DNA from: Acidimicrobiia bacterium UBA5794 | GTDB lineage: Bacteria > Actinomycetota > Acidimicrobiia > Spongiisociales > UBA5794 | Assembly: GCA_002418265.1 (NCBI GenBank) | Contig: DIDS01000014.1 | Location: 72,588-136,587, forward strand | Direction of reading: 5' to 3' | DNA: 64,000 bases | In this document: piece after piece, positions 1 through 64,000 of the stretch | Layout: every line of letters starts with the position of its first letter | Position numbering within the stretch: the first letter of the stretch is position 1 | Notes under the pieces: model-generated | Seen by the model: only the letters and a program-made list of their open reading frames with translations | Told to the model about the DNA's origin: nothing | Database searches by the model: none | Made by a program: the position numbers and the translations under genes

Positions 1-156
1 GAACCGGTGTCCGCGTGTGTCGGTCACCCACATGACCGAGTCCTTGCCCTTGACCGCTTTCTCGAACGCGGTCGCGATCGAATCAGCGTCGTCCACGGTG
101 ATCTCGAGCTCTCTTGCTGAGGACAAACCGATGCGCACGGTTGTGATATCACTCAT
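1..156 (-). CDS. Partial small conserved protein (DUF3107-like), N-terminal part only, running off the window start
   Basis: Minus-strand reading gives MSDITTVRIGLSSARELEITVDDADSIATAFEKAVKGKDSVMWVTDTRGHRF..., which resembles the small actinobacterial DUF3107 family. A GGAGGA SD sits 6-7 nt upstream of the ATG. It is not in the ORF track because it is truncated by the window edge. Confidence 0.35.
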   Translation of the reverse strand, partial: MSDITTVRIGLSSARELEITVDDADSIATAFEKAVKGKDSVMWVTDTRGHRF

Positions 157-200
157 GTCTTTTCCTCCGGTCGATTTGTTGCATGGTCGTTTGTCGCTCG

Positions 201-1313
201 TCAGGAAATCACGAGTTCGGGATGGCTGCGAAGACGCGGCTTGCGAGCAACAAGCTCATCAGCGATCGCTGCAAATGCCTTGGTTGCTTCGCTATCGGGA
301 TCAGCGATGACAATGGGCTGACCGACGTCTCCGCCCTCGCGAAGCTCAGGGACAAACGGCACCTGTCCGAGAAATGGGACATCAAGATCCGATGCCAGCT
401 GCTCTCCCCCACCGGAGCCGAACAGCTCATACCTCGTACCATCATCTCCGGTGAACCACGACATGTTCTCAACGACACCGACGACTTCTTGGTTGACCTT
501 GGCTGCCATGAGCCCGGCCTTGACCGCGACACGTTGCGCAGCGGGCTGCGGTGTGGTCACGACGATGATCTCTGAGCGTGGCAGATACTGCGCAATCGAG
601 ATCGAAACATCGCCGGTCCCCGGCGGCATGTCGATGAGGAGGAAGTCGATGTCCCCCCAATAGACGTCGACGAGGAACTGCTCGAGAGCCTTGTGCAGCA
701 TGGGCCCCCTCCACACAACCGCCTGCTCGGGGTCGACGAAGAAGTCCATCGAGATCGTTGCAACACCGTGGGCGACCGGCGGGATCAGCATCTCCTCGAG
801 AACCGATGGGGCACGATCAACGCCCATCATTTTCGGTATCGAAAAGCCCCACACATCGGCGTCCATGATTCCGACGCTGTGGCCCTTCTCGGTGAGGGCA
901 AGAGCGAGGTTCACTGTTACCGAGGACTTACCGACGCCTCCCTTTCCCGATGCGATACCGATCACCCGGGTGCGTGAGCCTGGTCTTGCGAGCGCTATTT
1001 CACGCTCCCCGGAAGCCTGTCCGCGCATCTTGGAACCGAGAGCGGACCGCTCCTCTTCGGTCATGGCACGCATCTCCACCGAGATTTTCGATGCACCTGC
1101 ATTGGTGGCAGCAAGACGGATCCGGCTGAGGAGTTCTGTCTCCATCGGGTGGCCGCCAAGTGGCAGCGCAAGGCGAACGACGACCGGTCCTGTGTCTTCC
1201 TCGGCACTGGCCTGCTCGACGCTGTCGACCATGCCAAGGGAACCAATTGTCGATCGTAGTTCGGGGTCGACAACGGTCTCCACGGCTTCTCGAATGGGTG
1301 TTAGATCTGGCAT
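201..1313 (-). CDS. apbC: Fe-S cluster carrier ATPase Mrp/ApbC (NUBPL family) with N-terminal DUF59/MIP18 domain
   Basis: Walker A GKGGVGKSS, ParA/MinD-like deviant ATPase, CxxC-like motif, and N-terminal DUF59 (DPELRSTIGSLGMV). Start chosen at the second ATG (MPDLTPI...), which is preceded by a GGAG SD. Confidence 0.85.
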   Translation of the reverse strand: MPDLTPIREAVETVVDPELRSTIGSLGMVDSVEQASAEEDTGPVVVRLALPLGGHPMETELLSRIRLAATNAGASKISVEMRAMTEEERSALGSKMRGQASGEREIALARPGSRTRVIGIASGKGGVGKSSVTVNLALALTEKGHSVGIMDADVWGFSIPKMMGVDRAPSVLEEMLIPPVAHGVATISMDFFVDPEQAVVWRGPMLHKALEQFLVDVYWGDIDFLLIDMPPGTGDVSISIAQYLPRSEIIVVTTPQPAAQRVAVKAGLMAAKVNQEVVGVVENMSWFTGDDGTRYELFGSGGGEQLASDLDVPFLGQVPFVPELREGGDVGQPIVIADPDSEATKAFAAIADELVARKPRLRSHPELVIS

Positions 1314-1431
1314 TGGAATCTCCTGAAGTGCGTGCAAACGAGGCTAGTGGTCTGTCGCTCAGTCGATGTCATGGGGACCCGCGTCGGCGCGATCACCGCT
1401 TCGGACATACAATGGGGACGCGGAGGATGAC

Positions 1432-2097
1432 ATGGTTGACACAAGTTTCGATGAACAGATCGAAACCCTGACGGGCGCGCTCGGCGATGCGACCAGACGC
1501 GGGATCTATGTGATGATCCGCGAGTCGCACACGGCCGTTACCGCGAGCCAGATCGCCGCGAATTTCCAGATCCATCCCAACGTTGCTCGCCACCATCTGG
1601 ATCGTCTGGTGACTGATGGATTCATCCGAGTCTCGGATCGTCAGCAATCCAAGGCAACAGCCGGTCGACCTGCCAAGCACTACGAGGCGACAGACAAGGC
1701 TGTGTCGGTCCAGTACTCGTCGAGCAAATACGACGCCCTCGCCGAACTCCTCGTCGCAGTGATCGACCGTCTCGACGATGGAACAGCGGAAGAAATCGCC
1801 TCCTCGGTCGGCCACGACTACGGCGTACGGCTGGGTGCAGAGATCGGGGTTCCTGACGATGAGGGCTACGAGGTCGCGGCAATGGCGGTTGCGACATCAA
1901 TGATGAGGCAGGGGCTCGGTGCTTCGACCGTGGCATCTGAGAACCGCATCGTCGCTCGATTCTGTCCGCTTTCGGACCCCGATGCAGACGAGCCATCCGT
2001 GCTGCGGAGTCTTGACGAGGGGATCGTGCGGGGACTTCTCGAGAGCGCAGCCGCACGACCCGTCGTGGTCGAACTCGACCATCCATCAGCCTCATAA
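1432..2097 (+). CDS. Winged-helix (ArsR/MarR-like HTH) transcriptional regulator
   Basis: HTH-like segment RRGIYVMIRESHTAVTASQIAANFQIHPNVARHHLDRLVTDGFIRV. Start ATG at 1432 with a GGAGG SD 5 nt upstream. Confidence 0.55.
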   Translation: MVDTSFDEQIETLTGALGDATRRGIYVMIRESHTAVTASQIAANFQIHPNVARHHLDRLVTDGFIRVSDRQQSKATAGRPAKHYEATDKAVSVQYSSSKYDALAELLVAVIDRLDDGTAEEIASSVGHDYGVRLGAEIGVPDDEGYEVAAMAVATSMMRQGLGASTVASENRIVARFCPLSDPDADEPSVLRSLDEGIVRGLLESAAARPVVVELDHPSAS

Positions 2098-2489
2098 AAC
2101 CTGTTCCCCCTTCAGGGGGAACAGGCGAGTCTTCGAGCCATGGGTGCGTGCGAGCCTGCGAGCCCCGTCTCCCAGAGGGGAACAGGCGAGTCTCCGAGCC
2201 AAGGGACGGCCCCCCTGCGTCGCTAGCGCTCCGCGTCCCCCCGGCAGCCGGGGGGACGGGTAAGCACGCCAAGCCAAGGGGACGGGAAGAACCTCAACAC
2301 TGTTCCCCCTTCAGGGGGAACGGGCGAGTCTTCGAGCCATGGGGGCGTGCGAGCCTGCGAGCCCCGTCTCCCAGACGTCAGACGTCAGAAGCCCCCCTGC
2401 ACCTCGCTGCGCTCGGCGCGTCCCCCCGCAAGCGGGAGGACGGGAAGAAGAGCCCAACCCTGTTCCCCCTTCAGGGGGACGGTGTGGGC
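2098..2489. repeat. Roughly 200-bp unit tandemly duplicated (about 2.2 copies), carrying three perfect hairpins (CTGTTCCCCC-TTCA-GGGGGAACAG) and two copies of a GC-rich hairpin module; fills the convergent gap between the regulator and acnA
   Basis: Direct repeats at about 2103-2176 and about 2301-2376, with a third hairpin at about 2461-2484. Module variants lie at about 2211-2268 and 2391-2450. No coding potential. Confidence 0.8.
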
Positions 2490-5161
2490 TATTCGGCCAT
2501 TTGGCGGAGGACCATGTGGAGGATGCCGCCGTGGCGGAGGTAGTCGACCTCGATTGGGGTATCGCAGCGCGCTGTAGCGACGAACTCAATGACCGTTCCA
2601 TCTGGCTTGGTCGCGGTCACCGTGATCTCCTGGCGAGGTACCAGCGAATCATCCACGGCGATATCGAAGGTCTCGGTGCCGTCCAGACCGAGGGAATCGG
2701 CGCTCTCGCCTTCGGCAAAAGCCAACGGAAGCACACCCATCATCACGAGGTTGGATCGGTGAATCCGTTCATAGCTCTCAGCAATGACTGCCTTCACACC
2801 GAGGAGAAACGTTCCCTTGGCAGCCCAGTCGCGCGATGATCCCATGCCGTAGTCGACACCGGCGAGCACCACCAGCGGTGTTTGAGCCTCGGCATAGTTG
2901 ATGCTGGCGTCGTACACGGAACGGACCTCACCGTCGGTGAAGTCTGTGGTCCATCCTCCCTCGGTTCCGGGAGCGAGTTGGTTACGAACTCTGATGTTTG
3001 CGAATGTGCCTCGTGTCATGACGCGGTCGTTGCCGCGGCGCGATCCATACGAGTTGAACAGCCGTTGTTCGACTCCAGCATCGGTGAGGAACCGACCCGC
3101 TGGCGTGTCGAGGCCAATCGTTCCCGCGGGGCTGATGTGATCGGTCGTGATCGAATCACCAAGCTTGAGGAGAACCCTGGCTCCGGTGATCGGAAGGATC
3201 GGCACCGGATCCGGGCTGAGATCCTTGAAGAACGGCGGCTCCTGGATGTAGGTCGATTCGGGCTGCCAATCAAACAGTGCTCCACCGGTGACAGGGATCG
3301 CCCGCCATTGCGGAGATCCCTGAAAAACGGCCCCGTATTCGCGGGTGAATTGCTCAGTCTTGAGTGAGTCTTGGATCGTTGAGGCGATTTCTTCTTGCGC
3401 TGGCCAAATATCTCGCAGGTACACATCTTGACCGTGGTCATCGGTGCCGATGGGTTCGGTCGACAGGTCGATATCGACCGTTCCTGCAATGGCATACGCC
3501 ACAACGAGCGGTGGACTTGCCAGGTAGTTAGCCCGTACGTCGGGGCTGATACGTCCCTCGAAGTTTCGGTTTCCCGACAGAACCGAAACCGCCACAATGT
3601 CGTTGTCGTGGACCGCCTTGCTGATGGCCGGTGGAAGCGGACCCGAGTTGCCGATACAGGTCGTGCAACCATATCCGACGGTATAAAAGCCGAGGGCTTC
3701 GAGATCCTCCATCAAGCCCGACTTCGTGAGGTATTCGGTCACGACTTTCGAACCCGGTGCCAACGACGTCTTCACCCACGGTTTGCGGTGGAGGCCCCTC
3801 TCGCGAGCCTTTCGGGCAACGAGTCCCGCGCCAACCATGACCTCGGGGTTTGATGTGTTGGTGCAGGAGGTGATCGCAGCGATCACCACATCGCCGTCGG
3901 AGAGATCAAAGGTCGCACCCTCGCTCTCAACTCCGGTCGCCACACGGGGACCACCACCATCGGGGCGGAGCTGGCCATCAATGTCGACGTGCCACTGCTG
4001 TTTCATCCGTGTCAATTCGATCCGATCCTGCGGACGCTTGGGACCAGCGAGAGACGCCACGACCGTCGACATGTCGAGTTCGAGGCTCGAGCTGTAGGTG
4101 ATCTCACGAGAGTCCTCACGCCACATGCCCTGCATCTTGTAGTACTGCTCAACGGTCGCAATGAGTTCCTCTGACCGTCCTGACAAACGCATGTAGTCGA
4201 GCGTGCGTTCATCAACAGGGAAGAACCCGATCGTGGCGCCATACTCGGGTGCCATGTTCGCAATGGTTGCTCGATTCGCAACGGGCATCTCCGACAGACC
4301 AGGCCCGTAGAACTCGACGAACTTCCCGACCACACCGTGGGCGCGAAGCATCTCGGTGACAACGAGGACCAAGTCGGTCGCTGTCGTTCCATCGGGTAGG
4401 GCTCCCGTCAGTTTGAACCCGACCACTTCCGGAAGCAGCATGTAGATCGGCTGACCAACCATCACCGCTTCAGCTTCGATCCCCCCGACTCCCCATCCCA
4501 CGACACCAAGACCGTTGATCATGGTTGTGTGGCTGTCTGTTCCGACGAGTGAATCCGGGTACAGGGTTCCATTGCTGTCCCACACAACCTTGGCAAGGTA
4601 TTCGAGGTTGACCTGATGAACAATGCCGGTGGCTGGGGGAACAACCGAGAAGTTGTCGAATGCCGATTGTCCCCACTTGAGGAACTCGTAACGTTCACGG
4701 TTTCGTTCGAACTCGAGGTCAGAGTTGATACCGAGTGCATCAGGGGTGTTGAAGGCATCGACCTGGACCGAATGGTCTATCACCAGATCAACAGGCACCA
4801 GAGGGTTGACTTTGTCCGCAGCCGATTCGTCGCCAGTCATCTGAACGATTGCAGAGCGCATTGCAGCGAGATCCACGACGGATGGGACACCTGTGAAGTC
4901 CTGAAGGACGACTCGTCCAGGCTTGAAGGCGATCTCGTTGATCCCAACCTTCGAGGCGTCATATTGGGCAACTGCGGTGACGTCTTCATCACGAACCACG
5001 CGTCCGTCGTGGTTGCGAAGAACGGATTCGAGCAGCACCTTGATCGAGTACGGCAGGGCATCGATATCGCCCATGTCCTTGAGTGCATCGAGGCGATAGA
5101 TGGTTCGCTCACCGAGTGGTGTGTCGATGGTTGCTTTGGCTGAAAAAGGGTCGTGGCTCAC
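2489..5161 (-). CDS. acnA: Aconitate hydratase A
   Basis: About 890-aa aconitase with typical motifs ([20 protein letters not shown], Fe-S ligand region CTNTSNP). Start GTG at 5161 (VSHDPFSAK...) with a GGAAGAGGA SD. Confidence 0.9.
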
Positions 5162-5358
5162 TGTGTCCTCTTCCGGTTGTGTGTGCGGTGTGTGTTCAGC
5201 TTGTAAGACTAGGGGGCACTTGCGGACGAATTTGGGGGACAAGAAAACGCGATGTTTCGTCTTTCGCGAACTCTTGTGAACTTCCTTTCGACCTGGGGTT
5301 CGAAACAACGCAGGGCAAGTTGGTTTCCACCTATCCGGAGAGCGGTCCTACCGTTGCA

Positions 5359-5871
5359 ATGATGAGAGCTCGATCAATCCGGACCCTGCTGCTGCTCGCC
5401 GCTGTGGTTGTGATCGTGTCGGCATGCAACTCAAGTGTTGCTGACGAAACCAGCGATCTTGAGCTTGCTCCGGATTTCGTGGTACCTACGGCTGACGGCG
5501 GAATGTTCAGCGTTGACGATCACATCGCAACGGATGGTCGACCGATTTTCTTGAACCTGTGGGCATCGTGGTGCTTCCCGTGTAGGGAGGAGATGCCTGC
5601 AATCGATGAGGCATCAAAGCTCAATCCGGATGTCGCTTTTATCGGCGTTTCCGTCCAGGACAGGACTGCAGATGCGATCTCGTTCCTTGACGAAGTCCAG
5701 GTGTCGTACACGATTGGGTTCGATGAGGACGGGACCGTCGACGGCGAGTATCAACCACTCGGACTCCCGGCCTCGTACATCATCTCAAGTGAGGGCGTGA
5801 TCCTTGAACGGATCTTCGGAAAAGTCACCGTTGACGACATTGCAGAGAAGTTCTCAAACCACTTCGGGTAA
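5359..5871 (+). CDS. TlpA/ResA-like thiol-disulfide oxidoreductase (thioredoxin fold), lipoprotein
   Basis: Lipobox VIVSAC, redox motif WCFPC, and redoxin fold. Start MMRARS at 5359. Confidence 0.75.
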   Translation: MMRARSIRTLLLLAAVVVIVSACNSSVADETSDLELAPDFVVPTADGGMFSVDDHIATDGRPIFLNLWASWCFPCREEMPAIDEASKLNPDVAFIGVSVQDRTADAISFLDEVQVSYTIGFDEDGTVDGEYQPLGLPASYIISSEGVILERIFGKVTVDDIAEKFSNHFG

Positions 5872-5911
5872 TCGCTGACATCGGACGAGCGCGTCACCTC
5901 GTTGCGGTAGC

Positions 5912-6631
5912 GTGGTGAGTTCGAACGACAGGTGGGACCACGTGACAACGAAGGCGCGACCGACATGGAAGGATGGACTGCGAGATGTCTCCCCCGTCAT
6001 CATCGGTCTCGCCCCGTTTGGACTGATATTCGGGGTCACCGCCGCGGCCGCTGATGTGGACCAACTCGCTGCATGGGCATCTTCCTTCATCGTATTCGCC
6101 GGAGCGAGCCAGCTTGCGATTGTGGAGGTCATGGGCACCGGTGGTGCCGCGATCACTGCGCTGTTCACGGCCATCGTCATCAACTCGCGACACCTCATGT
6201 ACTCAGCAGATATGGGGAGATACACATCGGATCTGCCGATCGGGCTCCGGGCACGGATGGCCTACATCCTGACTGATCAGGCGTATGCCGTTACGGGCAC
6301 ACGGTTCCCCGATCCAAACCACACCGAAGGATTGCCTTCGTACTACTTCGGTGTTGCCCTCGGACTTTGGACGACGTGGCAGATCACAACGACGGCGGGG
6401 TTCCTTCTTGGACAAGCCATCCCTCCCGAATGGAGACTTGAATTCGCGGTCCCCATGGTGTTCCTTGCGCTGCTCGTCTTCTCCGTCAAATCAATTCCAG
6501 GCGTCCTTGCCGCCGTCGTCGGAGGAACTGTTGCGCTCGCAACGATGCATCTGGACTATCAACTTGGCCTTATGTGTGGCGCGGCAGCGGGTGTCCTCGC
6601 TGGCCTGATGTCGGAGCGTTGGTTCGTATGA
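5912..6631 (+). CDS. azlC: AzlC-family branched-chain amino acid exporter subunit
   Basis: Multi-TM protein with AzlC-like motifs (GLAPFGLIFGV..., NSRHLMYS). Confidence 0.7.
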   Translation: MVSSNDRWDHVTTKARPTWKDGLRDVSPVIIGLAPFGLIFGVTAAAADVDQLAAWASSFIVFAGASQLAIVEVMGTGGAAITALFTAIVINSRHLMYSADMGRYTSDLPIGLRARMAYILTDQAYAVTGTRFPDPNHTEGLPSYYFGVALGLWTTWQITTTAGFLLGQAIPPEWRLEFAVPMVFLALLVFSVKSIPGVLAAVVGGTVALATMHLDYQLGLMCGAAAGVLAGLMSERWFV

Positions 6632-6936
6632 CGATGTGGATCGTCGTCGTGCTCGCGGGCATCGCAACGTTTTCGATGCGGTTCGCCTTCATCGCGCTGT
6701 TTGGTCTCGTTGCTGTTCCCCCACTCCTCGAACGGGCCCTTCGCTATGTCGCCCCGGCAGTGTTGGCGGCACTCACGGTGCCGGCAATCATGGCACCCGA
6801 CAACGCCCTGGATCTGACCAACCCGTTCGTTCCTGCGGCAGTCATTGGCGGACTCGCTGCTTGGTTCACGAAGAGCATCGGTGCAGCGATCATCGTCGGG
6901 CTCCCTGCGCTTTGGCTGATCCTCTGGCTGACGTAG
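6628..6936 (+). CDS. azlD: AzlD-family small membrane protein, partner of AzlC
   Basis: About 100-aa hydrophobic protein immediately downstream with an ATGA overlap. Start at MTMWIVVV. Confidence 0.65.
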   Translation: MTMWIVVVLAGIATFSMRFAFIALFGLVAVPPLLERALRYVAPAVLAALTVPAIMAPDNALDLTNPFVPAAVIGGLAAWFTKSIGAAIIVGLPALWLILWLT

Positions 6937-6950
6937 TGCAAGAACACCGG

Positions 6951-7718
6951 TCAGCGGTGTTTCCATTGGGGGGTGCGCTTGGTGAGGAAGGCATCGACAC
7001 CCTCTGATGCGTCTTCGGTCATCGCTATTGCCGTCAGCCCAACGTGGAGGTGATCGAGTGCCGTATCGAAATCCATGTCGGCGGCGGCGTAGAAGGCCTC
7101 TTTCCCGAGGGCGAGCGCTGCAGAAGACTTGGACTTGAGGACCTCAACGACGGCGTCCACCTCGGCATCGAGCCTGTCGTCGGGCACCACGCGTGACACG
7201 ATGCCAAGTTCAACGGCTTCCTCGGCACTCACGATCCCACCCGTCAGCATCATCTCCAGAAGCGCCTTTTGGGGGACGATCGGTATCAGGACCGCCGAGA
7301 TCATCATCGGCCACAGTCCGAGGTCGATCTCGGGTGTACCGAACCTGGCACTCTCGGACGCGATGACGATGTCGCAGGCAGCTGCAACACCGAAACCGCC
7401 CCCGAGCGCGACTCCATTGATTCTGCCAACAATCGGTCTCGGATTGCGTCGCATCGCGCGAAATAGATCAGCGAGGGCACCGCGCTCTTGGTGATCCGAA
7501 AGGGGATCGTCGACGAACCCAGCATGGAGGTCGCCCCCGGCCGAGAAGGCACGGTCGCCTGCTCCTGTCATGACGACGACCTGCACCGAGGGATCCACAC
7601 CGGAACGGACGACGGCATCCGACAGCGAAATCATCTCTGCAATCGACAGTGGGTTGCGTCTCTCGGGATCGTCGATGGTGATCGTCGCAACACCATCGAC
7701 GACCTCATATCTGATCAC
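6951..7718 (-). CDS. Enoyl-CoA hydratase/isomerase (crotonase family)
   Basis: Crotonase motifs (VVMTGAGDRAFSAGGDL, GGGFGVAAACDIVIAS). Start likely GTG at 7718 (VIRYEVVDGVATITID), which has an AAGGAG SD 5 nt upstream. Confidence 0.8.
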   Translation of the reverse strand: MIRYEVVDGVATITIDDPERRNPLSIAEMISLSDAVVRSGVDPSVQVVVMTGAGDRAFSAGGDLHAGFVDDPLSDHQERGALADLFRAMRRNPRPIVGRINGVALGGGFGVAAACDIVIASESARFGTPEIDLGLWPMMISAVLIPIVPQKALLEMMLTGGIVSAEEAVELGIVSRVVPDDRLDAEVDAVVEVLKSKSSAALALGKEAFYAAADMDFDTALDHLHVGLTAIAMTEDASEGVDAFLTKRTPQWKHR

Positions 7719-7783
7719 ATTCGCTCCTTGGCTCGCCGTGCACAGCACGCTAGTCATTCATCGTCGGATCGAAGCGATGCAGA

Positions 7784-7812
7784 TGTCAGACGTCAGACGT
7801 CAGACGTCAGAT
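7784..7812. repeat. Heptamer tandem array (GTCAGAC)x4
   Basis: cagatgtcagacgtcagacgtcagacgtcagatc. Confidence 0.8.
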
Positions 7813-8372
7813 CACGAGTGTGTTGCTGAACCGGCGACGCCTTGAGCGCCGTGCGAGAAGAGGCTCGGTGGTTGTCGTATCTGGTCTTCGAGGAAGACGC
7901 CGATACCGATCGCCAGGAACACATCCCCGAGTGACAGCACAGCAGACGGCAGTGGGATCACATCCGCGAGAAACGGCAGCCGGGTCCCATTCGTGAGCAG
8001 TACGTGCTTGGCGTCAAGGGCCAGATCACCGGTATTCCCTGCGATCCCGGCCGCTTCGAGCAGCACCGGCATCCCACCGTTGAGGGCGATGACCGTGAAG
8101 TTCATGAGTATTCCGAGCCCGGCGAGCCAAAGGCCCGGCAGGTCACGGTTGAGCCAGATGAACAGGAGAAGCGGCAGATAGGAGATGAGCACAAGCGAGA
8201 CAGCGAGTTCGTTCTGGTCGGAGGAGACCCAACCCGATCCTGCAAGGATGATGAACCCGAGCGGAAGTAGCCACCACATGGTGACTCTGATCTCTGTCAG
8301 GTTTCGGAGCTTCCCTCCTCGCAGATACCCGACAGCGATCGATACGACCAATACGAGCGCCATCCACTGCAT
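7812..8372 (-). CDS. Polytopic membrane protein of unknown function
   Basis: 186-aa hydrophobic ORF with 5-6 predicted TM helices; no recognisable motif. Confidence 0.5.
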   Translation of the reverse strand: MQWMALVLVVSIAVGYLRGGKLRNLTEIRVTMWWLLPLGFIILAGSGWVSSDQNELAVSLVLISYLPLLLFIWLNRDLPGLWLAGLGILMNFTVIALNGGMPVLLEAAGIAGNTGDLALDAKHVLLTNGTRLPFLADVIPLPSAVLSLGDVFLAIGIGVFLEDQIRQPPSLFSHGAQGVAGSATHS

Positions 8373-8416
8373 GGCTTCACGTTAGCCGTGGCATCACGTT
8401 CGGTACTGAACGCCTT

Positions 8417-8439
8417 AGTCTGACGTCGGACGTCTGACT
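8417..8439. repeat. Palindromic heptamer element (TCTGACG/GACGTCT) containing the stop codon of the upstream HD-domain gene
   Basis: agtctgacgtcggacgtctgactag. Confidence 0.7.
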
Positions 8440-9676
8440 AGAAGGTGATTTCGCCCCGGAAGACGAGAACGCGGCGGAGGGACGATCCGATGTGTGGATC
8501 GTATTCGTAGGCAGAACCCTGGTGGATGCGTTCGAGAGACTCGATCGGCGAGAGTCCCATCTCGATTCGTGCATCGTCGTATGCGCTTGCAACCTTGATG
8601 ATCTTGGAAGCGATCGGGACGTCAGGATCCATCGCGACCCCCGGTGAACGGTATGGGCGATGCTGCTGAGCAACGAGGGTTGACACGTGCTCAAGGTACG
8701 GTGCCTCTGCGATGATCTGTGAGCCCCATCGAGCAATGTCCTCATCGGTGTAGCCAGCCTTGACGATCGCAGGCTCATTCAACGTGATGCGACCGACATC
8801 GTGCATCAACGCGGCGTACTCAAGCTCCATCACCTCATTGGGGTGAAGCCCCATCTCCTGTGCAATGGCTATCGCCAGATCAGCGGTTCTTGTTGAATGA
8901 CCCGACGGAGCAAGGCCCGCGACCTCGGGAATCTGGGCGAGAGCGCGAATCGTCTGTCCATAGGTGACGCGCGTTGAGTGGTACCGCTCGAAGGCGAGAT
9001 GACCGAAGGCATACGGCAGGATCGCAACGGCGAAGGCCCACGCCCCCATGAGGGGCCACGTGAGACCAAACAGAGCACCAGCCGCGAAGATGGAGACAAC
9101 GACGGCCCAATCCTCAAGAGCGAGGAGCCATAGGTACCGCCCCGCGAGATCACTCCGTTCCAGGCCCACGAGTGCTGCCACGAGTGCCCTGATGACAAAC
9201 CACACCGTCCCAGCCACGGCAACGCTTGCAACGATCGTCCACGACGGATCGAGTGTGAGTTGGACATCAAATGCCTCGAACACGAATCGATAGGAGAATG
9301 CGTAGGCAGCCATCCCGATGGCATCCGTTAGAAAATCGCCGTCGGATCGGCTGGTCGTCATCGAAAGGCCACGCTCGACCAACCCAGTGGCCGCCAGACC
9401 AAGACAGATGGCTGCGCCGAGCGCAGCATGGTCGGGCACGAGGATTGCGGCACCAACCGCTGCCCCGATGCCGAGACTCAGATGTGACCCCGACGGGGCC
9501 GGAACCGTGATGATCGACACGACGGTGATCGCCGTGGCCCACACCAAGACCGGTAAGAACCAATCGATGAAGCCCACAGCTGTCTGACTCACACCGGAGA
9601 TCGTGAAAGCTGCGGCGCCAACCAGCAATCCAGTCCACGCCGCGAAGGTCAGCGTTCGGAGTCTGAGCTCAGCCAC
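8438..9676 (-). CDS. Membrane-anchored HD-domain protein, HD-GYP-like with degenerate GYP motif
   Basis: About 250-aa polytopic N-terminal domain. HD domain has HDVGRITL but QQHRPYRSPG in place of HHExxDGxGYP. GTG start overlaps the stop of the upstream paralog by 8 nt. Confidence 0.65.
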   Translation of the reverse strand: MAELRLRTLTFAAWTGLLVGAAAFTISGVSQTAVGFIDWFLPVLVWATAITVVSIITVPAPSGSHLSLGIGAAVGAAILVPDHAALGAAICLGLAATGLVERGLSMTTSRSDGDFLTDAIGMAAYAFSYRFVFEAFDVQLTLDPSWTIVASVAVAGTVWFVIRALVAALVGLERSDLAGRYLWLLALEDWAVVVSIFAAGALFGLTWPLMGAWAFAVAILPYAFGHLAFERYHSTRVTYGQTIRALAQIPEVAGLAPSGHSTRTADLAIAIAQEMGLHPNEVMELEYAALMHDVGRITLNEPAIVKAGYTDEDIARWGSQIIAEAPYLEHVSTLVAQQHRPYRSPGVAMDPDVPIASKIIKVASAYDDARIEMGLSPIESLERIHQGSAYEYDPHIGSSLRRVLVFRGEITF

Positions 9677-11123
9677 GGTTCGCCTCCGGTTTGTCAGACT
9701 CGGCTGGTCGTTGGCGGGCGCTCTGTCTCAGCTCGTCGTACTTCATCCGGGCTCTGGCGGAAAGGTCACCGAAGCCGTGCTCGGCTCTGCGGCGGGCCTC
9801 GTCCTCAGAGATCTCAACCGGAGACCCGTACTGTTCGCCCGACGCGGTCAGAACTTCAATGAACGCCTCGACAACCTCGGGGTCGAACTGTGTGCCTGCG
9901 AACCTTCGCAGTTCGGCAAACGCATAGACCTGCGACATCGCCACTCGGTACGAGCGGGTTGAGGTCATGGCGTCGAAGGAATCGGCGACGGCAAGAATCC
10001 GTGCCTCCAAGGACGGCGTTTCTCCCTTGTCACCGGTCGATCCGTGGTAGCCCTTTCCGTCGAAGTGTGCGTGGTGGTTGGATGCGATCTCGACCATCGG
10101 TCTGAGGAACTCGACCTCACTCAGGAGATTCTCGACATGGTGGACGTGCCCCTGCATCTCTTTGTATTCGTCTTCGGTGAGTCGGGACTTCTTTCGGATG
10201 ACCTCGCGAGGAACAGCGAGCTTGCCGACATCGTGGATGAGCGCTGCCCACCGGAGACGCTCCAGCTGCGTCCCGTTGAAGCCGAGGTGCTGTCCGATCA
10301 TGTTTGAGAGGTAGGCAACGCGCTCGGTGTGTCCTCGCGTGTAGAGGTCCTTTGCCTCAAGCGCCTTGATGAACCCAGCAAGGGTGGAGAGCTGTGCCTC
10401 GCGCAACCCGGCGTATGACTCGAACGCCATGTATCCGGTGAAGAAGACAATGGCGATCAACGGCAACGATGCAGGCCCGATAAGCAGATAGGTCGTTCCA
10501 AGCAATCCGCCGAGGAAACCCATACCAATCAACGGGAGCACAATTGCCGGTACGTGGGACCAGGTGTTCATGCTTGCCCCGTAGACACGCCGGAAGATGA
10601 ATGAGACAAGGCCGAGATTGACGATCCCATAGATCGCGGCCGCCAATCCAGTCGCGATGGCTATGAGCCCGACCATCGACGTCGACACGGTCCATTCACC
10701 CGATTCGTCCCCGATCTGGACCATTAGAACGGCGAGCACTCCAGTCGAAACAGCTGTAGTAGCAACAAGCTGTCCGAGATTGGCCGCTGGCTGGAACCAG
10801 CGCCGCTCGCGGATATCTGCTGGTGTGGCCATGGCAAGCGCAGCCATCGCCGCTGTACCCAATACTGCCGATTCCGGACCAAAGGCCACAGCGGCCGTCA
10901 TCATCACCATGACGGAGGGACTCGCAAAGAGCTTGTCGTTGACCTCGACCGCATTCCACTCGAAAAAGACGGCAGCGGCGGCGAACGTCGCCCATGGCCA
11001 GAACGGCCGGGGAAAGCTCTGGGTAAAGAACAGAACAGCGAGGATCGCGACACCAAGCGCGGCGAAGACGATGGCGATTCGCTTCTTCTCACGCAGTTGG
11101 CGTGTCAGTTCGTCCTGGAACAT
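9669..11123 (-). CDS. Membrane-anchored HD-GYP domain phosphodiesterase (putative c-di-GMP PDE)
   Basis: HDVGK followed by HHAHFDGKGYH, a canonical HD-GYP signature, with a polytopic N-terminal membrane domain. Start at 11123 has a GAGGAA SD. Confidence 0.75.
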   Translation of the reverse strand: MFQDELTRQLREKKRIAIVFAALGVAILAVLFFTQSFPRPFWPWATFAAAAVFFEWNAVEVNDKLFASPSVMVMMTAAVAFGPESAVLGTAAMAALAMATPADIRERRWFQPAANLGQLVATTAVSTGVLAVLMVQIGDESGEWTVSTSMVGLIAIATGLAAAIYGIVNLGLVSFIFRRVYGASMNTWSHVPAIVLPLIGMGFLGGLLGTTYLLIGPASLPLIAIVFFTGYMAFESYAGLREAQLSTLAGFIKALEAKDLYTRGHTERVAYLSNMIGQHLGFNGTQLERLRWAALIHDVGKLAVPREVIRKKSRLTEDEYKEMQGHVHHVENLLSEVEFLRPMVEIASNHHAHFDGKGYHGSTGDKGETPSLEARILAVADSFDAMTSTRSYRVAMSQVYAFAELRRFAGTQFDPEVVEAFIEVLTASGEQYGSPVEISEDEARRRAEHGFGDLSARARMKYDELRQSARQRPAESDKPEANRG

Positions 11124-11689
11124 GGTGTTCCTCGGTCAGGGAACGAGAGGCGGCGGCGGACCCGGGAATCTCAGCTAGCCAATCCGGAGTGAGGCCGCGC
11201 CAGCCAGTAAGGCTGCCGCAAGTGTTCCAACGGTCAATGCAAGCTTGATCAATGTGCTCTTCACGAGGGTTGCTCCAGTGGTTTCGTTCCTCTTCACCGA
11301 CATCGTTCGTCAGATCAGGGACTTCCATCGCTTCGCTGGAGTTGTTTCGTTTATGAGCTTCCCAGGCTGTGCCACCACCTCCATCGCCCAGTCGACGTGT
11401 CGCCCAGGCAAATCGTTCATGTCGTTCGGTTCTACGAACATTCCCGTACCGAGAGGCGCCTGATCGTCAACGACGAACACACGTCCCGGACTCCGCCAAG
11501 AGTCCCCGCCGCCTTAGCGCAGGCGGCGGACTGTCAACTTAATGCTCATATCACCCTGTCGCAAGACTTATCGGTCGATTCACCCACTGTGTTGAGCTTT
11601 GCGCGTCAACTCGTGGCTTGTCGCGAACAACCACCGAGAGTCACCTTTGTGCCACACGTGGGGCCATCCATCGACTACTCTCGCTGATC

Positions 11690-12322
11690 ATGTCAGTGAA
11701 CTTTCGTGAACTTGAAGAGGGTCTGGCCCGTCTCGATTCTGTCGATGCGGCAAGAGTCATCAACCAGGGCGACAAGATCACCGAAATCCATGTGATAGCG
11801 GCCTCCGACAAACCGACCAAGCAAGTCGCCCGCGATGTCCAAAGCCTCGCCATGGCCAGGTTCGGGCTTCCCATCGATCATCGCGTGATCTCGGTCGTCC
11901 AGATCAGTCCGCACCATCTCGATCTCTCGTCGGTGGCACGAGCAGCACTCATGGGTGTCTCCGAGTCCCCGAACGGTGTTCGCACGACGATCGAAGTGAC
12001 CCTCCGCCACGAAGATGAGGAGCATGTTGGGACGGCAACCGGTCCAGCGGTCGCCTCGGCGCGACTTCGACTCGTCGGCGAGGCGACGATCGATGCGGTC
12101 GAGAAAACCTTTGATTCCGTACCTCCGATTGCCCTCGACTCGATCGCAAAGACCCACGTCGGTACCCGGGATGTGATCGTTGCGGTGGTTGTGGCAGCCG
12201 CCGAGCGGGGTGGAGAGGATCTCAGTGTCGGCTCGGCGATCTCACTGTCATCCGACGACGATGCCGGTGTTCGGGCCGTGCTCAATGCACTCAATCGTAG
12301 GCTTTCGTCACTGAGCGATTGA
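11690..12322 (+). CDS. Hypothetical cytoplasmic protein
   Basis: 211-aa ORF with good high-GC codon usage and two internally similar halves; no recognisable motif. Confidence 0.45.
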   Translation: MSVNFRELEEGLARLDSVDAARVINQGDKITEIHVIAASDKPTKQVARDVQSLAMARFGLPIDHRVISVVQISPHHLDLSSVARAALMGVSESPNGVRTTIEVTLRHEDEEHVGTATGPAVASARLRLVGEATIDAVEKTFDSVPPIALDSIAKTHVGTRDVIVAVVVAAAERGGEDLSVGSAISLSSDDDAGVRAVLNALNRRLSSLSD

Positions 12323-12524
12323 TCCCAGTCGATCAACCAGAGGGTGCCGAGACCCGTATCGCGCCACCAGAGCTTCCATTTGTTTCCAGTCATTCGGTTG
12401 CTGTTGGGGGCAAACGCCGATACCCTGACCCTGTTGGTCGGCGATGCGCCGCGACCACCAAACCTGATCGGGCGGAATCCGGAACGGGTTGGTTCAGGAC
12501 ATAGAAGCGAGCACACGGAGTCAC

Positions 12525-13601
12525 GTGCGACCGCGAATACCACTTGCATACGCTGGACTGCTGATCATTGCTCTTGTCAGTATTGTCGGGTTTGCTGCGT
12601 TCTCACCAGCGTCATCGGATGGAACATCCGATCAAAGTCAGCCGTCCGTCGAGGCTGCCGTTGTCCCCGTATCCGCACGGGTTGCATCGGCGATCTTGGC
12701 ATTACGTGTGTCTGACGCTGACGCACGCTTGACCGAATCACCCTCAACCTCTGGCACATCATCCCCGGCTGCCGAGTCATCCGACCCCGCGACGCCAAGC
12801 ACCGTGGGAGACGAGTTGGTTGAGGGACCCACAACGTCGGCCGTCGAACCGGTAACCACCGTGCCTGAGGCAACGACGACGCCGCCGAAACCGAAGGACA
12901 CGACCCCACCACCTCTGAAGATCACCTCACCATCGGACGGGGCAACGGTCAACGACCGCGTCGTGACCTTTGAGGGCACATCCGAGTCAGGGGCATCGGT
13001 GACTTCGGGTCCCTATGAAGCGCACGTCGATGATGACGGAGACTGGTTCATCAAGCTCGTTGTTTCCTCTGAGGGGTCAAAGGCGACGATCACCGCAAAG
13101 GACAAGGCCGGGAACACGACAACCGAGTCGATCACCGTGACCTACGAGCCCCCGACGGTCGCGACCACAACAACCACCACGAAAGCTTCTTCTCCCCCTC
13201 CAGCCCCACCGCCCGAGCCGAAGTGGTCACCACAGTGGCCAGCCGATCCTGGCGGTCGACAGAGCCTTGAACACTGGAGGCCGCTCGTTGAGAAGTACTG
13301 GCCGGCGAATCTCGCAAACTGTGCTCTCAACATCCTCTACTTTGAATCCTTTGGTAATGCCAGGGCATACAACTCCAGCGGACCCGGCTTTGAGGGTTTG
13401 TTCCAACACCACAGTGGCTACTGGAAGGGCAGAGCCGCAGCCGCTGGGTTCCGAGACAGCGACGGCCTGTATGCAAGCCCCTACAGCGCTGAAGCAAACA
13501 TCGCCGTCGCGTGGTATCTCGCAAAGAACTCAACGCCGTGGAATCGACACTGGTCGGTTGATCCACACCACCCCAACGCTCCGCTCGAGTGCACGGAGTA
13601 G
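12525..13601 (+). CDS. Secreted or anchored protein with Thr/Pro-rich linkers, an Ig-like middle domain and a C-terminal SLT/lysozyme-like (lytic transglycosylase-like) domain
   Basis: C-terminal motifs ILYFESFGNARAYNSSG and GLFQHHSGYW resemble the E-S / GLMQ motifs of SLT domains. N-terminal signal anchor. Start uncertain; GTG at 12525 has a GGAG SD, and the longer ORF begins at TTG 12489. Confidence 0.6.
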   Translation: MRPRIPLAYAGLLIIALVSIVGFAAFSPASSDGTSDQSQPSVEAAVVPVSARVASAILALRVSDADARLTESPSTSGTSSPAAESSDPATPSTVGDELVEGPTTSAVEPVTTVPEATTTPPKPKDTTPPPLKITSPSDGATVNDRVVTFEGTSESGASVTSGPYEAHVDDDGDWFIKLVVSSEGSKATITAKDKAGNTTTESITVTYEPPTVATTTTTTKASSPPPAPPPEPKWSPQWPADPGGRQSLEHWRPLVEKYWPANLANCALNILYFESFGNARAYNSSGPGFEGLFQHHSGYWKGRAAAAGFRDSDGLYASPYSAEANIAVAWYLAKNSTPWNRHWSVDPHHPNAPLECTE

Positions 13602-13623
13602 ATTCGCCTATCATCGGATCACG

Positions 13624-13950
13624 ATGAACCACACGATGAAGAACGCAATCAGGGTCGCTGGCGTCATCGCTGGCTTGGCGGCCGCAGCTTGGGCACTACG
13701 AGACCGCATGCTTCCCGATCCTGCACCACCCACCGACTCGCCTCCCAGATTCCGCACGGGTGGAACCGGTGGAGACGACCTCACAGAGATCAAGGGGATT
13801 GGACCAGCGTTTGCCCAGCGTCTGAAAGACTCCGGCATCACAACCTTTTCGACGCTGGCTGGTGAGGATGCTGCCACCGTGGCTGAGATCGCCAACACCA
13901 CGGAGACGGCCGCTCAACGCTGGATCGACAGCGCCGCATCACACGTGTGA
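13624..13950 (+). CDS. Small membrane-anchored helix-hairpin-helix (HhH) protein (DUF4332-like)
   Basis: N-terminal TM segment plus LTEIKGIGPAFAQRLKDSGITTFSTLA, an HhH motif. Confidence 0.5.
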   Translation: MNHTMKNAIRVAGVIAGLAAAAWALRDRMLPDPAPPTDSPPRFRTGGTGGDDLTEIKGIGPAFAQRLKDSGITTFSTLAGEDAATVAEIANTTETAAQRWIDSAASHV

Positions 13951-13953
13951 TGC

Positions 13954-15039
13954 ATGGTTTATCTTGCTGAGCCCGAACATCTCGGTGATCTCCTCCCCAA
14001 CGAGCCCCGCTACCGCACGGACCAACTGACGGAATGGCTGTACCGACATCCGGTGCTCGATGCCTCCGCAATGACCAACCTCCCGGCATCGGTGCGCGAG
14101 TCCATCAGTTCCGATCTCTGGCCGTTCGAGCTCGTCATCGACCAGGTTGGTGACGGAGGAGAAACTCGGAAATGGCTGTTTCGATGTCACGACGGTTCCC
14201 AAATCGAGACGGTCCTGATGGGGTACTCGTCGAGAACGACGCTCTGTATCTCCTCCCAAGTTGGGTGCGCCATGGGGTGTACGTTCTGTGCGACCGGACA
14301 ATTCGGATTCGACCGGCATCTTTCGGCAGGCGAGATCGTCGCGCAGGTCGCGTACGCAAACGCGTACCTGGCGGCCACGCCGCTCCCCCGCAGCCCCGAA
14401 CGAGTCACGAATGTCGTGTTCATGGGCATGGGCGAGCCCCTCGCGAACTACACCCACACACGCGAATCGATCAGGCGAATGATTGAGATCATGGGAATGT
14501 CAGCGCGGTCGATCACCGTATCGACGGTGGGTTTCGTGCCGGGGATGAGAAGGCTGATCGAGGAGCCATGGCCGATGAACCTGGCCGTCAGTCTGCACTC
14601 GACCATCCCTTCCGAACGAACGAAGCTGGTACCCATCAACAAGCGCTATCCGATCGACGATGTCGTGGAGGCCGCCCACGACTACTACAAGGCAAAGGGA
14701 CGGCGCGTGTCGCTCGAATGGACGCTCATCGCAGGTGAGAACGATTCCGACGAAGAGGCGATTGGGCTTGCGCGCATCGCCAGAGAGATCCACGCCCACG
14801 TGAACGTGATCGCTTTGAACCCAACACCACTGAGCACCGATCGCCCACCCGATCGGGACCACGTCAGACGCTTTCTCGCAACACTTGCGCGAGAAGGCGC
14901 AAACGTGACGCTCCGAGACACCCGCGGCCAAGACATCGACGCCGCCTGCGGCCAACTCAGACTCCGAAACTCGCGTACCCAGGGTATGAACCCACCCTCA
15001 CGGTCGTTGTCAGCCCAAAGAACGGGCGAACTACGCTGA
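13954..15039 (+). CDS. rlmN: 23S rRNA (adenine2503-C2)/tRNA methyltransferase RlmN (radical SAM)
   Basis: CAMGCTFCATG radical-SAM motif, VFMGMGEPLANY, and a C-terminal ACGQL. The last roughly 22 codons are encoded by a half-copy of the palindromic repeat found at 32764-32818. Confidence 0.9.
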   Translation: MVYLAEPEHLGDLLPNEPRYRTDQLTEWLYRHPVLDASAMTNLPASVRESISSDLWPFELVIDQVGDGGETRKWLFRCHDGSQIETVLMGYSSRTTLCISSQVGCAMGCTFCATGQFGFDRHLSAGEIVAQVAYANAYLAATPLPRSPERVTNVVFMGMGEPLANYTHTRESIRRMIEIMGMSARSITVSTVGFVPGMRRLIEEPWPMNLAVSLHSTIPSERTKLVPINKRYPIDDVVEAAHDYYKAKGRRVSLEWTLIAGENDSDEEAIGLARIAREIHAHVNVIALNPTPLSTDRPPDRDHVRRFLATLAREGANVTLRDTRGQDIDAACGQLRLRNSRTQGMNPPSRSLSAQRTGELR

Positions 15040-15083
15040 GCATTCCCGTCACACATTCCCGTCACCAACAAGCGAGGTATCTG

Positions 15084-15545
15084 ATGCAACTTGAGACAGG
15101 GCAGAAGGCTCCGGCGTTCACAGCTGAGGACCAGACAGGCACCGTCCGGACTTCGGACGAGTTCGCCGGATCAAAACTGATCATCTACTTCTACCCGGAC
15201 GCGTTCACACCGGGCTGCACGACGGAGTCCTGCGACTTTCGCGACCGGCACGAGTTCCTCGCTGCACAGGGGTATCAGATCCTCGGTGTTTCACCAAATC
15301 ATCCTGACAAGCTGCAAAAGTTCAAGGACGAGTACAAGCTTCCGTTCGATCTGCTCTCAGATCCAGACAACACCATGTCTGCATCCTTCGGGGCATACGG
15401 CCTCAAGAAGAACTACGGCCGCGAGTACATGGGCATCATCCGCTCGACATTCCTGATCGACGCCGACGGTGTCATCGAAGATGCCTTCTACAACGTCCAG
15501 GCCACAGGTCACGCTGAACGCATCACGAAGTCGATCGAGGGCTGA
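15084..15545 (+). CDS. bcp: Thioredoxin-dependent peroxiredoxin Bcp
   Basis: FTPGCTTESC peroxidatic Cys motif, 153 aa. Confidence 0.85.
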   Translation: MQLETGQKAPAFTAEDQTGTVRTSDEFAGSKLIIYFYPDAFTPGCTTESCDFRDRHEFLAAQGYQILGVSPNHPDKLQKFKDEYKLPFDLLSDPDNTMSASFGAYGLKKNYGREYMGIIRSTFLIDADGVIEDAFYNVQATGHAERITKSIEG

Positions 15546-16408
15546 TGTCAATCAAAACTGCCGTCTTTCCCGTCGCTGGCCTTGGCACCCGGTTTCTTCC
15601 CGCCACGAAGGCCCTCCCAAAAGAAATGCTGCCGGTCGTTGACACGCCCCTCATCCAATATGCCGTCGATGAGGCCATCGAGGCAGGGATCGAAAACCTG
15701 GTCTTCGTGACCGGTCGCGGCAAAACCGCCATCGAGGACCATTTCGACATCTCGTACGAGCTCGAAGCCACCCTGGCCTCACGCGATGAGGTCGAGACGC
15801 TCGCAATGCTGCAAGAGATCCGACCACATCCCGGCCAGTTCGTGTATGTACGACAGATGGAGCCGCTCGGTCTCGGACATGCTGTGTGGTGTGCACGCCA
15901 CCTCATTTCAGATGAACCGTTCGCCGTCATCCTTGCCGACGATCTCCTCCACCCCACCGGTGATGCCCTCAAGGCGATGATCGCCGAACACGAAGCGACG
16001 GGCGCAAACATCGTCCTCGTCGAAGACGTCGATCCTTCCCACACTGATCGATATGGGATCATCACGCCTGGCGAGTCCACCGACACAGCCACCGAGGTGA
16101 TTGGCATCGTTGAAAAGCCAGCTCCCGCGGTGGCACCTTCGCACCTCGGAGTCATCGGAAGGTACGTTCTCAATCCGTCGATCATGACCAGGCTCGCCTC
16201 AACCAGGCCCGGAAGTGTCGGAGAGATCCAACTCACCGATGCCATCGCCGAATCCCTCGCAACCGAGCGCGTACATGCCGTGACCAATCCCGGTGTCCGA
16301 TTCGACTGCGGAACCAAGATCGGAATGATCGAAGCAACCATCACCGTCGGGCTGGAACGCGACGACCTCGGTCCTGAGGTTCGGTCGCTGCTCGAGCGTC
16401 TTGGATAG
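15545..16408 (+). CDS. galU: UTP--glucose-1-phosphate uridylyltransferase
   Basis: FPVAGLGTRFLPATKALPKEMLPVVD nucleotidyltransferase motif, with VRQMEPLGLGHAV. Confidence 0.9.
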   Translation: MSIKTAVFPVAGLGTRFLPATKALPKEMLPVVDTPLIQYAVDEAIEAGIENLVFVTGRGKTAIEDHFDISYELEATLASRDEVETLAMLQEIRPHPGQFVYVRQMEPLGLGHAVWCARHLISDEPFAVILADDLLHPTGDALKAMIAEHEATGANIVLVEDVDPSHTDRYGIITPGESTDTATEVIGIVEKPAPAVAPSHLGVIGRYVLNPSIMTRLASTRPGSVGEIQLTDAIAESLATERVHAVTNPGVRFDCGTKIGMIEATITVGLERDDLGPEVRSLLERLG

Positions 16409-16465
16409 CGGGCCAAGCATCCTCCGTATCCTGTGGACATCGCACAAACGAATCAAGGTGAGACC

Positions 16466-17551
16466 ATGACAAAGCTCGAGCTGCTCCATCAACACGGACA
16501 ATCCATCTGGTACGACTTCATCCGCCGAGACATGCTGACCGGCGAAGGTTTGGCAGATCTCGTATCCGATGGCATCAGAGGTGTCACTTCCAACCCATCC
16601 ATCTTCGAATCGGCGATCGCCAAAACCGATCTTTATGACAACCAGATCACTTCGCTCGGCGACGTTTCCCCCGAAGCCGCCTTCGAAGCTCTCGCGATCG
16701 ACGACATCCGCGCCGCTGCCGACATTCTCGCCTCGGTGTACGACGAGTCCGACGGAGAGGACGGCTATGTCAGCCTTGAGGTCTCTCCACGGCTTGCCAA
16801 TGACACATCGGGAACGATCTCGGATGCGATGCGTCTGTGGGATGCCGTTGATCGACGCAATCTGATGGTGAAGGTGCCAGCCACGCCTGCTGGTATCCCT
16901 GCAATCGAGGAGCTCACGGCAGCAGGCATCAACGTCAACGCCACGTTGATGTTCTCCCTCACTGACTACGAAGGTGTTGCCAACGCATTCGTACGGGGGG
17001 CGCGGCGAGCTTCTGATCCCGCCATTCTCGCATCGGTCGCATCGTTCTTCGTTTCGCGAGTCGACGCGTCGACGGATGCAGCACTTGAAAAAGTCGGCAC
17101 CGCCCACGCAGCCTCACTGCTGGGAAAGGCAGCGATCGCAAACGCAAAGCTTGCCTACCGCCGCTATCAGGAGATCTTTGAAGGGGACGACTTTGCAACC
17201 CTCGAAGCAATCGGGTGTCGCCCTCAGCGTGTGCTTTGGGCCTCGACATCCACAAAGAACCCGGCATACAACGACGTGATGTACATCGAAGAGTTGATCG
17301 GACCGAGAACGGTCAACACCGCCCCACCCCACACCATCGAGGCCTTCCTTGACCACGGTGAGATCAAAGGAGGATCCCTTCTTGAGGACGTCACCGGCGC
17401 CGCAGCTCTGATCAACGATCTCCCAACGATCGGTGTGGACTTTGATGCCATCACCCAGCAGCTCCAGGTCGACGGTGTCGCGTCGTTTGCAAACGCATAT
17501 GAGTCGCTGCTCAAAGCCATCGCCACCAAACAGCAACAAGTCGTTGCATGA
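16466..17551 (+). CDS. tal: Transaldolase (actinobacterial long type)
   Basis: SIWYDFIRRD...VTSNPSIFE motifs. Start at MTKLELL. Confidence 0.85.
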   Translation: MTKLELLHQHGQSIWYDFIRRDMLTGEGLADLVSDGIRGVTSNPSIFESAIAKTDLYDNQITSLGDVSPEAAFEALAIDDIRAAADILASVYDESDGEDGYVSLEVSPRLANDTSGTISDAMRLWDAVDRRNLMVKVPATPAGIPAIEELTAAGINVNATLMFSLTDYEGVANAFVRGARRASDPAILASVASFFVSRVDASTDAALEKVGTAHAASLLGKAAIANAKLAYRRYQEIFEGDDFATLEAIGCRPQRVLWASTSTKNPAYNDVMYIEELIGPRTVNTAPPHTIEAFLDHGEIKGGSLLEDVTGAAALINDLPTIGVDFDAITQQLQVDGVASFANAYESLLKAIATKQQQVVA

Positions 17552-17585
17552 GGATCGGACTCGCGAACACGAGGCGGATACCTAC

Positions 17586-19016
17586 ATGACAGAGGCGGTC
17601 ACGTTCGTCATCTTCGGTGCAACCGGGCACCTCTCACGAACCAAACTGCTTCCCTCGCTCGCCAAAGTCATCGATCACGAAGACCTCAGCGGACATGCCG
17701 TCGTCGGCGTCGGAAGCCGAGACCGATCAACCGAGGACTTTGTGACGTTCGTACGTGAGAGCCTCACATCGGCACAGGTCGATCCCCGAGTGTCCGAGCG
17801 ATTCCTATCGGGTACCTTCAGTTATCACGCTGTATCGGATGAAGCATCGTACAAAGATCTCGCCGCGCACGTGGAGCGCATCGAGGCGGCCAATTCCATG
17901 CCTGCCAATCGACTCTTGTACCTGGCCGTTCCGCCATCGAAACTTGACGCAACCATCGGCGGAATCGCTGCATCCGGTCTCGATTCAGGCGCAGGCTGGA
18001 CACGCCTCGTGGTCGAGAAACCCTTCGGATCAGATCTTGCATCCGCAGTGCGATCGAACGAGATCATCCATGCCTCCTTTTCCGAAGAGCAGGTCTACCG
18101 GATCGATCACTTCCTCGGAAAGGAGACGGTTCGAAACCTCCTCGTGTTCCGATTCACCAACAGCCTCTTTGAACAGACATGGAATCGGCGCCACATTGAG
18201 TCGGTCGAGATCACGGTCGCCGAAAGCACGGGCGTAGATGGACGGTCCGCCTATTTCGACGAGAGCGGAACAGTGCGCGACATGGTTCAGAATCACCTCA
18301 CCCAGATCCTCACGCTGACGGCGATGGAGCCACCCGTGGTCATGGATGCAGCGTCGATCCATGCCGAGAAGGTGAAGGTTCTCTCCGCCGTTCGACCGAT
18401 CGATCCCGCTGACGTCGTACTCGGCAGATACGGGGCAGGATGGATCGGTGATGAGCCAGTTGTCGGATACCTTGATGAACCAGACGTATCGGACGATTCG
18501 ATCACACCAACCTTCGCTGCTCTACGAATCAACGTCGACAACTGGCGATGGCATGGTGTGCCGTTCTATCTACGTACAGGGAAACGGATGGCGAAACGAA
18601 CCTCTCTGGTCACCGTCAGGTATCTCCGACCGCCCATTTGCCTCTTCCACGCGGCAGGCACCTGTCGGGGACACCAAAACGTGTTGACACTGCGGCTCCA
18701 GCCCGACGAAGGCTTCGAGCTACTCATCGACGTCAAGCAACCCGGCCCCGATTCGATGATCGGCCAAATACCGCTGTCTGTGAGCTACGACGAAATTCTC
18801 GAATCGGCGCCCGATGCATACGAAACCCTGCTCGCTGATGTTATCTGGGGAGACCAGACCCTGTTCGTCAGGTCAGATGAGGTCGAAGCAGCCTGGAAGC
18901 TGTACGAACCGCTACTGGATCGCGCCGACATCCACGCCTATCCGGCTGGATCCCATGGACCCGAAAGCGCCGAGCGGCTGATCGTGACCGAGCCCGGCAT
19001 CTGGACCAGGATCTGA
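17586..19016 (+). CDS. zwf: Glucose-6-phosphate 1-dehydrogenase
   Basis: FVIFGATGHLSRTKLLP dinucleotide-binding site, RIDHFLGKE substrate motif, and a C-terminal ...YPAGSHGP...WTRI. No opcA or pgl follows. Confidence 0.85.
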   Translation: MTEAVTFVIFGATGHLSRTKLLPSLAKVIDHEDLSGHAVVGVGSRDRSTEDFVTFVRESLTSAQVDPRVSERFLSGTFSYHAVSDEASYKDLAAHVERIEAANSMPANRLLYLAVPPSKLDATIGGIAASGLDSGAGWTRLVVEKPFGSDLASAVRSNEIIHASFSEEQVYRIDHFLGKETVRNLLVFRFTNSLFEQTWNRRHIESVEITVAESTGVDGRSAYFDESGTVRDMVQNHLTQILTLTAMEPPVVMDAASIHAEKVKVLSAVRPIDPADVVLGRYGAGWIGDEPVVGYLDEPDVSDDSITPTFAALRINVDNWRWHGVPFYLRTGKRMAKRTSLVTVRYLRPPICLFHAAGTCRGHQNVLTLRLQPDEGFELLIDVKQPGPDSMIGQIPLSVSYDEILESAPDAYETLLADVIWGDQTLFVRSDEVEAAWKLYEPLLDRADIHAYPAGSHGPESAERLIVTEPGIWTRI

Positions 19017-21470
19017 CTCGTCGACCGATGATGGCAGTTCGAGCCGGAAGACGGACGCGCCGTCATAGTGATAGGTGAGGCTTCCACGCATGAGCTCGGC
19101 AAGTGTCCGCGACACCGCCAGACCGAGCCCAACTGACCCCGGGCGGCCAGCCGTTTCATGTGCCCGTTCGTACGGTTCAAAAATGCGTTCGCGATCTTCT
19201 TCCGCGATCGGGGCACCGTTGTCGCGCACTTCGATCACACAGACACCCGCTATCACCTCACCGACCACCTCAATCTCACTCCCTCCGTAGCGAATCGCGT
19301 TCGAAACGAGGTTTCGCAGAATCTGACGAAGACGAATCGGATCGGCATCGATCGTGGCCCTGGGAACGTCGGCCTCAATCACGCGAGAGGTGTGGGACTC
19401 GAAACCTGCGAGCACCCCCGAAACCTCAGCGGCAACGTCGACAGGAATGATCTGGACCGAAACGTTGCCGATGTTCGCACGAGCCGCCACAAGCAGGTCC
19501 TCGATCAAGTCCGCCATGTCTTGACTCTGACCGACAAGCATGGATGTGAACTCATCCATCTCCTCATCCGACAGCGACATCCATCGCTGCCTCAGTTCGT
19601 GTGCAAGGCCACTGACAACCGTCAATGGTGTGCGTAGTTCGTGCGACACGCTCGCGACGAATGCATCCTTGGACTTGACGAGCGCCTCTAATTTGGCGTT
19701 CACCCCAGCCCGGTCAACGGCCGCCGCCAGAACGTTCGTAACGGAGTACAGGAAGTTGAGATCGTCCGCTGTGAAGACGCGTTCGTTTCGTGACAAGACG
19801 ACGAGCGTTCCGAAATCAATCTCCTTTCCGGGAACCATCAACGCGATGCACGACTTGTATCCCGCCTCCAGAAGGGCTGGCGCAGCGAACCGCACTTCGG
19901 CAGCAGTTCGGAGAAAAACAGGTGATGCGGCCATGTGTGTCCGATCGGCGACTCCAGAAAGGACGGATGCCTCCACTCCAATGTTTCGGTTGGAACCGAC
20001 GGTTTGGAAGAACCCCTTCGAATCGCGTCGCAAGACCGCGACGCTGTCGGTCGCGAGCACCTCGGAAACCACATCCGACAGCGCATCGCACAACAACGCA
20101 ACATCCTCACACTCAAGTGCCAACTGCCCGATTGATGCCGCAGCCTCTTGCTGGACCGCGCGAACCCACAGTTCGTCTTCGACGTTGCGCCGGGCGGTCA
20201 CATCCACCATTGCCCCCTCGTAGTACGGCCCCGTCGGTGATTCGATCAACCGTGATGTGTCGCGTATCCAGCGGAGGGAGCCGTCGTGCGTCTTGACCCG
20301 CCACTCGTATCCTGCAACGACCCCCTCCTTGTTGAGGAGTTCGGTGAGCTGGTCGCGGTCAGCTTCATCGGCGTAATAGCTGCGCGCATTCCTTCCAAGG
20401 ATCTCCTCCTTGGTGGTGGCTCCGAGCAGCTCAACAAGGGCGTCGTTGACATGAGAGATACTCCCATCGGGGTGTGTTCGATACAGCGCAACAGGAATCC
20501 GCTCAAAGAAGGCCCGATAGTCGACGCGTGTCCGCCTGAGCTTCTCTTCTGCTATTGCTTGACCGGATCGGTCGTGAAACATGAGTTGCATCGCATGGTC
20601 ATGCCCATAGTCAACTGAATTGGCAGATAGATCGACCCAGACGACGTTGCCGTCGGCATCACGGAACTGGACCTGCTGACTCTCGACGGTTTCCCACAGG
20701 TTGAGAACTCGACCTCGGAGCTCCTTGAAGAGCCGCATGGAGTCTTTGTCGACGTAGTTTGTCATCTTGGTTCCTGCGATCGACACACCTCCCGAACCAA
20801 GCATCGTGTTGGCGGCTTCGTTGGCGTAGAGGATGAGGTTCTCAACAACGACAATGAAACCAATCGGAGCGGTGTCCATCAATTTGCGATATCGCTCCTC
20901 CCCTGTCTCGGCAGCGTCGTTGACGGCGGAGAAGTACCGATCGATCAGGGTGAACGCAACATACGATCCGATAAGACCTGCCGTTGCGCCGAGGAGAAGT
21001 AATGGACTCACGTCGGCCGCTGCGTTGACGGGCAATTCGGCAAGTGCCGAGTCTGCAAAGGAGACGACAACCAGCTTCGACAGCTGGAGGGCTATGGCGA
21101 GCCCGGCAACGAAACGTCCTTCTCGCGATGACCCCAGGAGTACGGCGTAGCCGATGGCCCACATGGTGAGCATGAGCGAAAGCCCGCTGACTTCGGGAGC
21201 GAAAAGCCAAAGTCCATACGCGATGACAAGGTCCCAAGCGGCAGCTGCCTTCACACCGGTTCCTTCTCGTGACTGACGCACCACAAATGGCGTGATGGTT
21301 GCTATCACAATCACCAAGACACCGAACACGACCGTTACCGATCTTGTCGACGTTGCGGTCGGTATGAACAGCGCAGGAATACCAGCAGCGAGGTAGACAA
21401 CGGCGCGGACGCGTAGAAGGGTCACGATCAAGTGCCCTCTCTCCTCGCGCACGGTCATGCCAGAAGACAT
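18912..21470 (-). CDS. Membrane sensor histidine kinase with polytopic N-terminal domain, two PAS domains, a GAF domain, HisKA and HATPase_c
   Basis: H-box SHELRTPLTVVSGLAHEL, N/G-box RNLVSNAIRYGG...DNGAPI...GLGLAVS. Start uncertain (M at 21470 or 21458). The 3' end overlaps the zwf 3' end convergently by 105 nt. Confidence 0.8.
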   Translation of the reverse strand: MSSGMTVREERGHLIVTLLRVRAVVYLAAGIPALFIPTATSTRSVTVVFGVLVIVIATITPFVVRQSREGTGVKAAAAWDLVIAYGLWLFAPEVSGLSLMLTMWAIGYAVLLGSSREGRFVAGLAIALQLSKLVVVSFADSALAELPVNAAADVSPLLLLGATAGLIGSYVAFTLIDRYFSAVNDAAETGEERYRKLMDTAPIGFIVVVENLILYANEAANTMLGSGGVSIAGTKMTNYVDKDSMRLFKELRGRVLNLWETVESQQVQFRDADGNVVWVDLSANSVDYGHDHAMQLMFHDRSGQAIAEEKLRRTRVDYRAFFERIPVALYRTHPDGSISHVNDALVELLGATTKEEILGRNARSYYADEADRDQLTELLNKEGVVAGYEWRVKTHDGSLRWIRDTSRLIESPTGPYYEGAMVDVTARRNVEDELWVRAVQQEAAASIGQLALECEDVALLCDALSDVVSEVLATDSVAVLRRDSKGFFQTVGSNRNIGVEASVLSGVADRTHMAASPVFLRTAAEVRFAAPALLEAGYKSCIALMVPGKEIDFGTLVVLSRNERVFTADDLNFLYSVTNVLAAAVDRAGVNAKLEALVKSKDAFVASVSHELRTPLTVVSGLAHELRQRWMSLSDEEMDEFTSMLVGQSQDMADLIEDLLVAARANIGNVSVQIIPVDVAAEVSGVLAGFESHTSRVIEADVPRATIDADPIRLRQILRNLVSNAIRYGGSEIEVVGEVIAGVCVIEVRDNGAPIAEEDRERIFEPYERAHETAGRPGSVGLGLAVSRTLAELMRGSLTYHYDGASVFRLELPSSVDESDPGPDAGLGHDQPLGAFGSMGSSRIGVDVGAIQ

Positions 21471-21545
21471 GGGTTTGCATCGGCACGTCGGTGGCTTCCC
21501 TTGAAGGAAGGCAGAAAGCGGACAACGGTCCTCAGATCTCAATGC

Positions 21546-21896
21546 TCAGATTGCCTGACCGACGATGAGACCAAGAGCTGCTGCTGCGACGCCCGAGATG
21601 AGAGGAACCACGGTCGCGGCGATCTTGGGTTTCGGGTCTCGTTCGTCATCGATCTCGACCATCCACGTGGAGAATGTCGTCAAACCACCGAGCACACCCA
21701 CAGTCAGTGGTTGGGTGTCGAATGTGGCGATGGAGATGTGTAACCCGTACGCGACGCCAAGTATGAATGCGCCCGTGATGTTCACGACGGTGGTTCCGAT
21801 CGGAAATCCCGTATCCGTGGTGCCGAGCCACAGGGTCGTGAGCCATCTGACAACGGCTCCGACCCCACCGCCAATGACGATCAAGGCGACGATCAC
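21546..21896 (-). CDS. crcB: Fluoride ion channel CrcB/FluC, subunit 2
   Basis: Hydrophobic 116-aa protein with GTTVVNITGAFILG and GGLTTFSTW motifs. GTG start overlaps the stop of the upstream crcB (GTGA). Confidence 0.75.
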   Translation of the reverse strand: MIVALIVIGGGVGAVVRWLTTLWLGTTDTGFPIGTTVVNITGAFILGVAYGLHISIATFDTQPLTVGVLGGLTTFSTWMVEIDDERDPKPKIAATVVPLISGVAAAALGLIVGQAI

Positions 21897-22285
21897 CAGC
21901 GAGTTCCATTCGATCGCCCGGTCGCCACACGTCCGCCAACCAGTCGTCCGGCAACGGCTGCCACAACACCAAGCGACACTGAGACAGCAATCCATGCAGC
22001 CGAGCCGACCCAGATTCCGGCATCGGCGAGGAGCACTGACTCCAGGGCAAACGCCGAAAACGTCGTAAACGATCCCAGGAACCCGACAGCGAAGAAACGG
22101 TTGACGTGGACGTGATGGGATGACGCCCTTGCGAGAAACCATCCGAGGATGAAAGCCCCAACCACGTTGACGAACATCAGTGAGCCACGGCCCCCATCAC
22201 CAATAATGTTGACGACAACGCGCATCGCCGTGCCTGCCGCACCACCGGCAAAGACAAAGATGAGTTCACGAACATGTTTGGGCAT
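21893..22285 (-). CDS. crcB: Fluoride ion channel CrcB/FluC, subunit 1
   Basis: VNVVGAFILGW and GFLGSFTTFSAF motifs; 130 aa. Confidence 0.8.
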   Translation of the reverse strand: MPKHVRELIFVFAGGAAGTAMRVVVNIIGDGGRGSLMFVNVVGAFILGWFLARASSHHVHVNRFFAVGFLGSFTTFSAFALESVLLADAGIWVGSAAWIAVSVSLGVVAAVAGRLVGGRVATGRSNGTRW

Positions 22286-22315
22286 CTGGACGAAGTTACA
22301 CGCACCGCGTTGCCA

Positions 22316-24010
22316 CTAGGCGTCGCACTCACTCGATTCGCCGTCAGCATCCGCCCGAATCCCCGCGTCCTGATCCCGGATCACGGAGGCAACCTTGCCC
22401 CGTATCCGTTGAAGATCGGGGATGGGATGACCAATGGTGTCCCAACCTGGCGCGTAGTAGCCGGGGTTGAATCCCACCGTTTCGATGTCCGAGAAATCAA
22501 GCCTCGCGGTCATCTCAAGCATGTCTGCTGCAAAGGTCACGGGCAGATCCGTCACCATCGAACCATCCAGGGCATCGACAATTCCCCCAAGTCCGCGAAG
22601 CAAGGTGAACGGTGTCGACTTGGCGGCGACAGCACGCAACATGCAGCGCTGGCGTTGCATACGGACATAGTCACTCGATCCCTTCCGTGCCCGGACATAG
22701 GCCAACGCCTCAAGACCGTCGAGACGGTGCCACCCGACATCAACATCCACCGTTGCCCACGGATCACCCTCACGGGGAGGTGAGACCTCGGACTGCAATG
22801 GCTCCTGCACATAGACGTCGACACCGCCGATCGCCTCAACGAGGTCCACGAACGCTGCCATGTCCACCAGGACGTAGTAGTCAATCTTGAGACCGGTTGC
22901 GTTCGACAGCACATCGCGTAGTGCCGCCATGCCGGGATCTGCTTCGTTGGGATACGTCTTGGTCCACTTGCGTGTGAACGGATACAGCGCGTTGAGTTGT
23001 TCTGGGAAGCACCGACACGAGGTGAAGCTGTCCACGGTGGTCTGTGTCTCACCCTCAGCCTCGCCCTCAGCCTCGCCCTCGGCCTCGCCCTCAGGTGCTG
23101 TGGCAGTCCTCGCAAGAATCTTTCTCTCAAGACTGGCGAATGCTCCACCCCAACCGGAGGGAAGCGGCATACTTCCCAGATTCCTCGGGAATCCGAACAG
23201 GGCGGCCTTCCCCGTTTGGGGATTGATCGTCGCAACCATCATCGTATCGGTTCGCAATCCACCTCTTCCGGGTCCGCCGTCGCCACCGGCAAGGAGAATC
23301 GTGATCCGGTCCGAACCGACACGTTCCTCGAATGGCAGCAGAGGGACGCCAGCCACCTCGTTCTGCCTTGATGCGAGATCGTTCTCCAACGCCTCGATCG
23401 CATCCGGATCCCCAAATCCCTCCTCAAAGATTCGGCTCCGCACAATCATTTCCGACGTTGCCTCGTGGTGATAGACCGTCACGACCGGATCGGCGACGAT
23501 GTCAGCGTCAGAGCCGACAGGGATCACCGGGGTGTCGGGCGGATCGTTGTCCCCTGCAAAGACGATGTCGAGAAGGCGCATGGCGTCAACGGTCGTCGTT
23601 GCGACGAACACATGTGGCACTACAACGAATGCCACAAGAACGGTTCCGCCCACGATCACCGCTGGCCGCGCCCACTCCCGTTTCGGCGCTTGAGCAAGGA
23701 GATAGGCGTCGACCGCACTCGCCAATCGCCATATCGCGGCAACCACATTTCCAGCAAAAAGGGTCCACAGCGCCGGCTTGGAGAGCGCTGCCCCAACGAG
23801 ATCGAACTTGTCGACATCCAACACGACATAACCAACGAGGACGATCGCGATCGGTGACGCCCACACAGCCGCCCGGAAATAGCGACGAAGGTACAGGTGT
23901 CCGGCACCGGGGATGAGGACGCTCAATCCAGCAGCAATCCAGGGCCGGTGCGGGGCGGGATTGCTGGCACTATCGACATCTTTTGTTCCGAGGGCATCGT
24001 TGTGCGTCAT
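22316..24010 (-). CDS. LytR-CpsA-Psr (LCP) family cell-envelope phosphotransferase, paralog 1
   Basis: N-terminal TM anchor and LCP core (ITILLAGGDGGPGRGGLRTDTMMVATINPQTGKAALFGFPRNL). Contains an (AEGE)x4 in-frame tandem repeat. Confidence 0.85.
   Translation of the reverse strand: MTHNDALGTKDVDSASNPAPHRPWIAAGLSVLIPGAGHLYLRRYFRAAVWASPIAIVLVGYVVLDVDKFDLVGAALSKPALWTLFAGNVVAAIWRLASAVDAYLLAQAPKREWARPAVIVGGTVLVAFVVVPHVFVATTTVDAMRLLDIVFAGDNDPPDTPVIPVGSDADIVADPVVTVYHHEATSEMIVRSRIFEEGFGDPDAIEALENDLASRQNEVAGVPLLPFEERVGSDRITILLAGGDGGPGRGGLRTDTMMVATINPQTGKAALFGFPRNLGSMPLPSGWGGAFASLERKILARTATAPEGEAEGEAEGEAEGETQTTVDSFTSCRCFPEQLNALYPFTRKWTKTYPNEADPGMAALRDVLSNATGLKIDYYVLVDMAAFVDLVEAIGGVDVYVQEPLQSEVSPPREGDPWATVDVDVGWHRLDGLEALAYVRARKGSSDYVRMQRQRCMLRAVAAKSTPFTLLRGLGGIVDALDGSMVTDLPVTFAADMLEMTARLDFSDIETVGFNPGYYAPGWDTIGHPIPDLQRIRGKVASVIRDQDAGIRADADGESSECDA
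23044..23100. repeat. In-frame 12-nt tandem repeat (4 copies) inside LCP paralog 1, encoding (AEGE)4
   Basis: ctcagcctcgccctcagcctcgccctcggcctcgccctc on the plus strand. Confidence 0.8.
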
Positions 24011-24091
24011 GCATCACCTCCTCGCACATGCGTACTGCACGGAAACGTACTCGGAACACCGTGTATCGGTGTCAACAGACGGTGTTCAGAA

Positions 24092-25681
24092 TCAGACACG
24101 GCATTCAGAATCCTCGCCTGAGTCAAATGACGTCGTTTCCGTGGCGTTGAACGCCACCTTCACCATTGCTTGGATTCGAGCAAGATCGGGGGTCGGCTTC
24201 CCTCGAAAATCGAGAACGGGTGTGTAGAACGGAGGCACAAACCCCACCGTTGCGATGTCATCAAAGTCCAGTGACGCCGTGTTCTCAAGAAGAGTCGGGA
24301 GATAGCTGAGCGGGATGTCCGTCTTGACACTGCTCGCCATTGCTTTTGAGAGATTGGAGAATCGGGTCAGGATCGTCGATGGCGTGGCCTTTGCCGCCAC
24401 AGCCTTGAGGAGACACCGTTGTCGCTCCATCCGGACATAGTCGTTGCTCGATCGGCGTTCCCTGACATACCCGAGGGCGTCAAGGCCGTTGAGGTGACGC
24501 CAGCCGGGCCCTACCTGGACCGTATGCCAAGGGTCGCCCTCCCTGGTCGGGGACATCTCGATCGACACATATCGCTTGACATACACATCAACACCCCCAA
24601 GGGCGTTGACGACGTTCACGAACCCCCGCATGTTCACAAACGCGTAGTAATCGATCTCGAATCCAAGCATGATCTCGAGCGTGTCACGCAGCGCGGCCAA
24701 ACCGGGTTCGCGCTCATTCGGATAGGTCTCAGTCCACGTGCGGGTGAAGGGATAGATCGCATTGATCTGGTCGGGAAAACAATGGCACGGAACGAATTGA
24801 TCCGGCTCTCCGTCACCATCATCGTCGGTCCACGCGCGACGCTCTTTCCATGGTGTCAATTGCTTCTCAAGATCCACGAATGCGGTGGACCAGCGATTGG
24901 GAAGCGGGACATGGGTCATGTTGCGAGGTATGCCGAAGATCGCAGCCTTCCCTGTGTTGACATCAAAAGTCGCGACGTTGATCGAATCAGTCCGAGAGCC
25001 TGACCGTCCCGGCCCTCCGTCTCCGCCTGCCAGAAGGATTGCGATCCGACCGTCACCGTCGGCCTGGTGATCAAAGGAGTCGCCCCGCTCCCTATCTCGG
25101 GTCGGTACAAATGCAATGTCATCGGTCGCGTCTTCCGCACCCATGAGGCTCGGGTCGAAACGCTCGACACCGGGCACAAACGCCGGTTCAACAACAACCG
25201 GGTCAGGGACCGTCGGGAGAGCTTTCTCGTCGAGATGAGGGTCGTAATCCTCAAATACGAAGGGCTCCGGTTCGGCGTTGACATCAGCAACGAAGACTTC
25301 GTCGAGAGCGTGGGCCGCATCGAGGGTGTATTGGGCAACGACGAGATGGGGAAGCGCAACCGCCACAGAGAGTCCAGCCACAATGGCGATCTTCCACCAT
25401 GCCCGTGATCCCGCTCCCAAAGAGAAGGCATCGGTCACGGCAAGGATTCGCCAGATGACAACAAGGAGGTTGACGATCAGGATCGACTTGAGCACCGTGG
25501 GACGCACGGCATATCCGATGAGATCGAATGTCGAAAGGTCAAGGATGAACAAGCTTGCGACCACACCGACGACGATCGGCAACGCATAGAGCGCGGCGCG
25601 GCGCCATCGACCCATGTAGCCCTGTCCGAGACCCGGGATCAAAGCCGACAGAAAAGCGGCGATCACACCGTTGTTCTTCAC
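24092..25681 (-). CDS. LytR-CpsA-Psr (LCP) family cell-envelope phosphotransferase, paralog 2
   Basis: RIAILLAGGDGGPGRSGSRTDSINVATFDVNTGKAAIFGIPRNM, with the same architecture as paralog 1. GTG start with a GGAGGA SD. Confidence 0.85.
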   Translation of the reverse strand: MKNNGVIAAFLSALIPGLGQGYMGRWRRAALYALPIVVGVVASLFILDLSTFDLIGYAVRPTVLKSILIVNLLVVIWRILAVTDAFSLGAGSRAWWKIAIVAGLSVAVALPHLVVAQYTLDAAHALDEVFVADVNAEPEPFVFEDYDPHLDEKALPTVPDPVVVEPAFVPGVERFDPSLMGAEDATDDIAFVPTRDRERGDSFDHQADGDGRIAILLAGGDGGPGRSGSRTDSINVATFDVNTGKAAIFGIPRNMTHVPLPNRWSTAFVDLEKQLTPWKERRAWTDDDGDGEPDQFVPCHCFPDQINAIYPFTRTWTETYPNEREPGLAALRDTLEIMLGFEIDYYAFVNMRGFVNVVNALGGVDVYVKRYVSIEMSPTREGDPWHTVQVGPGWRHLNGLDALGYVRERRSSNDYVRMERQRCLLKAVAAKATPSTILTRFSNLSKAMASSVKTDIPLSYLPTLLENTASLDFDDIATVGFVPPFYTPVLDFRGKPTPDLARIQAMVKVAFNATETTSFDSGEDSECRV

Positions 25682-25735
25682 ACCGTTCTCGTTCCTCCGC
25701 TACCTCAAGCCTACGCAGCCCGCCAACTTGTGCGA

Positions 25736-25836
25736 GTCAGACGTCAGACGTCAGAGAGCCCCCCTGCCCCTCGCTGCGCTCGGCGCGTCCCCCCGCAAGC
25801 GGGAGGACGGGAAGAAGAAGTCAGACGTCAGAAACC
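25736..25836. repeat. Composite intergenic repeat: (GTCAGAC)x3, GC-rich hairpin module, (GTCAGAC)x2
   Basis: gtcagacgtcagacgtcagagAGCCCCCCTGCCCCTCGCTGCGCTCGGCGCGTCCCCCCGCAAGCGGGAGGACGGGAAGAAGaagtcagacgtcagaa; sits in the divergent LCP/typA promoter region. Confidence 0.8.
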
Positions 25837-25873
25837 AGCGAGCGAAGTGAGCTCTCCGCTCTACCCTCGCACC

Positions 25874-27694
25874 ATGCCTCACGAATCTCTCCGTAATGTC
25901 GCGCTCATCGCTCATGTTGATCACGGCAAGACCACCCTCGTTGATGGGCTGCTTCGGGCTGCGGGTGTCTTCGCAGACCATGAGAAGCCGGTCGAACGCA
26001 TCATGGACTCCAACGACCAGGAGCGGGAACGAGGGATCACGATCCTCGCCAAAGCGGCGTCGATCGTCTGGCGTGGCGTCAAGATCAATCTGGTTGATAC
26101 CCCTGGACACGCCGATTTCGGCGGCGAAGTTGAGCGAGCCCTCGCCCTTGTCGACGGTGTGTTGCTCCTCGTTGATGCCGCCGAGGGACCGATGCCGCAA
26201 ACCCGTTACGTACTTTCCAAGGCGCTCGCCCTCTCTCTGCCCGTCGTGGTCGTTGTGAACAAGGTGGATCGACCCGACGCTCGACCGGCTGCGGTCGTGG
26301 ATGAGATTTACGAACTGTTCTTCGACCTCGACGCGAAGGAGGATCAGATCGAGTTTCCCATCGTGTCGGCCGTCGCTCGCAATGGGATCTCAGTCCGAGG
26401 TATCGGCATGCCGGATGATGACGCGACTCTGGCGCCAATCCTCGATGCGATCATCGAGACCATTCCCGAGCCGGAAGGCGATTCCTCCGCTCCGGTGCAA
26501 GCGATCGTCACCAATCTGGATGCAAGCGACTATCTGGGCAGACTGGCGATCGGTCGAGTGATACGAGGAACGATGGTCGCCGGCACACCGATCGCCCTCC
26601 TGCAAGACAACGGCGCCCCTCCCATCAAGCGCAAACTTGGACAATTGATGGGGTTCGTCGATCTCGGGCGCATCGATGTGACCGAGCGAATTGCGGGCGA
26701 TCTCTTCGTTGTCGCAGGATTCCCTGAGGTACAGATCGGTGACACATTCTCAGATCCTGAGACCATCGAAGCTCTGCCGAGGCTCGAGGTCGACGAACCC
26801 GTGCTCACGATGACATTTGGTGTCAACACGTCGCCGCTCGCTGGTACGGAGGGCACCTATCTCACGTCGCGACAGATCAAGGAACGCCTCGACAAAGAAG
26901 TCCTTGGCAACGTCTCGATCCGAATCGGCGAAACTGCCTCACCTGAAGTGATTGAAGTCGCCGGTCGCGGTGAACTCCAGCTCGCGGTTCTGATTGAATC
27001 GATGCGCCGCGAGGGCTATGAGCTACAGGTCTCACGACCCGAGGTCATCGTCAAGGTGATTGACGGTAAGGAACACGAACCCCTCGAGACAGTCACCGTT
27101 GACGTCCCAGACGAATATGTCGGTACTGTCACACAGGCGATCGCACCCCGCAAGGGTCGCATCACCCGGCTCAATCCGGGCGAGCATGGCAGAACGATCA
27201 TCGCGTTCACTGCCCCTTCGCGGGGACTCCTTGGATTGCGTTCTCATCTGATGACAACGACTCGTGGTACTGCTCTCGTCCACATGCACCACGAAGGTTG
27301 GGTGCCCTGGGTTGGCGAACTCCCCCACCGCCATGGAGGCGCAATGGTCGCCGACCGTCGTGGAACCTCGACCGGGTTTGCGCTCGACAATCTCCAAAAG
27401 CGTGGCGAGTTGTTCATCGATGCTGGTGTTGAGGTGTACGAGGGCATGGTCGTCGGGGAGGCTTCGCGACCAGAGAACATGGTCGTCAACGTCACAAAGG
27501 GAAAGCAACTCACCAACATTCGCACGCACTCCACCGATGATGCCATCAATCTCAAGCCGCCACGCGACATGGGTCTGGAACCGGCAATTGAGTGGATCGC
27601 TGCCGACGAACTGGTTGAGATCACACCTCAGTCGATACGGATACGCAAGAAGCTCCTCACCGAACCCGAGCGGAAGAGGGCAAAGACGAAATAG
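25874..27694 (+). CDS. typA: Ribosome-associated translational GTPase TypA/BipA
   Basis: G1 [11 protein letters not shown]3 DTPGHADF, G4 NKVD; 606 aa. Confidence 0.9.
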
Positions 27695-27706
27695 CCGCGC
27701 GACATC

Positions 27707-27812
27707 CGATGACCGATGACCGTACTCCGATGACCGTACTCTGAAATCAAGAGTCCAGCTCGTTGGACTCCACGTATCGGTTATCGGTAATCGGTAATCG
27801 GTAGTCGGACTT
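27707..27812. repeat. Long imperfect palindrome built from heptamer arrays (CCGATGA/CCGTACT on the left, ATCGGTT/ATCGGTA on the right) around a central hairpin; likely bidirectional terminator between typA and ppiC
   Basis: ccgatgaccgatgaccgtactccgatgaccgtactc...gagtccagctcgttggactc...tatcggttatcggtaatcggtaatcggtagtcgg. Confidence 0.7.
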
Positions 27813-28718
27813 CTACGTCGCGGGGAGGACCTGGGGGGATGGGTCTGTCACCCAAACGCCGACACTGTCTGGCACGACAACGTTTGCTGCCTCGACCGAC
27901 GCCATGAACCATGCGTCCACTGCTCCATACTTGGCAGTTGAGTCGAGATATTCGAGAACCGTGTCTTCGTCAGGTGTCGTGCGGGAGGACACCAAGATGA
28001 TGTGATATCCGTACTCAGACTCGACCGGGTCGGTTGGTGTACCGATCTCGGCGTTCATGGCAGCCTCGGCGAACTCGGGAACGAACCCGGAAGGTGCGAC
28101 GCAACCGAGGTCACCAGCGTTGGCACCGGACTGGGTGTCGATCGACAGCTCGGTGGCAAGCTCACCGAAATCCTCGCCGGCTTCGAGCCGTGCTTCCACC
28201 GCCTCAGCCTCGTCGAGGGTTGCAAGGAGGATGTGTGCTGAACACACCTCGGTCCAGTCGAGTGGGAATTCGGCCAGTTCGGCCGCAGCGTCCTCAAGCG
28301 TTGGCTTGGTGTAGTCATCGGCGAGCTCATCCTCGATTGCTTGCTGGATGATCAGCTGACGGGCATAGAGACGAATCCCCGCTTCTGAGGCGTTTGCCTT
28401 CTCGAGGTATTCGTCGAGGGTTGCTGTGGGCGAATAGTCAGCGACAAGTTCGTTGACTCGTGCATCGACCTCTTCATCCGTCGGATCGATGGAGAATTCC
28501 TCAGCGGCCGCCTGCTCGACAGCCTCCCATTGGATTGCGACTCCGAGAAAGCGCAAGAAGTCGGCGTCGTTGATACCTTCATCGGTGTTTCGAACCATGT
28601 TCTCAACATCTGCTCGCGTGATATCTGCATCACCGACGGATGCAACCACTGATGGGGAGCTTGAGCATGCGGCAGCCGTGATTGTGACGGCACCGACGAC
28701 GAGCATGAGGCGTTTCAT
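27813..28718 (-). CDS. PpiC/parvulin-type peptidyl-prolyl cis-trans isomerase lipoprotein (SurA/PrsA-like)
   Basis: Lipobox TAAAC, and parvulin domain (CSAHILLATL...GDLGCVAPSGFVPEFAEAAM...YGYHIILV). Confidence 0.75.
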   Translation of the reverse strand: MKRLMLVVGAVTITAAACSSSPSVVASVGDADITRADVENMVRNTDEGINDADFLRFLGVAIQWEAVEQAAAEEFSIDPTDEEVDARVNELVADYSPTATLDEYLEKANASEAGIRLYARQLIIQQAIEDELADDYTKPTLEDAAAELAEFPLDWTEVCSAHILLATLDEAEAVEARLEAGEDFGELATELSIDTQSGANAGDLGCVAPSGFVPEFAEAAMNAEIGTPTDPVESEYGYHIILVSSRTTPDEDTVLEYLDSTAKYGAVDAWFMASVEAANVVVPDSVGVWVTDPSPQVLPAT

Positions 28719-28861
28719 TTTCTCAAAGACCTTTCAAACGTGTGCAGGCAAGGCTATGGAGATCAGCTTGTTAGGGCATGGATCGCAGATGAGAATTTCA
28801 TGAACCTGTCAGTGCTCCACATTGGTTGTCATTCGATAGGCTCGCCCCAAGAGGAGGCCCT

Positions 28862-30259
28862 TTGATCCCACTGGCACGCACGACCGCGGCATCCGGTGCC
28901 ACGATTCCCGGATCCGCCGAAGTCGTCGTCTGTGGCGCGGGCATCGCCGGGATATCAACTGCTTTCCACCTGACGCGACTCGGTGTCCACGATGTCGTTG
29001 TGGTGGATCCGCGACCGCCACTGACCTTGACCTCGGACAAATCCACCGAGTGCTATCGCAACTGGTGGCCGACGCCACATATGGTTGCGCTGATGTCGCG
29101 CTCGATCGATCTCCTCGAGGCATACGCGGATGAATCGAACGACCGTTTCTCACTCACGAGGCGCGGTTACTTGTATGTCACGGCAGACGGCACCGAATTG
29201 GACCGCATGACGTCGGATGCCCACCTCATTGCTTCCCTCGGGGCTGGATCGGTACGAACACACACCAAGGCGTCTGGTGTGTACCAACCGGCGGACCTTG
29301 GCGGATACTCCTCCGACCTCACCGGAGCCGATGTCTTTTCAAGCGGAGACACGCTGCGCAACGCCTTCCCGTTCATCGGTGACCAGGCTGTTGGTGGAAT
29401 CCATGTCAGGCGGGCGGGATGGCTTTCTGCCCAACAGCTTGGTGCTTGGATGCTGGAGGAGGCGATCACTGCTGGCGCGGAATGCCTCACAGGTGAGATC
29501 ACCAGTGTGCAGTCGGACAAGAACGGAATCACCTCCGTGGTCGTTGACGGTCAAGCGACGGTTACCTGCAAGAGCTTTGTCAACGCTGGGGGTCCACTCG
29601 CCAAAGCGGTGGGACGCCTCGTGGGCGTCGAAGTACCGGTGCACAGCGAGATCCATCAGAAGGTGTCGTTCAAGGACCACAAGGCAGGATTCCATCGGTC
29701 CGCACCAGTGGTGATCTGGAGCGATCCCCAACGCATTTCCTGGTCACCCGATGAGCACGATTTTCTCGTCGAGACCGGAAACGAATCATTCCTCGGAGAG
29801 CTTCCACGGTTCGTCCACGGCAGACCCGAGGGTGGGACGGAGTCACCGTGGGCACTCGGACTGTGGGATCTCATACCCAAGGTCACTGCCACGCCCGAGT
29901 GGCCGATTGAAGTCGATTCGCTCTACCCCGAACTGGTCATGCGTGGGCTGACCGCCATGCTCCCCGCGATGTCTGCCTACTGTGACGGCCTCCCGGAACA
30001 CACCGTCGACGGGGGCTATTACACCAAAACGATCGACAACATCCCACTCATTGGACCCATCGGGCCCGCTGGGTCCTACCTGTGTGCGGCGTTGTCCGGG
30101 TACGGGATCATGGCGGCGTGTGCGGCGGGTGAACTCACCGCACTCCATGTCGCAGATGGGCCACTCCCCCCTCATGCCGACGCCTTCCGGATCGAACGCT
30201 TCGACGACCCCACCTATCTGCGGGCCATCACCGCCTCAGCTTCCGCCGGCCAGATCTGA
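28862..30259 (+). CDS. FAD-dependent oxidoreductase (DAO/GlpA-like)
   Basis: Rossmann dinucleotide motif VVVCGAGIAGISTAF. TTG start at 28862 has an AAGAGGAGG SD. Confidence 0.7.
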   Translation: MIPLARTTAASGATIPGSAEVVVCGAGIAGISTAFHLTRLGVHDVVVVDPRPPLTLTSDKSTECYRNWWPTPHMVALMSRSIDLLEAYADESNDRFSLTRRGYLYVTADGTELDRMTSDAHLIASLGAGSVRTHTKASGVYQPADLGGYSSDLTGADVFSSGDTLRNAFPFIGDQAVGGIHVRRAGWLSAQQLGAWMLEEAITAGAECLTGEITSVQSDKNGITSVVVDGQATVTCKSFVNAGGPLAKAVGRLVGVEVPVHSEIHQKVSFKDHKAGFHRSAPVVIWSDPQRISWSPDEHDFLVETGNESFLGELPRFVHGRPEGGTESPWALGLWDLIPKVTATPEWPIEVDSLYPELVMRGLTAMLPAMSAYCDGLPEHTVDGGYYTKTIDNIPLIGPIGPAGSYLCAALSGYGIMAACAAGELTALHVADGPLPPHADAFRIERFDDPTYLRAITASASAGQI

Positions 30260-30261
30260 CC

Positions 30262-31305
30262 TCAGTGTGAGGCACCGATGAGATCTTTGAGTTCACCGAT
30301 CTCTTGTGCGTGGTCATCGAGGAAATCAGTTCTCCGCTCCCCGCTACGGAGTTGTTCGCGTGTCTCGAACAGATCCCGTCCACACTCTGCATAGAGCTTC
30401 CCAAATTTCTCATCGATTGCACGCATCTCGGCGTAATCGTCGATGTCACCTGCTGTCATCAGAAGGGAATCGACATAGCCGAGGTAGCGTTCGAGCGAAG
30501 TTGTGTACTGGGCTGGAATGTCGTTGTCGACAAGGCAAGCGCTGAAACCTGCGAGCTCCATCTGAACCTCCGCAGAGTTGTCAATATCGGTGAGTACGCG
30601 TTCCCACGCACCGCGAAGATCTCCGTAGAGCTCTGACGCCCTCGTACGGTCACTGTCGAGATTCAAACTCGCCTCTTCCGTGGAACATGCGGCTGCGGCA
30701 GCGTCACGTGCCGGGTCTTCCACATAGTCGTTCGGAGACAATTCGTTCGGGCCAGCTGGTTCGCCCGGCAGGAAGACAAACCCGCTAGCAGCCAACAGAT
30801 CCGTTGGCGGGAACTGCCAGTTCGATATGAGGATCGGATCGTCGCGGCTGGGAAGCACAACTGGTTCGGGGCCGTCGAACCCTGCATCGGCCATGCACGC
30901 ACTGATATAGCTCAGCCGCTCACTCCAAACAGACTCGATACCGACTTCGAGAAGCACTGATTCGACGCTCGATTCGTGATCGAACGGGGCAACAGCGGCG
31001 CTGACGTCGATGGTTGACAGCTCCACGGGAGCAACGCTGCGGCTGGCCGGCAGCGGTTGCTGTGTGGTGGTTGTGGTCGCATCCGAAGGCGTGGATTGTG
31101 ACGCAAGCGGTTGGAACGAAGATCCACTGTCTGCAACAGCAGTGAGTCCAACGGCTGCGGTGACCGTGACCACAGCTGTCGAAGCGACTGCAAATCGCAT
31201 CATGTTGTGATGCCTGGCCACTGCAGCAATCGGCTTCGGTTCGCGCCCCCTCACGGCCCTGTGTATGTCGGTGGATGCTTGGTCGAGACGTTCATCAAGA
31301 TTCAT
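30262..31305 (-). CDS. Membrane-anchored putative anti-sigma factor with extracytoplasmic domain
   Basis: Start MNLDERLD with a GGAGGA SD; overlaps the ECF sigma stop by 11 nt. Single TM (FAVASTAVVTVTAAVGLTAVA), Thr-rich linker, and an about 270-aa C-terminal domain. Confidence 0.55.
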   Translation of the reverse strand: MNLDERLDQASTDIHRAVRGREPKPIAAVARHHNMMRFAVASTAVVTVTAAVGLTAVADSGSSFQPLASQSTPSDATTTTTQQPLPASRSVAPVELSTIDVSAAVAPFDHESSVESVLLEVGIESVWSERLSYISACMADAGFDGPEPVVLPSRDDPILISNWQFPPTDLLAASGFVFLPGEPAGPNELSPNDYVEDPARDAAAAACSTEEASLNLDSDRTRASELYGDLRGAWERVLTDIDNSAEVQMELAGFSACLVDNDIPAQYTTSLERYLGYVDSLLMTAGDIDDYAEMRAIDEKFGKLYAECGRDLFETREQLRSGERRTDFLDDHAQEIGELKDLIGASH

Positions 31306-31858
31306 GGTTGTCCTCCAATGTCGCGAGACGACGAGTGAGTGATTTGCGGGCACGGCGAAGATGTGATCGAACGGTTTCGGCGGAAAGGTCCAGAATCTCG
31401 GCAACGTCGTCGAGTGCCAGGTCTTCGAGGTAGTGCAGCGCGACGACTTGGGCTTGCCGTTTGGGGAGCTTCCTGACTGCTCGCCAAAGATCGTGGGACT
31501 CTGCAGCCATTTCGGGAAGCAGCATGTCGGTTTGGAAGAGCTTGGGGAGCGCTTTGGCCTCAACGACACGACGACGTATGGCTGAGACCGACCGATTCGC
31601 CACGACGCGGCGCACCCAGGCGCCGGGGTTCTCATAATTTCCAACTTCGTCCCATCGGCGATAGGCCGCCAGGAACGCCTCTTGCGCAATGTCCTCCGAT
31701 GCAAGACGGCTACCCGAAAGGGCATATGCCAAGCCGGATACTGCCTGGAACTCGACGCGGTAGAAGGTCTCGAAGCGTGGGGTTGCACGAACGACCGGCA
31801 GGTCAAATTCGCTCGTGTCATCAGACGGCACCATCGTCACGTTCATTCCGTTCGCCAT
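31295..31858 (-). CDS. ECF (sigma-70 family group IV) RNA polymerase sigma factor
   Basis: Region 2 (IAQEAFLAAYRRWDEV) and region 4 (QVVALHYLEDLALDDVAEILDLSAETVRSHLRRAR). Start ambiguous between 31834, 31846 and 31858. Confidence 0.8.
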   Translation of the reverse strand: MANGMNVTMVPSDDTSEFDLPVVRATPRFETFYRVEFQAVSGLAYALSGSRLASEDIAQEAFLAAYRRWDEVGNYENPGAWVRRVVANRSVSAIRRRVVEAKALPKLFQTDMLLPEMAAESHDLWRAVRKLPKRQAQVVALHYLEDLALDDVAEILDLSAETVRSHLRRARKSLTRRLATLEDNHES

Positions 31859-32001
31859 ACCTGTTACTCGCACAACGGCATGATCTGGGGTGAAGGAATC
31901 TTTGGGCACCGTGCAGCGGACCATAAACAATGTCGGAACCCGGCATGCAGCACCGTGCGTCATAACGTTGGTCAAGGATTCAACATGAGAAGGAGCACAC
32001 C

Positions 32002-32745
32002 TTGAAGAAGGCCACCATTGTCGTTGGGATTGCTGCGCTTGCGGTTGCCGTTTCTGCGTGCACACCGTCAGTCACCGTCGAATCGCCGAGCGCACCGTCC
32101 GAAGCGGCACCGTCTGGTATTTCCGTAAGCGGTATCGGGGAAGTCACGGGTACGCCGGACACGTTGACGATGTCCTTTGGGGTCTCCGTCATACGCGACT
32201 CCGTATCAGAAGCAGTAGCGATCGCCGCACAAAAGGCCGAAGCCGTCATCGAATCGCTGAAAGCAAACGGTTTGGCGGAAGAGGACATCCAAACGGCGAA
32301 CTACTCGGTGTATCCCCAGTACGACTGGAGCAACAACACCCAAAAGCTCATCGGCTACCAGGTGAACAACTCGGTGATTGCCAAGATCAGGGATCTCGAC
32401 ACTGCTGGAACCGTCATTGATGGCGCAACCGGCGCAGGTGGAGACGAGACAACGGTGAGCGGAGTGTCGTTCTCGATCGAGGACAACGACGCACTCATCG
32501 AGGCTGCCCGCGAGGCTGCGTGGAACGATGCCAAGCAGAAGGCCGAACAACTCGCATCGCTGTCTGGTGTGACCCTCGGAAGTCCGATATCTGTATCTGA
32601 GACGTTCGCGCCCTCTCCCCAGCCATTTGCCTACGACGAGATTGCCTATGCAATGGCCGATGGTGCCGAGGTCACCACACCGATCAATCCGGGTGAACAG
32701 CAAGTCGCGGTGTCACTCTCCGTTCAGTTCTCCATCCAGGATTGA
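32002..32745 (+). CDS. SIMPL-domain (DUF541, BP26/OMP28-like) lipoprotein
   Basis: Lipobox AVSAC plus a SIMPL-type repeat fold signature. Confidence 0.7.
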   Translation: MKKATIVVGIAALAVAVSACTPSVTVESPSAPSEAAPSGISVSGIGEVTGTPDTLTMSFGVSVIRDSVSEAVAIAAQKAEAVIESLKANGLAEEDIQTANYSVYPQYDWSNNTQKLIGYQVNNSVIAKIRDLDTAGTVIDGATGAGGDETTVSGVSFSIEDNDALIEAAREAAWNDAKQKAEQLASLSGVTLGSPISVSETFAPSPQPFAYDEIAYAMADGAEVTTPINPGEQQVAVSLSVQFSIQD

Positions 32746-32763
32746 CCAGAATCACCCTGCAAG

Positions 32764-32818
32764 CGCGTACCCAGGGTATGAACCCACCCTCACGGTCGGT
32801 TCATACCCTGGGTACGCG
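32764..32818. repeat. Perfect 20-bp-stem palindrome (loop 13 nt); a half-copy lies in the rlmN 3' end
   Basis: GCGTACCCAGGGTATGAACC-caccctcacggtc-GGTTCATACCCTGGGTACGC. The left arm plus loop recur at about 14973-15007. Confidence 0.85.
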
Positions 32819-32941
32819 AGATCGGTTTGGACCAGATGCGACGAACGGTGACCGCAGGTATGGTATGGCCAAGATCTGTATCGCTCTGGTCGTCAAAGCG
32901 GTACGACTCGGGAGCCGCCAGGTGGCGGAGCAGGGAGCGAT

Positions 32942-33502
32942 ATGAGACCCGTGAGGATGACCATTGCGGTCGGATTCCTGGCGCTCGTCGCTACGGGATG
33001 TAGCGGTGGAGAAACCGTTGCCAGCACAACCACCACGACCGTTCCCTTCACAACAACATCGGTTGCGGCAACAACGTCGACAACCACATCAACCACAACG
33101 ACCACCACCGTGCCGCCAAGCCTTGGGGCCACGTCGACCATTTTCCGCGTCCAGCAGGATTTGGCTGCACTCGGCTTCTTTGATGGCCAGATTGATGGGA
33201 TAGCGGGTGAGGAGACACAAAAAGCTCTCAAGGCCTTCCAGACACAACAGGGCTTGGAGGCCGACGGCGAGTTCGGGCCAAAGACGGATGCGGCCCTCTA
33301 CCCGCTCCTGATGAAGAACAAGGCCTATGTCGAGAGCCTCCAGGAAGATCTGACCGAGGCAGGCTTGTACACCGGCCCAATCGATGGCAGCTATGGCAAG
33401 GGAACCAAGGCCGCCGTTGAGAAGCTCCAGGAATCCTGTGACATCGAAAAGACAGGGAACATCGATATCGCGACACGGATATGTCTCGACGAAGCGATTT
33501 AG
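32942..33502 (+). CDS. Lipoprotein with Thr-rich linker and two peptidoglycan-binding (PG_binding_1) domains
   Basis: Lipobox ATGC, and two repeats of ...LGF/LY.G.IDG..G..T..A...FQ... Confidence 0.7.
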   Translation: MRPVRMTIAVGFLALVATGCSGGETVASTTTTTVPFTTTSVAATTSTTTSTTTTTTVPPSLGATSTIFRVQQDLAALGFFDGQIDGIAGEETQKALKAFQTQQGLEADGEFGPKTDAALYPLLMKNKAYVESLQEDLTEAGLYTGPIDGSYGKGTKAAVEKLQESCDIEKTGNIDIATRICLDEAI

Positions 33503-33505
33503 GAA

Positions 33506-33532
33506 TCTGACGTCTGACGTCTGAGATCAGAC
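33506..33532. repeat. Heptamer tandem array (TCTGACG)x3
   Basis: tctgacgtctgacgtctgagatcagac, immediately after the stop codon of the PG-binding lipoprotein. Confidence 0.8.
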
Positions 33533-33555
33533 TCGGTTAGGCGGTATGCATACTC

Positions 33556-34056
33556 ATGACCCTCACTGCGGAACTTATCAATGCGGTTACCTGGAAGATC
33601 CCGAACGCGCTTGCCCTTGTTGGTTCGCGATCAGATGACGAGTGGAATGGAATGACAACGTCTTGGATCACCCAGGTATCCCAAGACCCGATACTCATCG
33701 GAATCGGTGTCGATACTGTCGCAATCACGCACCGGCTCATCGCCGATGGAGGGAGCTTCACGGTCAACTTGTGGGATGCGGAAGATACGCGTCCGTTCGT
33801 GAAGTTCTCCAAGCCAGCGACAAAGGACGGAATGACACTCAACGGACTTGCGATCACCGAGGGGCAAACCGGGGCCCCGATCTTTGACGATGCCATTGCC
33901 TGGCTTGAATGCGTCGTGGTGAATCCGGTGCCTTGCGGCACCCATACGTTCTTCATCGGTGAGCTCGTCGCTGCCGGCATCAACGACGATGAGGCAAGAC
34001 CAGCCTCCATGGCAGACACTCGCATGAAGTACGGGGGGACGCGAAGAGGTCATTGA
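33556..34056 (+). CDS. Flavin reductase-like (FMN-binding split-barrel, RutF/HpaC family) protein
   Basis: Flavin_Reduct-like pattern (ALVGSRSDDEWNGMTTSWITQVSQDPILIGIGV...). Confidence 0.7.
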   Translation: MTLTAELINAVTWKIPNALALVGSRSDDEWNGMTTSWITQVSQDPILIGIGVDTVAITHRLIADGGSFTVNLWDAEDTRPFVKFSKPATKDGMTLNGLAITEGQTGAPIFDDAIAWLECVVVNPVPCGTHTFFIGELVAAGINDDEARPASMADTRMKYGGTRRGH

Positions 34057-34135
34057 TCAGAAGTCAGACGTCAGACGTCAGACGTCAGACGTCAGATGCT
34101 GTGAGCTGTGAGCCGTAAGCTGTGAGCAGCGAGTA
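34057..34135. repeat. Longest heptamer array: (GTCAGAC)x6 followed by (GCTGTGA/GCCGTAA)x5, upstream of aceE
   Basis: tcagaagtcagacgtcagacgtcagacgtcagacgtcagatgctgtgagctgtgagccgtaagctgtgagcagcgag. Confidence 0.85.
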
Positions 34136-34145
34136 AAGCGAGCCC

Positions 34146-36848
34146 ATGCCCCAACGCCCCATCTACATCGACGGATTCACCCATCAGCTCTTGGACGCCG
34201 ATCCTCCCGAGACCGACGAGTGGATCGCTGCCCTTGACGACATCATCTCGGTCGACGGTGAAACTCGTGCCCGCTACCTCATGGCACGCCTCACCGAGCA
34301 CAGCCGATTCCGCAACATCGGGGTACCCGGATCTGTCTCGACGCCGTACATCAACACCATCCCACCCGGAGCGGAGGCCAACTTCCCCGGTGATGCAGAT
34401 ATCGAGCGACGGATTCGGCGACTCATCCGGTGGAATGCCGCAGCCATGGTCATCAGGGCAAACAAGGCCGAAGACGGTATCGGAGGCCACCTGTCGACGT
34501 TCGCCTCCTCTGCAACGCTGTACGAGGTCGGTTTCAACCACTTCTTTCGCGGACACGCCGACGGCACTCCCGGTGACCACATCTATTTCCAGGGTCATGC
34601 CAACCCCGGTGTCTACGCCAGAGCCTTCCTTGAAGGACGTCTGAGCGAAGACCAGCTCGACCACTTCCGGCGTGAGATCAACGGAGGTATCTCAAGCTAT
34701 CCGCACCCGCGCCTGATGCCGGATTTCTGGGAATTCCCGACCGTCTCCATGGGATTGGGACCCATCAACTCGATCTACCACGCCCAGTTCCTCCGATACC
34801 TCGACAGTCGAGGTCTCGACGACACGAAGAAGTCCCGCGTGTGGGCGTTCCTCGGAGACGGCGAGACGGATGAGCCCGAAACACTCGGGTCGATCACCCT
34901 CGCCGGTATTGAAAAGCTCGACAACCTGACCTGGGTGGTCAACTGCAACCTCCAAAGACTTGACGGTCCCGTCCGGGGCAACGGGAAGATCATCCAGGAA
35001 CTCGAAGCGAACTTCCGCGGTGCGGGATGGAACGTCATCAAGGTCATCTGGGGTTCCGACTGGGACCCGATTCTCGCCCGTGACACCACGGGTGCACTCG
35101 TCGAGAAGATGAATGCAACGGTCGACGGTGAATACCAGCGGTTCAAGGCCGAATCGGGAGCGTACGTTCGTGAGAACTTCTTTGGGCCCGACCCCAGACT
35201 CCGGGCACTCGTCGAAGACATGACCGATGACGAGATCGGGGACCTCCGACGTGGTGGCCTCGACTACCGCAAGATCTACGCTGCATACCACTCGGCTACC
35301 GAGTTGCGGGGAGCACCAACCGTGATCCTCGCCAAGACCATCAAGGGCTGGACCCTGGGACCCGACATTGCTGGCAAGAACGCAACACATGCCATCAAGA
35401 AACTGACCGGAGAACAGCTCAAAGAACTGCGGGATCGGCTCATGCTCCACGATGAGATCCCTGACGAGGATCTCGAAGATGGGATCCCACCATTCGTCAT
35501 GTTCGAGGAGGGCTCTGTCGAGCAGCGGTACCTCATGGAGCGTCGGGAACACCTCAACGGACCCATACCGAAACGCGGTGTGCCGATCAGATCTCCCCTC
35601 GAGCTCCCGTCTCACGCCCCGTTCGCCGAATTCGAAAGCGGTTCGGGAGAGATCGAGATTTCCACCACCGGCGTATTCACTCGGCTCCTACGTAGCTTGA
35701 CCCGAGACAAGGCCTTCGGAAGCCGGGTCGTACCGATCATCCCCGATGAAGGACGCACCTTCGGTATGGATGCGTTGTTCAAAGAGATCAAGATCTACGC
35801 ACCCGAAGGGCAGCTCTACGAACCTGTCGACCACAACCTCATCCTGTCCTACAGAGAAGCCAAAGATGGCCAGATCCTTCAACAGGGCATCACCGAAGCT
35901 GGTGCGACCGCTTCGTGGATTGCTGCGGCAACTTCCTACTCAACGCGGGGAGTCCCCGTCGTTCCCTTCTTCTCGTTCTATTCGATGTTCGGTTTTCAGC
36001 GAGTTGGCGACTTGCTGTGGGGTGCTGCCGACGCTCGGGCCCGAGGGTTCCTTCTGGGAGCCACTGCAGGTCGCACGACACTTCTCGGTGAGGGACTCCA
36101 GCACCAGGACGGCCACAGCCATGTGCTTGCAAGCGTGGTTCCGACCTGTGAGGCATACGACCCGGCATTCGCATACGAAGTCGCAACGATCATTGAAAGC
36201 GGCCTGCATCGCATGTACGGCGACAACGACGACGTGTACTACTACCTCACGCTCTACAACGAGAACTACGTCCAGCCCGCCATGCCCGAGGGAAGCCGTC
36301 AGGGCATCATCGACGGGTTGTACCGCTTCGATGCCGGACCAGGTGGCGGTGACCATGCTGCGACGATCCTCTTCTCCGGTCCGAGCCAGGGTGCCGCTCG
36401 AGCGGCTCAGACAGAGCTTTCTGACCGGTTTGGCGTATCTGCCGAACTTTGGAGTGCCACCTCCTACAAGAAGTTGCGAGAGGAAGCTCTTGAGACCGAC
36501 CGATGGAATCGCCTCCACCCAACGCTTACACGGCGCGTCCCATTCGTGACCGAGCAGCTCAACACGTCCCGAGGTCCGATCGTTGCTGTCACCGACTACA
36601 TGCGCATCGTGCCTGATCAGATAGCACCGTATGTCCCAAGAACCTTCACGTCGTTGGGAACAGACGGCTTTGGACGAAGTGACACACGCGAGGCACTTCG
36701 GGATTTCTTCGAGACAGACATGCGCCACGTCGTCGTGGCAACACTGGCTTTGTTGGCCAAAGAGGACGCCATCTCTCCAAACGTTGTCTCTGAAGCGATC
36801 GCCGCATACGACATCGATCCGGACATCGCAGCACCCTGGACGCGGTAG
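34146..36848 (+). CDS. aceE: Pyruvate dehydrogenase E1 component (homodimeric AceE type)
   Basis: 900 aa with a ThDP-binding GDG...N motif region (FLGDGETDEPE) and AceE-type N-terminus. Confidence 0.9.
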   Translation: MPQRPIYIDGFTHQLLDADPPETDEWIAALDDIISVDGETRARYLMARLTEHSRFRNIGVPGSVSTPYINTIPPGAEANFPGDADIERRIRRLIRWNAAAMVIRANKAEDGIGGHLSTFASSATLYEVGFNHFFRGHADGTPGDHIYFQGHANPGVYARAFLEGRLSEDQLDHFRREINGGISSYPHPRLMPDFWEFPTVSMGLGPINSIYHAQFLRYLDSRGLDDTKKSRVWAFLGDGETDEPETLGSITLAGIEKLDNLTWVVNCNLQRLDGPVRGNGKIIQELEANFRGAGWNVIKVIWGSDWDPILARDTTGALVEKMNATVDGEYQRFKAESGAYVRENFFGPDPRLRALVEDMTDDEIGDLRRGGLDYRKIYAAYHSATELRGAPTVILAKTIKGWTLGPDIAGKNATHAIKKLTGEQLKELRDRLMLHDEIPDEDLEDGIPPFVMFEEGSVEQRYLMERREHLNGPIPKRGVPIRSPLELPSHAPFAEFESGSGEIEISTTGVFTRLLRSLTRDKAFGSRVVPIIPDEGRTFGMDALFKEIKIYAPEGQLYEPVDHNLILSYREAKDGQILQQGITEAGATASWIAAATSYSTRGVPVVPFFSFYSMFGFQRVGDLLWGAADARARGFLLGATAGRTTLLGEGLQHQDGHSHVLASVVPTCEAYDPAFAYEVATIIESGLHRMYGDNDDVYYYLTLYNENYVQPAMPEGSRQGIIDGLYRFDAGPGGGDHAATILFSGPSQGAARAAQTELSDRFGVSAELWSATSYKKLREEALETDRWNRLHPTLTRRVPFVTEQLNTSRGPIVAVTDYMRIVPDQIAPYVPRTFTSLGTDGFGRSDTREALRDFFETDMRHVVVATLALLAKEDAISPNVVSEAIAAYDIDPDIAAPWTR

Positions 36849-36855
36849 AAACGGA

Positions 36856-36890
36856 GCTCACAGCTAACAGCTGACAGCTTTCGGCTCCTT
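36856..36890. repeat. Heptamer tandem array (GCTCACA/GCTAACA/GCTGACA...)x5
   Basis: gctcacagctaacagctgacagctttcggctcctt. Confidence 0.7.
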
Positions 36891-37029
36891 GCCTTCCACT
36901 CTTTGAACCGTGAACTGTGAGCTTCTTTGTGCCGATTCTGTGGTACAAGCAGCCCCCATTCCGCTACCGTGCCTCCATGGGACGAACCTCGTTCGTCCAT
37001 TCCCATGCAAACTAAGGAGGAACAAGACG

Positions 37030-38745
37030 ATGAGACGTAAGAATCTCTGGTTCTTGGCCGTTGTCGTGCTCGCACTCGTTGCAAGCGCATGTAGCAGCAG
37101 CAGTGATGAAACAACCACCACTGCTGCGCCCGAAGCTACGACAACCACACAAGCAGAAACAACCACCACCGCAGTACCGAGCCCAGACTTTGAAGGCAAG
37201 GTGCTCGATTCCGGTGGATGCGACACAGACGGATACAGTGGACGCGTCGACACCATCACGGCGATCGATGAATACACCGTCGAGTTCAAACTGTGCAACC
37301 CACACCCAGCATTCCTGGCTCAGATCGCATTCGGCGTGTTCGGCATCCAGCCCGAGGAGCACCTTGAGGCCACGGGTGGCGCACCGCTCGCCAACCCGGT
37401 CGGGACCGGTCCATTCGCAGTGAAGGAATGGCTGCGCGGCGACTCGGTCGTCTTCACCCGCAATGACGACTATTACGGCCAAGTAGCTCCCCAGGAGACC
37501 CTGGTCTTGAAGTGGTCAACGGAAAGTGCCGGACGTCTCCTTGAACTCCAATCAGGTAATGCTGACGGCATGACCTTCCCGGGTGTTCAGGATTATCCGA
37601 CCATTGAGGCCGATCCGAACCTGCAGCTGCTCAACAAGCCCGAACCGAACATCTTCTACATGGGCTTCACGAACACGTTCGCCCCATGGGACAACGTGGA
37701 TGTTCGCAAGGCTGTGGCGATGGGTATCGATCGTCAGCGAATTGTTGACACGTTCTACCCACCAGGGTCAGAGACGGCATCCCACTTCACCCCATGCTCG
37801 GTGCAGTTCGGTTGCGAAGGCGACAGCTGGTATGACTTCGATGCAGAAGCAGCCAAGACCCTGCTCGCTGATGCAGGATTCCCTGACGGCTTCGACACGA
37901 CCATCTACTACCGCGATGTAACGCGTGGCTACCTGCCGACGCCTGGTGACGTTGCAGCTGACATCCAGGCTCAGCTCAAGGAGAACCTGAACATCAACGC
38001 AGAGATCGTCGTCATGGAGTCCGGAGAGTTCATCCAGACATCGTCAGCTGGAGGCCTTGACGGCATTCACCTGCTCGGTTGGACCGGTGACTATCCGCAC
38101 ATCACGAACTTCTTGGACTTCCACTTTGCGGAGACCAACTTGCAGTTCGGTAATCCCTATCCAGAAATCTACGAGCCATTGAAGACGGCAAGCCAGACAG
38201 CAGATGCTGCAACAGCTCAGCCACTCTATGAGGAAGCGAACAACGCCATCAAGGAATTCGTTCCGATGGTCCCAATCGCACACGGCGGTGCTGCTTATGT
38301 GGCGACGTCAGCCGTGCAAGGTGCCTATGCACCACCTTGGGGTGATGTGACGTTCAACCTCTGGGACAATGGAGGGGACACAATCGTGTTCGTCCAGGGC
38401 AACGAGCCCATCTCGCTCTACTGCGCAGATGAGACCGACGGCGAATCGCTTCGTGCGTGCGCTCAGGTCGTTGAAGCCCTGTACTCATACGACAAGGACG
38501 GAAACGTGCAGCCACAACTCGCAACCGAGTGTGTGCCGAACGACGACTTGTCAGTATGGACATGCTCGCTCCGCCAAGGAGTGGTCTTCCACGATGGTTC
38601 GACCTTCGACGCAAATGACGTCGTTGTGTCGTACACGGCAGGGCTCGACGCAGCATCTCCGCTCCATACGGGGAACAGCGGCGTGTTCGAGTACTACGAC
38701 TACCTGTGGAACGGACTGATCAACGCTCCAGCAGCTGAGGGCTAA
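37030..38745 (+). CDS. ABC transporter substrate-binding lipoprotein, family 5 (peptide/nickel/opine type)
   Basis: Lipobox VASAC, Thr-rich linker, and SBP_bac_5 features. AAGGAGGA SD. Confidence 0.8.
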   Translation: MRRKNLWFLAVVVLALVASACSSSSDETTTTAAPEATTTTQAETTTTAVPSPDFEGKVLDSGGCDTDGYSGRVDTITAIDEYTVEFKLCNPHPAFLAQIAFGVFGIQPEEHLEATGGAPLANPVGTGPFAVKEWLRGDSVVFTRNDDYYGQVAPQETLVLKWSTESAGRLLELQSGNADGMTFPGVQDYPTIEADPNLQLLNKPEPNIFYMGFTNTFAPWDNVDVRKAVAMGIDRQRIVDTFYPPGSETASHFTPCSVQFGCEGDSWYDFDAEAAKTLLADAGFPDGFDTTIYYRDVTRGYLPTPGDVAADIQAQLKENLNINAEIVVMESGEFIQTSSAGGLDGIHLLGWTGDYPHITNFLDFHFAETNLQFGNPYPEIYEPLKTASQTADAATAQPLYEEANNAIKEFVPMVPIAHGGAAYVATSAVQGAYAPPWGDVTFNLWDNGGDTIVFVQGNEPISLYCADETDGESLRACAQVVEALYSYDKDGNVQPQLATECVPNDDLSVWTCSLRQGVVFHDGSTFDANDVVVSYTAGLDAASPLHTGNSGVFEYYDYLWNGLINAPAAEG

Positions 38746-38770
38746 GCCCCGGTCGGTTACGTGAGGAAAC

Positions 38771-38792
38771 GGGGGAGGCACATGCCTCCCCC
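38771..38792 (+). terminator. Intra-operon hairpin (9-bp G/C stem, 4-nt loop) between the SBP and permease genes; probable attenuator or mRNA-stabilising stem-loop
   Basis: GGGGGAGGC-acat-GCCTCCCCC. Confidence 0.5.
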
Positions 38793-38839
38793 GTCCTCTA
38801 TGCTCACCCTCCACCGACCGAAGGCATCGCTGCTTCACC

Positions 38840-39925
38840 ATGCTCGGATTCATCACACGACGCACCTTGCTTGCAATCCCCGTCCTGCTCGGAATCATGG
38901 TCGTTGTGTTCTTCCTCATCAGAGCGATCCCTGGCGATCCATGCACCTCACTCCTTGGTGAACGAGCCACCGCCGAAGCATGCGAACGCTTCAACGAAGC
39001 CAATGGTCTCAATGACCCGATATGGGTTCAACTCGGCATCTACATGAAGAACGTCGTCACGTTCAACCTCGGAGAGTCAATTCGGTTCTCGCGACCGGTC
39101 AATCAGATCCTGATTGAACGACTCCCACTCACGATCGAGCTTGCCACTTCTGCCTTGATCCTGGCGATTGGCATTGGTGTTCCCATGGGCATCATCGCCG
39201 CCAGGCGGCACAACTCGGCGGTCGACACCGCGACAATGGCCATTGCAAACATTGGTGTGTCGATGCCCGTGTTCTGGCTCGGGTTGATGCTTGCCTATCT
39301 CTTCGCCATCATCTTGAAAGGAACGATCTTCCAGTTACCCCCGACGGGTCGACTTTCGGCGGGTGTGTTCCCGATTCCGTATTACGAGGTGTGGGGATGG
39401 GAAATCACGCCGGACACCACCTGGGCAAACCTCAACGAATTCATTGCGAACTTCTACATCTTCAACAGCTTCATCACGTTCCAGTGGGACGTCTTTTGGG
39501 ATGCCGTCAAGCACATGATCCTGCCAGCCGTCGCCCTCGCAACCATTCCGCTTGCGATCATCGCCCGAATCACACGAAGCTCGCTGCTTGAGGTGATGAA
39601 CAAGGACTACATTCGTACCGCCCGGGCAAAGGGGACACGAGAGTCTCGAGTTGTGCGGAGCCATGCAATGCGCAACTCGCTTCTGCCCGTCGTCACGATC
39701 ATTGGTCTCCAACTGGGCGCTCTCCTTGGTGGAGCGGTCCTCACGGAGACCGTCTTCAATCTTGCCGGCGTTGGGCGCGCGCTGTACGACGCCATCACCG
39801 GCCGAGACTACGCGGTGGTACAAGGGATCACCGTCGTGATCGCTCTTGGATACGTGATCGTGAACCTGTTGGTCGACCTGTCCTATGGCTACCTCGATCC
39901 ACGAATCAGGGTCGGTGGCGAATGA
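38840..39925 (+). CDS. ABC transporter permease (DppB/OppB-like)
   Basis: BPD_transp_1 signature region EVMNKDYIRTARAKG. Confidence 0.85.
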   Translation: MLGFITRRTLLAIPVLLGIMVVVFFLIRAIPGDPCTSLLGERATAEACERFNEANGLNDPIWVQLGIYMKNVVTFNLGESIRFSRPVNQILIERLPLTIELATSALILAIGIGVPMGIIAARRHNSAVDTATMAIANIGVSMPVFWLGLMLAYLFAIILKGTIFQLPPTGRLSAGVFPIPYYEVWGWEITPDTTWANLNEFIANFYIFNSFITFQWDVFWDAVKHMILPAVALATIPLAIIARITRSSLLEVMNKDYIRTARAKGTRESRVVRSHAMRNSLLPVVTIIGLQLGALLGGAVLTETVFNLAGVGRALYDAITGRDYAVVQGITVVIALGYVIVNLLVDLSYGYLDPRIRVGGE

Positions 39926-40875
39926 TCTCGCGCCAGAAGTCCATCGAGATCCTTGAAGCCCAATCGGCCCAACACGATCTGCTTGACAAGCCGCTGAGCC
40001 AATGGCGACTCACCCTCCGTCGCTTCCGGGGCCGAAGATCAGGCATGGTCGGATTGGGGATTGTTGTCTTCTTGATCCTCATGGCGATCTTTGCCCCGGT
40101 GATTGCGCCGTATCCACCGAACGAGGTGCTGATCGGCAAGGAAGATGTTGGTCCAAGGGAAAAACCGTGTATCCACATCCTTGGCTGTGACGAGAACAAA
40201 CCCCAACACATCATGGGAACGGACGGAAACGTGAGAGACGAGTTCTCTCGAATCATCTACGGCGCTCGCATCAGCCTCACACTCGGGTTCTTCACCGTCA
40301 CGATTGCCCTCCTCGTTGGAGGTTTCTTCGGGGCTATCGCCGGATACGTCGGCGGATGGTTCGACAACATCGTCATGCGGATCATGGACGTGATTCTTGG
40401 CTTCCCGTCCCTGCTGCTTGCCATTGCGATCGTCGCAGTGCTCGGCCCGGGGCTCCAGAACGCCCTCATCGCGATCGCCATCGTCGCCATCCCAGCCTAT
40501 GCACGCGTCATGCGCGCCCAAGTGCTTGCCATCAAGGAATCCGACTTTGTCCAGGCATCGGTTGCTCTCGGTTCCTCAAGCCGACAGCTGCTGCTTCGCC
40601 GCGTCATCCCCAATGCTCTGACTCCGCTCGTCGTCCTCGCCACATTGGGGGTTGCGACCGCTATCCTCGAAGCAGCAGGACTCTCATTCCTCGGCCTCGG
40701 AGCGCAGCCACCAAACCCCGAGTGGGGATCGATGCTCGCCCAGGAACGAAACAACCTTTTCACGTCGCCTCTTCTTGTCTTTTTTCCGGGCTTTGCAATC
40801 ATGCTGACCGTGCTCGGCTTCAACCTCATGGGTGACGGACTACGCGACGCCCTCGACCCGGCCCTGAATCGATGA
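39922..40875 (+). CDS. ABC transporter permease (DppC/OppC-like)
   Basis: OppC N-terminal domain plus permease core; ATGA overlap with the upstream gene. Confidence 0.85.
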   Translation: MISRQKSIEILEAQSAQHDLLDKPLSQWRLTLRRFRGRRSGMVGLGIVVFLILMAIFAPVIAPYPPNEVLIGKEDVGPREKPCIHILGCDENKPQHIMGTDGNVRDEFSRIIYGARISLTLGFFTVTIALLVGGFFGAIAGYVGGWFDNIVMRIMDVILGFPSLLLAIAIVAVLGPGLQNALIAIAIVAIPAYARVMRAQVLAIKESDFVQASVALGSSSRQLLLRRVIPNALTPLVVLATLGVATAILEAAGLSFLGLGAQPPNPEWGSMLAQERNNLFTSPLLVFFPGFAIMLTVLGFNLMGDGLRDALDPALNR

Positions 40876-41999
40876 AAAAGCCACGAACTCCCAATCAGAA
40901 TTCCGTGATCGCGATGGACCCACCCCTCATCGAGATGTCGGAACATCTTCTCGAGATCAAGGGACTCAAGACACACTTCGACACCCGCGACGGAGTCGTC
41001 AAGGCAGTCGATGGGGTTTCGTTGAAGGTCAAGCGAGGCGAGGTTCTCGGCATCGTCGGAGAATCCGGATGTGGTAAATCAGTGACGGCGCTGTCGATCA
41101 TGGGTCTGATCCCACACCCAGGAAAAGTCGTGGCGGGTGAAATCCTGTTCAACGGGCAGGACATCGCACAAATGAATCCCGACGACGTTCGCAAGCTACG
41201 CGGCGAACACATTTCGATGATCTTCCAACAACCCGGAAGTGCGCTCAACCCGGTCCAGAGAGTCGGTGTCCAGATCAAGGAAGTGTTCAAGCTCCATCGC
41301 GACTGGGACGACGATCTTGAGGACGAGAAGGTCATTGAGATGCTTGCCAAGGTTGGCATCCCGGATCCGAAGTCACGTGCCCGCGCCTACCCCCACGAGC
41401 TCTCCGGTGGCATGGCCCAACGGGTCATGATCGCAATGGCGCTGGCCTGTGAGCCCGAGCTGTTGATCGCTGACGAACCGACAACCGCGCTCGATGTCAC
41501 GATTCAGGCCCAGATCCTCGATCTGATCCGAGACCTCCAGGAGACGTCCAGGACCGCTGTTCTCCTGATCACCCACGATCTCGGCGTTGTTGCCGAGATG
41601 GCTGATCGTATTGCGGTGATGTATGCCGGTGAGGTTGTCGAAGAGACCGATGTCAGCACCCTGTTCAAGTACCCGAAGCATCCCTACACCCAGGGTCTGA
41701 TCGCATCGATCCCCGTCCTCGGATCGATCGTCGACACCCTTGAGACCATCCCAGGCGTCGTCCCGAACCTGATCGATCTGCCACCGGGATGTCGGTTTGC
41801 CTCACGATGTGTCTCACGGATCCAGCACGAACTCGAGATCTGTACACAGAAAAGGCCCGAGCTGCGCGAAATCGCACCCGGACACCACGTGCGCTGCTTC
41901 CTTTACGAGGAGGAATATGTGTCCCAAGCAGATCGTGAAGCCGTAGCAGAATTCAACGTGGCGTCGGCCCCGGTCGACAGTGTGATCGACGATGAGTGA
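40872..41999 (+). CDS. ABC transporter ATP-binding protein (DppD/OppD-like)
   Basis: Walker A GESGCGKS, signature LSGGMAQR, and a C-terminal oligopeptide/dipeptide transporter extension. Confidence 0.85.
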
Positions 42000-42990
42000 C
42001 CAGCCGCTCATTGAGCTGACCGATCTGGTCAAGCAGTTCCCGGTCAGGGGTGGGGTCCTCCAGCGACAGGTCGCGACGGTCAATGCCGTCGCTGGTGTGA
42101 GCATGACGATCTCGCGCGGCGAGACCGTTGGGCTCGTCGGTGAGTCGGGATGCGGCAAATCCACCCTTGGCCGTTTGCTGACACGGCTGCTTGAACCGAC
42201 GTCAGGGAAAATCATCTTCGACGGCGCCGACATCACACACCTCCAAGGCAAGCAGCTCAAGCCGTTCCGGAAACGTGTCCAGATCATCTTCCAAGATCCG
42301 TACTCCTCCCTTGATCCACGGACCCAGGTCGGGAACTCGATCTCAGAGGGTCTCAAGCTCCACGGCATCGGGGACAAGGATGAACGGCGCGACCGAGTCA
42401 CCAAGATGCTCGAACTCGTGGGGCTTGAGGCACATCATGCGAGCCGATTCCCACACGAATTCTCTGGAGGACAACGTCAGCGGATCGGCATCGCGCGAGC
42501 TCTCATCCTCGAGCCCGATTTCGTTGTTGCTGACGAACCCGTGTCGGCGCTCGATGTCTCCGTCCAAGCCCAAGTCCTCAACCTGTTGAAGGAGTTACAG
42601 TCGGAGCTGGATCTGACACTGTTGTTCATCGCGCACAACCTCGCGGTGGTCGAGCACATCTCGGACCGTGTCGCCGTCATGTATCTGGGCAGAATTGCAG
42701 AAATCACCGACCGCGAGAGCCTCTACAAGAACCCGCTCCATCCCTACACCGAAGCATTGCTCTCTGCGATCCCGATCCCCGACCCCGATCGTCCCCGGAA
42801 TCGCACGATTCTCCAGGGCGAGGTGCCCTCCCCGATCGACCCACCATCGGGGTGCTTCTTCCATCCGCGGTGCCCGATCGCTGTCGAAGGTGTGTGCGAT
42901 GTCGAGGTACCCCAACTCGAGCAATCGACGACGAGCGCTGATCACCTCGCGGCCTGCCACGTCCGAACGGGCCGCCTGAGCCGGCTGTGA
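41992..42990 (+). CDS. ABC transporter ATP-binding protein (DppF/OppF-like)
   Basis: Walker [10 protein letters not shown], signature FSGGQRQR. The stop codon lies inside the first unit of the downstream heptamer array. Confidence 0.85.
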
Positions 42991-43020
42991 GCCGAAAGCT
43001 GTGAGCCGAAAGCTGAAATA
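42984..43020. repeat. 14-mer (two-heptamer) tandem array, (GCTGTGAGCCGAAA)x2 plus GCTGAAA
   Basis: gctgtgagccgaaagctgtgagccgaaagctgaaata. Confidence 0.8.
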
Positions 43021-43040
43021 GTTGGGCGCAGAGCGTCCGA

Positions 43041-43754
43041 CTATTTCTTCAATACGAGTCGAATCGCCACAATCGCGGCTTCATACAAGATGTAGAGCGG
43101 CACGGCGAGCATCATCAGGGTGAGTGGATCCCCGCTGGGGGTGATGACGGCTGCGGCAATGAGGATCAAGACAATGGCCCACCGGCGGTTGGAGCGAAGG
43201 GTCTTGCTCGTCAGCATGCCGAATGCGGCGGCGGCGAAGAGGAACACCGGGAACTGGAATGCAATCCCGAACGCGAGAAGGAACCGCATTGCAAATTTCA
43301 GGTAGTAGTCGGCACCGATGACAGGAACAAGGGCGTCCCCTCCAAAGCCAAGGAGAAAAACCAGTCCACGCTCGAGCGCCAGATACCCCACGAACACGCC
43401 AAGAAGAAAGAGAAACGCAAGGACAGCGACGATCGGAATGACCCAGCGTTTTTCACGCTTCGACAACGCAGGTTCGACGAACCGCCACACCTGATAGGTG
43501 ATGACAGGGCTCGCAAGGATTGCCCCTCCCCACAGCGAGAGACGCATCACGACGCTGAACGCTTCGGTCACCTTGAATGTTGCAAGGGCAGCATCGGGAT
43601 CGAGCTTGCGATACGGTTCGACGAGCAAGTCGAGAATCTGCTCATTGAAGATGAAAGCGATCACCGTTCCGATGCCGAGAGCGATGACGGACTTGATGAG
43701 CCGCTGGCGCAGCTCCACGAGATGTTCGGAGAACGGCATCGTCGTCGCCGTCAT
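43041..43754 (-). CDS. tatC: Twin-arginine translocase subunit TatC
   Basis: Six-TM TatC with EHLVELRQRL near the N-terminus. Confidence 0.9.
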   Translation of the reverse strand: MTATTMPFSEHLVELRQRLIKSVIALGIGTVIAFIFNEQILDLLVEPYRKLDPDAALATFKVTEAFSVVMRLSLWGGAILASPVITYQVWRFVEPALSKREKRWVIPIVAVLAFLFLLGVFVGYLALERGLVFLLGFGGDALVPVIGADYYLKFAMRFLLAFGIAFQFPVFLFAAAAFGMLTSKTLRSNRRWAIVLILIAAAVITPSGDPLTLMMLAVPLYILYEAAIVAIRLVLKK

Positions 43755-44116
43755 GACTCGGCCTCTCCGTCTTCCTCATCCTGAGATGGAACTTCGGCGA
43801 CTGGTTCAGCCGTCCCGAAACCGACACGATTTGGATCTGAACCGCTCAGGTTGGTGTCCAACATCTCGGTAAAGCTGTTGCCGGCCTGTTTCAGATCATC
43901 CTTGATTCCCTGAAGATCATCTCTGGCGGTCTTGATCGGATCGGCTGCATCGTGCCACTCGCCGGAGATCTCCTCGACAAACTGGGAGGTTGCCTGACGA
44001 GCCTTGGAGAGCAGCTCCCCCATCTTGCGCGCAAACTCCGGCAGTCGGTCGGGTCCAAAGATGATCAGGATCACAACCACGATGGTCACGATCTCTGCGA
44101 AAGAAAGACTGCCCAT
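43751..44116 (-). CDS. tatA: Twin-arginine translocase subunit TatA/TatB family
   Basis: TM segment followed by an amphipathic helix (IVTIVVVILIIFGPDRLPEFARKMGELL). ATGA overlap with tatC. Confidence 0.75.
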   Translation of the reverse strand: MGSLSFAEIVTIVVVILIIFGPDRLPEFARKMGELLSKARQATSQFVEEISGEWHDAADPIKTARDDLQGIKDDLKQAGNSFTEMLDTNLSGSDPNRVGFGTAEPVAEVPSQDEEDGEAES

Positions 44117-44141
44117 TTGTGGAACGCTACAACGTTCCACG

Positions 44142-44275
44142 ACCTTCAGGGAGGCGTGCGAGCCAGCGAACCCCGTCAGTCCGACGTCGGAAAGCCCCCC
44201 TGCACCTCGCTGCGCTCGGCGCGTCCCCCCGCAAGCGGGAGGACGGATATGGGAGAAAGCTGAAAGCTCTCTAAC
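44142..44275. repeat. Composite repeat: GCGTGCGAGCC...CCCCGTC box, short GACGTC element, GC-rich hairpin module, (AGCTGAA)x2
   Basis: ggaggcgtgcgagccagcgaaccccgtcagtccgacgtcggaaAGCCCCCCTGCACCTCGCTGCGCTCGGCGCGTCCCCCCGCAAGCGGGAGGACGGatatgggagaaagctgaaagctctc. This is nearly the same arrangement as 2341-2452. Confidence 0.8.
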
Positions 44276-44840
44276 CCTTCGGAGCCCATCGTGGGTAGTC
44301 GATTCCAGCGGTACGGTTGATGACAAATCCCTGCACGGTGAGCAATACGACTGCAAGCATCAGCACCGCAAGGTCGCGCGGGGTTGTGAGAATCCCGAGC
44401 GAAACGATCAGCGTGGTGGCACCGGCAGGGGGATGGGGCACCCTGAACCACACCATCAACCCTGATGTCAGCCCGAGCGACAGAGCGGCAGCCCCGACAC
44501 GGGCAAGAGTCACTTCAGTGGCGAGCGCGGGAGCTGCGTCAGTCAGACCGAATATCACCAGCGACAGGTAACCGGCGCCCGCTCCGATCCCGTGGCCCAG
44601 GATAGCGTTCCTTGGTGAGGCCGCCGGGTTCGTCGGAGTGTAGAAGAACAGAAATGCAGTGGGGCCAAGCGACGGAAAAACGAACGGGCTTCCGGTCAAC
44701 AAGGCCGCCATCGACATGATTCCGATTGACAACACGCCGTTGGCGAATGCGAACAGGCCCATCACCGTCGTCGAAGAGTGGCGCTTCACGAGATACGGGA
44801 TCTGCATCCGGCTTGCAAGGCCAAACACGATTGCATTCAT
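44271..44840 (-). CDS. HPP-family membrane protein (family includes nitrite transporters)
   Basis: HPPAGATTLIVSLG motif with four or more TM helices. Start at MNAIVFG with a GGGGGA SD. Confidence 0.7.
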   Translation of the reverse strand: MNAIVFGLASRMQIPYLVKRHSSTTVMGLFAFANGVLSIGIMSMAALLTGSPFVFPSLGPTAFLFFYTPTNPAASPRNAILGHGIGAGAGYLSLVIFGLTDAAPALATEVTLARVGAAALSLGLTSGLMVWFRVPHPPAGATTLIVSLGILTTPRDLAVLMLAVVLLTVQGFVINRTAGIDYPRWAPKG

Positions 44841-44883
44841 CTGTCCCCCGATGGGACCCGTTGAATCGCGTTTGAACTCCGGT

Positions 44884-45087
44884 TCAGTCACGTCGCGGCA
44901 GCACCCTGTAGAACAACACGGCGCAGATCGCCAAGCCGGTGGAAACGGCCGCGGCGGTCCAGCCGAGCTGCGGATCATGCGTCATGTACGCCTCAGCCGC
45001 GATCACGAGAAGGAACAGTTGGAGACTGACGATCAACACGACGAGAGCAAGGAGCGCAGTGCTTCCAGCCGACTTTCGTTTGGCCAT
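44884..45087 (-). CDS. Small two-TM membrane protein, unknown function
   Basis: 67-aa ORF whose ATG overlaps the Rieske gene stop (ATGA). Hydrophobic: LLALVVLIVSLQLFLLVIAAEAY. Confidence 0.35.
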   Translation of the reverse strand: MAKRKSAGSTALLALVVLIVSLQLFLLVIAAEAYMTHDPQLGWTAAAVSTGLAICAVLFYRVLPRRD

Positions 45088-45605
45088 CAGTGACTGCCTC
45101 CCGAAATGCCGACCGCCCATACCTCGCGGTCCCGAATGACCGTGTCGATACGGGTCAGCGGTCGTTCGGGTGGACCCGCTATCGCTTCACCCGCAACGCT
45201 GAAGAACCCTTCATGACAAGGACATTCGAACTCGAAGGTCTCGATGTCCCAGAACACCACACATCCGAGGTGCGTGCATTTCTGGCTGAAAGCAACGACC
45301 TCGTTGAGTTCGGTCCGGACGATGATTGCGGGATCCTTGTCCGTCGGGTACCGGAACAGTTTGCTTCGGCCCGGCGGGATGTCATCGATGGACATGATCA
45401 GTCTTTCAGGTCCGACGTTGGCCGGTCGAAGTGATGCTGCGAGAGCCATCAGTCCACCGCTTCCTGCAAGGGCAATGGACGCGTACGCCAAAAACCGCGT
45501 GAACTCTCGACGCGTGACCTCGTCTTCGCCCGCACTTTCATACGGAAAGTCCTTCTTCCATTGTGGATCGTCCACCGGTTGATCGGCTGTCGGCTGATCG
45601 GTCAC
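45087..45605 (-). CDS. Rieske [2Fe-2S] protein with twin-arginine signal / membrane anchor
   Basis: Box I CTHLGC and box II CPCHEG. Tat motif TRREFTRFLAY followed by a hydrophobic stretch. Best start is GTG at 45605 (GGAGGTGAT SD, 1 nt after the ferredoxin stop); the alternative ATGs at 45632 and 45656 overlap the ferredoxin gene. Confidence 0.8.
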   Translation of the reverse strand: MTDQPTADQPVDDPQWKKDFPYESAGEDEVTRREFTRFLAYASIALAGSGGLMALAASLRPANVGPERLIMSIDDIPPGRSKLFRYPTDKDPAIIVRTELNEVVAFSQKCTHLGCVVFWDIETFEFECPCHEGFFSVAGEAIAGPPERPLTRIDTVIRDREVWAVGISGGSH

Positions 45606-45606
45606 A

Positions 45607-46224
45607 TCACCTCCCAAGTCCGAAAGGATCATCTTGCCACTGGGTCGGTTTCTCACCGATCGTGATCATGACCGGTCCAGGCTCGCTGACCACGGCTGCA
45701 ACCTTTGTGCGTACGGTCTGGCGTCCGAATTGCCAATTCCGTACCAGCGTGCCAGTGCGCTTTGCTGAGAACTCCTCGTCGGATCCGTACCACAACGCCT
45801 CCGATGGACAGACGGACGCACACATCGGTTTCAACCCTTCGGAGGTGCGGTCGTAGCACATGTCGCATTTCATCATCTGGTCGAACGACGCAACGTACTT
45901 CGGGATGCCGAAAGGGCAGGCGTACACGCAGTTTGAGCACCCGATACATCGAGGCTTGAGGGAGGACTGGACGACACCAGACTCGTTCTGTTTGATTGCG
46001 TCAGCTGGGCACACCTCAGCACAGGTCGGGTCTTCACAATGCATGCACACGAGCGGGACGGTCTGTGTCGAAATCGCCCGATCAATCGTATCCAACTGGA
46101 TCAGGGAGACTCCGCGGTGGGTGTCACACTCGGCACAGGCAGCAACACAGGCACGACAGCCGATGCACCGGCTCTGATCGATGGCAAACACCGCCGTTGC
46201 CGGGTCATAGCCGCTTTGGATCAT
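45607..46224 (-). CDS. 4x[4Fe-4S] ferredoxin-type electron-transfer subunit (NrfC/HybA/DmsB-like)
   Basis: Four Cys clusters: [40 protein letters not shown] and CDMCYDR...CASVCP. No Tat signal and no TM segment. Confidence 0.85.
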
Positions 46225-48449
46225 TGGTCACCCTGCAACGTGAGGTCGCGGTCGTCGAGCAGGTCGCGGCGACCTGTGCCCTTCGCCACCTTGACGGCGC
46301 TGACCTTGTATTCCGGAATACCCGAGATCGGATCGATGGCACGTTGCGTCAGAAGATTTGCCGACTTGTCACTTGGCCAGTGATACGGGATGAAAACGGT
46401 ATCTGGTCGAATCGTCTCGACAACCTTTGCCGGAGCCACCATGGTTCCACGCCGCGAGGTGATGCGCACGATGTCGCCGTCGGTAACACCCAAATTGGTC
46501 GCAAGTAGGGGGTGCATCTCGCACAGGGGTTCGGGATACTGATCAACCAGTGCTCCGATCCTTCGAGTCTGTGTTCCCGACAGGTACTGGCTCACCACGC
46601 GCCCGGTCGTAAGGTACAGCGGGTAGTCCGAGTCAGGAACCTCGGCCGATTCGCGCCAAGGGGTCGGGATGAACTTCGCCCGCCCGTCCGGGTGGAAGAA
46701 CTTTCCTCCCTCATAGAGCCGTGGTGTTCCTGGATGTCCGATCTCGGGTGCAGGCCAGAACACACCCTGCTCCTTGACGACGCGATCCCACGTGATGCCG
46801 TAGTAGTCGGCAGTCCCGCCACGGGAGGCTCTCCTGAGTTCGTTGAAGATGTCTTCGGTTGTCTCGTAGTCAAAATACTGTTTGGCCCCCAGCCGATCGG
46901 CGATGTCGCAGATGATCTCCCAGTCCCGGCGAGCGTTGCCAGGCGGACTGACCGCAGCATTGATCTTGACGACCCGACCCTCAAGGGTCGTGACCGTACC
47001 TTCATCCTCCTCATGAAGCGAGCCCGGCAACACGACATCTGCGTGTTGGGCGGTCTCGGAGAGGAAGAAGTCGATGTTGACGTAGTAGTCGAGTTTCCCG
47101 AGCGCTTCTCGTGTGAAGTTGGCGTCGGGGAGCGAAACGAGCGGGTTGAAGCAGATCGACAGCAGACCCTTGATCCGACCCGCATGAATCTCATTCATGA
47201 TCTCCTGGGCCGTGAGACCCTTGCCGGGGAGCTGTGACTCTTCGATACCCCATACGTCGGCGATGAAGGCACGATCGTCCGGGTTCTCAATGTTGCGGTT
47301 GCCTGGCAACTGGTCGCATTTGTGGCCGTGCTCACGTCCACCCTGGCCATTGCCCTGTCCGGTGATCGTGCTCACGCCCGAGCCGGGTTTTCCATACTTG
47401 CCGGTCGCCAAGCCGAGATTGATGCATGCAAGAACGTTGTCGACACCCTTCGTGTGGTGTTCAATCCCACGTGCGTGCAGCAGCATCCCCGTCGCTGAGG
47501 TTCCCCAGATCTCGGCTGCTTCTTCGATTCTCGAAGCTGGCACCCCGGACACCCGCGCAGCCCAGTCAAGCGTTGCGCCCGACACGGCTGCTGCGGCCTC
47601 TTCGAAGCCGTTCGTATGGTTGTCGATGAAATCGTGATCGAGCCAATCGCGTTCAATGATGAGGTTGAACATGGCCGACAACACTGCGAGATCGGTACCC
47701 GGTCGGACGCCGAGAAATACGTCGGCGGTACGTGCGGCCGGGGTGACCCGGGGGTCCATGTAGATGAGCTTTGCGCCGTTGTCACGCGCACGCCAGATGT
47801 AGCTGGTTGTGATCGGTGCACATTCCGCGATGTTCGCCCCTGCCACGAACACGACATCGGTGAGAGGGATGTCTGACCAAGGGTTGGCAGCACGATCGAC
47901 GCCGAGCGCCTTCTTTCCAGCCGCACCCGCCGAGACCATGCACAAACGGCCGTTGTAGTCGAGGTTGGCCGTTCCGACGGCGACTCGTGCGAACTTGCCC
48001 ATGAGATACGATTTCTCGTTCGTGAGCGACACACCCGAAAGGACGGCGAAGGAGTCAGCCCCATGTTCGGCCTGGATCCGTTTGATCTCGGACGCGGTGC
48101 GGTCGAGTGCCGTTTCCCAGTTGATCTTCCTGAAGCCCCCAACCGCCGATTCGTCCCGCGCCAGTGGCTCGGTGAGTCGATCGGGATGGCTTCCTTGGAG
48201 ATACCTCTTCACCCCCTTGGGGCACAACTTGCCCTCGTTGAATGGGAAGTCGTATCGCGGTTCGAAACCGACGACCTTGTTGCCTGACACCTTCAACTTG
48301 ATGCCGCATTGCTGACCGCAGAAACAGCAATGCGTATCAACGACCTTGTCGATCTCGATCCCGGCGTCCCATCCCCCCGGTGGTGTACGGTTGAGATTCG
48401 GCCCATACGTGGCAATGAGCTGCTCTTCTGTGACGGGTGTCATCGCCAT
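46221..48449 (-). CDS. Molybdopterin (bis-MGD) oxidoreductase catalytic subunit, Nas/Nap-type nitrate-reductase-like, cytoplasmic
   Basis: N-terminal [4Fe-4S] motif [10 protein letters not shown]...GKLCPKG, Mo-ligand region [13 protein letters not shown], and [15 protein letters not shown]. The C-terminal MoCo-binding domain has [10 protein letters not shown]...IPYHW. No Tat signal. Start at MAMTPV (ATG 48449). Confidence 0.85.
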
Positions 48450-49498
48450 CAGCCGAACCCCCCAACCCGTGCCACTTGTGCCAATCCGACAACCCGACGC
48501 CTGCATTTGGGGCACACATCCTGATAGTGCTCTCCTGACTCGAACGAGTAGTCGAAGCCAACAGCAGGAAGCACCGCTTTGAGATCCTCCATCTGGAGAA
48601 CGCTTGCAAACCCTTCCCCGCATTGAATGCAGGTCTGCTCCCCGGTTGCCTCCGCAGCCTCCTTGTAGAACGACACCCCGATGTTTGCTGGTCGCTGGAA
48701 GATGTGGAAGAGCTTTCCGAACGGGATGTAGAGCAGCCCCAAAATGACCGTGAGGGCGTGCAGGTTCGTGATGAACGCGTAGAACTGTCCTCCCATCCAC
48801 AAACTGGATGCCGTCAGCATGAGCCCGGTGATCGATACCGCGAACAATCCGACCAAAGGTGCAAAGTCGGATGCCCGTTCGAGTGCAATAGCGCCGCGGT
48901 CACGCATCCGTCTGATCAAGAAAATCGCCACACCGGCGATGACGAGAAAGGCTGCGATGTTGAGCAGGTGGAACACCATGAAGCCGAAGAAGCCGCGCGA
49001 ATCGAATTGGATCGTTGCAAAGGGTCCGAGAAATGCTTCGTAGAGCCGTCCGCTCTCGTCCGCCGATTCGAAGTGGAGCCAACCGAACGTCAGGGGAAAC
49101 GTCACGAGCGCGGCGAGGACGCACCCCCAGAAAAGCAACTGGTGCGCAACCCACCTGACCTTGCTCCTCCCCGCGATGAAACGCTGCAGGAGGATGTTGT
49201 TGACCAGCTTTCCGACGAGGCCCACGGCATTTGACCCCCGTCGGCCTTTGGCCCGCATCGCCTCCCACCCGCGGCTGTTCAACATTGCCGTGGGAGGACG
49301 TCGAAGCCACACGATGTAGCGATACGCGGTCGCGAACACCGCAAGTACCGTTCCGAACAGATACGGGGCAAGTGCCGGATCGAACCATTGCAGACCACTC
49401 GAACCGATGTACACGCCAATGAGAACGAGGACCACCAGAATCGACCCAACGACGACCCCCCGTCGGTCGACTCTCGATGGTGTGGATGCAATCCCCAT
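48449..49498 (-). CDS. NarI-like (nitrate reductase gamma fold) membrane cytochrome b fused to a C-terminal CxxC...CxxC zinc-ribbon
   Basis: Five TM helices with conserved His residues, and C-terminal CIQCGEG...CPKCRRR. The stop overlaps the Mo-subunit start (TGATG). Start uncertain: ATG 49498, or GTG 49567, which would use the end of the repeat module as its SD. Confidence 0.7.
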
Positions 49499-49569
49499 GG
49501 AGAGAACCCTAGCTCTCAGCACCCAGCTCCCAAGCGGGAGTTGGTCCCCTTGTCCTTTGTCTCCCACAC

Positions 49570-49660
49570 CCGTCCTCCCGCTTGCGGGGGGACGCGAGGA
49601 GCGAAGCGACGATGCAGGGGGGGGCAGTCCGACTTCTGACTTCTGACTTCTGACTTCTGG
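49570..49660. repeat. GC-rich hairpin module (inverted orientation) plus (GACTTCT)x4 heptamer array
   Basis: ccgtcctcccgcttgcggggggacgcgaggagcgaagcgacgatgcaggggggggcagtccgacttctgacttctgacttctgacttctgg. Confidence 0.8.
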
Positions 49661-49661
49661 C

Positions 49662-51029
49662 TTACAGGCCTCGCATCAAGAACGCGGCAGCTTGTTCCCG
49701 TGTCAAGGTTTCGGTCGCTCCAAAGCTCCCATCCTCGTGGCCGAGGGCGATCCCGAGCTCGTGGGCAAGTTCAATCTTGCCCACAAGGGGATGATCGGGA
49801 CCGATGTCGGTGAAGTAGCCCTGATACTGGGGATAGTTGGTCTTGCCAAGGGCATCCATCAGCACCGAAACAAGGAAGCCCCGTTCCCCTGGCGAGCCGC
49901 CATCAAATGGGCCTCCAGCGCGAAGCGCTCCAATTTCAACAAGGTACTCGACCGATCCGACAAACCAGGCGTCTGAGGACACGTCGTTGAAGTACGCCCG
50001 ATACGACGGGTAACTCTTCTCGCCGCCGACGGCTCTGGCAATCATCGTCGCTGCCTGTGCGCGCGTAACCGTAGCCGCGGGACAGTATGAGTTCCAGGTG
50101 CATCCAATCGTTATTCCCCGCGCTGCCATCTGTTCGATCTGTGCTTCGGCGTACGAGCCGTCGTCGTCAACGAATGTGCCCTCATAGGTGCCAACACGCG
50201 ACGTATCCGATACCACGCCGTGAGGACCGAAATCGACCACCACATCATGGATTCCCGGTTCGGTGTTCCCATCCCACCAGACAGCCTCGGTGCCGGATCC
50301 GGTGTGCGTCCAAACGACCTTTCCGGACCCCTGGCGAATCTGGATCGTCCAGTTCACGATCGCATCGGCTTCAATGTTGAGCGTCCCACCTTGGGGGGCC
50401 GCGACCGTTTTGAACGATCCGAAGTCGACCGAGAATTGTGCATCGATCTGTTCGGCGGGAACCGCGGCGAGGAGGTAGGGATTCGGGTCCACGGGCGTGC
50501 CGTCGGGCTGGTGATACTCGAAGTGAAGATGAGAGCCAACGTTCTCGGCGTTGCCGGAGTCGCCGACCCAGCCAATGAGTTGTCCTGCCGAAACGCGGAC
50601 TCCGGGCGCAATGCCTTCGGCGATTCCCCAACCCGCACCGTCGTCGGTTCCGGGTGTGTCGTTGTTGAGGTGGATGTACCACGACTCCCAGCCATCGTCG
50701 TGTGTGAGAGCAATCGTGCAGCAACGATCGGGGTTCAGGTTGCCGGGATCCGAACTCCAATTGACGTACCGGATGACACCATTGGCTGCGGCGACAACCG
50801 GAGTCATCTTGGCTGCCATCAGATCGTCGCCTTCGTGGTAGCGGCTACAACCGGCCCGACATGCGCCAAAGTTGTCCGTGTTGTTGACCTTGCCGACGAC
50901 CGGGAAGACGAGGGGAAGATCCTGGGTAACTGCCTTGGCCGGTGGTGGAGCCAAGACGATGATGGTGGCAAGGGCTGTCAGCGCAACAATGGCCGCCACA
51001 GCCCCGAATTGCCTCTGGGAGCGGGCCAT
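49662..51029 (-). CDS. Secreted M23-family metallopeptidase with C-terminal S-layer-homology (SLH) domains
   Basis: Signal peptide, M23 motifs (HEGDDLMAA...HLHFEYH), and two or three SLH-like repeats (FNDVSSDAWFVGSVEYLVEIGAL; FTDIGPDHPLVGKIELAHELGIALG). Confidence 0.8.
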   Translation of the reverse strand: MARSQRQFGAVAAIVALTALATIIVLAPPPAKAVTQDLPLVFPVVGKVNNTDNFGACRAGCSRYHEGDDLMAAKMTPVVAAANGVIRYVNWSSDPGNLNPDRCCTIALTHDDGWESWYIHLNNDTPGTDDGAGWGIAEGIAPGVRVSAGQLIGWVGDSGNAENVGSHLHFEYHQPDGTPVDPNPYLLAAVPAEQIDAQFSVDFGSFKTVAAPQGGTLNIEADAIVNWTIQIRQGSGKVVWTHTGSGTEAVWWDGNTEPGIHDVVVDFGPHGVVSDTSRVGTYEGTFVDDDGSYAEAQIEQMAARGITIGCTWNSYCPAATVTRAQAATMIARAVGGEKSYPSYRAYFNDVSSDAWFVGSVEYLVEIGALRAGGPFDGGSPGERGFLVSVLMDALGKTNYPQYQGYFTDIGPDHPLVGKIELAHELGIALGHEDGSFGATETLTREQAAAFLMRGL

Positions 51030-51132
51030 GTCCCTCCTTCGGCAAAATCGGGACGATCCTTGAGCATCTCCCGCTGTGAACCACCGCTGTCAACTGTGCT
51101 ATCCGTCTGTGTGCTGGGCTGTGAGTCAGCGG

Positions 51133-52218
51133 CTATTGGACGGAGACCGCTTGGACGTCCAGTTCTGTTGCCTTGATCGAGACCCACACGGCAACACCCG
51201 GCACCAGTTCGAGAGAACGCGCCGACTCAGTTGTTACCTCGGCTATGAGAGCGAGGGGCGACGAAGTCGCAACCCGCGCGGTGTCCCCAAGCGGCTCAAT
51301 GTGGGCGATCGTCGTCTTCCACGTGTTCCTCGGACTGCCTTCGGGTTTGACGCGATGGAGCGCAACAGCCCTCGGGTGAAAAGTGACGATGACCTTGCCC
51401 GATACATCGTGGGCCGGCATGTAGAGGTCGTGACCGTCAACGTCGACGACTCCGTCCGCAGCTGTTCCCTCAAAGAGGTTCATGCCAGCGAGGTCAGCGG
51501 CATAGCGCGACTGGGGATTGAGCCGAATGTCGGCTGCCGTACCAGACTGACTGACCAGCCCTTCTTCAAGGATGCAAATTTCGTCCCCGAGCAAGAACGC
51601 CTCGGTCGGATCATGGGTGATCACGAGAGCCGGACCGTTGTACGAATTGAGGAACTCGGCGATGGTTCTTCTGGCGTGCGCCTTGGTTGTGACATCGAGC
51701 GATCCGAGAGGCTCATCAAGAATGAGAAGTCGTGGATCAGTCACCACGGCGCGAGCAAGGGCGACCCGCTGAGCCTCACCGCCCGACAGCTCGGCTGGTC
51801 TGCGTTCAGCCAGATCCGTGAGCCCGAGGCGATCCATCCACACATCCGTGCGCGATGCTGCATCGCCCTTCGAGATGCCAGTGCTCCGCAGCCCGAAAGC
51901 GATGTTGTCCCTTACGCTGAGATGTGGAAACAACAGACCGTCCTGGAACATGACACCGATGCCGCGTTGTGCCGGAGGAACGAACACACCTTGGTCTGTG
52001 TCTTCAAGGACCACTCCGCCAAGTTCAACCCTCCCTTCATCAATCGGTGAAAGCCCAACAAGGGCAGCGACGAGCGTCGACTTTCCTGCACCATTCGGGC
52101 CGAGAACGGCCAGAGTGGATCCGGAGGCGATCTCGATGGCCACATCGAGCCCGAACCCCTCGCTGCGAGCCACCTTGATGTCGGCCGAGAGTCCTTCGTT
52201 CTTCACGACACCCCCCAC
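51133..52218 (-). CDS. modC: Molybdate ABC transporter ATP-binding protein with C-terminal TOBE domain
   Basis: Walker A GPNGAGKST, signature LSGGEAQRVALARA, C-terminal Mop/TOBE domain. Confidence 0.85.
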   Translation of the reverse strand: MGGVVKNEGLSADIKVARSEGFGLDVAIEIASGSTLAVLGPNGAGKSTLVAALVGLSPIDEGRVELGGVVLEDTDQGVFVPPAQRGIGVMFQDGLLFPHLSVRDNIAFGLRSTGISKGDAASRTDVWMDRLGLTDLAERRPAELSGGEAQRVALARAVVTDPRLLILDEPLGSLDVTTKAHARRTIAEFLNSYNGPALVITHDPTEAFLLGDEICILEEGLVSQSGTAADIRLNPQSRYAADLAGMNLFEGTAADGVVDVDGHDLYMPAHDVSGKVIVTFHPRAVALHRVKPEGSPRNTWKTTIAHIEPLGDTARVATSSPLALIAEVTTESARSLELVPGVAVWVSIKATELDVQAVSVQ

Positions 52219-53009
52219 CAGCGATCACGAAGAAGAACCAGCACCGCGAGCGAAACGGCAACCATGACGAGGCTCATTGCGATCGCGGCGTTGCGGTTCG
52301 ATTCAAGTGCAACAAACACCGCGAGGGGCATCGTCTGGGTACGCCCTTGAACGTTGCCAGCAAAGGTCAGCGTTGCCCCGAACTCACCGAATGCCCGCGC
52401 CCAGGTAAGCGCCAATCCGGAAGCGAGCGACGGCATGATCAGGGGAATGGTCACACGCCGAAGAACCGTCCATCGTCCGGCACCAAGTGATTCGGCAGCT
52501 CCTTCGTACCTCCCGTCAATACTCCGCAGACCCGCTTCGACGGTGATCACGACAAAGGGCATCGCGACGAACGTGACCGCAACGATGACACCCCATATCG
52601 AGAATGGCAGGACGATACCGGTAGCGTCATACAGCGGCCCACCAACCACGCCTCTCCTTCCAAGGGCGAACAGCAGGGCGGCACCGCCGACCACCGGGGG
52701 CAGAACGATCGGGAGGAGTACCAGTGCACGAACGAGACTTTTGCCACGGAAGTCCGTCCTTGCCAGCAAGAACGCGATCGGGACACCGATGCAAAAAGAA
52801 ATCAAGGTTGCGGCAACCGATGCGACAAGCGAAATCTGAAGGGCATCAAGCACAACATCGTCAGCGAGAAGTGAACCGAGGTCACTCCATGGCGTTCGGA
52901 TCAGGAGACCAATGATCGGTAGGGCAAGGAACATGACGCCAACAACCCCAAGAGCCATGATCACGATCGGTGGGCGTTCGGTCCGATTCCAGCGTTGACG
53001 TCGGTTCAT
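52203..53009 (-). CDS. modB: Molybdate ABC transporter permease
   Basis: ModB/CysT-type permease core (LLPIVLPPVVGG...). Confidence 0.85.
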   Translation of the reverse strand: MNRRQRWNRTERPPIVIMALGVVGVMFLALPIIGLLIRTPWSDLGSLLADDVVLDALQISLVASVAATLISFCIGVPIAFLLARTDFRGKSLVRALVLLPIVLPPVVGGAALLFALGRRGVVGGPLYDATGIVLPFSIWGVIVAVTFVAMPFVVITVEAGLRSIDGRYEGAAESLGAGRWTVLRRVTIPLIMPSLASGLALTWARAFGEFGATLTFAGNVQGRTQTMPLAVFVALESNRNAAIAMSLVMVAVSLAVLVLLRDRWWGVS

Positions 53010-53022
53010 GATTGCTGCGGTG

Positions 53023-53799
53023 TCATGGGAGCTCGAATCCGAACGAGGCGAGAATCTCACGGCCGTCATCTGACATCACGAATGCAACGAACGCGGCAGC
53101 CACACCGGATTCGTCGGCTGAAACGACAGCAATCGGGTAGCGCACATCCACATTGTGCTCGTCGGGAATCAGAATCGAGTCAACCGAACCGGCCGCCGCA
53201 ACCACATCGGAGGTGTAGACGATCCCTGCATCAATCTCTCCCGATTCAATCTTGAGCGTCAGGGACCGGACGTTTGGTTCCTCGGTGTCCACCGACGCCA
53301 CAACACCGGCTGATGCGAGAGATTCGCGCGCATATGACCCACAGGGCACGGCTGGAAGGCATAGGCCTATGAAGAGGTTTTCGTTCCCGAAATCCTCAAG
53401 CCCTGAGACGGAGGCAGGGTTGCCGGGAGGGACGGCGATCACGACACTGTTGAGGGCAAACGTCTGGACCGGACCGGTAGCAGCATGCCAGTACAACACA
53501 TCTTCCATGGCTTCGCTGTTGGCCGATGCGAACACATCCACCGGTGCACCCTCGATGATCTGTGCAGCGAGACTGTTCGATCCGCCCGAGTTGATGTCGA
53601 CCACGACACCTGGCACTTGGGTTTCAAAGTCGGACGCAATCTCCTGAAAGGCCGGTTCGAGCGATGCGGCAACGGAGACCAACAATGTTGAGGTTTCCTT
53701 GTTGGTTGAGCATCCTGCAACGATTGCTGCGCACAGCGCAAGGACAACGGCGACGCGGGCGACTCCGGTTGCGGTCGCGGTTGGTCGGGCTCGGTGCAT
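53023..53799 (-). CDS. modA: Molybdate-binding periplasmic lipoprotein
   Basis: Lipobox VAGCS, and ModA-type SBP motifs (SLEPAF, GAPVDVFASA). Confidence 0.85.
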   Translation of the reverse strand: MHRARPTATATGVARVAVVLALCAAIVAGCSTNKETSTLLVSVAASLEPAFQEIASDFETQVPGVVVDINSGGSNSLAAQIIEGAPVDVFASANSEAMEDVLYWHAATGPVQTFALNSVVIAVPPGNPASVSGLEDFGNENLFIGLCLPAVPCGSYARESLASAGVVASVDTEEPNVRSLTLKIESGEIDAGIVYTSDVVAAAGSVDSILIPDEHNVDVRYPIAVVSADESGVAAAFVAFVMSDDGREILASFGFELP

Positions 53800-53827
53800 C
53801 GTATGAGGCTATCACCGCGTCCCGACG

Positions 53828-54160
53828 TCAGACGTAGGCGAGGCCGATCATCACGGCAAAGGCGCCAAGGGGGACAAGCAGGAGTATGACCAGGCGGATG
53901 ACGGTCTGATCGAAGACCAACGCGAGAAACACCGATCCAATGATTCCGGCAAACCACAACGCCGTCATCATCAGGACCACGAAGCGCAGAAGGCCACCCC
54001 AATCGGGGTCATCGGACTGGACAAGGCCAACAACCCCGAAGGTCCCAGCCACCACAACCTGGACGATGACTGCGGCTTTTTCGAGACGCGACAACGGGCG
54101 ACGAGACTTCTCAGGATTGACCATATGGCGCAGAAGATACTGTGTGGATGGATCCTGCAA
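53828..54160 (-). CDS. Small 3-TM membrane protein, unknown function; possibly first gene of the mod operon
   Basis: 110-aa hydrophobic ORF 28 nt upstream of modA. Confidence 0.4.
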   Translation of the reverse strand: MQDPSTQYLLRHMVNPEKSRRPLSRLEKAAVIVQVVVAGTFGVVGLVQSDDPDWGGLLRFVVLMMTALWFAGIIGSVFLALVFDQTVIRLVILLLVPLGAFAVMIGLAYV

Positions 54161-54218
54161 GTGGCATGGTCAGCGAGGACGCAGATCTCTCGTTGATCAC
54201 GATGGGGGACGGTGCGGA

Positions 54219-54256
54219 TGTCAGAAGTCAGAAGCTGAAAGCTGTGAGCTGAAAGC
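54219..54256. repeat. Heptamer array (GTCAGAA)x2 and (GCTGAAA/GCTGTGA)x3
   Basis: gtcagaagtcagaagctgaaagctgtgagctgaaagcc. Confidence 0.8.
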
Positions 54257-54272
54257 CGGGGTCGAAGACCCC

Positions 54273-54292
54273 CTGAGTGAGTGCTCACTCAG
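54273..54292. promoter_or_regulatory. Perfect 9-2-9 inverted repeat, candidate TetR operator, about 20 nt upstream of the TetR gene
   Basis: CTGAGTGAG-tg-CTCACTCAG, preceded by a small hairpin GGGGTC-gaa-GACCCC. Confidence 0.4.
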
Positions 54293-54310
54293 TGGTATGC
54301 TTGATTGGTT

Positions 54311-54928
54311 ATGGTCAAACAGACTCGTGCGAAACCCATGTCCACTGAGGATCGCCAGCAGGCAATCCTCGATGCTGTCACACCGCTGATCGTTGAGCGG
54401 GGGTCCAAGGTCACGACGTCGGAGATGGCCAAGGCCGCGGGCGTTGCTGAGGGAACCATCTACTCGGTGTTCCCGGACAAGCACTCACTGATCATTGCTG
54501 CAGTGCGGGCTTCCCTCGATCCTGCTGCGGTGCAGGCGGCTGTTGGCAACATCGATCGCACCCAATCCCTTCAGATGCAGCTCCAGGATGCTGCGACGAT
54601 TCTTGCGGATCGTATCGAACGAGTGATGGCGCTCTTTGATGCGCTCCGTTCGCTTCCCAATCACAGCCATCACGATGGCAAACACGCCAGACGCTTCATC
54701 GCCCAAACAGAGGCGGCAGTCACCGAGACCCTCACGGAGCTGTTGGAAGCACACCGGGACGACCTTGCGATCGAGCCAGTCCGTGCCGCGTCAGCCCTTC
54801 GCGGTCTCATCTTTGCGATCCGCCATCCGATGCTCCCCCCTGACCAACGCCTCACCGTCGAAGAAGCCGTGACAATTCTGATCTCGGGGATCGCCAGCCG
54901 ACACACCACGACGAAGACAGGCTCGTAG
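54311..54928 (+). CDS. TetR-family transcriptional regulator
   Basis: HTH TSEMAKAAGVAEGTIYSVF. Start ambiguous among TTG 54305, ATG 54311 and ATG 54338. Confidence 0.8.
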   Translation: MVKQTRAKPMSTEDRQQAILDAVTPLIVERGSKVTTSEMAKAAGVAEGTIYSVFPDKHSLIIAAVRASLDPAAVQAAVGNIDRTQSLQMQLQDAATILADRIERVMALFDALRSLPNHSHHDGKHARRFIAQTEAAVTETLTELLEAHRDDLAIEPVRAASALRGLIFAIRHPMLPPDQRLTVEEAVTILISGIASRHTTTKTGS

Positions 54929-54937
54929 GGGATTCCG

Positions 54938-56671
54938 ATGCTGATCCGTCTGCTCAGGAGCCACCTTGCACCGTACAAGCGCTGGATCATGATCATCGTT
55001 GCACTCCAGTTCGTTGCGACCGTGGCATCACTCCTGCTCCCGAGCCTCAACGCCGACATCATCGACAAGGGTGTTGTCACCGGTGATACCGACTACATCC
55101 TGCGCATCGGTTCGATCATGCTCGCCGTGTCTGCGCTTCAAGTCATCGCGTCAATCTCCGCTGTGTACTTCGGGGCAAAGACGGCGATGGCATTCGGCAG
55201 AGACCTCAGGAGCTCAATCTTCCGCAAGGTTGCGTCCTTTTCGACACGTGAGATGTCCCACTTCGGTGCCCCGTCGCTGATCACCCGCAACACGAACGAT
55301 GTCCAGCAGGTCCAGATGCTCGCCATGATGACATTCACGCTCATGGTGATGGCACCCATCATGATGGTTGGAGGCATCATCATGGCACTGCGTGAAGATG
55401 TCGGACTGTCATGGCTTGTGGCAGTCGCCGTTCCGCTGCTCGCCGCCATCCTTGCGATCGTGATCTCGCAGATGATCCCGGCTTATCGCAAGATGCAGAT
55501 TCGGATCGACACGGTGAACCGGGTGCTCCGGGAGCAGCTGAGCGGAATCCGGGTGCTTCGCGCTTTCGTTCGTGAGCCATACGAGACCGATCGATTCGAA
55601 AAGGCCAACCAAGAGCTCACGGACGTGTCGCTCACGGTCGGACGGTGGATGGCAGCAATGTTCCCCATCGTGATGCTCATCCTGAACCTGACGAGCGTTG
55701 CCGTGTTGTGGTTCGGCGGACACCGAGTCGACGCAGGGACAATGGAGATCGGTGCGCTTACCGCATACCTCACCTACCTCATCCAGATCCTGATGTCGGT
55801 CATGATGGCCACGTTCACGTTCGTGATGGTTCCGAGGGCGGCAGCGAGCGCCGATCGCATCGGCGAGGTCCTTGACACCGAATCGTCCGTCGTACCACCG
55901 GAATCGGGGATCACCGCGGTCGATCGACATGGTGAGGTTCAATTTCTCGATGTCGAGTTCACCTATCCGGGGGCGAGTGATCCGGTTCTTCGTGACATCA
56001 ACCTCACCGCACGAGCCGGTCAGACAACCGCAATCGTTGGATCCACCGGGGCAGGCAAGACAACCCTGATGAATCTGATACCGAGGCTCTTCGACGCAAC
56101 CTCGGGAACGGTGCTCGTCAATGGTGTGGATGTCCGAAACCTTGATCCCGACTTCCTCTGGAGTCGGATCGGGCTGATCCCCCAGAATCCATACCTGTTC
56201 ACCGGCACAGTTGCATCGAACCTGCGATACGGCAAACCGGATGCCACCGAAGCCGAGATGTGGCGAGCGCTCGAGATTGCCCAGGCGCGAGGCTTCGTCG
56301 AGGACATGCCCGAAGGCCTTGACGCACCGATCGCACAGGGTGGTACCAATGTTTCGGGCGGCCAACGACAGCGTCTTTCGATTGCCCGAGCACTGATCCG
56401 CTCCCCCGAGATCTACCTGTTCGATGACTCGTTTTCTGCGCTCGATCTTGCAACCGACGCTCGGCTTCGTGCCGCCCTCACCGCGGTGACGACGCAAGCA
56501 ACCGTCATCATCGTCGCGCAGCGGATCTCGTCGATCAAAAGCGCAGACCAGATTGTCGTGCTCGACGATGGCGCCATCGTGGGAATCGGAACACACGGTG
56601 AACTGCTCGAATCGTGCCAGACCTACGCCGAGATTGTCGAGTCGCAACAGATGGCCGAGGTGCCGCGATGA
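54938..56671 (+). CDS. ABC exporter, fused permease/ATPase (type I exporter, half-transporter 1)
   Basis: Six-TM domain followed by an NBD with Walker A GSTGAGKTTL and signature VSGGQRQR. Confidence 0.85.
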   Translation: MLIRLLRSHLAPYKRWIMIIVALQFVATVASLLLPSLNADIIDKGVVTGDTDYILRIGSIMLAVSALQVIASISAVYFGAKTAMAFGRDLRSSIFRKVASFSTREMSHFGAPSLITRNTNDVQQVQMLAMMTFTLMVMAPIMMVGGIIMALREDVGLSWLVAVAVPLLAAILAIVISQMIPAYRKMQIRIDTVNRVLREQLSGIRVLRAFVREPYETDRFEKANQELTDVSLTVGRWMAAMFPIVMLILNLTSVAVLWFGGHRVDAGTMEIGALTAYLTYLIQILMSVMMATFTFVMVPRAAASADRIGEVLDTESSVVPPESGITAVDRHGEVQFLDVEFTYPGASDPVLRDINLTARAGQTTAIVGSTGAGKTTLMNLIPRLFDATSGTVLVNGVDVRNLDPDFLWSRIGLIPQNPYLFTGTVASNLRYGKPDATEAEMWRALEIAQARGFVEDMPEGLDAPIAQGGTNVSGGQRQRLSIARALIRSPEIYLFDDSFSALDLATDARLRAALTAVTTQATVIIVAQRISSIKSADQIVVLDDGAIVGIGTHGELLESCQTYAEIVESQQMAEVPR

Positions 56672-58635
56672 CCAGCAGCGGCAAGAACGGGGAGCTCAAA
56701 ACAACCGAGCGTGTGGTGGCACAGGGAGGCCCCGGGCGTGGAATGGGCGGCGGACAGATCGCCCAGAAACCGTTGGCATTCAAGGAGTCAGGGAAGCGGC
56801 TGCTGAACAGGCTCAGACCGCAAGGGCTGAAGGTGGCCTTTGTGTTGCTCGCAGCCATTGTGAGCGTCGGCCTCGCATCCCTTGGTCCACGCGTCCTCGG
56901 ACGTGCGACCGACCTGATCTTCGCCGGTGCCATCGGGGGCCAGCTGCCTGCGGGAATGACGAAGCAACAAGTGATTGATTCCGCAACAGCTTCGGGTAAT
57001 CACAAGCTGGCGGACATGCTCTCAGGCATCGACATTGTGCCGGGCACCGGCATCGACTTTCGAGCGGTCGGCACCGTTCTTCTCATCGTCATTGTCCTCT
57101 ACGTCGGATCAGCATTGCTGTCCTTCCTCCAGGGGTACCTCCTCAACGACGTCGTTCAGGACACAGTCATGAAACTTCGCGCTGAAGTTGAGGACAAGAT
57201 CCACAAACTGCCGCTCAGCTACTTCGACCGCCAACCCCGTGGTGAACTCCTCTCGCGGGTGACCAACGACATCGACAATGTGTCCCAAAGTCTTCAGCAG
57301 ACAATGAGTCAGCTCCTCACGTCGCTCCTCACCGTCGTCTTCGTGGTGATAATGATGGTTTTGATCTCCCCTGTCCTTGCTCTGATTGCTCTGATCACCA
57401 TCCCGGTAACCATGGTCATTGCTGCCCTGATCATGACGCGGTCCCAGAAACAGTTCGTGACCCAGTGGAGACGGACCGGGACGGTCAACGCCCAGGTCGA
57501 GGAGGCATTCACCGGGCATTCGCTGATCAAGGTGTTTGGACGCCAGGACGAAGTGCAAGACGTGTTCGAGTCCGAGAACGAGCAGCTCTATGAGGCAAGC
57601 TTCTCGGCCCAGTTCCTCTCCGGCCTGATCATGCCGATCATGATGTTCATTGGGAATTTGAACTATGTGATCATCGCGGTCATCGGGGGACTGCGGGTCG
57701 CGAGCGGAACGATGAGTCTCGGGGATGTGCAGGCGTTCATCCAATACTCGCGTCAGTTCACCCAGCCCGTCACCCAGATTGCCTCAATGGTGAACCTGCT
57801 CCAATCAGGGGTCGCATCAGCAGAACGCGTCTTCGAACTCCTCGACGCCGAGGAAGAAGAGCCAACCGACCATCATCCACGAATGGTCGACAACCCTCGT
57901 GGTCGCGTGGTGTTTGAGGACGTCTCGTTCCGCTACGAGCCGGACCAGCCCCTGATCGAGGATCTGTCGATGGTGGTCGAGCCCGGACAGACGGTTGCCA
58001 TCGTTGGACCCACCGGCGCCGGCAAGACGACGCTCGTGAACCTGATCATGCGCTTCTACGAACTCGACGGCGGTCGTATCACCCTCGATGGTGTCGACAC
58101 CTCGCTCATGCCGCGTGCTGACCTGCGATCCCGGATCGGGATGGTGCTCCAGGACACGTGGTTGTTCAAGGGAACGATCCGCGACAACATCGCGTACGGC
58201 AATCCCGATGCCACCGAAGACGAGCTCCTTGAAGCCGCGAAGGCAACGTTCGTGGACCGCTTCGTCCACAGCCTTCCCGACGGCTATGACACCGTCATCG
58301 ACGACGAGGGGACAAACATCTCATCTGGTGAAAAACAGCTCATCACCATCGCGAGAGCCTTCGTCGCGCAGCCAGCACTCCTGATTCTGGATGAAGCAAC
58401 GAGCTCTGTTGACACGCGCACCGAACTGCTCGTACAGCACGCCATGGCAGCGCTCCGATCCGATCGAACGAGCTTTGTCATTGCTCACCGGCTGTCAACG
58501 ATCCGGGACGCCGATCTCATCCTTGTGATGGAGGAGGGACGCATCGTCGAGCGGGGGACCCATGGGGAACTCCTCGATCGCAATGGAGCCTATGCGTCGC
58601 TGTACAACTCGCAATTCGGCATGTCTGACGTCTGA
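56668..58635 (+). CDS. ABC exporter, fused permease/ATPase (half-transporter 2; heterodimer partner)
   Basis: Walker A GPTGAGKTTL and signature SSGEKQL. ATGA overlap with the upstream gene. The last four codons (MSDV-stop) lie inside the palindromic heptamer array. Confidence 0.85.
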   Translation: MTSSGKNGELKTTERVVAQGGPGRGMGGGQIAQKPLAFKESGKRLLNRLRPQGLKVAFVLLAAIVSVGLASLGPRVLGRATDLIFAGAIGGQLPAGMTKQQVIDSATASGNHKLADMLSGIDIVPGTGIDFRAVGTVLLIVIVLYVGSALLSFLQGYLLNDVVQDTVMKLRAEVEDKIHKLPLSYFDRQPRGELLSRVTNDIDNVSQSLQQTMSQLLTSLLTVVFVVIMMVLISPVLALIALITIPVTMVIAALIMTRSQKQFVTQWRRTGTVNAQVEEAFTGHSLIKVFGRQDEVQDVFESENEQLYEASFSAQFLSGLIMPIMMFIGNLNYVIIAVIGGLRVASGTMSLGDVQAFIQYSRQFTQPVTQIASMVNLLQSGVASAERVFELLDAEEEEPTDHHPRMVDNPRGRVVFEDVSFRYEPDQPLIEDLSMVVEPGQTVAIVGPTGAGKTTLVNLIMRFYELDGGRITLDGVDTSLMPRADLRSRIGMVLQDTWLFKGTIRDNIAYGNPDATEDELLEAAKATFVDRFVHSLPDGYDTVIDDEGTNISSGEKQLITIARAFVAQPALLILDEATSSVDTRTELLVQHAMAALRSDRTSFVIAHRLSTIRDADLILVMEEGRIVERGTHGELLDRNGAYASLYNSQFGMSDV

Positions 58636-58662
58636 CGTCTGACGTCGGAGGTCGGACGTCAG
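58623..58662. repeat. Palindromic heptamer array (TCTGACG)x3-ggaggtcg-GACGTCAG that supplies the stop codons of both convergent genes (ABC exporter on +, mobB on -)
   Basis: gtctgacgtctgacgtctgacgtcggaggtcggacgtcagtg. Confidence 0.8.
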
Positions 58663-59228
58663 TGGGCGGCGCTTGCGGTGGGGTGCGTGCAGGCGAGCCC
58701 CGCGATGAATCCGGCGATTGCCGACACGGCAGTGGGATCGAGTACGGGAACACTGACCGACCAACTCGCATCACTCACGATCGCAGAAAGCTCGGTCGGG
58801 TCGCATAGAAGATCGTTGCTGTTGTCGGCTCTGTGTACCTCGATCTTGGGGTAGGTCGATGACCGTCCTCCCTCGATGAGCACAAGGTCAGCGTCGGCCA
58901 TGTGTGCACAAACAACCGCGTCGATGTCGGGTGAGCGGCTCGGCGCCCGAAACACTGCGACCTGTACCGGACTCATCCCGACCACAACTTCGGCACCGGA
59001 ACGAGAGAAGCGATCGGTGTCCTTGTCTGCCAGGTCAAACGCACTGCTGCGATGGTGGTGCTTGATCACCCCAACTCGGAAACCGCGGTGCGCGAGATTC
59101 GGAACCAGTGCCTCGATCAAGGTTGTTTTTCCCGATCCCGACCGGCCAACGATGGCAACGACGGCCGGTGATGTTTCGCCGTACCCGCCGAACAAAGGAA
59201 AGATATCGCTCTGGCCATTTGACATCAT
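58659..59228 (-). CDS. mobB: Molybdopterin-guanine dinucleotide biosynthesis adapter protein MobB
   Basis: P-loop VAIVGRSGSGKTTL and MobB-type VIKHHH. Start at MMSNGQ with an AAGGAGG SD. Confidence 0.8.
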   Translation of the reverse strand: MMSNGQSDIFPLFGGYGETSPAVVAIVGRSGSGKTTLIEALVPNLAHRGFRVGVIKHHHRSSAFDLADKDTDRFSRSGAEVVVGMSPVQVAVFRAPSRSPDIDAVVCAHMADADLVLIEGGRSSTYPKIEVHRADNSNDLLCDPTELSAIVSDASWSVSVPVLDPTAVSAIAGFIAGLACTHPTASAAH

Positions 59229-59353
59229 TCCGCCTCCTTGGTCGTGGGCCGTAGCCTGCGAGTCCACACAGTAGCCATCGAGAATCTATTTATGAGTTGG
59301 AATCATATGAACTACGAAACTGTGCTAACGTACCACAGCGAACGGAGGCCCAT

Positions 59354-62300
59354 GTGAAAAAAGTTACAAGGCGTAAGTTTCTCAAAGGATCAGCCGTCGC
59401 TGCTGCTGGGGCATACGTCGCCACACAAGCATTTGACTCGGCCTTCACCTTTTTTCAGGCGGCACCCGGTATCGACAATCCCCTGGTGTTCTACCCGACC
59501 CGGGATTGGGAATCGATCTACCGCGACCAATACGCCTACGACGGATCCTTCCCGGTCGTGTGTGCTCCAAACGACACTCACATGTGCCGTCTTCGCGCTT
59601 TCACACGAAACGGTGTCGTCATCAGGCTTGAGCAGAACTACGACGGCGGTAACTACAAAGACCCCGCAGGTAACTCCTCAACGGTCGCCTGGAACCCCCG
59701 CGGCTGCCTCAAGGGTTACACGCTCCATCGCAGGGTCTACGGACCGTACCGACTCAGAACCCCGATGCTACGCGCCGGATGGAAGCAGTGGGCGGACGAC
59801 GGCTTCCCATCCCTTTCGGACAATCCAGAGTTGCGGATTCAGTATCGCTTCGACAGCCGCTCCGAGGACGAATTCATTCCGATGGAGACCGCCGAAATCG
59901 ATGACTACGTCGCGCGGGGTCTCGAAGCGATCGCAGCAACCTACTCCGGTGAGGAGGGCAGACGCCGGCTGATCGATGAAGACGGCTACGAGCCTGAGAT
60001 GCTCGAGTTCTGGGAAGAGTCAGGCGTCCGGACGATGAAGTTCGGATCGTCCCTGCCCATCCACGGTGTTGCCGGAAAGTTCGGTCTCGGCAGATTCGCA
60101 AACATGCTCTCCCTTCTCGATGCCAGGGTGCGTGGTGTGGGTGAGGATGAGGCTGTTGGAGCCAGGGAGTGGTCCGAGTACACGTGGCGAGGCGACCAGG
60201 CACCCGGCTTCCCGTTTGTGCACGGTGTTCAGGCCGCCGAAACCGACATGTCAGATCTCCGTCAGTCGAGGCTGCTCATCCAGGTGGGCAAGAACCTCGT
60301 TGAGAACAAGATGCCAGAGAGCCACTTCTTTCAGGAGATCATCGAGCGCGGCGGCAAGGTCGTGTCCATCGTTCCCGAGTATGGGCCCCAGGCATCCAAA
60401 GCCGACTACTGGATCCCAGTCCGAGCCGGACTCTCTGACACCGCTTTGTTCCTCGGTATTGCCAAGGCGCTGATCGATCGGCGGCTCTACGACACCGACT
60501 TCCTCAAGCGTTTCACCGACTTCCCACTCCTGGTTCGTCTCGATACGCTTCAGCGACTCCGAGCCGATGAAGTGTTTGCCGGATATACACCCAAGCTCGG
60601 TTCTGGCGCGGTGAGTTTCACGGTCCACGGCATGACAGCGGAGCAGTACGCACAAATCGGTGACCGGGTCGTCATGTCAGAACAAGGTGAACTGGTTGCC
60701 ATCACACGTGAGGACATTGGCAACCGGATGTCTGCCGCGGGGGTCGACCCCACGCTCGACTTCCGCGGCGAAGTCACGCTCGCCGACGGATCGACTGTTG
60801 AGGTTGCGACGGTGCTTTCGATGTACCGCGATCACCTCAAGGACTACGACCTCGACACCGTGATCGAAATCACCGGTTCGCCGAGGGATCTCGTTGAACG
60901 GCTCATTGAGGACATCGCCACGATCAAGCCGATGGGTATCCACGTCGGTGAGGGCATCAACCACTACTTCCACGCAACACTCCACAACCGAGCCGTCTAC
61001 ATGGTGTCGATGCTCACCGGCAACATCGGGGTCCCGGGTTCGGGCGTCAGCACCTGGGCCGGTAACTACAAGGGCGGTATCTTCCAAGCCGCCCCATGGT
61101 TCGGGCCGGGGGTCGGTGGCTACGTCAATGAGGATCCGTTCCACCCTCTTCTCAACGTGGACGATCGTTACACCGCCGAGACGACCAAACACAGGGTCCA
61201 TGGTGAGGAGACCTCGTATTGGGGATACGGCGACAAGCCGCTTGTCGTTGACACGCCAAGTGAAGGCCGCAAGGTCTTCACCGGAACGACCCACCTCCCC
61301 ACACCGACAAAGGTGATGTGGTACAACAACGCCAACCTGATCAATCAGGCGAAATGGGCGTATGAGCTCGTCCACAACGTGAATCCGAAGGTTGACATGA
61401 TCGTCGACCAACAGATCGAATGGACCGCCTCGGCGGAGAACGCCGACGTCATCTTCCCCGTCAACAGCTGGATGGAGTTCGAGACACTCGAAATGGCGGG
61501 CTCGTGCTCAAATCCATTCCTCCAGCTCTGGAAGGGAGGCATCGAACCCCTCTACGACAGCCGTGACGACATCGCCGTCTTTGCCGGTGTTGCCGGGGCG
61601 CTCACCGCCCACACCGGTGAACAGTTGTTCGCGGACTACTTCACATTCGCAACCGAGGGTCGACCCGAGGTGTACCTCGACCGCGTTCTTGCAGCCTCGT
61701 TCACCACCGAGGGTTACACCGTGGACGACATCATGAACGGGAACTACGGCGAACCCGGCGGTGCGCTGATGCTGTACCGCACGCTGCCTCGAATTCCTTT
61801 CTTCGAACAGGTACACGACGACGAGCCGTTCTCCACCGATACCGGCCGGATGCATGCCTATGTCGATACGCCCGAAGCCATCGAGTATGGCGAGAACATG
61901 ATCGTCCATAGGGAAGCGATCGAGGCAACAGCGTATCTTCCCAACGTCATCGTGTCGACAAGCCCATACCTGCGACCCCAGTCCTACGGCATAGCCCTTG
62001 ACGACATTGATGCGGGTCGGCGCCAGGTGAGAAACGTGATGATGCCGTGGAGCGAGGTCAAGGCGACACGCAATCCGCTCTTCGAGAGCGGCTATCAGTT
62101 CCTGTGCCTGACACCCAAATCGCGTCACTCGGTGCACTCGTCATGGGCAGTGACGGATTGGCACTGGATCTGGAACTCAAACTTCTCCGACCCGTACCGT
62201 GAGGACAAACGTCTCCCAGGCGTCGGCGATACCCAACTCCACATGAATCCTGACGATGCCAGAGCTCTCGGGATCGACAACGGCGACTATGTCTGGGTGG

Positions 62301-62824
62301 ATGCCAACCCTGCCGACCGACCCTTCACCGGATGGTCCGCAGACCATGAATATTCAGACGTGGCACGCCTGATGGCTCGGGTGTCGTACAACTTGGCGTA
62401 CCCCGCAGGGGTAACCATGCTCAAGCACGCCTTTTACATGGCAACACCCCTGACGGTCAAGGCCCAGAAGGAACGCCCGGACGGTCGAGCACTGTCACCG
62501 AATGGATACCAAGCGAGCTTCCGGCACGGTTCCCAGCAGAGCATCACCCGAGGCTGGGCTCCCCCGATGCACCAGACGGACAGCCTGTTCCACAAGAAGG
62601 CGGGAGGGATGACGTTCATCTTCGGCTTTGACGTCGACAACCACGCCATCAACACCTGTCCGAAGGAAACGCTCGTCAAGATCACCAAGGCAGAGTCCGG
62701 TGGGCTCAACGGGCAGGGTGCATGGGAACCGGGAACCACGGGTGAGAGCCCTGGGTCTGAGAACGCCGCGATGCAGCGCTACATCATGGGCGACTTCACC
62801 ACGGTGCAGGGAGGTACGCCATGA
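59354..62824 (+). CDS. Tat-exported NarG/NxrA-like molybdopterin oxidoreductase alpha subunit (periplasmic-Nar/Nxr/type-II DMSO-reductase lineage), 1157 aa
   Basis: Twin-arginine signal VTRRKFLKGSAVAAAGAYVATQAF. N-terminal NarG-like block ...CAPNDTHMCRLRAFTRNGVVIRLEQ...NPRGCLKGYTLHRRVYGPYRL aligns to NarG ([25 protein letters not shown]...PRGCPRGASYSWY). Size and collinearity with NarG. GTG start with a GGAGG SD. Confidence 0.8.
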   Translation: MKKVTRRKFLKGSAVAAAGAYVATQAFDSAFTFFQAAPGIDNPLVFYPTRDWESIYRDQYAYDGSFPVVCAPNDTHMCRLRAFTRNGVVIRLEQNYDGGNYKDPAGNSSTVAWNPRGCLKGYTLHRRVYGPYRLRTPMLRAGWKQWADDGFPSLSDNPELRIQYRFDSRSEDEFIPMETAEIDDYVARGLEAIAATYSGEEGRRRLIDEDGYEPEMLEFWEESGVRTMKFGSSLPIHGVAGKFGLGRFANMLSLLDARVRGVGEDEAVGAREWSEYTWRGDQAPGFPFVHGVQAAETDMSDLRQSRLLIQVGKNLVENKMPESHFFQEIIERGGKVVSIVPEYGPQASKADYWIPVRAGLSDTALFLGIAKALIDRRLYDTDFLKRFTDFPLLVRLDTLQRLRADEVFAGYTPKLGSGAVSFTVHGMTAEQYAQIGDRVVMSEQGELVAITREDIGNRMSAAGVDPTLDFRGEVTLADGSTVEVATVLSMYRDHLKDYDLDTVIEITGSPRDLVERLIEDIATIKPMGIHVGEGINHYFHATLHNRAVYMVSMLTGNIGVPGSGVSTWAGNYKGGIFQAAPWFGPGVGGYVNEDPFHPLLNVDDRYTAETTKHRVHGEETSYWGYGDKPLVVDTPSEGRKVFTGTTHLPTPTKVMWYNNANLINQAKWAYELVHNVNPKVDMIVDQQIEWTASAENADVIFPVNSWMEFETLEMAGSCSNPFLQLWKGGIEPLYDSRDDIAVFAGVAGALTAHTGEQLFADYFTFATEGRPEVYLDRVLAASFTTEGYTVDDIMNGNYGEPGGALMLYRTLPRIPFFEQVHDDEPFSTDTGRMHAYVDTPEAIEYGENMIVHREAIEATAYLPNVIVSTSPYLRPQSYGIALDDIDAGRRQVRNVMMPWSEVKATRNPLFESGYQFLCLTPKSRHSVHSSWAVTDWHWIWNSNFSDPYREDKRLPGVGDTQLHMNPDDARALGIDNGDYVWVDANPADRPFTGWSADHEYSDVARLMARVSYNLAYPAGVTMLKHAFYMATPLTVKAQKERPDGRALSPNGYQASFRHGSQQSITRGWAPPMHQTDSLFHKKAGGMTFIFGFDVDNHAINTCPKETLVKITKAESGGLNGQGAWEPGTTGESPGSENAAMQRYIMGDFTTVQGGTP

Positions 62825-63141
62825 CCGCCACCTGGGAACCGGTACGCCTCCTTGACGTTCGACCAGAGATCGACCCGGCCTTCAAGGTCGAAAAGGATGT
62901 TGAGGCCGAGGATCCCCTGGAGCTCGTCGGTGTCACATACCCCACCGATCGGGAGGCAGACACGATTGCCGCCCGGTGCTTCGTCGAGGAATATGCGATG
63001 ATCGGATGGCGTGCCGATGACATCGCCGCCCTCTTCACATCACCCGAGTATGCAGCGCTGTACCGCATGTTTTCGGCATACGGATTCGGCTTCGTCCATG
63101 AGGCCATTGCCTCCGTCTTTCCAGATCAGAGGAGAGCCTGA
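62821..63141 (+). CDS. Hypothetical 106-aa acidic protein inserted between the alpha and beta subunit genes, translationally coupled on both sides
   Basis: ATGA overlap with the alpha-subunit stop and TGATG overlap with the beta-subunit start; no recognisable motif. Confidence 0.5.
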   Translation: MTATWEPVRLLDVRPEIDPAFKVEKDVEAEDPLELVGVTYPTDREADTIAARCFVEEYAMIGWRADDIAALFTSPEYAALYRMFSAYGFGFVHEAIASVFPDQRRA

Positions 63142-64000
63142 TGGCACAGGTACACAACTGGCATCTCGGTCGTGACATGGAGTACCCGTACACCGGTGGC
63201 ACGTATGACCGGCAGTTCGCCGCCGTATTCAACATCAACCGATGCATTGCGTGTCAGACATGCACGATGTCGTGCAAATCCACATGGACCCACTCCCCCG
63301 GTCAGGAGCTCATGTGGTGGAACAATGTCGAAACCAAACCCTACGGTGGCTATCCGACCCATTGGGATTCACGATTGCTCTCCATGCTCGAGACGGCAAA
63401 CCCCGGTGGCCAGACCTGGACCAAGGAACCGGGCCCAACATCTGCCCCGTATGGCCAATTTAGTGGGCAGACCATTTTTGAGGCCGCAGACCTCGGTCAA
63501 CGCGTCCTCGGCTACATCCCAGAAGAGAACGATTGGAAGGCACCAAACCGCTTTGAGGACCACGCAACCGGCGCCCCAAGGACCGGTGCATCGCTCCCCG
63601 AGCATGAAGGCTGGTTCTTCTATCTGGCAAGGATCTGCAACCACTGCACCTACCCCGGATGTCTCGCGGCGTGCCCGCGAAACGCCATCTACAAGCGCCC
63701 CGAGGACGGCATCGTGCTCATCGATCAGGAACGCTGCCGTGGCTATCAGAAGTGCGTCGAAGGTTGTCCGTACAAGAAATCGATGTATCGCCCGACAACG
63801 CGAACCTCAGAAAAGTGCATTGCGTGCTACCCCCGAATCGAGGGAAGCGATCCCCTCACCGGCGGTGACCCCATGGAGACCCGATGCATGACAGCCTGCG
63901 TTGGCAAGATTCGGATGCAGGGTCTCGTCAACGTGAACACCGACGGCACCTGGATGAACGAGCCGTCGCACCCCCTGTACTACATGGTGCATGAAGAGAA
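63141..64000 (+). CDS. NarH/NxrB-like Fe-S beta subunit (partial, runs off the window end)
   Basis: N-terminus MAQVHNWHLGRDMEYPY...FNINRCIACQTCTMSCKSTWT...WWNNVETKPYGGYP matches NarH (MKIRSQVGMVLNLDKCIGCHTCSVTCKNVWT...FNNVETKP). Later Cys clusters: CNHCTYPGCLAACP, CRGYQKCVEGCP and CIACYPRIE. The frame stays open to position 64000. It is not in the ORF track because it is truncated. Confidence 0.75.
   Translation, partial: MAQVHNWHLGRDMEYPYTGGTYDRQFAAVFNINRCIACQTCTMSCKSTWTHSPGQELMWWNNVETKPYGGYPTHWDSRLLSMLETANPGGQTWTKEPGPTSAPYGQFSGQTIFEAADLGQRVLGYIPEENDWKAPNRFEDHATGAPRTGASLPEHEGWFFYLARICNHCTYPGCLAACPRNAIYKRPEDGIVLIDQERCRGYQKCVEGCPYKKSMYRPTTRTSEKCIACYPRIEGSDPLTGGDPMETRCMTACVGKIRMQGLVNVNTDGTWMNEPSHPLYYMVHEE

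What the first reader, a model, noticed from the sequence alone, without database searches (positions are those of the whole stretch)
44271..64000. A 20-kb molybdenum island: two different Mo-enzyme operons flanking modABC and mobB
Within 20 kb there are the Rieske/NarI-like Nas-type operon (45.1-49.5 kb), modA-modB-modC with an upstream small membrane protein (51.1-54.2 kb), mobB (58.7-59.2 kb, divergent from the NarG-like operon) and the Tat-NarG/NarH-like operon (59.4 kb to the end), plus an HPP (nitrite-transporter family) gene. The co-localisation suggests a dedicated anaerobic or nitrogen-oxyanion respiratory module, and possibly a nitrate-to-nitrite or nitrite-oxidising pair of enzymes with opposite membrane sidedness (cytoplasmic versus Tat-exported active sites).
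Basis: inference. Interest (0 to 1): 0.55.

Follow-up and report, generated by a model that had tools for sequence, protein, structure and literature searches.

The report
Two nitrate/nitrite molybdoenzymes plus molybdenum supply
An uncultured actinobacterium (class Acidimicrobiia) carries within 20 kb an exported nitrite-oxidoreductase-type enzyme, an unusual membrane-bound nitrate reductase wired to a Rieske protein, and molybdate-uptake genes; the genes and the nitrate/nitrite reading hold up, but the cluster is a lineage-specific mosaic, not a conserved island.

Summary

- **NarG-like operon.** It is a complete "periplasmic-type" nitrite oxidoreductase (NXR) operon. NxrA scores 1470 bits full-length against the solved Kuenenia NXR-A, and the Mo-ligand Asp, substrate Asn and 3Cys/1Asp cluster ligands are conserved. 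NxrB and NxrC also match best, and the NxrC haem ligands are conserved. The direction of catalysis is unknown.
- **Nas-type operon.** It is a six-gene cassette in fixed order: NarI-like dihaem cytochrome b, NasC-like Mo subunit, four-cluster ferredoxin, a Tat-anchored bc-type Rieske protein, DUF6755 and HPP. I found no paper describing this architecture. It is widespread, mainly in Acidimicrobiia and Binatia.
- **Substrate of the cassette.** The Mo subunit has nitrate-reductase residues, not formate-dehydrogenase residues. Elsewhere, HPP is replaced by a NarK-like transporter, and NirK or NarG sit nearby.
- **Mo supply.** modABC and mobB are genuine.
- **The "island".** A relative with 88% identical NxrA lacks the cassette, modABC and mobB at this locus. 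Another Acidimicrobiia MAG has the cassette directly upstream of nxrA, an independent linkage.

Verdict: a real nitrate/nitrite module with opposite sidedness, made of a new member of a known enzyme type plus a new variant.

The parts
43041..44098 (-). tatC (43041-43754) and tatA (43751-44098), the Tat export machinery, directly downstream of the cassette. They are native to the locus and also present in the relative L004.
   Evidence: PF00902 at 218 bits and PF02416 at 45 bits; synteny with L004.
44194..44246 (+). One copy of a genome-specific REP/MITE-like intergenic element. It forms the left bracket of the cassette.
   Evidence: The 26-mer core occurs exactly 4 times in the window, with 0 expected; alignment; blastn.
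44271..44840 (-). HPP-family 4-TM membrane protein with the HPP motif present. It is the putative nitrite (or nitrate/nitrite) channel and the last gene of the cassette.
   Evidence: PF04982 at 84.9 bits against cut-off 27. Always last in the cassette. Replaced by a NarK-family MFS transporter in L125 and L128.
44884..45087 (-). DUF6755, a small two-TM protein. Its start overlaps the Rieske stop codon.
   Evidence: PF20540 at 25.9 bits, just under the cut-off of 27. Found at the same position in relatives, some of them above the threshold. TM prediction.
45087..45632 (-). Rieske [2Fe-2S] protein of the bc1/b6f type (CTHLGC...CPCH, with the disulfide cysteines). It has a twin-arginine motif (TRREFTRFL) followed by one TM helix, so the domain is predicted to sit on the outer face.
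   Evidence: PF00355. Best NCBIfam and PDB matches are b6f/bc1 and AioB Rieske proteins. The RR motif and an N-terminal W..DFP motif are conserved in 17 homologues.
45607..46224 (-). Four-cluster ferredoxin (DmsB/HybA/FdnH-like) without a signal peptide.
   Evidence: PF13247 at 74 bits; TIGR02951 at 104 bits, below its cut-off.
46221..48449 (-). Molybdopterin catalytic subunit (742 aa) of the NasC/NarB/Nap type. It has an N-terminal 4-Cys [4Fe-4S] motif and a Cys ligand in GRLCMVSAG, and no signal peptide.
   Evidence: Pfam domains PF04879 + PF00384 + PF01568. NasC model NF047855 at 818 bits (cut-off 1100) against Fdh-alpha at 604. Alignment to FDH structures shows C-H changed to C-M and the catalytic Arg changed to Thr.
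48449..49498 (-). NarI-like membrane subunit (349 aa). Six TM helices with N and C termini inside, four invariant and one nearly invariant His, an IPFGKLFH motif, and a cytoplasmic C-terminal CxxC...CPxC domain.
   Evidence: Weak hits to QmoC, TmcC, HmcE and PF02665. Topology. Alignment of 35 homologues. AlphaFold2 model with pLDDT 74.6.
49570..49663 (-). Second, inverted copy of the REP-like element plus a (GACTTCT) x 4.7 heptamer array. It forms the right bracket of the cassette.
51133..54124 (-). Molybdate uptake genes: modC (51133-52206), modB (52203-53009), modA (53023-53799), and an upstream two-TM 98-aa ORF (53828-54124).
58659..59225 (-). mobB (adaptor for molybdopterin-guanine dinucleotide synthesis), divergent from nxrA.
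   Evidence: PF03205 at 115 bits; TIGR00176 at 122 bits against cut-off 76. mobB also sits next to nxrA in L026, L032, L037, L068 and L070.
59354..62824 (+). nxrA, the Tat-exported alpha subunit (1156 aa) of a periplasmic-type nitrite oxidoreductase.
   Evidence: 1470.7 bits against PDB 7B04_B over residues 22-1170, about 53% identity. Tat motif RRKFLKG. Conserved residues in KsNXR numbering: C67, N70, D71, C75 and D275.
62821..63141 (+). orf106, a conserved acidic cytoplasmic protein encoded between nxrA and nxrB and translationally coupled to both. Function unknown.
   Evidence: Homologues found at the same position in 73 of the 83 loci held at that point. 334 representative clusters by HMM search. 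No Pfam or NCBIfam family and no fold match.
63141..64000 (+). nxrB, cut by the end of the window (408 aa in the full contig). In locus L001 it is followed by nxrD (NarJ-like), nxrC (EB_dh haem b, membrane-anchored) and a 10-TM orf322.
   Evidence: 580.6 bits against 7B04_A. Operon layout. NxrC Met/Lys haem ligands conserved. orf322.

Best explanation
The stretch belongs to an uncultured Acidimicrobiia genome (GCA_027494075.1). It brings together two enzymes that interconvert nitrate and nitrite on opposite faces of the cell membrane, plus part of their molybdenum supply.

**(1) NXR operon: nxrA-orf106-nxrB-nxrD-nxrC-orf322.** This encodes an NXR of the Nitrospira/anammox/Nitrotoga "periplasmic" type.
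- NxrA is folded with its cofactor in the cytoplasm, helped by the NarJ-like NxrD and by MobB-assisted MGD synthesis. This step is inferred.
- It is exported by Tat together with NxrB.
- The complex is held on the outer face by the C-terminal helix of the haem-b subunit NxrC.
- It either oxidises nitrite to nitrate or runs in reverse. The direction is not determined.

**(2) The six-gene cassette** encodes a membrane-spanning complex.
- A NarI-like dihaem cytochrome b carries electrons across the membrane to a cytoplasmic four-cluster ferredoxin and a NasC/NarB-like Mo subunit, which reduces nitrate to nitrite in the cytoplasm.
- HPP moves nitrite (or nitrate/nitrite) across the membrane.
- A bc-type Rieske protein sits on the outer face of the same complex. 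Its role is unknown: it may be part of the quinol-oxidising site or an electron port to outward-facing partners.

**(3) modABC imports molybdate.**

**What is shown and what is inferred.** Gene content, homologies, conserved residues, gene order and neighbourhoods are shown. Sidedness, electron path, substrate and direction are inferred. The physical clustering is a recent, lineage-specific arrangement, not an ancient island.
For: **NXR identity**
- NxrA, NxrB and NxrC each hit the solved Kuenenia NXR chains best: 1470.7, 580.6 and 67.9 bits.
- Asn70, Asp71, Cys67, Cys75 and Asp275 are conserved (with residue roles from PMC8387239).
- The NxrC haem ligands Met155 and Lys305 are conserved.
- NxrA has a Tat signal; a NarJ-like chaperone and an EB_dh subunit lie downstream.
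- The operon is conserved in about 80 loci.

**Cassette**
- The gene order is fixed in more than 20 loci from Acidimicrobiia, Binatia and metagenomes.
- The Mo subunit scores best against NasC (818 bits) and lacks the FDH catalytic His and Arg.
- No signal peptide on the Mo or FeS subunits. Topology prediction puts a strongly conserved loop and the Cys4 domain of the membrane subunit on the cytoplasmic side.
- The Rieske protein has an RR motif, a TM helix and the disulfide cysteines, and it matches b6f/bc1/AioB Rieske proteins.

**Nitrate/nitrite context**
- A NarK-family MFS transporter replaces HPP in L125 and L128.
- NirK-cupredoxin lies 2-3 kb away in L123, L126 and L127.
- A true NarG plus cytochrome c, and ScdA, flank the cassette in L112.
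- HPP proteins transport nitrite in cyanobacteria and plastids, and are induced by nitrite limitation in Kuenenia (PMC7438415).

**Link between the two operons**
- The cassette lies immediately upstream of nxrA, in the same orientation, in L017, whose NxrA is only 73% identical.
- Both are present on different contigs of MAG JBKHKD (L022 and L125).

**Mo supply**
- modA, modB and mobB pass their curated cut-offs.
- mobB or modABC recur next to nxrA in several other loci.
Against: - No activity or expression data exist. NXR is reversible in vitro (PMC8387239), and many holders of this enzyme type are not known nitrite oxidisers.
- The NasC, type-II DMSO reductase alpha and beta, and modC models all score below their curated cut-offs.
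- The membrane subunit matches NarI-type families only weakly, and its model found no structural neighbour.
- The Rieske protein has no place in a simple quinol-to-nitrate path. If the Mo and FeS subunits hitch-hiked on its Tat signal, as in arsenite oxidase, the active site would be outside.
- Most cassettes and most nxr operons are not neighbours.
- The relative L004 lacks the cassette, modABC and mobB at this locus.
- About 9 kb of unrelated genes are interspersed.
Confidence: 0.65

Rival explanations
1. The clustering is incidental. The two enzyme operons work independently, and the 20-kb arrangement results from several insertions or deletions at a recombination-prone locus. It is not a selected functional module.
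For: - Compared with L004, the window has four extra segments: 28.8-32.0 kb, 33.5-43.0 kb, 44.1-54.3 kb and mobB.
- The cassette is bracketed by inverted copies of a REP-like element. Heptamer arrays sit at the edges of two of the segments.
- Of the nxr loci with enough upstream flank, only L017 shows the cassette. Of more than 20 cassette loci, none but L017 and the window has an NXR-type operon within 10 kb.
- Unrelated genes are interspersed.
Against: - The two operons are adjacent in two different arrangements in lineages whose NxrA is only 73% identical (window and L017).
- They co-occur in a third MAG (JBKHKD).
- mobB and modABC recur next to nxrA elsewhere.
- The closest relative, L044 (93% NxrA identity), keeps modA through nxr.
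Confidence: 0.3
2. The cassette is an assimilatory nitrate reductase (Nas), as JGI annotates it. It supplies nitrite for ammonium assimilation and is not a respiratory or dissimilatory enzyme.
For: - The best model is the NasC equivalog, with a full-length match.
- Many hits carry the JGI name "assimilatory nitrate reductase catalytic subunit".
- The active site is predicted to be cytoplasmic.
- HPP imports nitrite for assimilation in cyanobacteria and plastids (PMC7438415).
Against: - No nirBD, nirA, sirohaem or glutamine synthetase genes lie next to any of about 12 inspected cassettes.
- The partners are a dihaem membrane cytochrome b, a four-cluster ferredoxin and an outward-facing Rieske protein. 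They are not NasB, ferredoxin or flavodoxin.
- The neighbours, where informative, are dissimilatory: NirK, NarG plus cytochrome c, and ScdA.
- The score is below the NasC cut-off.
Confidence: 0.2
3. The whole Mo-FeS-Rieske unit is exported by hitch-hiking on the Rieske Tat signal, as AioA is exported with AioB. Both enzymes of the region would then act outside the membrane, and HPP would take up the nitrite produced.
For: - The Rieske protein carries a canonical RR motif, while the Mo and FeS subunits carry none.
- The arsenite oxidase Rieske protein is among the matches.
- tatAC lie directly downstream.
- The closest relatives of the four-cluster ferredoxin are mostly periplasmic.
Against: - The Rieske signal is followed by a TM helix that looks like a permanent anchor, with a conserved cytoplasmic N-terminal motif.
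- The membrane subunit's strongly conserved loop and Cys4 domain are predicted to be cytoplasmic, which suggests a cytoplasmic partner.
- Obligatory pairing with a nitrite/nitrate transporter (HPP or NarK-like) fits a cytoplasmic active site better.
- The Mo subunit is only distantly related to AioA (158 bits against cut-off 359).
Confidence: 0.15
4. The NXR-like enzyme acts on another substrate (chlorate/perchlorate, selenate, dimethyl sulfide or a hydrocarbon), as other type II DMSO reductase family members do.
For: - The type II DMSO reductase models are the only NCBIfam hits, and all score below their cut-offs.
- This enzyme clade is spread over many phyla with no known nitrite oxidisers.
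Against: - The score against NXR-A is eight times that against perchlorate reductase or ethylbenzene dehydrogenase (1470 against 180 and 140 bits).
- All residues highlighted for the NXR active site and the FS0 cluster are conserved.
- The neighbours are nitrate/nitrite-related.
Confidence: 0.08

Closest known systems
Periplasmic-type nitrite oxidoreductase NXR-ABC of Kuenenia stuttgartiensis (PDB 7B04), and the related NXRs of Nitrospira, Nitrospina, Nitrotoga and the Chloroflexota nitrite oxidisers
   Same: - Three-subunit architecture with a NarJ-like chaperone, and a Tat signal on the alpha subunit.
- Full-length homology of the A, B and C subunits.
- Conserved residues: Mo-ligand Asp, substrate Asn, 3Cys/1Asp FS0 ligands, and the Met/Lys haem b ligands.
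- Small ORFs between A and B occur in Kuenenia too: A is KSMBR1_1455 and B is KSMBR1_1458 (PMC7438415).
   Different: - The host is a presumably single-membrane actinobacterium.
- NxrC carries a C-terminal membrane anchor rather than being soluble in an anammoxosome.
- No NXR-T or cytochrome c genes are present in the operon.
- An extra 10-TM gene (orf322) is restricted to the Acidimicrobiia-type operons.
- Identity to Kuenenia NxrA is only about 53%.
- Nitrite oxidation is not demonstrated, and placement relative to proven nitrite oxidisers was not computed.
Assimilatory and periplasmic nitrate reductases of the Nas/NarB/Nap group (NasC of Bacillus subtilis, NarB of cyanobacteria, NapA)
   Same: Same domain order (Fe4S4 - Molybdopterin - Molydop_binding). 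Cys ligand followed by Met. TGQ..GGRE motif. Best profile match is NasC.
   Different: - The score is below the NasC equivalog cut-off.
- The electron partners are a membrane dihaem cytochrome b, a four-cluster ferredoxin and a Rieske protein. They are not NasB/NADH, ferredoxin, or NapB/NapC.
- It always comes with an HPP or NarK-like transporter.
Respiratory nitrate reductase NarGHI
   Same: - Predicted working principle: a NarI-type dihaem cytochrome b passes electrons inward to an FeS subunit and a cytoplasm-facing Mo subunit.
- Nitrate/nitrite exchange by a dedicated transporter.
- A NarI-like PF(G/T)(K/R)L.H motif (the NarI motif itself is from my own knowledge).
   Different: - The Mo subunit is not NarG-type (TIGR01580 at 57 bits).
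- The ferredoxin is a 205-aa DmsB-like protein, not NarH.
- The membrane subunit has two extra N-terminal helices and a Cys4 tail.
- There is an additional outward-facing Rieske protein and a DUF6755 subunit.
Arsenite oxidase AioAB
   Same: A molybdopterin subunit without a signal is paired with a Tat-signal, bc-type Rieske protein.
   Different: - Relative to AioA, the Mo subunit here has a Cys ligand and a 4-Cys [4Fe-4S] motif; it scores 158 bits against AioA's cut-off of 359.
- Two further redox subunits and a transporter are present.
- The Rieske protein here looks permanently anchored.
NXR loci flanked by other molybdoenzyme genes in Ca. Nitrosediminicolota (PMC11009272)
   Same: An nxrABC(D) operon lies next to genes for other Mo enzymes. 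This is a precedent for Mo-enzyme clustering around NXR.
   Different: The neighbours there are thiosulfate reductase and arsenite oxidase. They are not a Nas-like nitrate reductase, modABC or mobB.

Membership tests
Periplasmic-type NXR (type II DMSO reductase family) | Twin-arginine signal on the alpha subunit | tested here: met
   MKKVTRRKFLKG. PF10518 at E = 2.9e-4 and TIGR01409 at 18.8 bits against cut-off 16.7.
Periplasmic-type NXR (type II DMSO reductase family) | Full-length similarity of the alpha, beta and gamma subunits to an NXR of known structure and activity | tested here: met
   7B04_B at 1470.7 bits, 7B04_A at 580.6 bits and 7B04_C at 67.9 bits. Each is the best PDB hit.
Periplasmic-type NXR (type II DMSO reductase family) | Mo-ligand Asp275, substrate Asn70, and FS0 ligands Cys67/Asp71/Cys75 (KsNXR numbering) | tested here: met
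   VVCAPNDTHMC and TWRGDQAPG align to these positions. Residue roles are from PMC8387239.
Periplasmic-type NXR (type II DMSO reductase family) | Haem b subunit of the EB_dh type with Met/Lys ligation | tested here: met
   PF09459 at 113 bits. Met in AICMGQ and Lys in NGQKSVS align to Met155 and Lys305.
Periplasmic-type NXR (type II DMSO reductase family) | Curated NCBIfam cut-offs for the type II DMSO reductase alpha, beta and gamma subunits | tested here: not met
   316 bits against cut-off 985, 262 against 481, and 162 against 170. These models are built on Ser/Clr/Ddh/Ebd-type enzymes, and no NXR-specific model exists in the library.
Periplasmic-type NXR (type II DMSO reductase family) | Catalyses nitrite oxidation in vivo | not testable with these tools
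   Needs physiology or enzymology.
NasC/NarB/Nap-type nitrate reductase | Fe4S4 + Molybdopterin + Molydop_binding domains, and the nitrate-reductase active-site pattern (Cys-Met; Thr in place of the FDH Arg) | tested here: met
   That this pattern is typical of Nap/Nas enzymes rests on my own knowledge.
NasC/NarB/Nap-type nitrate reductase | Passes the NasC equivalog cut-off | tested here: not met
   818 bits against cut-off 1100.
NasC/NarB/Nap-type nitrate reductase | Canonical electron partner (NasB/NADH, ferredoxin/flavodoxin, or NapB/NapC) | tested here: not met
   The partners are a NarI-like cytochrome b, a four-cluster ferredoxin and a Rieske protein in every locus inspected.
NarGHI | NarI-type dihaem membrane subunit | tested here: inconclusive
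NarGHI | NarG-type alpha subunit and NarH beta subunit | tested here: not met
   TIGR01580 at 57 bits and TIGR01660 at 36 bits.
Arsenite oxidase (Aio) | AioA-type large subunit | tested here: not met
   TIGR02693 at 158 bits against cut-off 359. A Cys ligand and a 4-Cys cluster motif are present.
ModABC molybdate transporter | modA, modB and modC equivalog models | tested here: met
   modA at 118.5 bits against cut-off 62.5, and modB at 209 against 183. modC at 212 against 285 is below its cut-off but has a TOBE domain; its top NCBIfam hit is the tungstate WtpC model (224 bits, also below its cut-off), with modC second.
MobB | TIGR00176 / PF03205 | tested here: met
   121.9 bits against cut-off 76.2, and 115 bits against 26.6.
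HPP family | PF04982 domain, four TM helices and the HPP motif | tested here: met
   84.9 bits against cut-off 27.2; VPHPPAG motif; four predicted TM helices. Nitrite transport itself is not testable here.

The most novel reading that the evidence does not exclude
The cassette encodes a previously undescribed kind of respiratory complex: a NarI-type dihaem cytochrome b combined with a bc-type Rieske protein on the outer face and a NasC-like nitrate reductase on the inner face. It would oxidise quinol at a Qo-like site. One electron would cross the membrane to cytoplasmic nitrate. The other would leave through the Rieske centre to an outward-facing high-potential partner: the NxrC haem b here and in L017, the cupredoxin domain of NirK in L123, L126 and L127, and the cytochrome c of NarG in L112. 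The NXR and the cassette would then form a single electron-transfer unit. A related reading is that these Acidimicrobiia are unrecognised nitrite oxidisers.
Probability: 0.15. Interest if true: 0.85.

Novelty: new variant of a known kind. Interest (0 to 1): 0.6.

Why it matters
**NXR in Acidimicrobiia.**
- This enzyme type is common in Acidimicrobiia: dozens of species-level genomes among 536 relatives in GTDB representatives.
- At least one genome survey of Acidimicrobiia (the UBA5794 order) reports nitrate-reductase genes only as "narGHI" and never mentions NXR (PMC12008989).
- That may hide a nitrite-oxidising or extracytoplasmic nitrate-reducing capacity in abundant soil, sediment and marine actinobacteria.

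**The cassette.**
- It is a widespread family: 3696 protein clusters matched the membrane subunit in a capped search.
- Its membrane subunit has no Pfam family, and NCBI labels it "MFS transporter" or hypothetical.
- It joins a Rieske protein to a nitrate reductase in a way none of my paper searches turned up.
- If it is a respiratory nitrate reductase, inventories of denitrification and nitrate-reduction potential based on narG and napA miss it.

Tried and rejected
**Checks that gave nothing**
- Exact look-up of the alpha subunit from the TTG start at 59297 found nothing. The GTG start at 59354 found the source genome.
- Rfam at gathering thresholds found nothing in the whole window, so there is no Moco riboswitch.
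- The promoter and terminator scan gave nothing above the shuffled controls.
- The palindrome TATGA-N7-TCATA in the mobB/nxrA spacer is not significant: 30 of 100 shuffles had at least one match.
- orf106 and 32 distant relatives have no meaningful Pfam hit.

**Literature searches that found nothing relevant**
- Acidimicrobiia with nxr.
- The assembly accessions.
- Rieske + HPP + nitrate reductase.
- DUF6755.
- None returned a description of either system.

**Hypotheses rejected**
- A formate dehydrogenase reading of the Mo subunit. The catalytic His and Arg are replaced.
- A nitrite/nitrate redox loop between the outer NXR and the inner reductase as an energy source. It has no net chemistry, so this is rejected on thermodynamic grounds.

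**Not found nearby**
- moaA, moeA, mobA, narK, nirK, nor and FNR/NarXL-type regulators are absent from the window and from the 10 kb downstream.

Full report
**Source and gene map**

An exact-protein look-up places the window on contig JAOSJN010000001.1 (2.73 Mb) of assembly GCA_027494075.1. Locus L001 overlaps the window base for base and extends it by 9 kb. Sister records and the closest relatives are all Acidimicrobiia MAGs.

ORF listing and Pfam/NCBIfam scans give this map.

| Strand | Gene | Coordinates |
|---|---|---|
| - | tatC | 43041-43754 |
| - | tatA | 43751-44098 |
| - | HPP | 44271-44840 |
| - | DUF6755 | 44884-45087 |
| - | Rieske | 45087-45632 |
| - | four-cluster ferredoxin | 45607-46224 |
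| - | Mo subunit | 46221-48449 |
| - | NarI-like membrane protein | 48449-49498 |
| - | M23/SLH peptidase | 49662-51029 |
| - | modC, modB, modA | 51133-53799 |
| - | two-TM small ORF | 53828-54124 |
| + | TetR and two ABC exporters | 54311-58635 |
| - | mobB | 58659-59225 |
| + | nxrA | 59354-62824 |
| + | orf106 | 62821-63141 |
| + | nxrB | 63141 to the window end |

Downstream in L001 lie nxrD (NarJ-like), nxrC (EB_dh) and a 10-TM ORF of 322 aa. After those come unrelated genes. G+C is uniform across the window.

**The exported enzyme is an NXR-type complex**

- NxrA matches chain B of the solved Kuenenia stuttgartiensis NXR (7B04) with 1470.7 bits over residues 22-1170. The next-best hits are perchlorate reductase (180 bits), ethylbenzene dehydrogenase (140) and NarG (98). 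Identity over the printed 892 aligned positions is 53%.
- The residues that the structure paper singles out are all conserved (PMC8387239). These are Asp275 on the molybdenum, Asn70 facing the substrate, and the unusual 3Cys/1Asp ligation of cluster FS0 (Cys67, Asp71, Cys75).
- NxrB matches 7B04_A with 580.6 bits, full length.
- NxrC matches 7B04_C best and keeps the Met155/Lys305 haem ligands.
- NxrA has a twin-arginine signal. NxrC has an N-terminal signal and a C-terminal hydrophobic helix. The enzyme should therefore sit on the outer face of the membrane, tethered by NxrC.
- The curated type II DMSO reductase models are only matched below their cut-offs. I read this as the absence of an NXR-specific model rather than as evidence against membership.
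- Sequence cannot tell the direction of catalysis. The Kuenenia enzyme does both reactions (PMC8387239).

**Distribution of the nxr operon**

A scan of one genome per GTDB species found 536 relatives. The best 80 come from Acidimicrobiia (66-93% identity), Chloroflexota (58-72%), and Burkholderiales, Hyphomicrobiales, Acidobacteriota, Binatia, Methylomirabilis and Planctomycetota (about 60%).

tblastn of the window's proteins against these loci gave three results.
- The order nxrA-orf106-nxrB-nxrD-nxrC is kept almost everywhere.
- orf322 occurs only in the Acidimicrobiia-type operons.
- mobB is next to nxrA in L026, L032, L037, L068 and L070, and modABC is nearby in L006 and L036.

orf106 is a real, unannotated family.
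- Homologues sit at the same position in 73 of the 83 loci held at that point.
- An HMM search found 334 representative clusters.
- It has no Pfam family.
- It has a confident C-terminal four-helix core but no structural neighbour.

**The "Nas-type operon" is a conserved six-gene cassette of unusual make-up**

*Mo subunit.* The NasC model gives 818 bits (cut-off 1100) and Fdh-alpha gives 604. In alignments to formate dehydrogenase structures, the ligand Cys/Sec-His pair is Cys-Met here, and the catalytic Arg of LRGQNN is Thr (TITGQGN...GGRE). To my knowledge this is the Nap/Nas pattern, so formate dehydrogenase is rejected.

*Membrane subunit.*
- It has no Pfam family in any of the 120 listed homologues. 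NCBI names it "MFS transporter" or hypothetical, and JGI sometimes names it "nitrate reductase gamma subunit".
- It hits QmoC, TmcC, HmcE and NarI models only weakly.
- It has six predicted helices with both ends inside.
- It has four invariant histidines and one nearly invariant one, placed near both membrane faces.
- It has a NarI-like IPFGKLFH motif, an invariant cytoplasmic loop, and an invariant C-terminal CxxC...CPxC pair.

*Rieske protein.*
- It has the CTHLGC/CPCH boxes with the extra disulfide cysteines.
- It matches b6f, bc1 and arsenite-oxidase Rieske proteins best.
- In all 17 homologues it carries an RR motif followed by a hydrophobic helix, and a conserved N-terminal W..DFP..S.GE motif.

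I infer a transmembrane assembly: Rieske domain outside, dihaem cytochrome b in the membrane, ferredoxin and Mo subunit inside.

**Context of the cassette elsewhere**

The order membrane subunit - Mo - FeS - Rieske - DUF6755 - HPP is kept in Binatia, other Acidimicrobiia and many metagenome contigs. Informative variations:
- In L125 and L128 the HPP gene is replaced by a NarK-family MFS transporter (TIGR00886 at 217-220 bits, the best hit though below its cut-off).
- In L123, L126 and L127 a NirK with a cupredoxin tail lies 2-3 kb upstream (TIGR02376 at 291-294 bits against cut-off 296).
- In L112 the cassette is preceded by ScdA/hemerythrin and followed by a dihaem cytochrome c and a true NarG (TIGR01580 at 1486 bits).
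- In L084, from Binatia, a hemerythrin-domain gene follows HPP.

HPP proteins transport nitrite in cyanobacteria and plastids, and are induced by nitrite limitation in Kuenenia (PMC7438415).

Together these make a nitrate/nitrite substrate and a cytoplasmic active site the best reading. They favour a dissimilatory over an assimilatory role, because no nitrite-to-ammonium genes were seen beside any cassette.

**Is it an island?**

blastn synteny shows the following.
- L004 (88% NxrA identity) runs from tatC-tatA straight into TetR-ABC-ABC-nxr. It lacks 44.1-54.3 kb (the cassette, the peptidase, modABC and the small ORF) and also mobB. It also lacks two further segments upstream (28.8-32.0 kb and 33.5-43.0 kb).
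- L044 (93% NxrA identity) keeps modA, the small ORF and TetR through nxr, with an extra 4.2 kb.
- L017 (73% NxrA identity) has the cassette immediately upstream of nxrA and in the same orientation.
- MAG JBKHKD has NXR on one contig (L022) and the cassette on another (L125).

So the 20-kb arrangement is young and lineage-specific. The pairing of the two enzyme systems has nevertheless arisen at least twice by different rearrangements. That is modest evidence for a functional link.

**Mechanism and confidence**

I put 0.65 on the overall reading: two nitrate/nitrite molybdoenzymes on opposite membrane faces, plus Mo supply.
- *Shown:* homologies, conserved residues, signals, gene order and neighbourhoods.
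- *Inferred:* sidedness of the Nas-like active site, the electron path, the role of HPP and the role of MobB.
- *Open:* the direction of NXR catalysis, the role of the Rieske protein, and the roles of orf106 and orf322.

Rivals:
- Incidental clustering (0.3; it overlaps with the main reading).
- An assimilatory role for the cassette (0.2).
- Export of the whole Mo unit on the Rieske Tat signal (0.15).
- A non-nitrogen substrate for the NXR-like enzyme (0.08).

The most novel reading left open is that the Rieske centre links the cassette to outward-facing partners such as NxrC, NirK-cupredoxin or cytochrome c, forming a bc-like nitrate-reducing complex (0.15).

**Comparison with what is known, and novelty**

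- The NXR operon is a new member of a known kind. None of my paper searches found it discussed for Acidimicrobiia. The one genome survey I read for it (the UBA5794 order) reports only narGHI and never mentions NXR (PMC12008989).
- The cassette is a new variant. Its catalytic subunit is Nas-like, its working principle is probably Nar-like, and its Rieske subunit recalls arsenite oxidase. It fails defining features of each of these families (see the membership table).
- No paper in the searchable library mentions DUF6755 or this gene combination.
- Clustering of NXR with other Mo enzymes has a precedent in Ca. Nitrosediminicolota (PMC11009272).

**Side observation**

A REP/MITE-like element occurs four times in the window, against none expected by chance. 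It consists of heptamer arrays plus a 53-nt GC-rich hairpin core. Two inverted copies bracket the cassette exactly. It is absent from the relatives' loci. Heptamer arrays also sit at the right edge of the 44.1-54.3 kb segment and at the left edge of the mobB segment.

Noticed in passing
window 2391-2443 (+), 25758-25810 (+), 44194-44246 (+), 49570-49622 (-): A REP/MITE-like intergenic element. Its 53-nt GC-rich core (GCCCCCCTGCACC...GTCCCCCCGCAAGCGGGAGGACGG) contains a hairpin and is preceded by GTCAGAC/GTCAGAA heptamer repeats. The 26-mer core is exact in all four copies, with 0 expected by chance. Two inverted copies bracket the Nas-like cassette. The element is not found in the loci of relatives.
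   Followed up: partly
window 34058-34090, 49631-49663, 54220-54256, 58623-58660, 7785-7805: Tandem heptamer arrays (GTCAGAC, GACTTCT, AAGCTGA, GTCTGAC) lie in intergenic spacers. Those at 54.2 kb and 58.6 kb coincide with the edges of segments that are missing in the relative L004.
   Followed up: partly
window 62821-63141 (+); the same position in 73 of the 83 loci held at that point: A conserved small acidic protein (K..DP..LV...A.C..EE...G...LF..P...G..V) is encoded between nxrA and nxrB across many phyla and is translationally coupled to both. It has 334 representative clusters, no Pfam or NCBIfam family, and a four-helix C-terminal core with no structural neighbour.
   Followed up: yes
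L001 16751-17719 (+), just beyond the window end: A 10-TM membrane protein of 322 aa overlaps the nxrC stop codon. It is conserved only in Acidimicrobiia-type nxr operons (25 distinct sequences) and belongs to no family. Only one His is conserved (R..TRT..HIPG), so it is probably not a dihaem protein.
   Followed up: partly
window 48449-49498 (-) and its homologues P0127, P0128, P0135, P0139 and others: NCBI's pipeline names the NarI-like membrane subunit of the cassette "MFS transporter", and it has no Pfam family. This is probably a systematic misannotation of a large family: 3696 clusters matched in a capped search.
   Followed up: partly
L123 14181-15368, L124 14147-15322, L126 10777-11946, L127 8407-9576: A conserved gene of 389-395 aa with no family directly follows HPP in several cassettes. 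It is absent from the window.
   Followed up: no
L030 (labelled Kiloniellaceae), L041 (Gammaproteobacteria), L027 (Dehalococcoidia): These contigs are binned to other phyla but carry Acidimicrobiia-type nxr operons: 72-74% NxrA identity, with orf322 present in L030 and L041. This suggests either binning errors or recent transfer.
   Followed up: no
window 59320-59340 (+), the nxrA leader: An inverted repeat, CTGTG-N9-CACAG, lies just upstream of the ribosome-binding site. The surrounding 40 nt are conserved in L044 and partly in L004, so this is possibly a regulatory or mRNA element.
   Followed up: no
L044 about 700-4920: The closest relative carries an extra 4.2 kb between the small ORF upstream of modA and the TetR gene. 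Its content was not examined.
   Followed up: no
window 49662-51029 (-): A secreted M23 peptidase with C-terminal SLH domains sits between the cassette and modABC. It is unrelated to molybdenum, and it fits a Gram-positive-type wall with an S-layer.
   Followed up: no

What the first reader, a model, noticed from the sequence alone, without database searches (positions are those of the whole stretch)
45087..49567. Unusual four-subunit molybdoenzyme module: NarI-like cytochrome b (Zn-ribbon) + cytoplasmic Nas/Nap-type catalytic subunit + 4x[4Fe-4S] ferredoxin + Tat/membrane Rieske
Four minus-strand genes are translationally coupled with 1-4 nt gaps or overlaps (TGATG, ATGA, 1-nt gap before a GTG start).
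- The catalytic subunit has Nas/Nap hallmarks (Cx2Cx3C...C N-terminal cluster, RLCMVSA Mo-ligand cysteine, [12 protein letters not shown]) but no Tat signal, so it is cytoplasmic.
- Its partners are not the usual NasB/NirBD, NapB/GH or NarHI. Instead there is a NarI-fold membrane b-cytochrome with a C-terminal CxxC..CxxC ribbon, an NrfC/HybA-like tetra-cluster ferredoxin, and a Rieske protein that carries a twin-arginine motif and hydrophobic anchor like bc-complex Rieske subunits.
- A Rieske plus b-cytochrome membrane pair feeding a cytoplasmic bis-MGD enzyme resembles the haloarchaeal NarB/NarC idea, but there it serves a periplasmic NarG. I know of no characterised bacterial system with this exact composition, so the substrate cannot be assigned from sequence (nitrate is the best guess).
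- The adjacent HPP-family gene belongs to a family that includes nitrite transporters, which supports a nitrogen-oxyanion role.
Basis: partly seen in the sequence, partly recalled or inferred. Interest (0 to 1): 0.8.

Follow-up and report, generated by a model that had tools for sequence, protein, structure and literature searches.

The report
Membrane-bound Nas-type nitrate reductase operon
This operon joins an assimilatory-type nitrate reductase catalytic subunit to a membrane cytochrome b, a four-cluster iron-sulfur protein, an exported Rieske protein and a nitrite/nitrate transporter; the module is widespread, barely studied and inconsistently annotated, and probably lets bacteria respire nitrate in a way current gene catalogues miscount.

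Summary
The unit is larger than reported: six translationally coupled minus-strand genes at 44271-49498. They encode a NarI-like di-haem cytochrome b with a cytoplasmic Cys4 tail, a Nas-type Mo-bisMGD subunit, a 4x[4Fe-4S] protein, a Tat-type bc-like Rieske protein, DUF6755 and an HPP transporter.

The first five genes form a conserved module in at least 562 species genomes of Actinomycetota, Bacillota, Deinococcota and Acidobacteriota. In Acidobacteriota the cytochrome is fused to a NarK-type transporter. The catalytic subunits form a clade sister to canonical nirB-linked Nas enzymes and keep 11 of 12 residues diagnostic of nitrate reductases.

Neighbours are nitrate/nitrite carriers and nitrosative-stress or anaerobic regulon genes. 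They never include nirBD.

Best reading: a quinol-dependent, probably cytoplasm-facing, dissimilatory nitrate reductase, with an outward Rieske centre whose role is unresolved.

Two papers touch it. Heylen and Keltjens (2012) made a passing remark. Wang et al. (2024) named the MopB-FeS-Rieske trio NaoABC and claimed it is an antimonite oxidase. Their nao1 primer maps inside module loci, but context and active site argue for nitrate.

Sidedness and physiology remain inferred.

The parts
48449..49498 (-). Membrane subunit (349 aa from the ATG; the ORF extends to a GTG at 49567). It is a six-helix NarI/DsrM-like di-haem cytochrome b with N- and C-termini inside, plus a conserved cytoplasmic C-terminal Cys4 domain (CxxCG...CPxC).
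   Evidence: - It has no Pfam hit. NCBIfam gives QmoC 1.6e-10 and TmcC 1.5e-7.
- Invariant residues are H119, H142, H177, H247 and H265, and C290, C293, C329 and C332.
- hhalign against NarI gives E=0.006 and aligns H247 with NarI H187 and H265 with NarI H205.
- Lys+Arg counts are about 20 on the inferred inner loops against 2 on the outer loops (read from the sequence).
46221..48449 (-). Catalytic Mo-bisMGD subunit (742 aa), Nas-type, with an N-terminal [4Fe-4S] motif and a Cys-Met Mo-ligand motif. It has no signal peptide.
   Evidence: - Pfam hits are PF04879, PF00384 and PF01568.
- NCBIfam NasC scores 818 bits (cut-off 1100), against Fdh-alpha 604 and NapA 285.
- In an NJ tree the module clade (83%) is sister to nirB-linked Nas (96%); together they have 98% support.
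- It keeps 11 of 12 nitrate-reductase-specific columns.
45607..46224 (-). Four-cluster [4Fe-4S] electron-transfer subunit (205 aa) of the DmsB/FdnH/NarH class. It has no signal peptide and no transmembrane helix.
   Evidence: - Pfam Fer4_11 at 8.7e-21. NCBIfam DmsB, HybA and FDH-beta hits are all below cut-off.
- The best PDB match is FdnH at 7.7e-24.
- Sixteen Cys lie in four CxxCxxCxxxC(P)-type motifs (read from the sequence).
45087..45605 (-). Rieske [2Fe-2S] subunit (172 aa, GTG start). It has a conserved acidic/aromatic N-tail, a twin-arginine motif (TRREFTRF), a Gly/Ala-rich membrane helix, and a bc/b6f-type Rieske domain with both disulfide cysteines.
   Evidence: - Pfam Rieske at 1.2e-9. 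The best NCBIfam hit is PetC.
- The best PDB matches are b6f/bc Rieske proteins (8hn2_A 1.2e-13), followed by AioB.
- The RR motif is conserved in Acidimicrobiia, Deinococcus (SRREFTRFL), Brevibacillus (DRRGFMK) and Acidobacteriota (NRRQFAKFL).
44884..45087 (-). DUF6755 small membrane protein (67 aa, two predicted helices). Its start overlaps the Rieske stop. It is a conserved fifth member of the module.
   Evidence: - Pfam PF20540 scores 26.3 bits against a cut-off of 27 here, and hits clearly in relatives.
- tblastn finds it in about 35 of 80 loci, and in Deinococcus and Acidobacteriota.
44271..44891 (-). HPP-family membrane protein (206 aa), a putative nitrite/nitrate carrier. It overlaps the DUF6755 gene by 8 nt.
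   Evidence: - Pfam TM_HPP at 1.1e-23; gene call.
- It is present after the module in about 38 of 80 loci.
- Elsewhere it is replaced by SLAC1/TehA (15 loci), a NarK-type MFS, or a NarK domain fused to the cytochrome.
49571..49594 (.). Palindromic core of a roughly 75-nt REP-like intergenic repeat, immediately upstream of the operon.
   Evidence: Four copies occur in the window (8 matches counting both strands, 0.11 expected by chance). An alignment shows about 75 conserved nt.
44222..44245 (.). Second copy of the same REP-like repeat, immediately downstream of the HPP gene. It marks the 3' border of the six-gene unit.
   Evidence: The hairpin has an energy of -39 kcal/mol and is not followed by a U-run.

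Best explanation
The six genes encode a membrane-bound, (mena)quinol-dependent nitrate reductase. It is built from a Nas-type catalytic subunit instead of NarG.

Proposed mechanism:
- Quinol is oxidised at the outer face of a NarI-like di-haem cytochrome b.
- Electrons cross the membrane through the two haems (H247 and H142 or H177 outside; H119 and H265 inside).
- They enter the four-cluster FeS subunit, which docks on the large conserved cytoplasmic surface of the cytochrome. That surface is the TM2-TM3 loop plus the Cys4 tail.
- Nitrate enters and nitrite leaves through the co-encoded carrier. This is HPP here, and SLAC1/TehA, NarK or a NarK domain fused to the cytochrome elsewhere.

The arrangement would conserve energy as a redox loop, like NarGHI. 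The Rieske protein is inserted by the Tat pathway with its cluster domain outside. There it most likely forms part of the quinol-oxidising site. DUF6755 is a small accessory membrane subunit.

The physiological role is dissimilatory: respiration or redox balancing under oxygen limitation, with nitrite and NO stress as a by-product. It is not nitrogen assimilation.

Shown here: the identity of each subunit, the conserved synteny, the phylogenetic position, the nitrate-reductase active-site signature, the transporter fusion and the genomic context.

Inferred: the electron path, the sidedness of MopB and FeS, the role of the Rieske centre and the physiology.

My sub-confidences are: nitrate as substrate 0.85, quinol-linked through the cytochrome 0.8, cytoplasmic active site 0.7, dissimilatory role 0.65.
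For: Substrate:
- NCBIfam NasC is by far the best model (818 bits).
- The module MopBs are sister to five nirB(D)-linked Nas enzymes at 39-50% identity, with 98% joint bootstrap.
- Eleven of 12 columns that separate nitrate reductases from formate dehydrogenases are kept in all 13 module sequences. These include Met after the Mo-Cys, Thr in place of the FDH catalytic Arg, and the R-E of GQGGREHG.

Membrane and quinol link:
- NarI homology with both C-terminal haem ligands aligned.
- Fold matches to NarI and EtfD, and PF02665 hits in relatives.
- The ferredoxin is the four-cluster type found between MopB subunits and membrane anchors.

Cytoplasmic orientation:
- No RR motif on MopB or FeS in four phyla.
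- The positive-inside rule places the Cys4 tail and the 45-residue conserved loop in the cytoplasm.
- An anion carrier is adjacent in nearly every locus.
- In Acidobacteriota a NarK-type transporter is fused in frame to the cytochrome N-terminus. All 120 best hits are 686-797 aa, nearly all long enough to carry both domains. The contexts are [NarK-cytb]-MopB-Fer4-Rieske-DUF6755-RIC.

Dissimilatory role:
- No nirB or nirD in 83 module loci.
- RIC/ScdA occurs in 20 loci, Rrf2 in 11 and a globin-like gene in 17.
- In Paenibacillus mucilaginosus the module sits among Hmp, two Crp/Fnr regulators, PFL and its activase, HCP and an NreABC-like sensor set.
- An NreABC-like set follows the module in Bacillus sp. 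FJAT-18017.
- Crp/Fnr and NarK flank it in Brevibacillus.
- NnrS and MobA lie next to it in L107.
Against: - The Rieske protein is clearly built for the outer face: a Tat motif conserved in four phyla and disulfide cysteines conserved wherever checked (Acidimicrobiia, Deinococcus, Brevibacillus). In this model it has no necessary role, because NarI oxidises quinol without one.
- A Rieske-led Tat hitch-hiking export of MopB and FeS has a precedent in arsenite oxidase. It would give the Rieske centre a simple in-line function.
- No experiment addresses nitrate reduction by any member.
- The one experimental paper on what is probably this family reports Sb(III) oxidation and draws the enzyme as periplasmic.
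- Absence of nirBD from the flanks does not exclude assimilation with a nitrite reductase encoded elsewhere, as Heylen and Keltjens proposed.
- The window protein itself does not reach any curated cut-off: NasC 818 of 1100, and no PF02665 hit.
- The NJ tree has few taxa.
Confidence: 0.5

Rival explanations
1. Outward-facing enzyme. MopB and the FeS subunit assemble with the Rieske protein in the cytoplasm and are exported together on its Tat signal, as in arsenite oxidase AioAB.

Nitrate is reduced outside the membrane. Electrons run quinol -> Rieske -> 4x[4Fe-4S] -> Mo. The di-haem cytochrome b carries the second electron back across the membrane, giving a bc-like Q cycle. This would be a bacterial, Nas/NarI-built analogue of the haloarchaeal pNar with NarB/NarC. 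The HPP, NarK or SLAC1 carrier would then import nitrite or serve another purpose.
For: - The Tat motif is conserved in four phyla and the disulfide-type cysteines wherever checked. The domain is bc/b6f-like.
- Gene order and translational coupling place the Rieske gene directly after the FeS gene.
- This gives every cofactor an in-line role.
- Wang et al. also draw NaoAB as periplasmic and anchored by NaoC.
- TatA/B and TatC follow the operon in this window.
Against: - The NarK-cytochrome fusions, and the near-universal adjacency of a nitrate/nitrite carrier, are what is seen for cytoplasmic Nar and Nas, not for Nap.
- About 130 conserved cytochrome residues, including the Cys4 domain, face the cytoplasm, as expected for a docking platform like that of NarI.
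- No TorD/NapD/NarJ-type chaperone occurs in any locus.
- The tatAC adjacency is not conserved in 80 loci.
- The nearest relatives of the catalytic subunit are cytoplasmic Nas enzymes.
Confidence: 0.2
2. Assimilatory system. This would be an alternative Nas in which the catalytic subunit draws electrons from the quinol pool, instead of from NAD(P)H or ferredoxin. The nitrite produced is reduced to ammonium by a nitrite reductase encoded elsewhere.
For: - The catalytic subunit belongs to the Nas lineage.
- Heylen and Keltjens (2012) read the nasC-FeS-Rieske linkage in Bacillus bataviensis this way.
- ModABC lies nearby in the window.
Against: - No nirB, nirD or nirA is found in 83 module loci, whereas every canonical Nas locus examined has nirB adjacent.
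- The recurrent neighbours are anaerobic and nitrosative-stress genes: RIC, Rrf2, Hmp, HCP, Fnr, NreABC-like, PFL and NnrS.
- A trans-membrane di-haem anchor is typical of energy-conserving respiratory enzymes.
Confidence: 0.15
3. Antimonite or arsenite oxidase (NaoABC of Wang et al. 2024). The MopB subunit oxidises Sb(III) outside the cell and passes electrons through the FeS and Rieske subunits to the quinone pool, which NarGHI then re-oxidises with nitrate.
For: - The paper describes the same MopB-4Fe4S-Rieske order with an N-terminal helix on the Rieske subunit, in a Bacillota MAG.
- Expression of 5.5- and 6.7-kb clones in R. palustris carrying narGHI gave 1-23 uM Sb(V) and 13C uptake.
- The 32-nt nao1-R primer matches with 0 mismatches inside the MopB gene of four metagenomic loci, and with 1-4 mismatches in six more. 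Eight of these ten loci also hold the cytochrome b gene, seven hold Fer4 and Rieske genes, and two the HPP gene. This ties nao1 to this family.
- A Rieske partner is typical of the oxidases Aio and Arx.
Against: - The active site keeps the nitrate-reductase signature and the Mo-ligand Cys-Met. AioA has no protein ligand and a [3Fe-4S] cluster (and my own knowledge of Aio).
- The paper's tree contained no Nas sequences.
- No ars or acr3 genes lie near any module locus, including those matching the nao1 primer. Those loci carry HPP, SLAC1, NnrS, MobA and FmdE instead.
- NarK fusions make no sense for an antimonite oxidase.
- Yields were micromolar over 8 days, without purified enzyme or a knockout.
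- The primer lies on the sense strand at about codon 136 of MopB, downstream of the FS0 cysteines. Whether the nao1 clone carried a complete naoA is therefore unclear.
- An extra nitrate reductase could raise nitrite and oxidise Sb(III) indirectly (my inference).
Confidence: 0.07

Closest known systems
Assimilatory nitrate reductases NasC/NasA/NarB (cytoplasmic Mo-bisMGD enzymes)
   Same: The catalytic subunit matches in several respects:
- domain order;
- the FS0 Cys motif;
- the DYNGR(L/F)CM Mo-ligand motif;
- nitrate-reductase-specific residues;
- absence of a signal peptide;
- 39-50% identity and a sister-group position.
   Different: - There is no NAD(P)H diaphorase, NirB/NasB, NasG or ferredoxin partner, and no linked nitrite reductase.
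- The partners are instead a membrane di-haem cytochrome b, a four-cluster FeS protein and an exported Rieske protein.
- The context is anaerobic and nitrosative stress rather than nitrogen assimilation.
- The score is below the NasC equivalog cut-off (818 against 1100).
Respiratory nitrate reductase NarGHI with NarK
   Same: - The overall logic is the same: a cytoplasm-facing MopB, a four-cluster FeS subunit, a NarI-family di-haem b anchor and a dedicated nitrate/nitrite carrier.
- The NarI haem ligands H187 and H205 align with H247 and H265.
- The regulatory neighbourhoods are similar (Fnr, NreABC-like).
   Different: - The catalytic subunit is Cys-ligated Nas-type, not the Asp-ligated type II NarG.
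- The FeS subunit has 205 aa against 512, and TIGR01660 scores 36 bits against a cut-off of 524.
- There is no NarJ.
- The cytochrome has an extra N-terminal helix and a Cys4 tail.
- Rieske and DUF6755 subunits are added.
NaoABC, proposed nitrate-dependent Sb(III) oxidase (Wang et al. 2024, ISME J, PMC11521347)
   Same: - The three-gene core and order are the same: MopB, 4Fe-4S, Rieske with an N-terminal helix.
- The nao1-R primer maps with 0-4 mismatches inside the MopB gene of ten metagenomic module loci.
- It is very probably the same family.
   Different: - The claimed function and direction differ: Sb(III) oxidation outside the cell, with electrons going to quinone.
- The cytochrome b, DUF6755, the transporter linkage and the Nas relationship were not recognised.
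- No sequences are available, so identity could not be measured.
Haloarchaeal pNar with NarB (Rieske) and NarC (cytochrome b); Rieske/cytochrome b complexes in general
   Same: - A Tat-inserted, disulfide-type Rieske protein is combined with a di-haem membrane cytochrome b and a nitrate reductase.
   Different: - The cytochrome here is NarI-type with six helices, not bc-type cytochrome b.
- The catalytic subunit is Nas-type without a Tat signal, not a Tat-exported NarG.
- There is no cytochrome c.
Arsenite oxidase AioAB and iodate reductase IdrAB
   Same: - A MopB enzyme is partnered by a Tat-signal Rieske subunit. AioB is the next-best PDB match after the bc/b6f Rieske proteins.
- These enzymes set the precedent for hitch-hiking export.
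   Different: - AioA and IdrA belong to a different MopB clade, with a [3Fe-4S] cluster and no Cys ligand. TIGR02693 scores 158 bits here over a partial match.
- They have no four-cluster subunit and no membrane cytochrome b.

Membership tests
Nas (assimilatory nitrate reductase catalytic subunit NasC/NasA/NarB) | N-terminal Cx2Cx3C...C [4Fe-4S] motif, MopB and MGD-binding domains, Cys Mo ligand followed by Met | tested here: met
   PF04879, PF00384 and PF01568 all hit. [10 protein letters not shown]...CPKG and GRLCMVSA are present.
Nas (assimilatory nitrate reductase catalytic subunit NasC/NasA/NarB) | Residues shared by nitrate reductases and absent from formate dehydrogenases | tested here: met
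   Eleven of 12 such columns are kept in all 13 module sequences.
Nas (assimilatory nitrate reductase catalytic subunit NasC/NasA/NarB) | Score above the curated NasC equivalog cut-off (NF047855, 1100 bits) | tested here: not met
   818 bits. It is the best model but falls below the cut-off.
Nas (assimilatory nitrate reductase catalytic subunit NasC/NasA/NarB) | Falls inside the clade of nirB(D)-linked Nas enzymes | tested here: not met
   It lies in a sister clade (83% bootstrap), outside the 96% clade of five canonical Nas enzymes. The NJ tree has limited sampling.
Nas (assimilatory nitrate reductase catalytic subunit NasC/NasA/NarB) | Soluble electron donor (NasB/NirB diaphorase, NasG, ferredoxin or flavodoxin) and linkage to assimilatory nitrite reductase | tested here: not met
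   No NirB or NirD is found in 83 module loci. The partners are membrane-bound.
NarGHI respiratory nitrate reductase | NarG: type II DMSO-reductase-family subunit of about 1200 aa with an Asp Mo ligand | tested here: not met
   TIGR01580 narG scores 57 bits against a cut-off of 1084. The ligand is Cys.
NarGHI respiratory nitrate reductase | NarI-family di-haem b anchor with two His pairs | tested here: inconclusive
   - The window protein has no PF02665 hit.
- hhalign gives E=0.006 and aligns both C-terminal His.
- Relatives hit PF02665 at about 23 bits.
- Haem binding itself is not testable here.
NarGHI respiratory nitrate reductase | NarH-type four-cluster subunit and NarJ chaperone | tested here: not met
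   The ferredoxin has four clusters, but TIGR01660 scores 36 bits against a cut-off of 524. No NarJ-like gene occurs in any locus.
Nap periplasmic nitrate reductase | Tat signal on NapA, with NapB/NapC or NapGH partners and NapD | tested here: not met
   There is no RR motif on MopB. NapA models score 285 bits against a cut-off of 904. No nap accessory genes are present.
Rieske/cytochrome b (bc1, b6f) complexes | Tat-anchored Rieske protein with CTHLGC...CPCH including the disulfide cysteines | tested here: met
   Scores are below the PetC and QcrA cut-offs.
Rieske/cytochrome b (bc1, b6f) complexes | bc-type cytochrome b (eight helices or split 4+3, with Qo and Qi sites) | tested here: not met
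   The membrane subunit is NarI/DsrM-like, with no match to cytochrome b families.
Arsenite oxidase Aio / iodate reductase Idr | AioA/IdrA-clade catalytic subunit ([3Fe-4S], no amino-acid Mo ligand) | tested here: not met
   TIGR02693 scores 158 bits against a cut-off of 359, over a partial match. A four-Cys FS0 motif and a Cys ligand are present.
NaoABC (Wang et al. 2024) | Contiguous MopB, 4Fe-4S and Rieske genes, with an N-terminal helix on the Rieske subunit | tested here: met
   The nao1-R primer lies inside the MopB gene of ten metagenomic module loci.
NaoABC (Wang et al. 2024) | Sequence relatedness to NaoA, NaoB and NaoC | not testable with these tools
   No sequences or accessions are given in the paper or its supplement, only primers. 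The nao2 primer found nothing.
NaoABC (Wang et al. 2024) | Sb(III) oxidase activity | not testable with these tools
   This needs biochemistry. Context and active site argue against it as the primary function.

The most novel reading that the evidence does not exclude
The module is a fourth architectural class of prokaryotic nitrate reductase. A NarI-scaffold cytochrome b has independently recruited a Tat-exported, bc-type Rieske protein. Together they form a Qo-like, possibly bifurcating, quinol-oxidation site.

That site would supply low-potential electrons across the membrane to a cytoplasmic Nas-type catalytic subunit. Such subunits are known to need lower-potential donors than NarG.

If so, a large share of 'nasA/nasC' genes in Acidimicrobiia, Bacilli, Deinococci and Acidobacteriota are respiratory rather than assimilatory. 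Rieske/cytochrome b chemistry would then have arisen at least twice.
Probability: 0.3. Interest if true: 0.9.

Novelty: new variant of a known kind. Interest (0 to 1): 0.68.

Why it matters
Nitrate reductases are currently sorted into Nar, Nap and Nas. Metagenomic nitrogen-cycle budgets count any Nas-like catalytic gene as assimilation.

This module is found in at least 562 species genomes. Its cytochrome family alone comprises 1265 clusters at 50% identity. It pairs a Nas-like subunit with respiratory-type membrane partners and sits in anaerobic and nitrosative-stress regulons. Many such counts may therefore be wrong for abundant soil, sludge and marine lineages.

The cytochrome is annotated as 'MFS transporter', 'hypothetical protein', 'nitrate reductase gamma subunit' or even 'Mg-transporting ATPase'.

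The combination of a NarI-type cytochrome with a bc-type Rieske protein also bears on how Rieske/cytochrome b complexes evolved from dehydrogenase anchors.

Finally, the analysis challenges the only published functional claim for this family, antimonite oxidation. It also names cultured, tractable hosts in which the question can be settled.

Tried and rejected
- Apparent cytochrome-MopB fusion proteins (P0269, P0270, P0290, P0369) would have proved a cytoplasmic MopB. Their sequences are frameshifted read-through of the overlapping genes, so I discarded them.
- The tatA/tatC genes next to the operon are not conserved in 80 related loci, so they are not evidence for export.
- The Rieske/cytochrome b genes in the Caldithrix nap locus are true bc-type proteins serving a Tat-exported NapA. 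That is a different system.
They found no characterisation other than the two papers cited. One search was wasted because 'NasC' matched 'nascent'.
- The nao2-F primer found nothing in JGI metagenomes. One of the 11 hits of the nao1-R 22-mer (L101) has no module and is presumably a chance match.
- Rfam found nothing in the window. The REP-like hairpin is no more stable than shuffled controls (z = -1.2) and lacks a U-run, so it is not a canonical terminator.
- The globin-like neighbour reaches only E=0.014 against Bac_globin. I report it as weak.
- I did not use the second structure-prediction job. Single-chain models cannot resolve sidedness.

Full report
**1. What is in the sequence**

Between 44271 and 49498 the minus strand carries six genes joined by overlaps or a 1-nt gap:
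- a 349-aa membrane protein (48449-49498; the ORF runs on to a GTG at 49567);
- a 742-aa molybdopterin oxidoreductase (46221-48449, TGATG junction);
- a 205-aa ferredoxin (45607-46224, ATGA junction);
- a 172-aa Rieske protein (45087-45605, GTG start one base after the ferredoxin stop);
- a 67-aa DUF6755 protein (44884-45087, TGATG junction);
- a 206-aa HPP protein (44271-44891, 8-nt overlap).

The last two genes are additions. Two copies of a roughly 75-nt palindromic repeat bracket the unit (49571-49594 and 44222-44245).

**2. Identity of the parts**

Catalytic subunit. It has the three MopB Pfam domains. It scores best against NCBIfam NasC: 818 bits against a cut-off of 1100, compared with Fdh-alpha 604 and NapA 285. 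No Nas structure is in the PDB. The nearest solved chains are cytoplasmic formate dehydrogenases and Desulfovibrio NapA.

Ferredoxin. It is a Fer4_11 protein with sixteen cysteines in four motifs. Its nearest solved relative is FdnH.

Rieske protein. It matches b6f and bc Rieske proteins first and AioB second. It carries CTHLGC...CPCH with both disulfide cysteines.

Membrane protein. It has no Pfam hit, only weak QmoC, TmcC and HmcE hits. Further evidence for a NarI-like fold:
- A 51-sequence family alignment has five invariant histidines and an invariant CxxC...CPxC tail.
- hhalign of that alignment against E. coli NarI gives E=0.006. It aligns LHALT...PFGKLFHI with the NarI helix V that carries haem ligands H187 and H205.
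- An AlphaFold model (pLDDT 82) shows six transmembrane helices, an outer three-stranded sheet and a well-predicted C-terminal domain.
- Several Firmicute members hit Pfam PF02665.

Charge distribution puts the N-terminus, the long TM2-TM3 loop, the TM4-TM5 loop and the Cys4 tail inside. These regions hold about 20 Lys+Arg, against 2 on the outer loops.

**3. The module is conserved and widespread**

A scan of one genome per species found at least 562 loci that encode a relative of the cytochrome. In the best 80 loci (mostly Acidimicrobiia, plus Nitriliruptoria and bins labelled Binatia), every locus long enough has cytb-MopB-Fer4-Rieske in that order. DUF6755 is detectable in about 35 of them and HPP in about 38.

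The same five genes occur in several other lineages:
- on Deinococcus megaplasmids, followed by a NarK-type transporter;
- in Brevibacillus laterosporus, preceded by NarK and a Crp/Fnr regulator;
- in many cultured Paenibacillus, Bacillus, Cytobacillus and related genera;
- in Acidobacteriota.

A profile search of 1.8 billion cluster representatives found 1265 clusters at E of 0.001 or better. Source annotations for the cytochrome vary: 'MFS transporter', 'hypothetical protein', 'nitrate reductase gamma subunit' and 'magnesium-transporting ATPase'.

**4. Phylogenetic position and active site**

The nearest non-module relatives in plasmid records are 39-50% identical. They are canonical assimilatory Nas genes lying next to nirB, usually with nirD and narK, in Paenibacillus cellulositrophicus, Skermanella, Candidatus Mycobacterium methanotrophicum and Deinococcus grandis.

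In a neighbour-joining tree (696 columns, 300 bootstraps):
- thirteen module sequences from three phyla form a clade (83%);
- that clade is sister to five canonical Nas enzymes (96%), and the two together have 98% support;
- E. coli NapA with a Hymenobacter fused Nas, a haloarchaeal FdhF-like protein and E. coli FdhF fall outside.

Twelve alignment columns are invariant in the six Nas enzymes and NapA, and different in both formate dehydrogenases. Eleven of these are kept in all module sequences. They include Met after the Mo-ligand Cys, Thr where formate dehydrogenases have the catalytic Arg, and the Arg-Glu of GQGGREHG. The chemistry is therefore very probably nitrate reduction.

**5. Genomic context**

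No nirB or nirD homologue lies within 8-10 kb of the module in 83 loci. The recurrent neighbours are instead:
- an anion carrier directly downstream: HPP, or SLAC1/TehA in 15 loci, or a NarK-type MFS, or a CLC channel;
- the di-iron FeS-repair protein RIC/ScdA (20 loci);
- an Rrf2 regulator (11 loci);
- a weakly globin-like protein (17 loci).

Specific examples:
- In Paenibacillus mucilaginosus the module sits between flavohaemoglobin, Crp/Fnr, pyruvate formate-lyase with its activase and a hemerythrin on one side, and hybrid-cluster protein, Crp/Fnr and a GAF/response-regulator/PAS-HisKA_3 set resembling NreABC on the other.
- Bacillus sp. FJAT-18017 has the same sensor set directly after the module.
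- In Acidobacteriota the operon ends with RIC.

This is the signature of an anaerobic nitrate, nitrite and NO regulon, not of nitrogen assimilation.

**6. The transporter fusion**

In Acidobacteriota the cytochrome is the C-terminal half of a roughly 745-aa protein. Its N-terminal half is best matched by the NarK family model (TIGR00886, 232-234 bits). All 120 best database hits are 686-797 aa, nearly all long enough to carry both domains. Two further divergent fusion clusters exist.

The fusion explains the 'MFS transporter' misnomer. It confirms the N-in topology of the cytochrome. It also ties nitrate/nitrite transport physically to the anchor, as expected if the active site is cytoplasmic.

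Apparent cytochrome-MopB fusions turned out to be frameshifted sequences and were discarded.

**7. Sidedness and the Rieske problem**

The Rieske N-terminus carries a twin-arginine consensus in all four phyla: TRREFTRF, SRREFTRFL, DRRGFMK and NRRQFAKFL. In each case a moderately hydrophobic helix follows, and the disulfide cysteines are kept wherever I checked (Acidimicrobiia, Deinococcus, Brevibacillus). The cluster domain is therefore almost certainly outside.

MopB and the FeS subunit never carry a signal. Two arrangements remain possible.

(a) A NarGHI-like arrangement, with MopB and FeS on the cytoplasmic platform of the cytochrome and the Rieske domain at the outer quinol site.

(b) Tat hitch-hiking of MopB and FeS on the Rieske signal, as in arsenite oxidase. 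This gives an outward enzyme with a bc-like Q cycle.

I favour (a), at about 0.7 against 0.3, for four reasons:
- the transporter adjacency and fusion;
- the roughly 130 conserved cytoplasmic residues of the cytochrome;
- the NarI homology;
- the absence of any export chaperone.

However, (b) explains the Rieske subunit more simply. Under (a) the Rieske centre may make the quinol site Qo-like. This could matter because Nas-type centres operate at lower potentials than NarG (my own knowledge of the cyanobacterial NarB work; not tested here).

**8. Literature**

Heylen and Keltjens (2012) noted that nasC of Bacillus bataviensis is linked to an iron-sulfur protein and a Rieske protein. They suggested 'an alternative, yet functional assimilatory' system.

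Wang et al. (2024) named a MopB-4Fe4S-Rieske trio from a Symbiobacteriaceae MAG NaoABC. They placed NaoA next to NapA in a tree without Nas sequences, and drew NaoAB as periplasmic. They reported 1-23 uM Sb(V) formation and 13C uptake when 5.5- and 6.7-kb clones were expressed in R. palustris carrying narGHI. No sequences are given.

Their nao1-R primer nevertheless matches exactly inside the MopB gene of four JGI metagenome loci, and with 1-4 mismatches in six more. Eight of these ten loci also hold the cytochrome b gene, seven hold Fer4 and Rieske genes, and two the HPP gene. In these loci:
- neighbours include SLAC1, NnrS, MobA and FmdE, and no arsenic or antimony resistance genes;
- the primer lies on the sense strand at about codon 136, downstream of the FS0 cysteines, which I cannot reconcile with a full-length clone.

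NaoABC is thus very probably this family. The Sb(III) oxidase assignment is poorly supported compared with nitrate reduction. Indirect Sb(III) oxidation through extra nitrite is a possible reconciliation (my inference).

**9. Verdict**

The module is a widespread and essentially uncharacterised way of wiring a Nas-type nitrate reductase to the membrane.

It is a new variant of a known kind, not a categorically new enzyme. Its interest lies in four things:
- the unprecedented pairing of a NarI-type cytochrome with a bc-type Rieske protein;
- the likely misclassification of many 'assimilatory' genes;
- the conflict with the published NaoABC function;
- the availability of cultured hosts for decisive tests.

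Noticed in passing
window 59354-62824 (+), continuing to about 63213-64000: A second molybdoenzyme lies here. It is a 1156-aa MopB with a clear Tat signal (VKKVTRRKFLKG). The best model is the type II DMSO-reductase alpha subfamily (316 bits, cut-off 985), with EbdA at 151 and NarG at 124. A NarH-like FeS gene follows and runs off the window. The substrate is unknown. MobB (58659-59267) and ModABC (51133-53799) lie between it and the module.
   Followed up: partly
window 2419-2442, 25786-25809, 44222-44245, 49571-49594: There are four copies of a roughly 75-nt REP-like intergenic element. Its palindromic core is CCCGCAAGCGGGAGGACG, preceded by CAGA(A/C)GT heptamer repeats. Two copies bracket the operon. 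There is no Rfam match and no U-run after the hairpin.
   Followed up: partly
window 43041-44116 (-): TatA/B and TatC genes lie directly downstream of the HPP gene on the same strand. This is suggestive given the Tat-type Rieske protein, but the adjacency is absent from 80 related loci.
   Followed up: yes
L081 15207-16397; L013 4794-6047, and about 12-15 other related loci: A conserved membrane protein of 396-416 aa with no Pfam hit often follows the HPP gene or lies near the module. In L107 a 538-aa neighbour (655-2271) hits NnrS weakly, so a link to the NO response is possible.
   Followed up: partly
L110 6776-7429; L082 17740-18357: An FmdE-family protein with a DksA/TraR-type zinc finger lies beside the module in a 68% GC metagenomic locus and in Deinococcus wulumuqiensis. 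It may be a molybdoenzyme maturation factor.
   Followed up: no
L095 14566-15226; L097 14566-15139: In Paenibacillus and Bacillus two further small ORFs (about 105-115 aa and 89-108 aa, no Pfam hit) follow the small membrane protein after the Rieske gene. They may be lineage-specific subunits.
   Followed up: no
window 48449-48650 (C-terminal 70 residues of the cytochrome): The Cys4 tail has rubredoxin-like knuckles (CxxCG ... CPxC) about 35 residues apart. It matches residues 115-162 of E. coli HycF weakly (hmmsearch E=0.16; Foldseek probability 0.99 over 56 columns). It could bind Fe rather than Zn and act as an extra redox centre.
   Followed up: partly
database proteins P0269, P0270, P0290, P0369: Public protein collections hold chimeric 'cytochrome-MopB' and 'MFS-cytochrome-MopB' proteins. 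These are frameshifted translations of this operon from error-prone assemblies and could mislead domain-architecture surveys.
   Followed up: yes
window 49662-51029 (-): An M23 peptidase with an SLH domain lies immediately upstream of the operon. This is consistent with a cell-wall-anchored protein of a monoderm actinobacterium and is unrelated to the module.
   Followed up: no

Follow-up and report, generated by a model that had tools for sequence, protein, structure and literature searches.

TAACTGA heptamers occur as direct repeats in the Beggiatoaceae, cyanobacteria, and Bacteroidetes (MacGregor, 2015, PMC4679880). In the "forward" orientation these repeats stop all three reading frames, so that an ORF can share no more than its final few codons with them; thirteen such overlaps have been described, and the reverse orientation is open (PMC4679880). 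Heptameric repeats with the units GGGAATC and GGGGA(T/C)T have been reported from Xanthomonas and Nostoc (Rehm et al., 2015, PMC4692102), and the GGGAATC repeats overlap a stop codon or lie within 50 bp of one (PMC4692102). REP sequences are single imperfect palindromes of 20–40 bp that carry an unpaired GTAG or CGTC tag, often occur as dimers, and are linked to RAYT transposases (PMC3733652).

We analyzed a 64-kb stretch of Acidimicrobiia DNA (hereafter the window) in which an ABC exporter gene and mobB converge on a short tandem repeat (Table 1). TRF detected a period-7 array at 58623-58660 of the forward strand, with 5.4 copies, 90% matches, and a score of 55. Its unit is repeated head to tail in at least three copies, as in heptanucleotide tandem-repeat arrays. 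From position 58623 on, the array reads GTCTGAC three times, then GTCGGAG, GTCGGAC, and GTCAG(TG); the repeat proper comprises the first five units (58623-58657) and is followed by the terminal CACTGAC of mobB. The 23 nt between the stop codons of the two convergent genes consist wholly of array. The junction repeat is a heptanucleotide simple-sequence repeat with the unit GTCNGAC, in which a single variable base accompanies the palindrome GACGTC. That similar heptamers lie together here by chance, or that the repeat is misassembled, has a negligible probability: only the shortness of the array speaks for it, and against it the junction sequence is identical among five independent assemblies, the array is kept in four related genomes with 4–5 units, and GTCNGACGTCNGAC, allowing at most one mismatch, has 21 matches at 10 sites in the window versus 0.58 expected. 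The repeat array that an earlier note on this DNA had placed at 58623-58662 is therefore real. Four further assemblies with an identical exporter protein (L121-L124) are 100% identical over 8–17 kb, and therefore, as same-strain assemblies, they give no information on copy number.

The unit carries a TGA, and its length of 7 is not divisible by 3; (GTCTGAC)n therefore places TGA in all three reading frames, through which it cycles every 21 nt. An ORF that enters such an array stops after one, three, or five codons and so ends in V, SDV, or LTSDV; here the ending is SDV. No frame of the complement, (GTCAGAC)n, contains a stop codon; a pure array has stops on one strand only. The repeat is accordingly a stop-carrying heptamer, with one orientation closing all frames (ORF overlap of less than 21 nt) and the other open. 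It had been proposed that a single palindrome, TGACGTCA, provides stop codons on both strands, which does not hold, as this octamer has no match in the whole window, the palindromic element being the hexamer GACGTC only, and the complement is free of stops. Nor does the array resemble a phase-variable contingency repeat, as it lies at or beyond the stop codon, and alleles with four and five units give the same MSDV terminus and the same MobB end.

The exporter gene ends ATG TCT GAC GTC TGA, and its S-D-V codons and stop fall in array units 1-2. The protein retains a conserved core that ends in LYNSQF, followed by the tail G-M-S-D-V. Among 120 exporter homologues LYNSQF is common and the tails are divergent beyond it. 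Homologues whose genes have no array carry 10–25 more residues past this motif, and the exporter tail is therefore better called a truncation than an addition. In many of these array-less homologues D-V (GAC GTC) occurs at the matching offset, and A-G-P-D-V (CCG GAC GTC) does so in L131 and many others. The array therefore probably grew from native D-V codons, with the caveat that the shared offset could be coincidental, reading frame alone having a one-in-three chance. The array has thus taken the place of a non-conserved C-terminal tail of the exporter.

MobB terminates in a tail, ACTHPT(A/T)(S/T)(A/I)AH, that is conserved in relatives 77–85% identical to it, regardless of the array sequence beyond. 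Its last codons, CAC TGA, are the same in L001, L129, and L130, and read CTC TGA in L128. The stop falls in GTCAGTG, the final and degenerate "unit", which matches at four of seven positions and is mobB's own conserved end. The mobB tail and stop are native, and the array only adjoins them. The view that the array forms both gene ends thus stands for the exporter, whose terminal codons and stop are array and whose protein is altered by an array mutation in L001, and falls for the C-terminus and stop of MobB, which are conserved as AH across relatives. A comparison of orthologous C-termini, suggested earlier as a check on whether the MSDV and AAH tails are repeat-derived additions, gave a mixed answer: the SDV of the exporter derives from the array, through truncation rather than addition, and the AH of MobB is native.

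Related genomes show how the junction varies. In L001 (exporter 91% identical in amino acids, DNA about 85% identical to the window) T>C changes abolish two TGAs, and CGA stands where the window has the exporter stop. The ORF is extended by 21 nt and reads GMSDVRRPTSDV before its stop via GTCCGAC units, which makes the exporter 7 residues (three units) longer. A fourth-base substitution of this kind can add residues to the exporter in steps of exactly three units. With four units, L128 and L130 have a gap of 16 nt and retain the MSDV ending, and in L129 a (GTCAGAA)n run follows mobB and is in turn followed by a hairpin module. Substitutions in the array concentrate at the fourth base of the unit, and the GACGTC cores are conserved. 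Across these alleles the array changes as an ordinary short tandem repeat does, in unit number (4 or 5) and through fourth-base substitutions. Its persistence across relatives with mobB at 77–85% identity, with periodicity and GACGTC cores kept, hints at homogenization or selection. Period-7 arrays number one in L001 and two in L128, and none was detected in 22 kb from each of the more distant relatives L125, L126, L131, and L132. Presence at orthologous sites is thus patchy and lineage-specific, as is typical of heptanucleotide arrays.

Table 1. Genes, stop codons, and repeat elements at the exporter/mobB junction and elsewhere in the window.
Feature	Position	Strand	Evidence
ABC exporter, ABC_membrane + ABC_tran, subfamily B	56668..58635	+	ORF; Pfam PF00664/PF00005; 655-aa product in public assemblies
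Exporter TGA stop, within array unit 2	58633..58635	+	Sequence, ORF; L001 has CGA here
Heptamer array: GTCTGAC x3, GTCGGAG, GTCGGAC, GTCAG merging into CACTGAC of mobB	58623..58660	+	TRF, sequence, pattern enrichment, variants in relatives
Predicted hairpin: 12-bp stem CUGACGUCUGAC / GUCGGACGUCAG plus inner 4-bp stem	58625..58662	+	RNA fold
mobB TGA stop (TCA on + strand), native, at array edge	58659..58661	-	Sequence, ORF; conserved in relatives
mobB, molybdopterin-guanine dinucleotide biosynthesis protein B, converging on exporter	58659..59228	-	Pfam PF03205; tail conservation
(CAGACGT)x2.6, within composite dispersed element	2372..2389	+	
(GTCTGAC)x4.6, directly after TGA of DUF5317 gene 7812..8372	7780..7811	-	
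GTCTGAC GTCGGAC GTCTGAC, adjoining TAG (8438-8440, - strand) of HD-domain gene 8438..9676 (-)	8418..8438	+	
(GTCAGAC)x2.9, hairpin module, second short GTCAGAC run; divergent spacer	25736..25833	+	
Inverted arrays (CCGATGA)n and (ATCGGTA)n flanking central hairpin, between converging bipA-like and rotamase genes	27706..27808	.	
(TCTGACG)x2.7, 3 nt beyond stop of PG_binding gene	33506..33524	+	
(TCAGACG)x5.7 directly after TGA of flavin reductase gene, then (GCTGTGA)x4.3	34057..34127	+	
14-mer (2x7) repeat GCTGTGAGCCGAAA x2.3, containing TGA (42988-42990) of OppF-like ATPase gene	42977..43015	+	TRF, Pfam
(GTCAGAA)x4.7, adjoining TAA of peptidase M23 gene 49662..51029	49631..49663	-	

The junction array has many counterparts in the window. 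TRF found about 15 period-7 arrays in the 64 kb, and strict arrays numbered seven for period 7 versus none for periods 4-6 and 8-11. The window thus contains dispersed arrays both of this unit and of others, with an excess of period 7, which is the pattern of heptanucleotide-array families. Those at 2372, 7780, 8418, and 33506 are of one family with the junction array. Ten of the roughly 15 arrays overlap a stop codon or lie 0-11 nt from one, an intergenic and ORF-end location, and arrays are nearer to stop codons than uniform placement within their own spacers predicts (Fisher p = 2e-4). The earlier note did not recognize the array at 58623-58660 as one member of a heptamer-repeat family spread over the genome. 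Two further gene ends had been named there as lying inside repeat units. At 42988 this is correct, as the TGA of the ABC ATPase gene falls in the first unit of the 14-mer; this OppF-like protein has a native tail, RTGRLS, and the repeat has grown from CTGAGCC. At 8438 the TAG of the HD-domain gene lies outside the unit and adjoins the array, sharing one base with it.

Some of the arrays belong to larger structures. A module of about 100 nt occurs in four copies, each with a GTCAGAC-type run directly 5' of a common hairpin core. Several arrays are thus part of a composite dispersed element, and an in-place origin is therefore not required for every copy. The inverted arrays between the bipA-like and rotamase genes enclose a hairpin of -51.8 kcal/mol (z -5.8), and the orthologous spacer of L126 has no arrays. 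A scan of the whole window against Rfam at gathering thresholds gave no match. Assignment of the hairpin modules to a CGTC-tagged REP family was considered and dropped, as the defining features do not fit. REP identity was likewise rejected for the junction element, which is a direct tandem repeat with its CGTC within the paired GACGTC.

The same kind of repeat can be found outside the Acidimicrobiia. More than 118 contigs, which represent many phyla, contain four units of GTCAGAC in tandem, an apparent ubiquity that is uncalibrated as no control heptamer accompanied the count. GTCNGAC-type units were seen in Gammaproteobacteria, Acidobacteriota, Gemmatimonadota, Streptomyces, and Acidimicrobiia. 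Among 75 of the four-unit GTCAGAC arrays, 21 contain the end of an ORF of 200 aa or more, at an offset of +6, +13, or +20, and such long ORFs in other phyla end in V, SDV, or LTSDV. With the open orientation, some long ORFs in other genomes extend 34-156 nt into the array or beyond it. Genomes with four tandem GTCAGAC units hold 78 more period-7 arrays of other units, versus 1-13 for other periods. A bias of the TGA orientation at gene 3' ends was favoured by a first count; a count by the longest flanking ORF gave 34 versus 44 (p = 0.31). As this second count was null and is confounded by spurious long ORFs, we make no claim regarding orientation. The array 28-mer had no match in 2.9 million viral contigs, and a literature search for the literal repeat sequence returned only an unrelated primer match.

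We consider it likely that the junction array is one copy of a lineage-specific GTCNGAC family that has become dispersed among the intergenic spacers of an Acidimicrobiia genome (GCA_027494075.1). At this site the array probably arose in place, through slippage on the native GAC GTC (D-V) codons of an ancestral exporter tail. Arrays would tend to adjoin stop codons because insertion there, in a short spacer, spares the promoter and ribosome-binding site. Simple slippage explains neither the period of 7 nor why unrelated phyla share the GTCNGAC unit.

The palindromic nature of GACGTC would account for the hairpin that the array is predicted to form with the CTGAC end of mobB. Its predicted folding energy is -30.8 kcal/mol (z -4.5) on the forward strand and -18.4 kcal/mol (z -2.5) on the reverse strand, and it qualifies as a GC-rich stem-loop. 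Selection might keep the array as a bidirectional terminator without a U-tract, or as a hairpin that stabilizes the 3' ends of the exporter and mobB transcripts. We regard this explanation as rather unlikely. A strong hairpin is predicted on both strands, the array is the sole structure-forming element of the convergent spacer, hairpins also occur in other convergent spacers of the window and of L126, and the fourth base varies while the GACGTC cores are conserved. Against these points, no U-tract lies directly 3' of the stem on either strand (GUGGGCGG follows on the forward strand and ACAUGCC on the reverse), and a terminator scan found no terminator-like site at the junction. Among relatives that keep the array, the fold is still strong in L128 (-25.6 kcal/mol, z -3.3), but in L001 and L130 it is no better than shuffled sequence (z -0.2 to -0.8). 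Family arrays at 7775, 33498, and 49625 also fold like their shuffles, and those at 25736 and 54220 sit in divergent spacers, where a terminator makes little sense. Given the missing U-tract and the uneven conservation of the hairpin among relatives, a terminator role is unproven. Of the earlier suggestion of a likely bidirectional terminator hairpin, the strong fold thus survives, and the terminator function lacks a U-tract, a predicted site, and a better-than-shuffled fold in two of three relatives. The hairpin may help to end or stabilize both transcripts, but would not be what maintains the array.

An origin in a small REP- or MITE-like mobile element, of which the array would be a product, a remnant, or a target within the composite dispersed element, is improbable in our view. 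The four-copy module with its GTCAGAC-type run beside the same hairpin core fits such an origin, as do the (GTCAGAA)n run and hairpin module after mobB in L129 and the occurrence of heptamer arrays beside other repeats in other bacteria (PMC4679880). The junction itself, however, has no hairpin module at 58623-58662, its spacer being array only, and its first unit coincides with native D-V codons; no transposase was linked to the elements here, and the pattern is missing from the viral contigs. It is very improbable that the arrays are binding platforms holding one protein per 7 nt, such as a cold-shock-type single-strand binder or a GACGTC recognizer, that act on mRNA 3' ends or local DNA structure. 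The strict period shared by many different units in one genome and the conserved GACGTC cores are compatible with this, and one-per-unit binding of CspB to heptamer direct repeats has been raised (PMC4679880). A sequence-specific binder is hard to reconcile with so many different units, however, and relatives L125, L126, L131, and L132 have the same genes without arrays. A broader and doubtful reading treats (GACGTCN)n arrays as a recurrent cross-phylum 3'-end module rather than as neutral products of slippage, kept or repeatedly re-created because it combines a three-frame stop, a GACGUC hairpin, and perhaps a platform that binds one protein per 7 nt, with a recurrent (L)TSDV-COOH tail on unrelated proteins. 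Persistence of the junction array with conserved cores and the occurrence of the same unit in unrelated phyla are compatible with it.

Because heptamer arrays are already known in other bacteria, the junction array, read as a member of a lineage-specific GTCNGAC family, is a new example and not a new phenomenon. It matters that related-genome sequences here show directly a short tandem repeat rewriting a conserved protein C-terminus, with truncation first and then a single base change that extends the protein by exactly three units. Annotators should be aware that stops and short tails beside such arrays derive from the repeat. Bacteria also show a poorly understood surplus of heptamer repeats, which this locus extends to a new phylum and to a unit that is palindromic and rich in GC.

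Compared with intrinsic terminators and REP/BIME hairpins, the junction element likewise places a GC-rich hairpin between converging genes, where both transcripts could be affected. It differs in lacking a U-tract, in being built of tandem direct repeats rather than one palindromic unit, in the uneven conservation of its hairpin among relatives, and in having no unpaired GTAG or CGTC tag. The TAACTGA repeats are a closer match, being mostly intergenic tandem heptamers with a stop-carrying unit, present in many sets per genome and missing from close relatives (PMC4679880). Most "Maribeggiatoa" sets, however, lie just upstream of start codons (PMC4679880), whereas the arrays here lie beside stop codons; GTCNGAC is also GC-rich with a palindromic GACGTC core, from which its hairpin potential stems, and its host belongs to the Acidimicrobiia. 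With the GGGAATC and GGGGA(T/C)T repeats it has in common the intergenic excess, the preference for stop codons, and some inverted pairs between converging genes; those repeats are G-rich and form G-quadruplexes (PMC4692102), whereas GTCNGAC lacks G-runs and has the potential to form a hairpin instead. The cyanobacterial STRR and the prokaryotic heptamer excess, as far as they are described through citation (Mazel, 1990, and Mrazek, 2007, as cited in PMC4692102), show the same period-7 excess with several unrelated units per genome and no known mechanism. The STRR differ in host phylum and units, and membership of the junction array in this class rests on shared architecture only.

Tandem Repeats Finder (TRF) resolved the array between the converging ABC exporter and mobB genes at 58623-58660 as 5.4 copies of the period-7 unit GTCTGAC with 90% matches, read in phase as GTCTGAC x3, GTCGGAG, GTCGGAC and GTCAG(TG). 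The + strand at 58620-58669 reads c ATG TCT GAC GTC TGA CGTCTGACGTCGGAGGTCGGACG TCA GTG GGC GG. As the earlier note had proposed, the exporter ends in the array: its final three codons and TGA coincide with units 1-2, and all 23 nt between the two stop codons (23/23) are array sequence. The array is more than chance; shuffles predict 0.58 matches of the two-unit pattern GTCNGACGTCNGAC (at most one mismatch) in the window, and 21 were counted, spread over 10 sites. We excluded an assembly artefact as its source because four other assemblies with independent read sets are 100% identical to the junction region over 8-17 kb; their identity leaves them uninformative on polymorphism. The periodicity and GACGTC cores are kept across relatives in which mobB is only 77-85% identical.

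A core ending in ...LYNSQF is common to 120 exporter homologues and is followed by unrelated tails of 4-25 residues. In the closest relative (P0003 at locus L001, 91% identity) the C-terminus is GMSDVRRPTSDV*, encoded by ATG TCT GAC GTC CGA CGT CCG ACG TCT GAC GTC TGA; two GTCCGAC units have cost this array two TGAs, so that the exporter is 7 residues (three units) longer than that of the window. At two other related loci, L128 and L130, there are four units versus five in the window and the gap is 16 nt versus 23, and the exporter still ends MSDV*. The exporter tail and stop are thus encoded by the array, and mutation of the array alters the exporter protein. The tail is better seen as a truncation than as an addition; homologues at the array-less loci L125, L126, L131 and L132 have longer tails. 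Many array-less tails start with A-G-P-D-V, in which CCG GAC GTC has the same offset from SQF as TCT GAC GTC in the window. Our inference, at moderate confidence, is that these D-V codons (GAC GTC), native to the tail, seeded the array. The repeat of the OppF-like ATPase likewise seems to have grown out of native codons, as RTGRLS is common to its relatives and the repeat extends from a native CTGAGCC; the claim that this gene stops inside the repeat at 42988 was borne out, its TGA belonging to unit 1 of a repeated 14-mer (2x7). The stop of the HD-domain gene at 8438, also placed inside an array, is a TAG that abuts it.

The comparison of orthologous C-termini that the earlier note recommended supported a repeat-derived tail for the exporter (L001, L128, L130) and spoke against one for MobB. 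The C-terminus ACTHPT(A/T)(S/T)(A/I)AH* is found in all relatives at 77-85% identity, and the array sequence 3' of mobB CAC TGA varies (C GTCCGAC... in the window, A CTCAGAC... in L001, G GTCGGAC... in L130; in L129, a run of (GTCAGAA)n). The MobB tail is native. Its stop lies in the terminal GTCAGTG, a heptamer that matches the unit at only 4/7 positions. In L128 (6001-8607, ERZ25039603 contig_59187) MobB is called as 227 aa with the tail ...LTSDFRRQTSDI..., because an upstream frameshift allows read-through of the open (GTCAGAC)n strand, and the exporter is broken into 175-aa and 484-aa pieces; both are probably indel errors of that assembly. Divergent from mobB, at 59297-62824 and downstream, is an operon conserved in L001, L121 (an assembly with an identical exporter protein) and L126. 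Its products are a Tat-signal molybdopterin oxidoreductase of 1156 aa, a 4Fe-4S subunit, a Nitrate_red_del chaperone and a haem subunit of the EB_dh (ethylbenzene-dehydrogenase-like) type. L126 and L127 lack mobB, and there the exporter is directly upstream of this operon.

The coincidence of gene ends with arrays follows from the unit itself. GTCTGAC contains TGA and 7 = 1 (mod 3), therefore its three frames read V*, SDV* and LTSDV*, and ORF entry is limited to 6, 13 or 20 nt. Gene ends within arrays are an arithmetic consequence, for which a selected function is unnecessary. Stops on both strands, as previously suggested, do not result: (GTCTGAC)n carries TGA on one strand only, and its complement (GTCAGAC)n is open in all frames. 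The proposed self-complementary stop octamer TGACGTCA has no occurrence in the window, only GACGTC being palindromic. We consider it unlikely that the array hairpin is a selected terminator or stabiliser. A hairpin is indeed predicted on both strands of 58618-58668 (+ strand -30.8 kcal/mol, z -4.5; - strand -18.4 kcal/mol, z -2.5; baseline, dinucleotide shuffles), with a 12-bp stem (CUGACGUCUGAC / GUCGGACGUCAG) that includes mobB's own CTGAC end, and the structure is also strong in L128 (z -3.3). However, the "likely bidirectional terminator" of the earlier note has no U-tract 3' of the hairpin on either strand, a consensus terminator scan gave no site at the junction, and neither the L001 and L130 junctions nor other arrays of the family fold better than shuffles. 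Terminator predictions in Actinobacteria often include hairpins that lack a U-tract, but how active these are is disputed.

The arithmetic reading extends to other phyla. Exact copies of the 28-mer (GTCAGAC)x4 were matched in over 118 contigs among species-representative genomes, a raw and uncalibrated count. Hosts among the matches listed are Porticoccaceae and other Gammaproteobacteria, Acidobacteriota, Gemmatimonadota, Planctomycetota, Streptomyces, and Ilumatobacteraceae and other Acidimicrobiia. In 21 of the 75 arrays with enough flank among these matches, an ORF of at least 200 aa ends inside at exactly +6, +13 or +20, with the tail ...V*, ...SDV* or ...LTSDV*. The proteins of at least 200 aa with such ends at these loci (L003-L120) are mutually unrelated, and share them because their ORFs run into (GTCTGAC)n. 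We take the S/T-x-V-COOH tail to resemble a class I PDZ-binding motif. An orientation bias of these arrays failed in a second analysis and was dropped. Across the 812 kb of listed loci there are another 78 period-7 arrays, built from other units, versus 1-13 arrays for periods 4, 5, 6, 8 and 9, therefore array-rich genomes have a common process specific to period 7, not to the unit. Dozens of (GTCAGAC)>=4 arrays per genome, and many period-7 arrays with different units, were observed in a Porticoccaceae MAG (JBJHDJ01), a Pyrinomonadaceae MAG (JBGASE01) and Pseudomonadota MAG101 (JAYELS01).

Period 7 is the sole short period enriched in the window, with seven strict arrays versus none for periods 4-6 and 8-11; TRF found about 15 period-7 arrays in the 64 kb. 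Seven belong to the GTCNGAC family (2372, 7780, 8418, 25736, 33506, 34057 and 58623), and the remaining units are GCTGTGA, ATCGGTA, CCGATGA, AGCTAAC, GACTTCT (= GTCAGAA), AAGCTGA and AGCTCCC. Ten of the roughly 15 arrays overlap a stop codon or sit 0-11 nt from one, closer than under uniform placement in their own spacers (Fisher combined p = 2e-4). Both orientations are present at gene ends, and four arrays, all in the open orientation, begin directly 3' of a native stop. Between same-direction genes the array always abuts the upstream stop, leaving 18-45 nt to the next start, which fits selection that spares promoters and ribosome-binding sites. A mixed array (GTCAGAA x2, then GCTGAAA / GCTGTGA) lies at 54220-54256 in the divergent spacer upstream of a TetR gene; the equivalent position in L001 (3386-7606) has, in place of an array, two additional genes (331 and 990 aa), for which Pfam gave no matches.

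Features at the exporter/mobB junction and other repeats in the window
Feature	Coordinates	Strand or location
ABC exporter (ABC_membrane + ABC_tran)	ORF ends 58635	+
MobB (PF03205)	ORF ends 58659	-
Inverted heptamer arrays (CCGATGA)n + (ATCGGTA)n flanking central hairpin	27706-27808	between converging bipA-like and rotamase genes
Composite dispersed element, four copies	2340-2445, 25715-25812, 44150-44248 (+), 49568-49670 (-)	window

The 22-kb regions compared from relatives at 78-85% protein identity are all free of period-7 arrays; L001 has one, and the window, scored just as strictly, about 3.4 per 22 kb. The bipA-rotamase spacer is 118 nt in the window, with two inverted arrays around a hairpin, versus a plain 47-nt hairpin in L126 (3759-3807), the loop of which contains CCCGATAG. 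The window arrays and hairpin form a joint 113-nt fold (-51.8 kcal/mol, z -5.8), and each gene has CCGAT(G/T)A units 3', in its own sense. The composite element has three parts: the left module GGCGTGCGAGCCnGCGAnCCCCGTC, a heptamer run of the GTCAGAC type and, always with this run directly 5' of it, a conserved module some 55 nt long that ends in the hairpin GTCCCCCCGCAAGCGGGAGGACGGG (4 matches versus 0 expected). We also observed a repeat-packed 390-nt convergent spacer (2098-2488) containing the hairpin CTGTTCCCCCTTCAGGGGGAAC x3, a block of about 200 nt that is duplicated, and a G/C-rich hairpin module that is present twice. The stretch 46221-49498 (-) is a single long ORF with its N-terminal membrane part at 48800-49498, and 49499-49661 is the spacer before a peptidase M23 gene.

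Heptamer repeats of this kind have been described. TAACTGA direct repeats occur in Beggiatoaceae, cyanobacteria and Bacteroidetes; in forward orientation they carry stops in three frames and hence can lie only where ORFs end, and 13 such overlaps were described (MacGregor 2015, PMC4679880). GGGAATC-type heptamers in Xanthomonas and Nostoc overlap stop codons or lie at most 50 bp away, and that article also cites the heptamer repeats of cyanobacteria and a general excess of heptamers among the repeats of prokaryotes (Rehm et al. 2015, PMC4692102). A literature search for the repeat sequence found no published mention of the GTCNGAC unit. The present array has every architectural feature of this class and differs in its unit, with a palindromic GACGTC core, in host phylum and in preferred position. 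GTCNGAC arrays are of a kind already known, to which their unit and host phylum are new.
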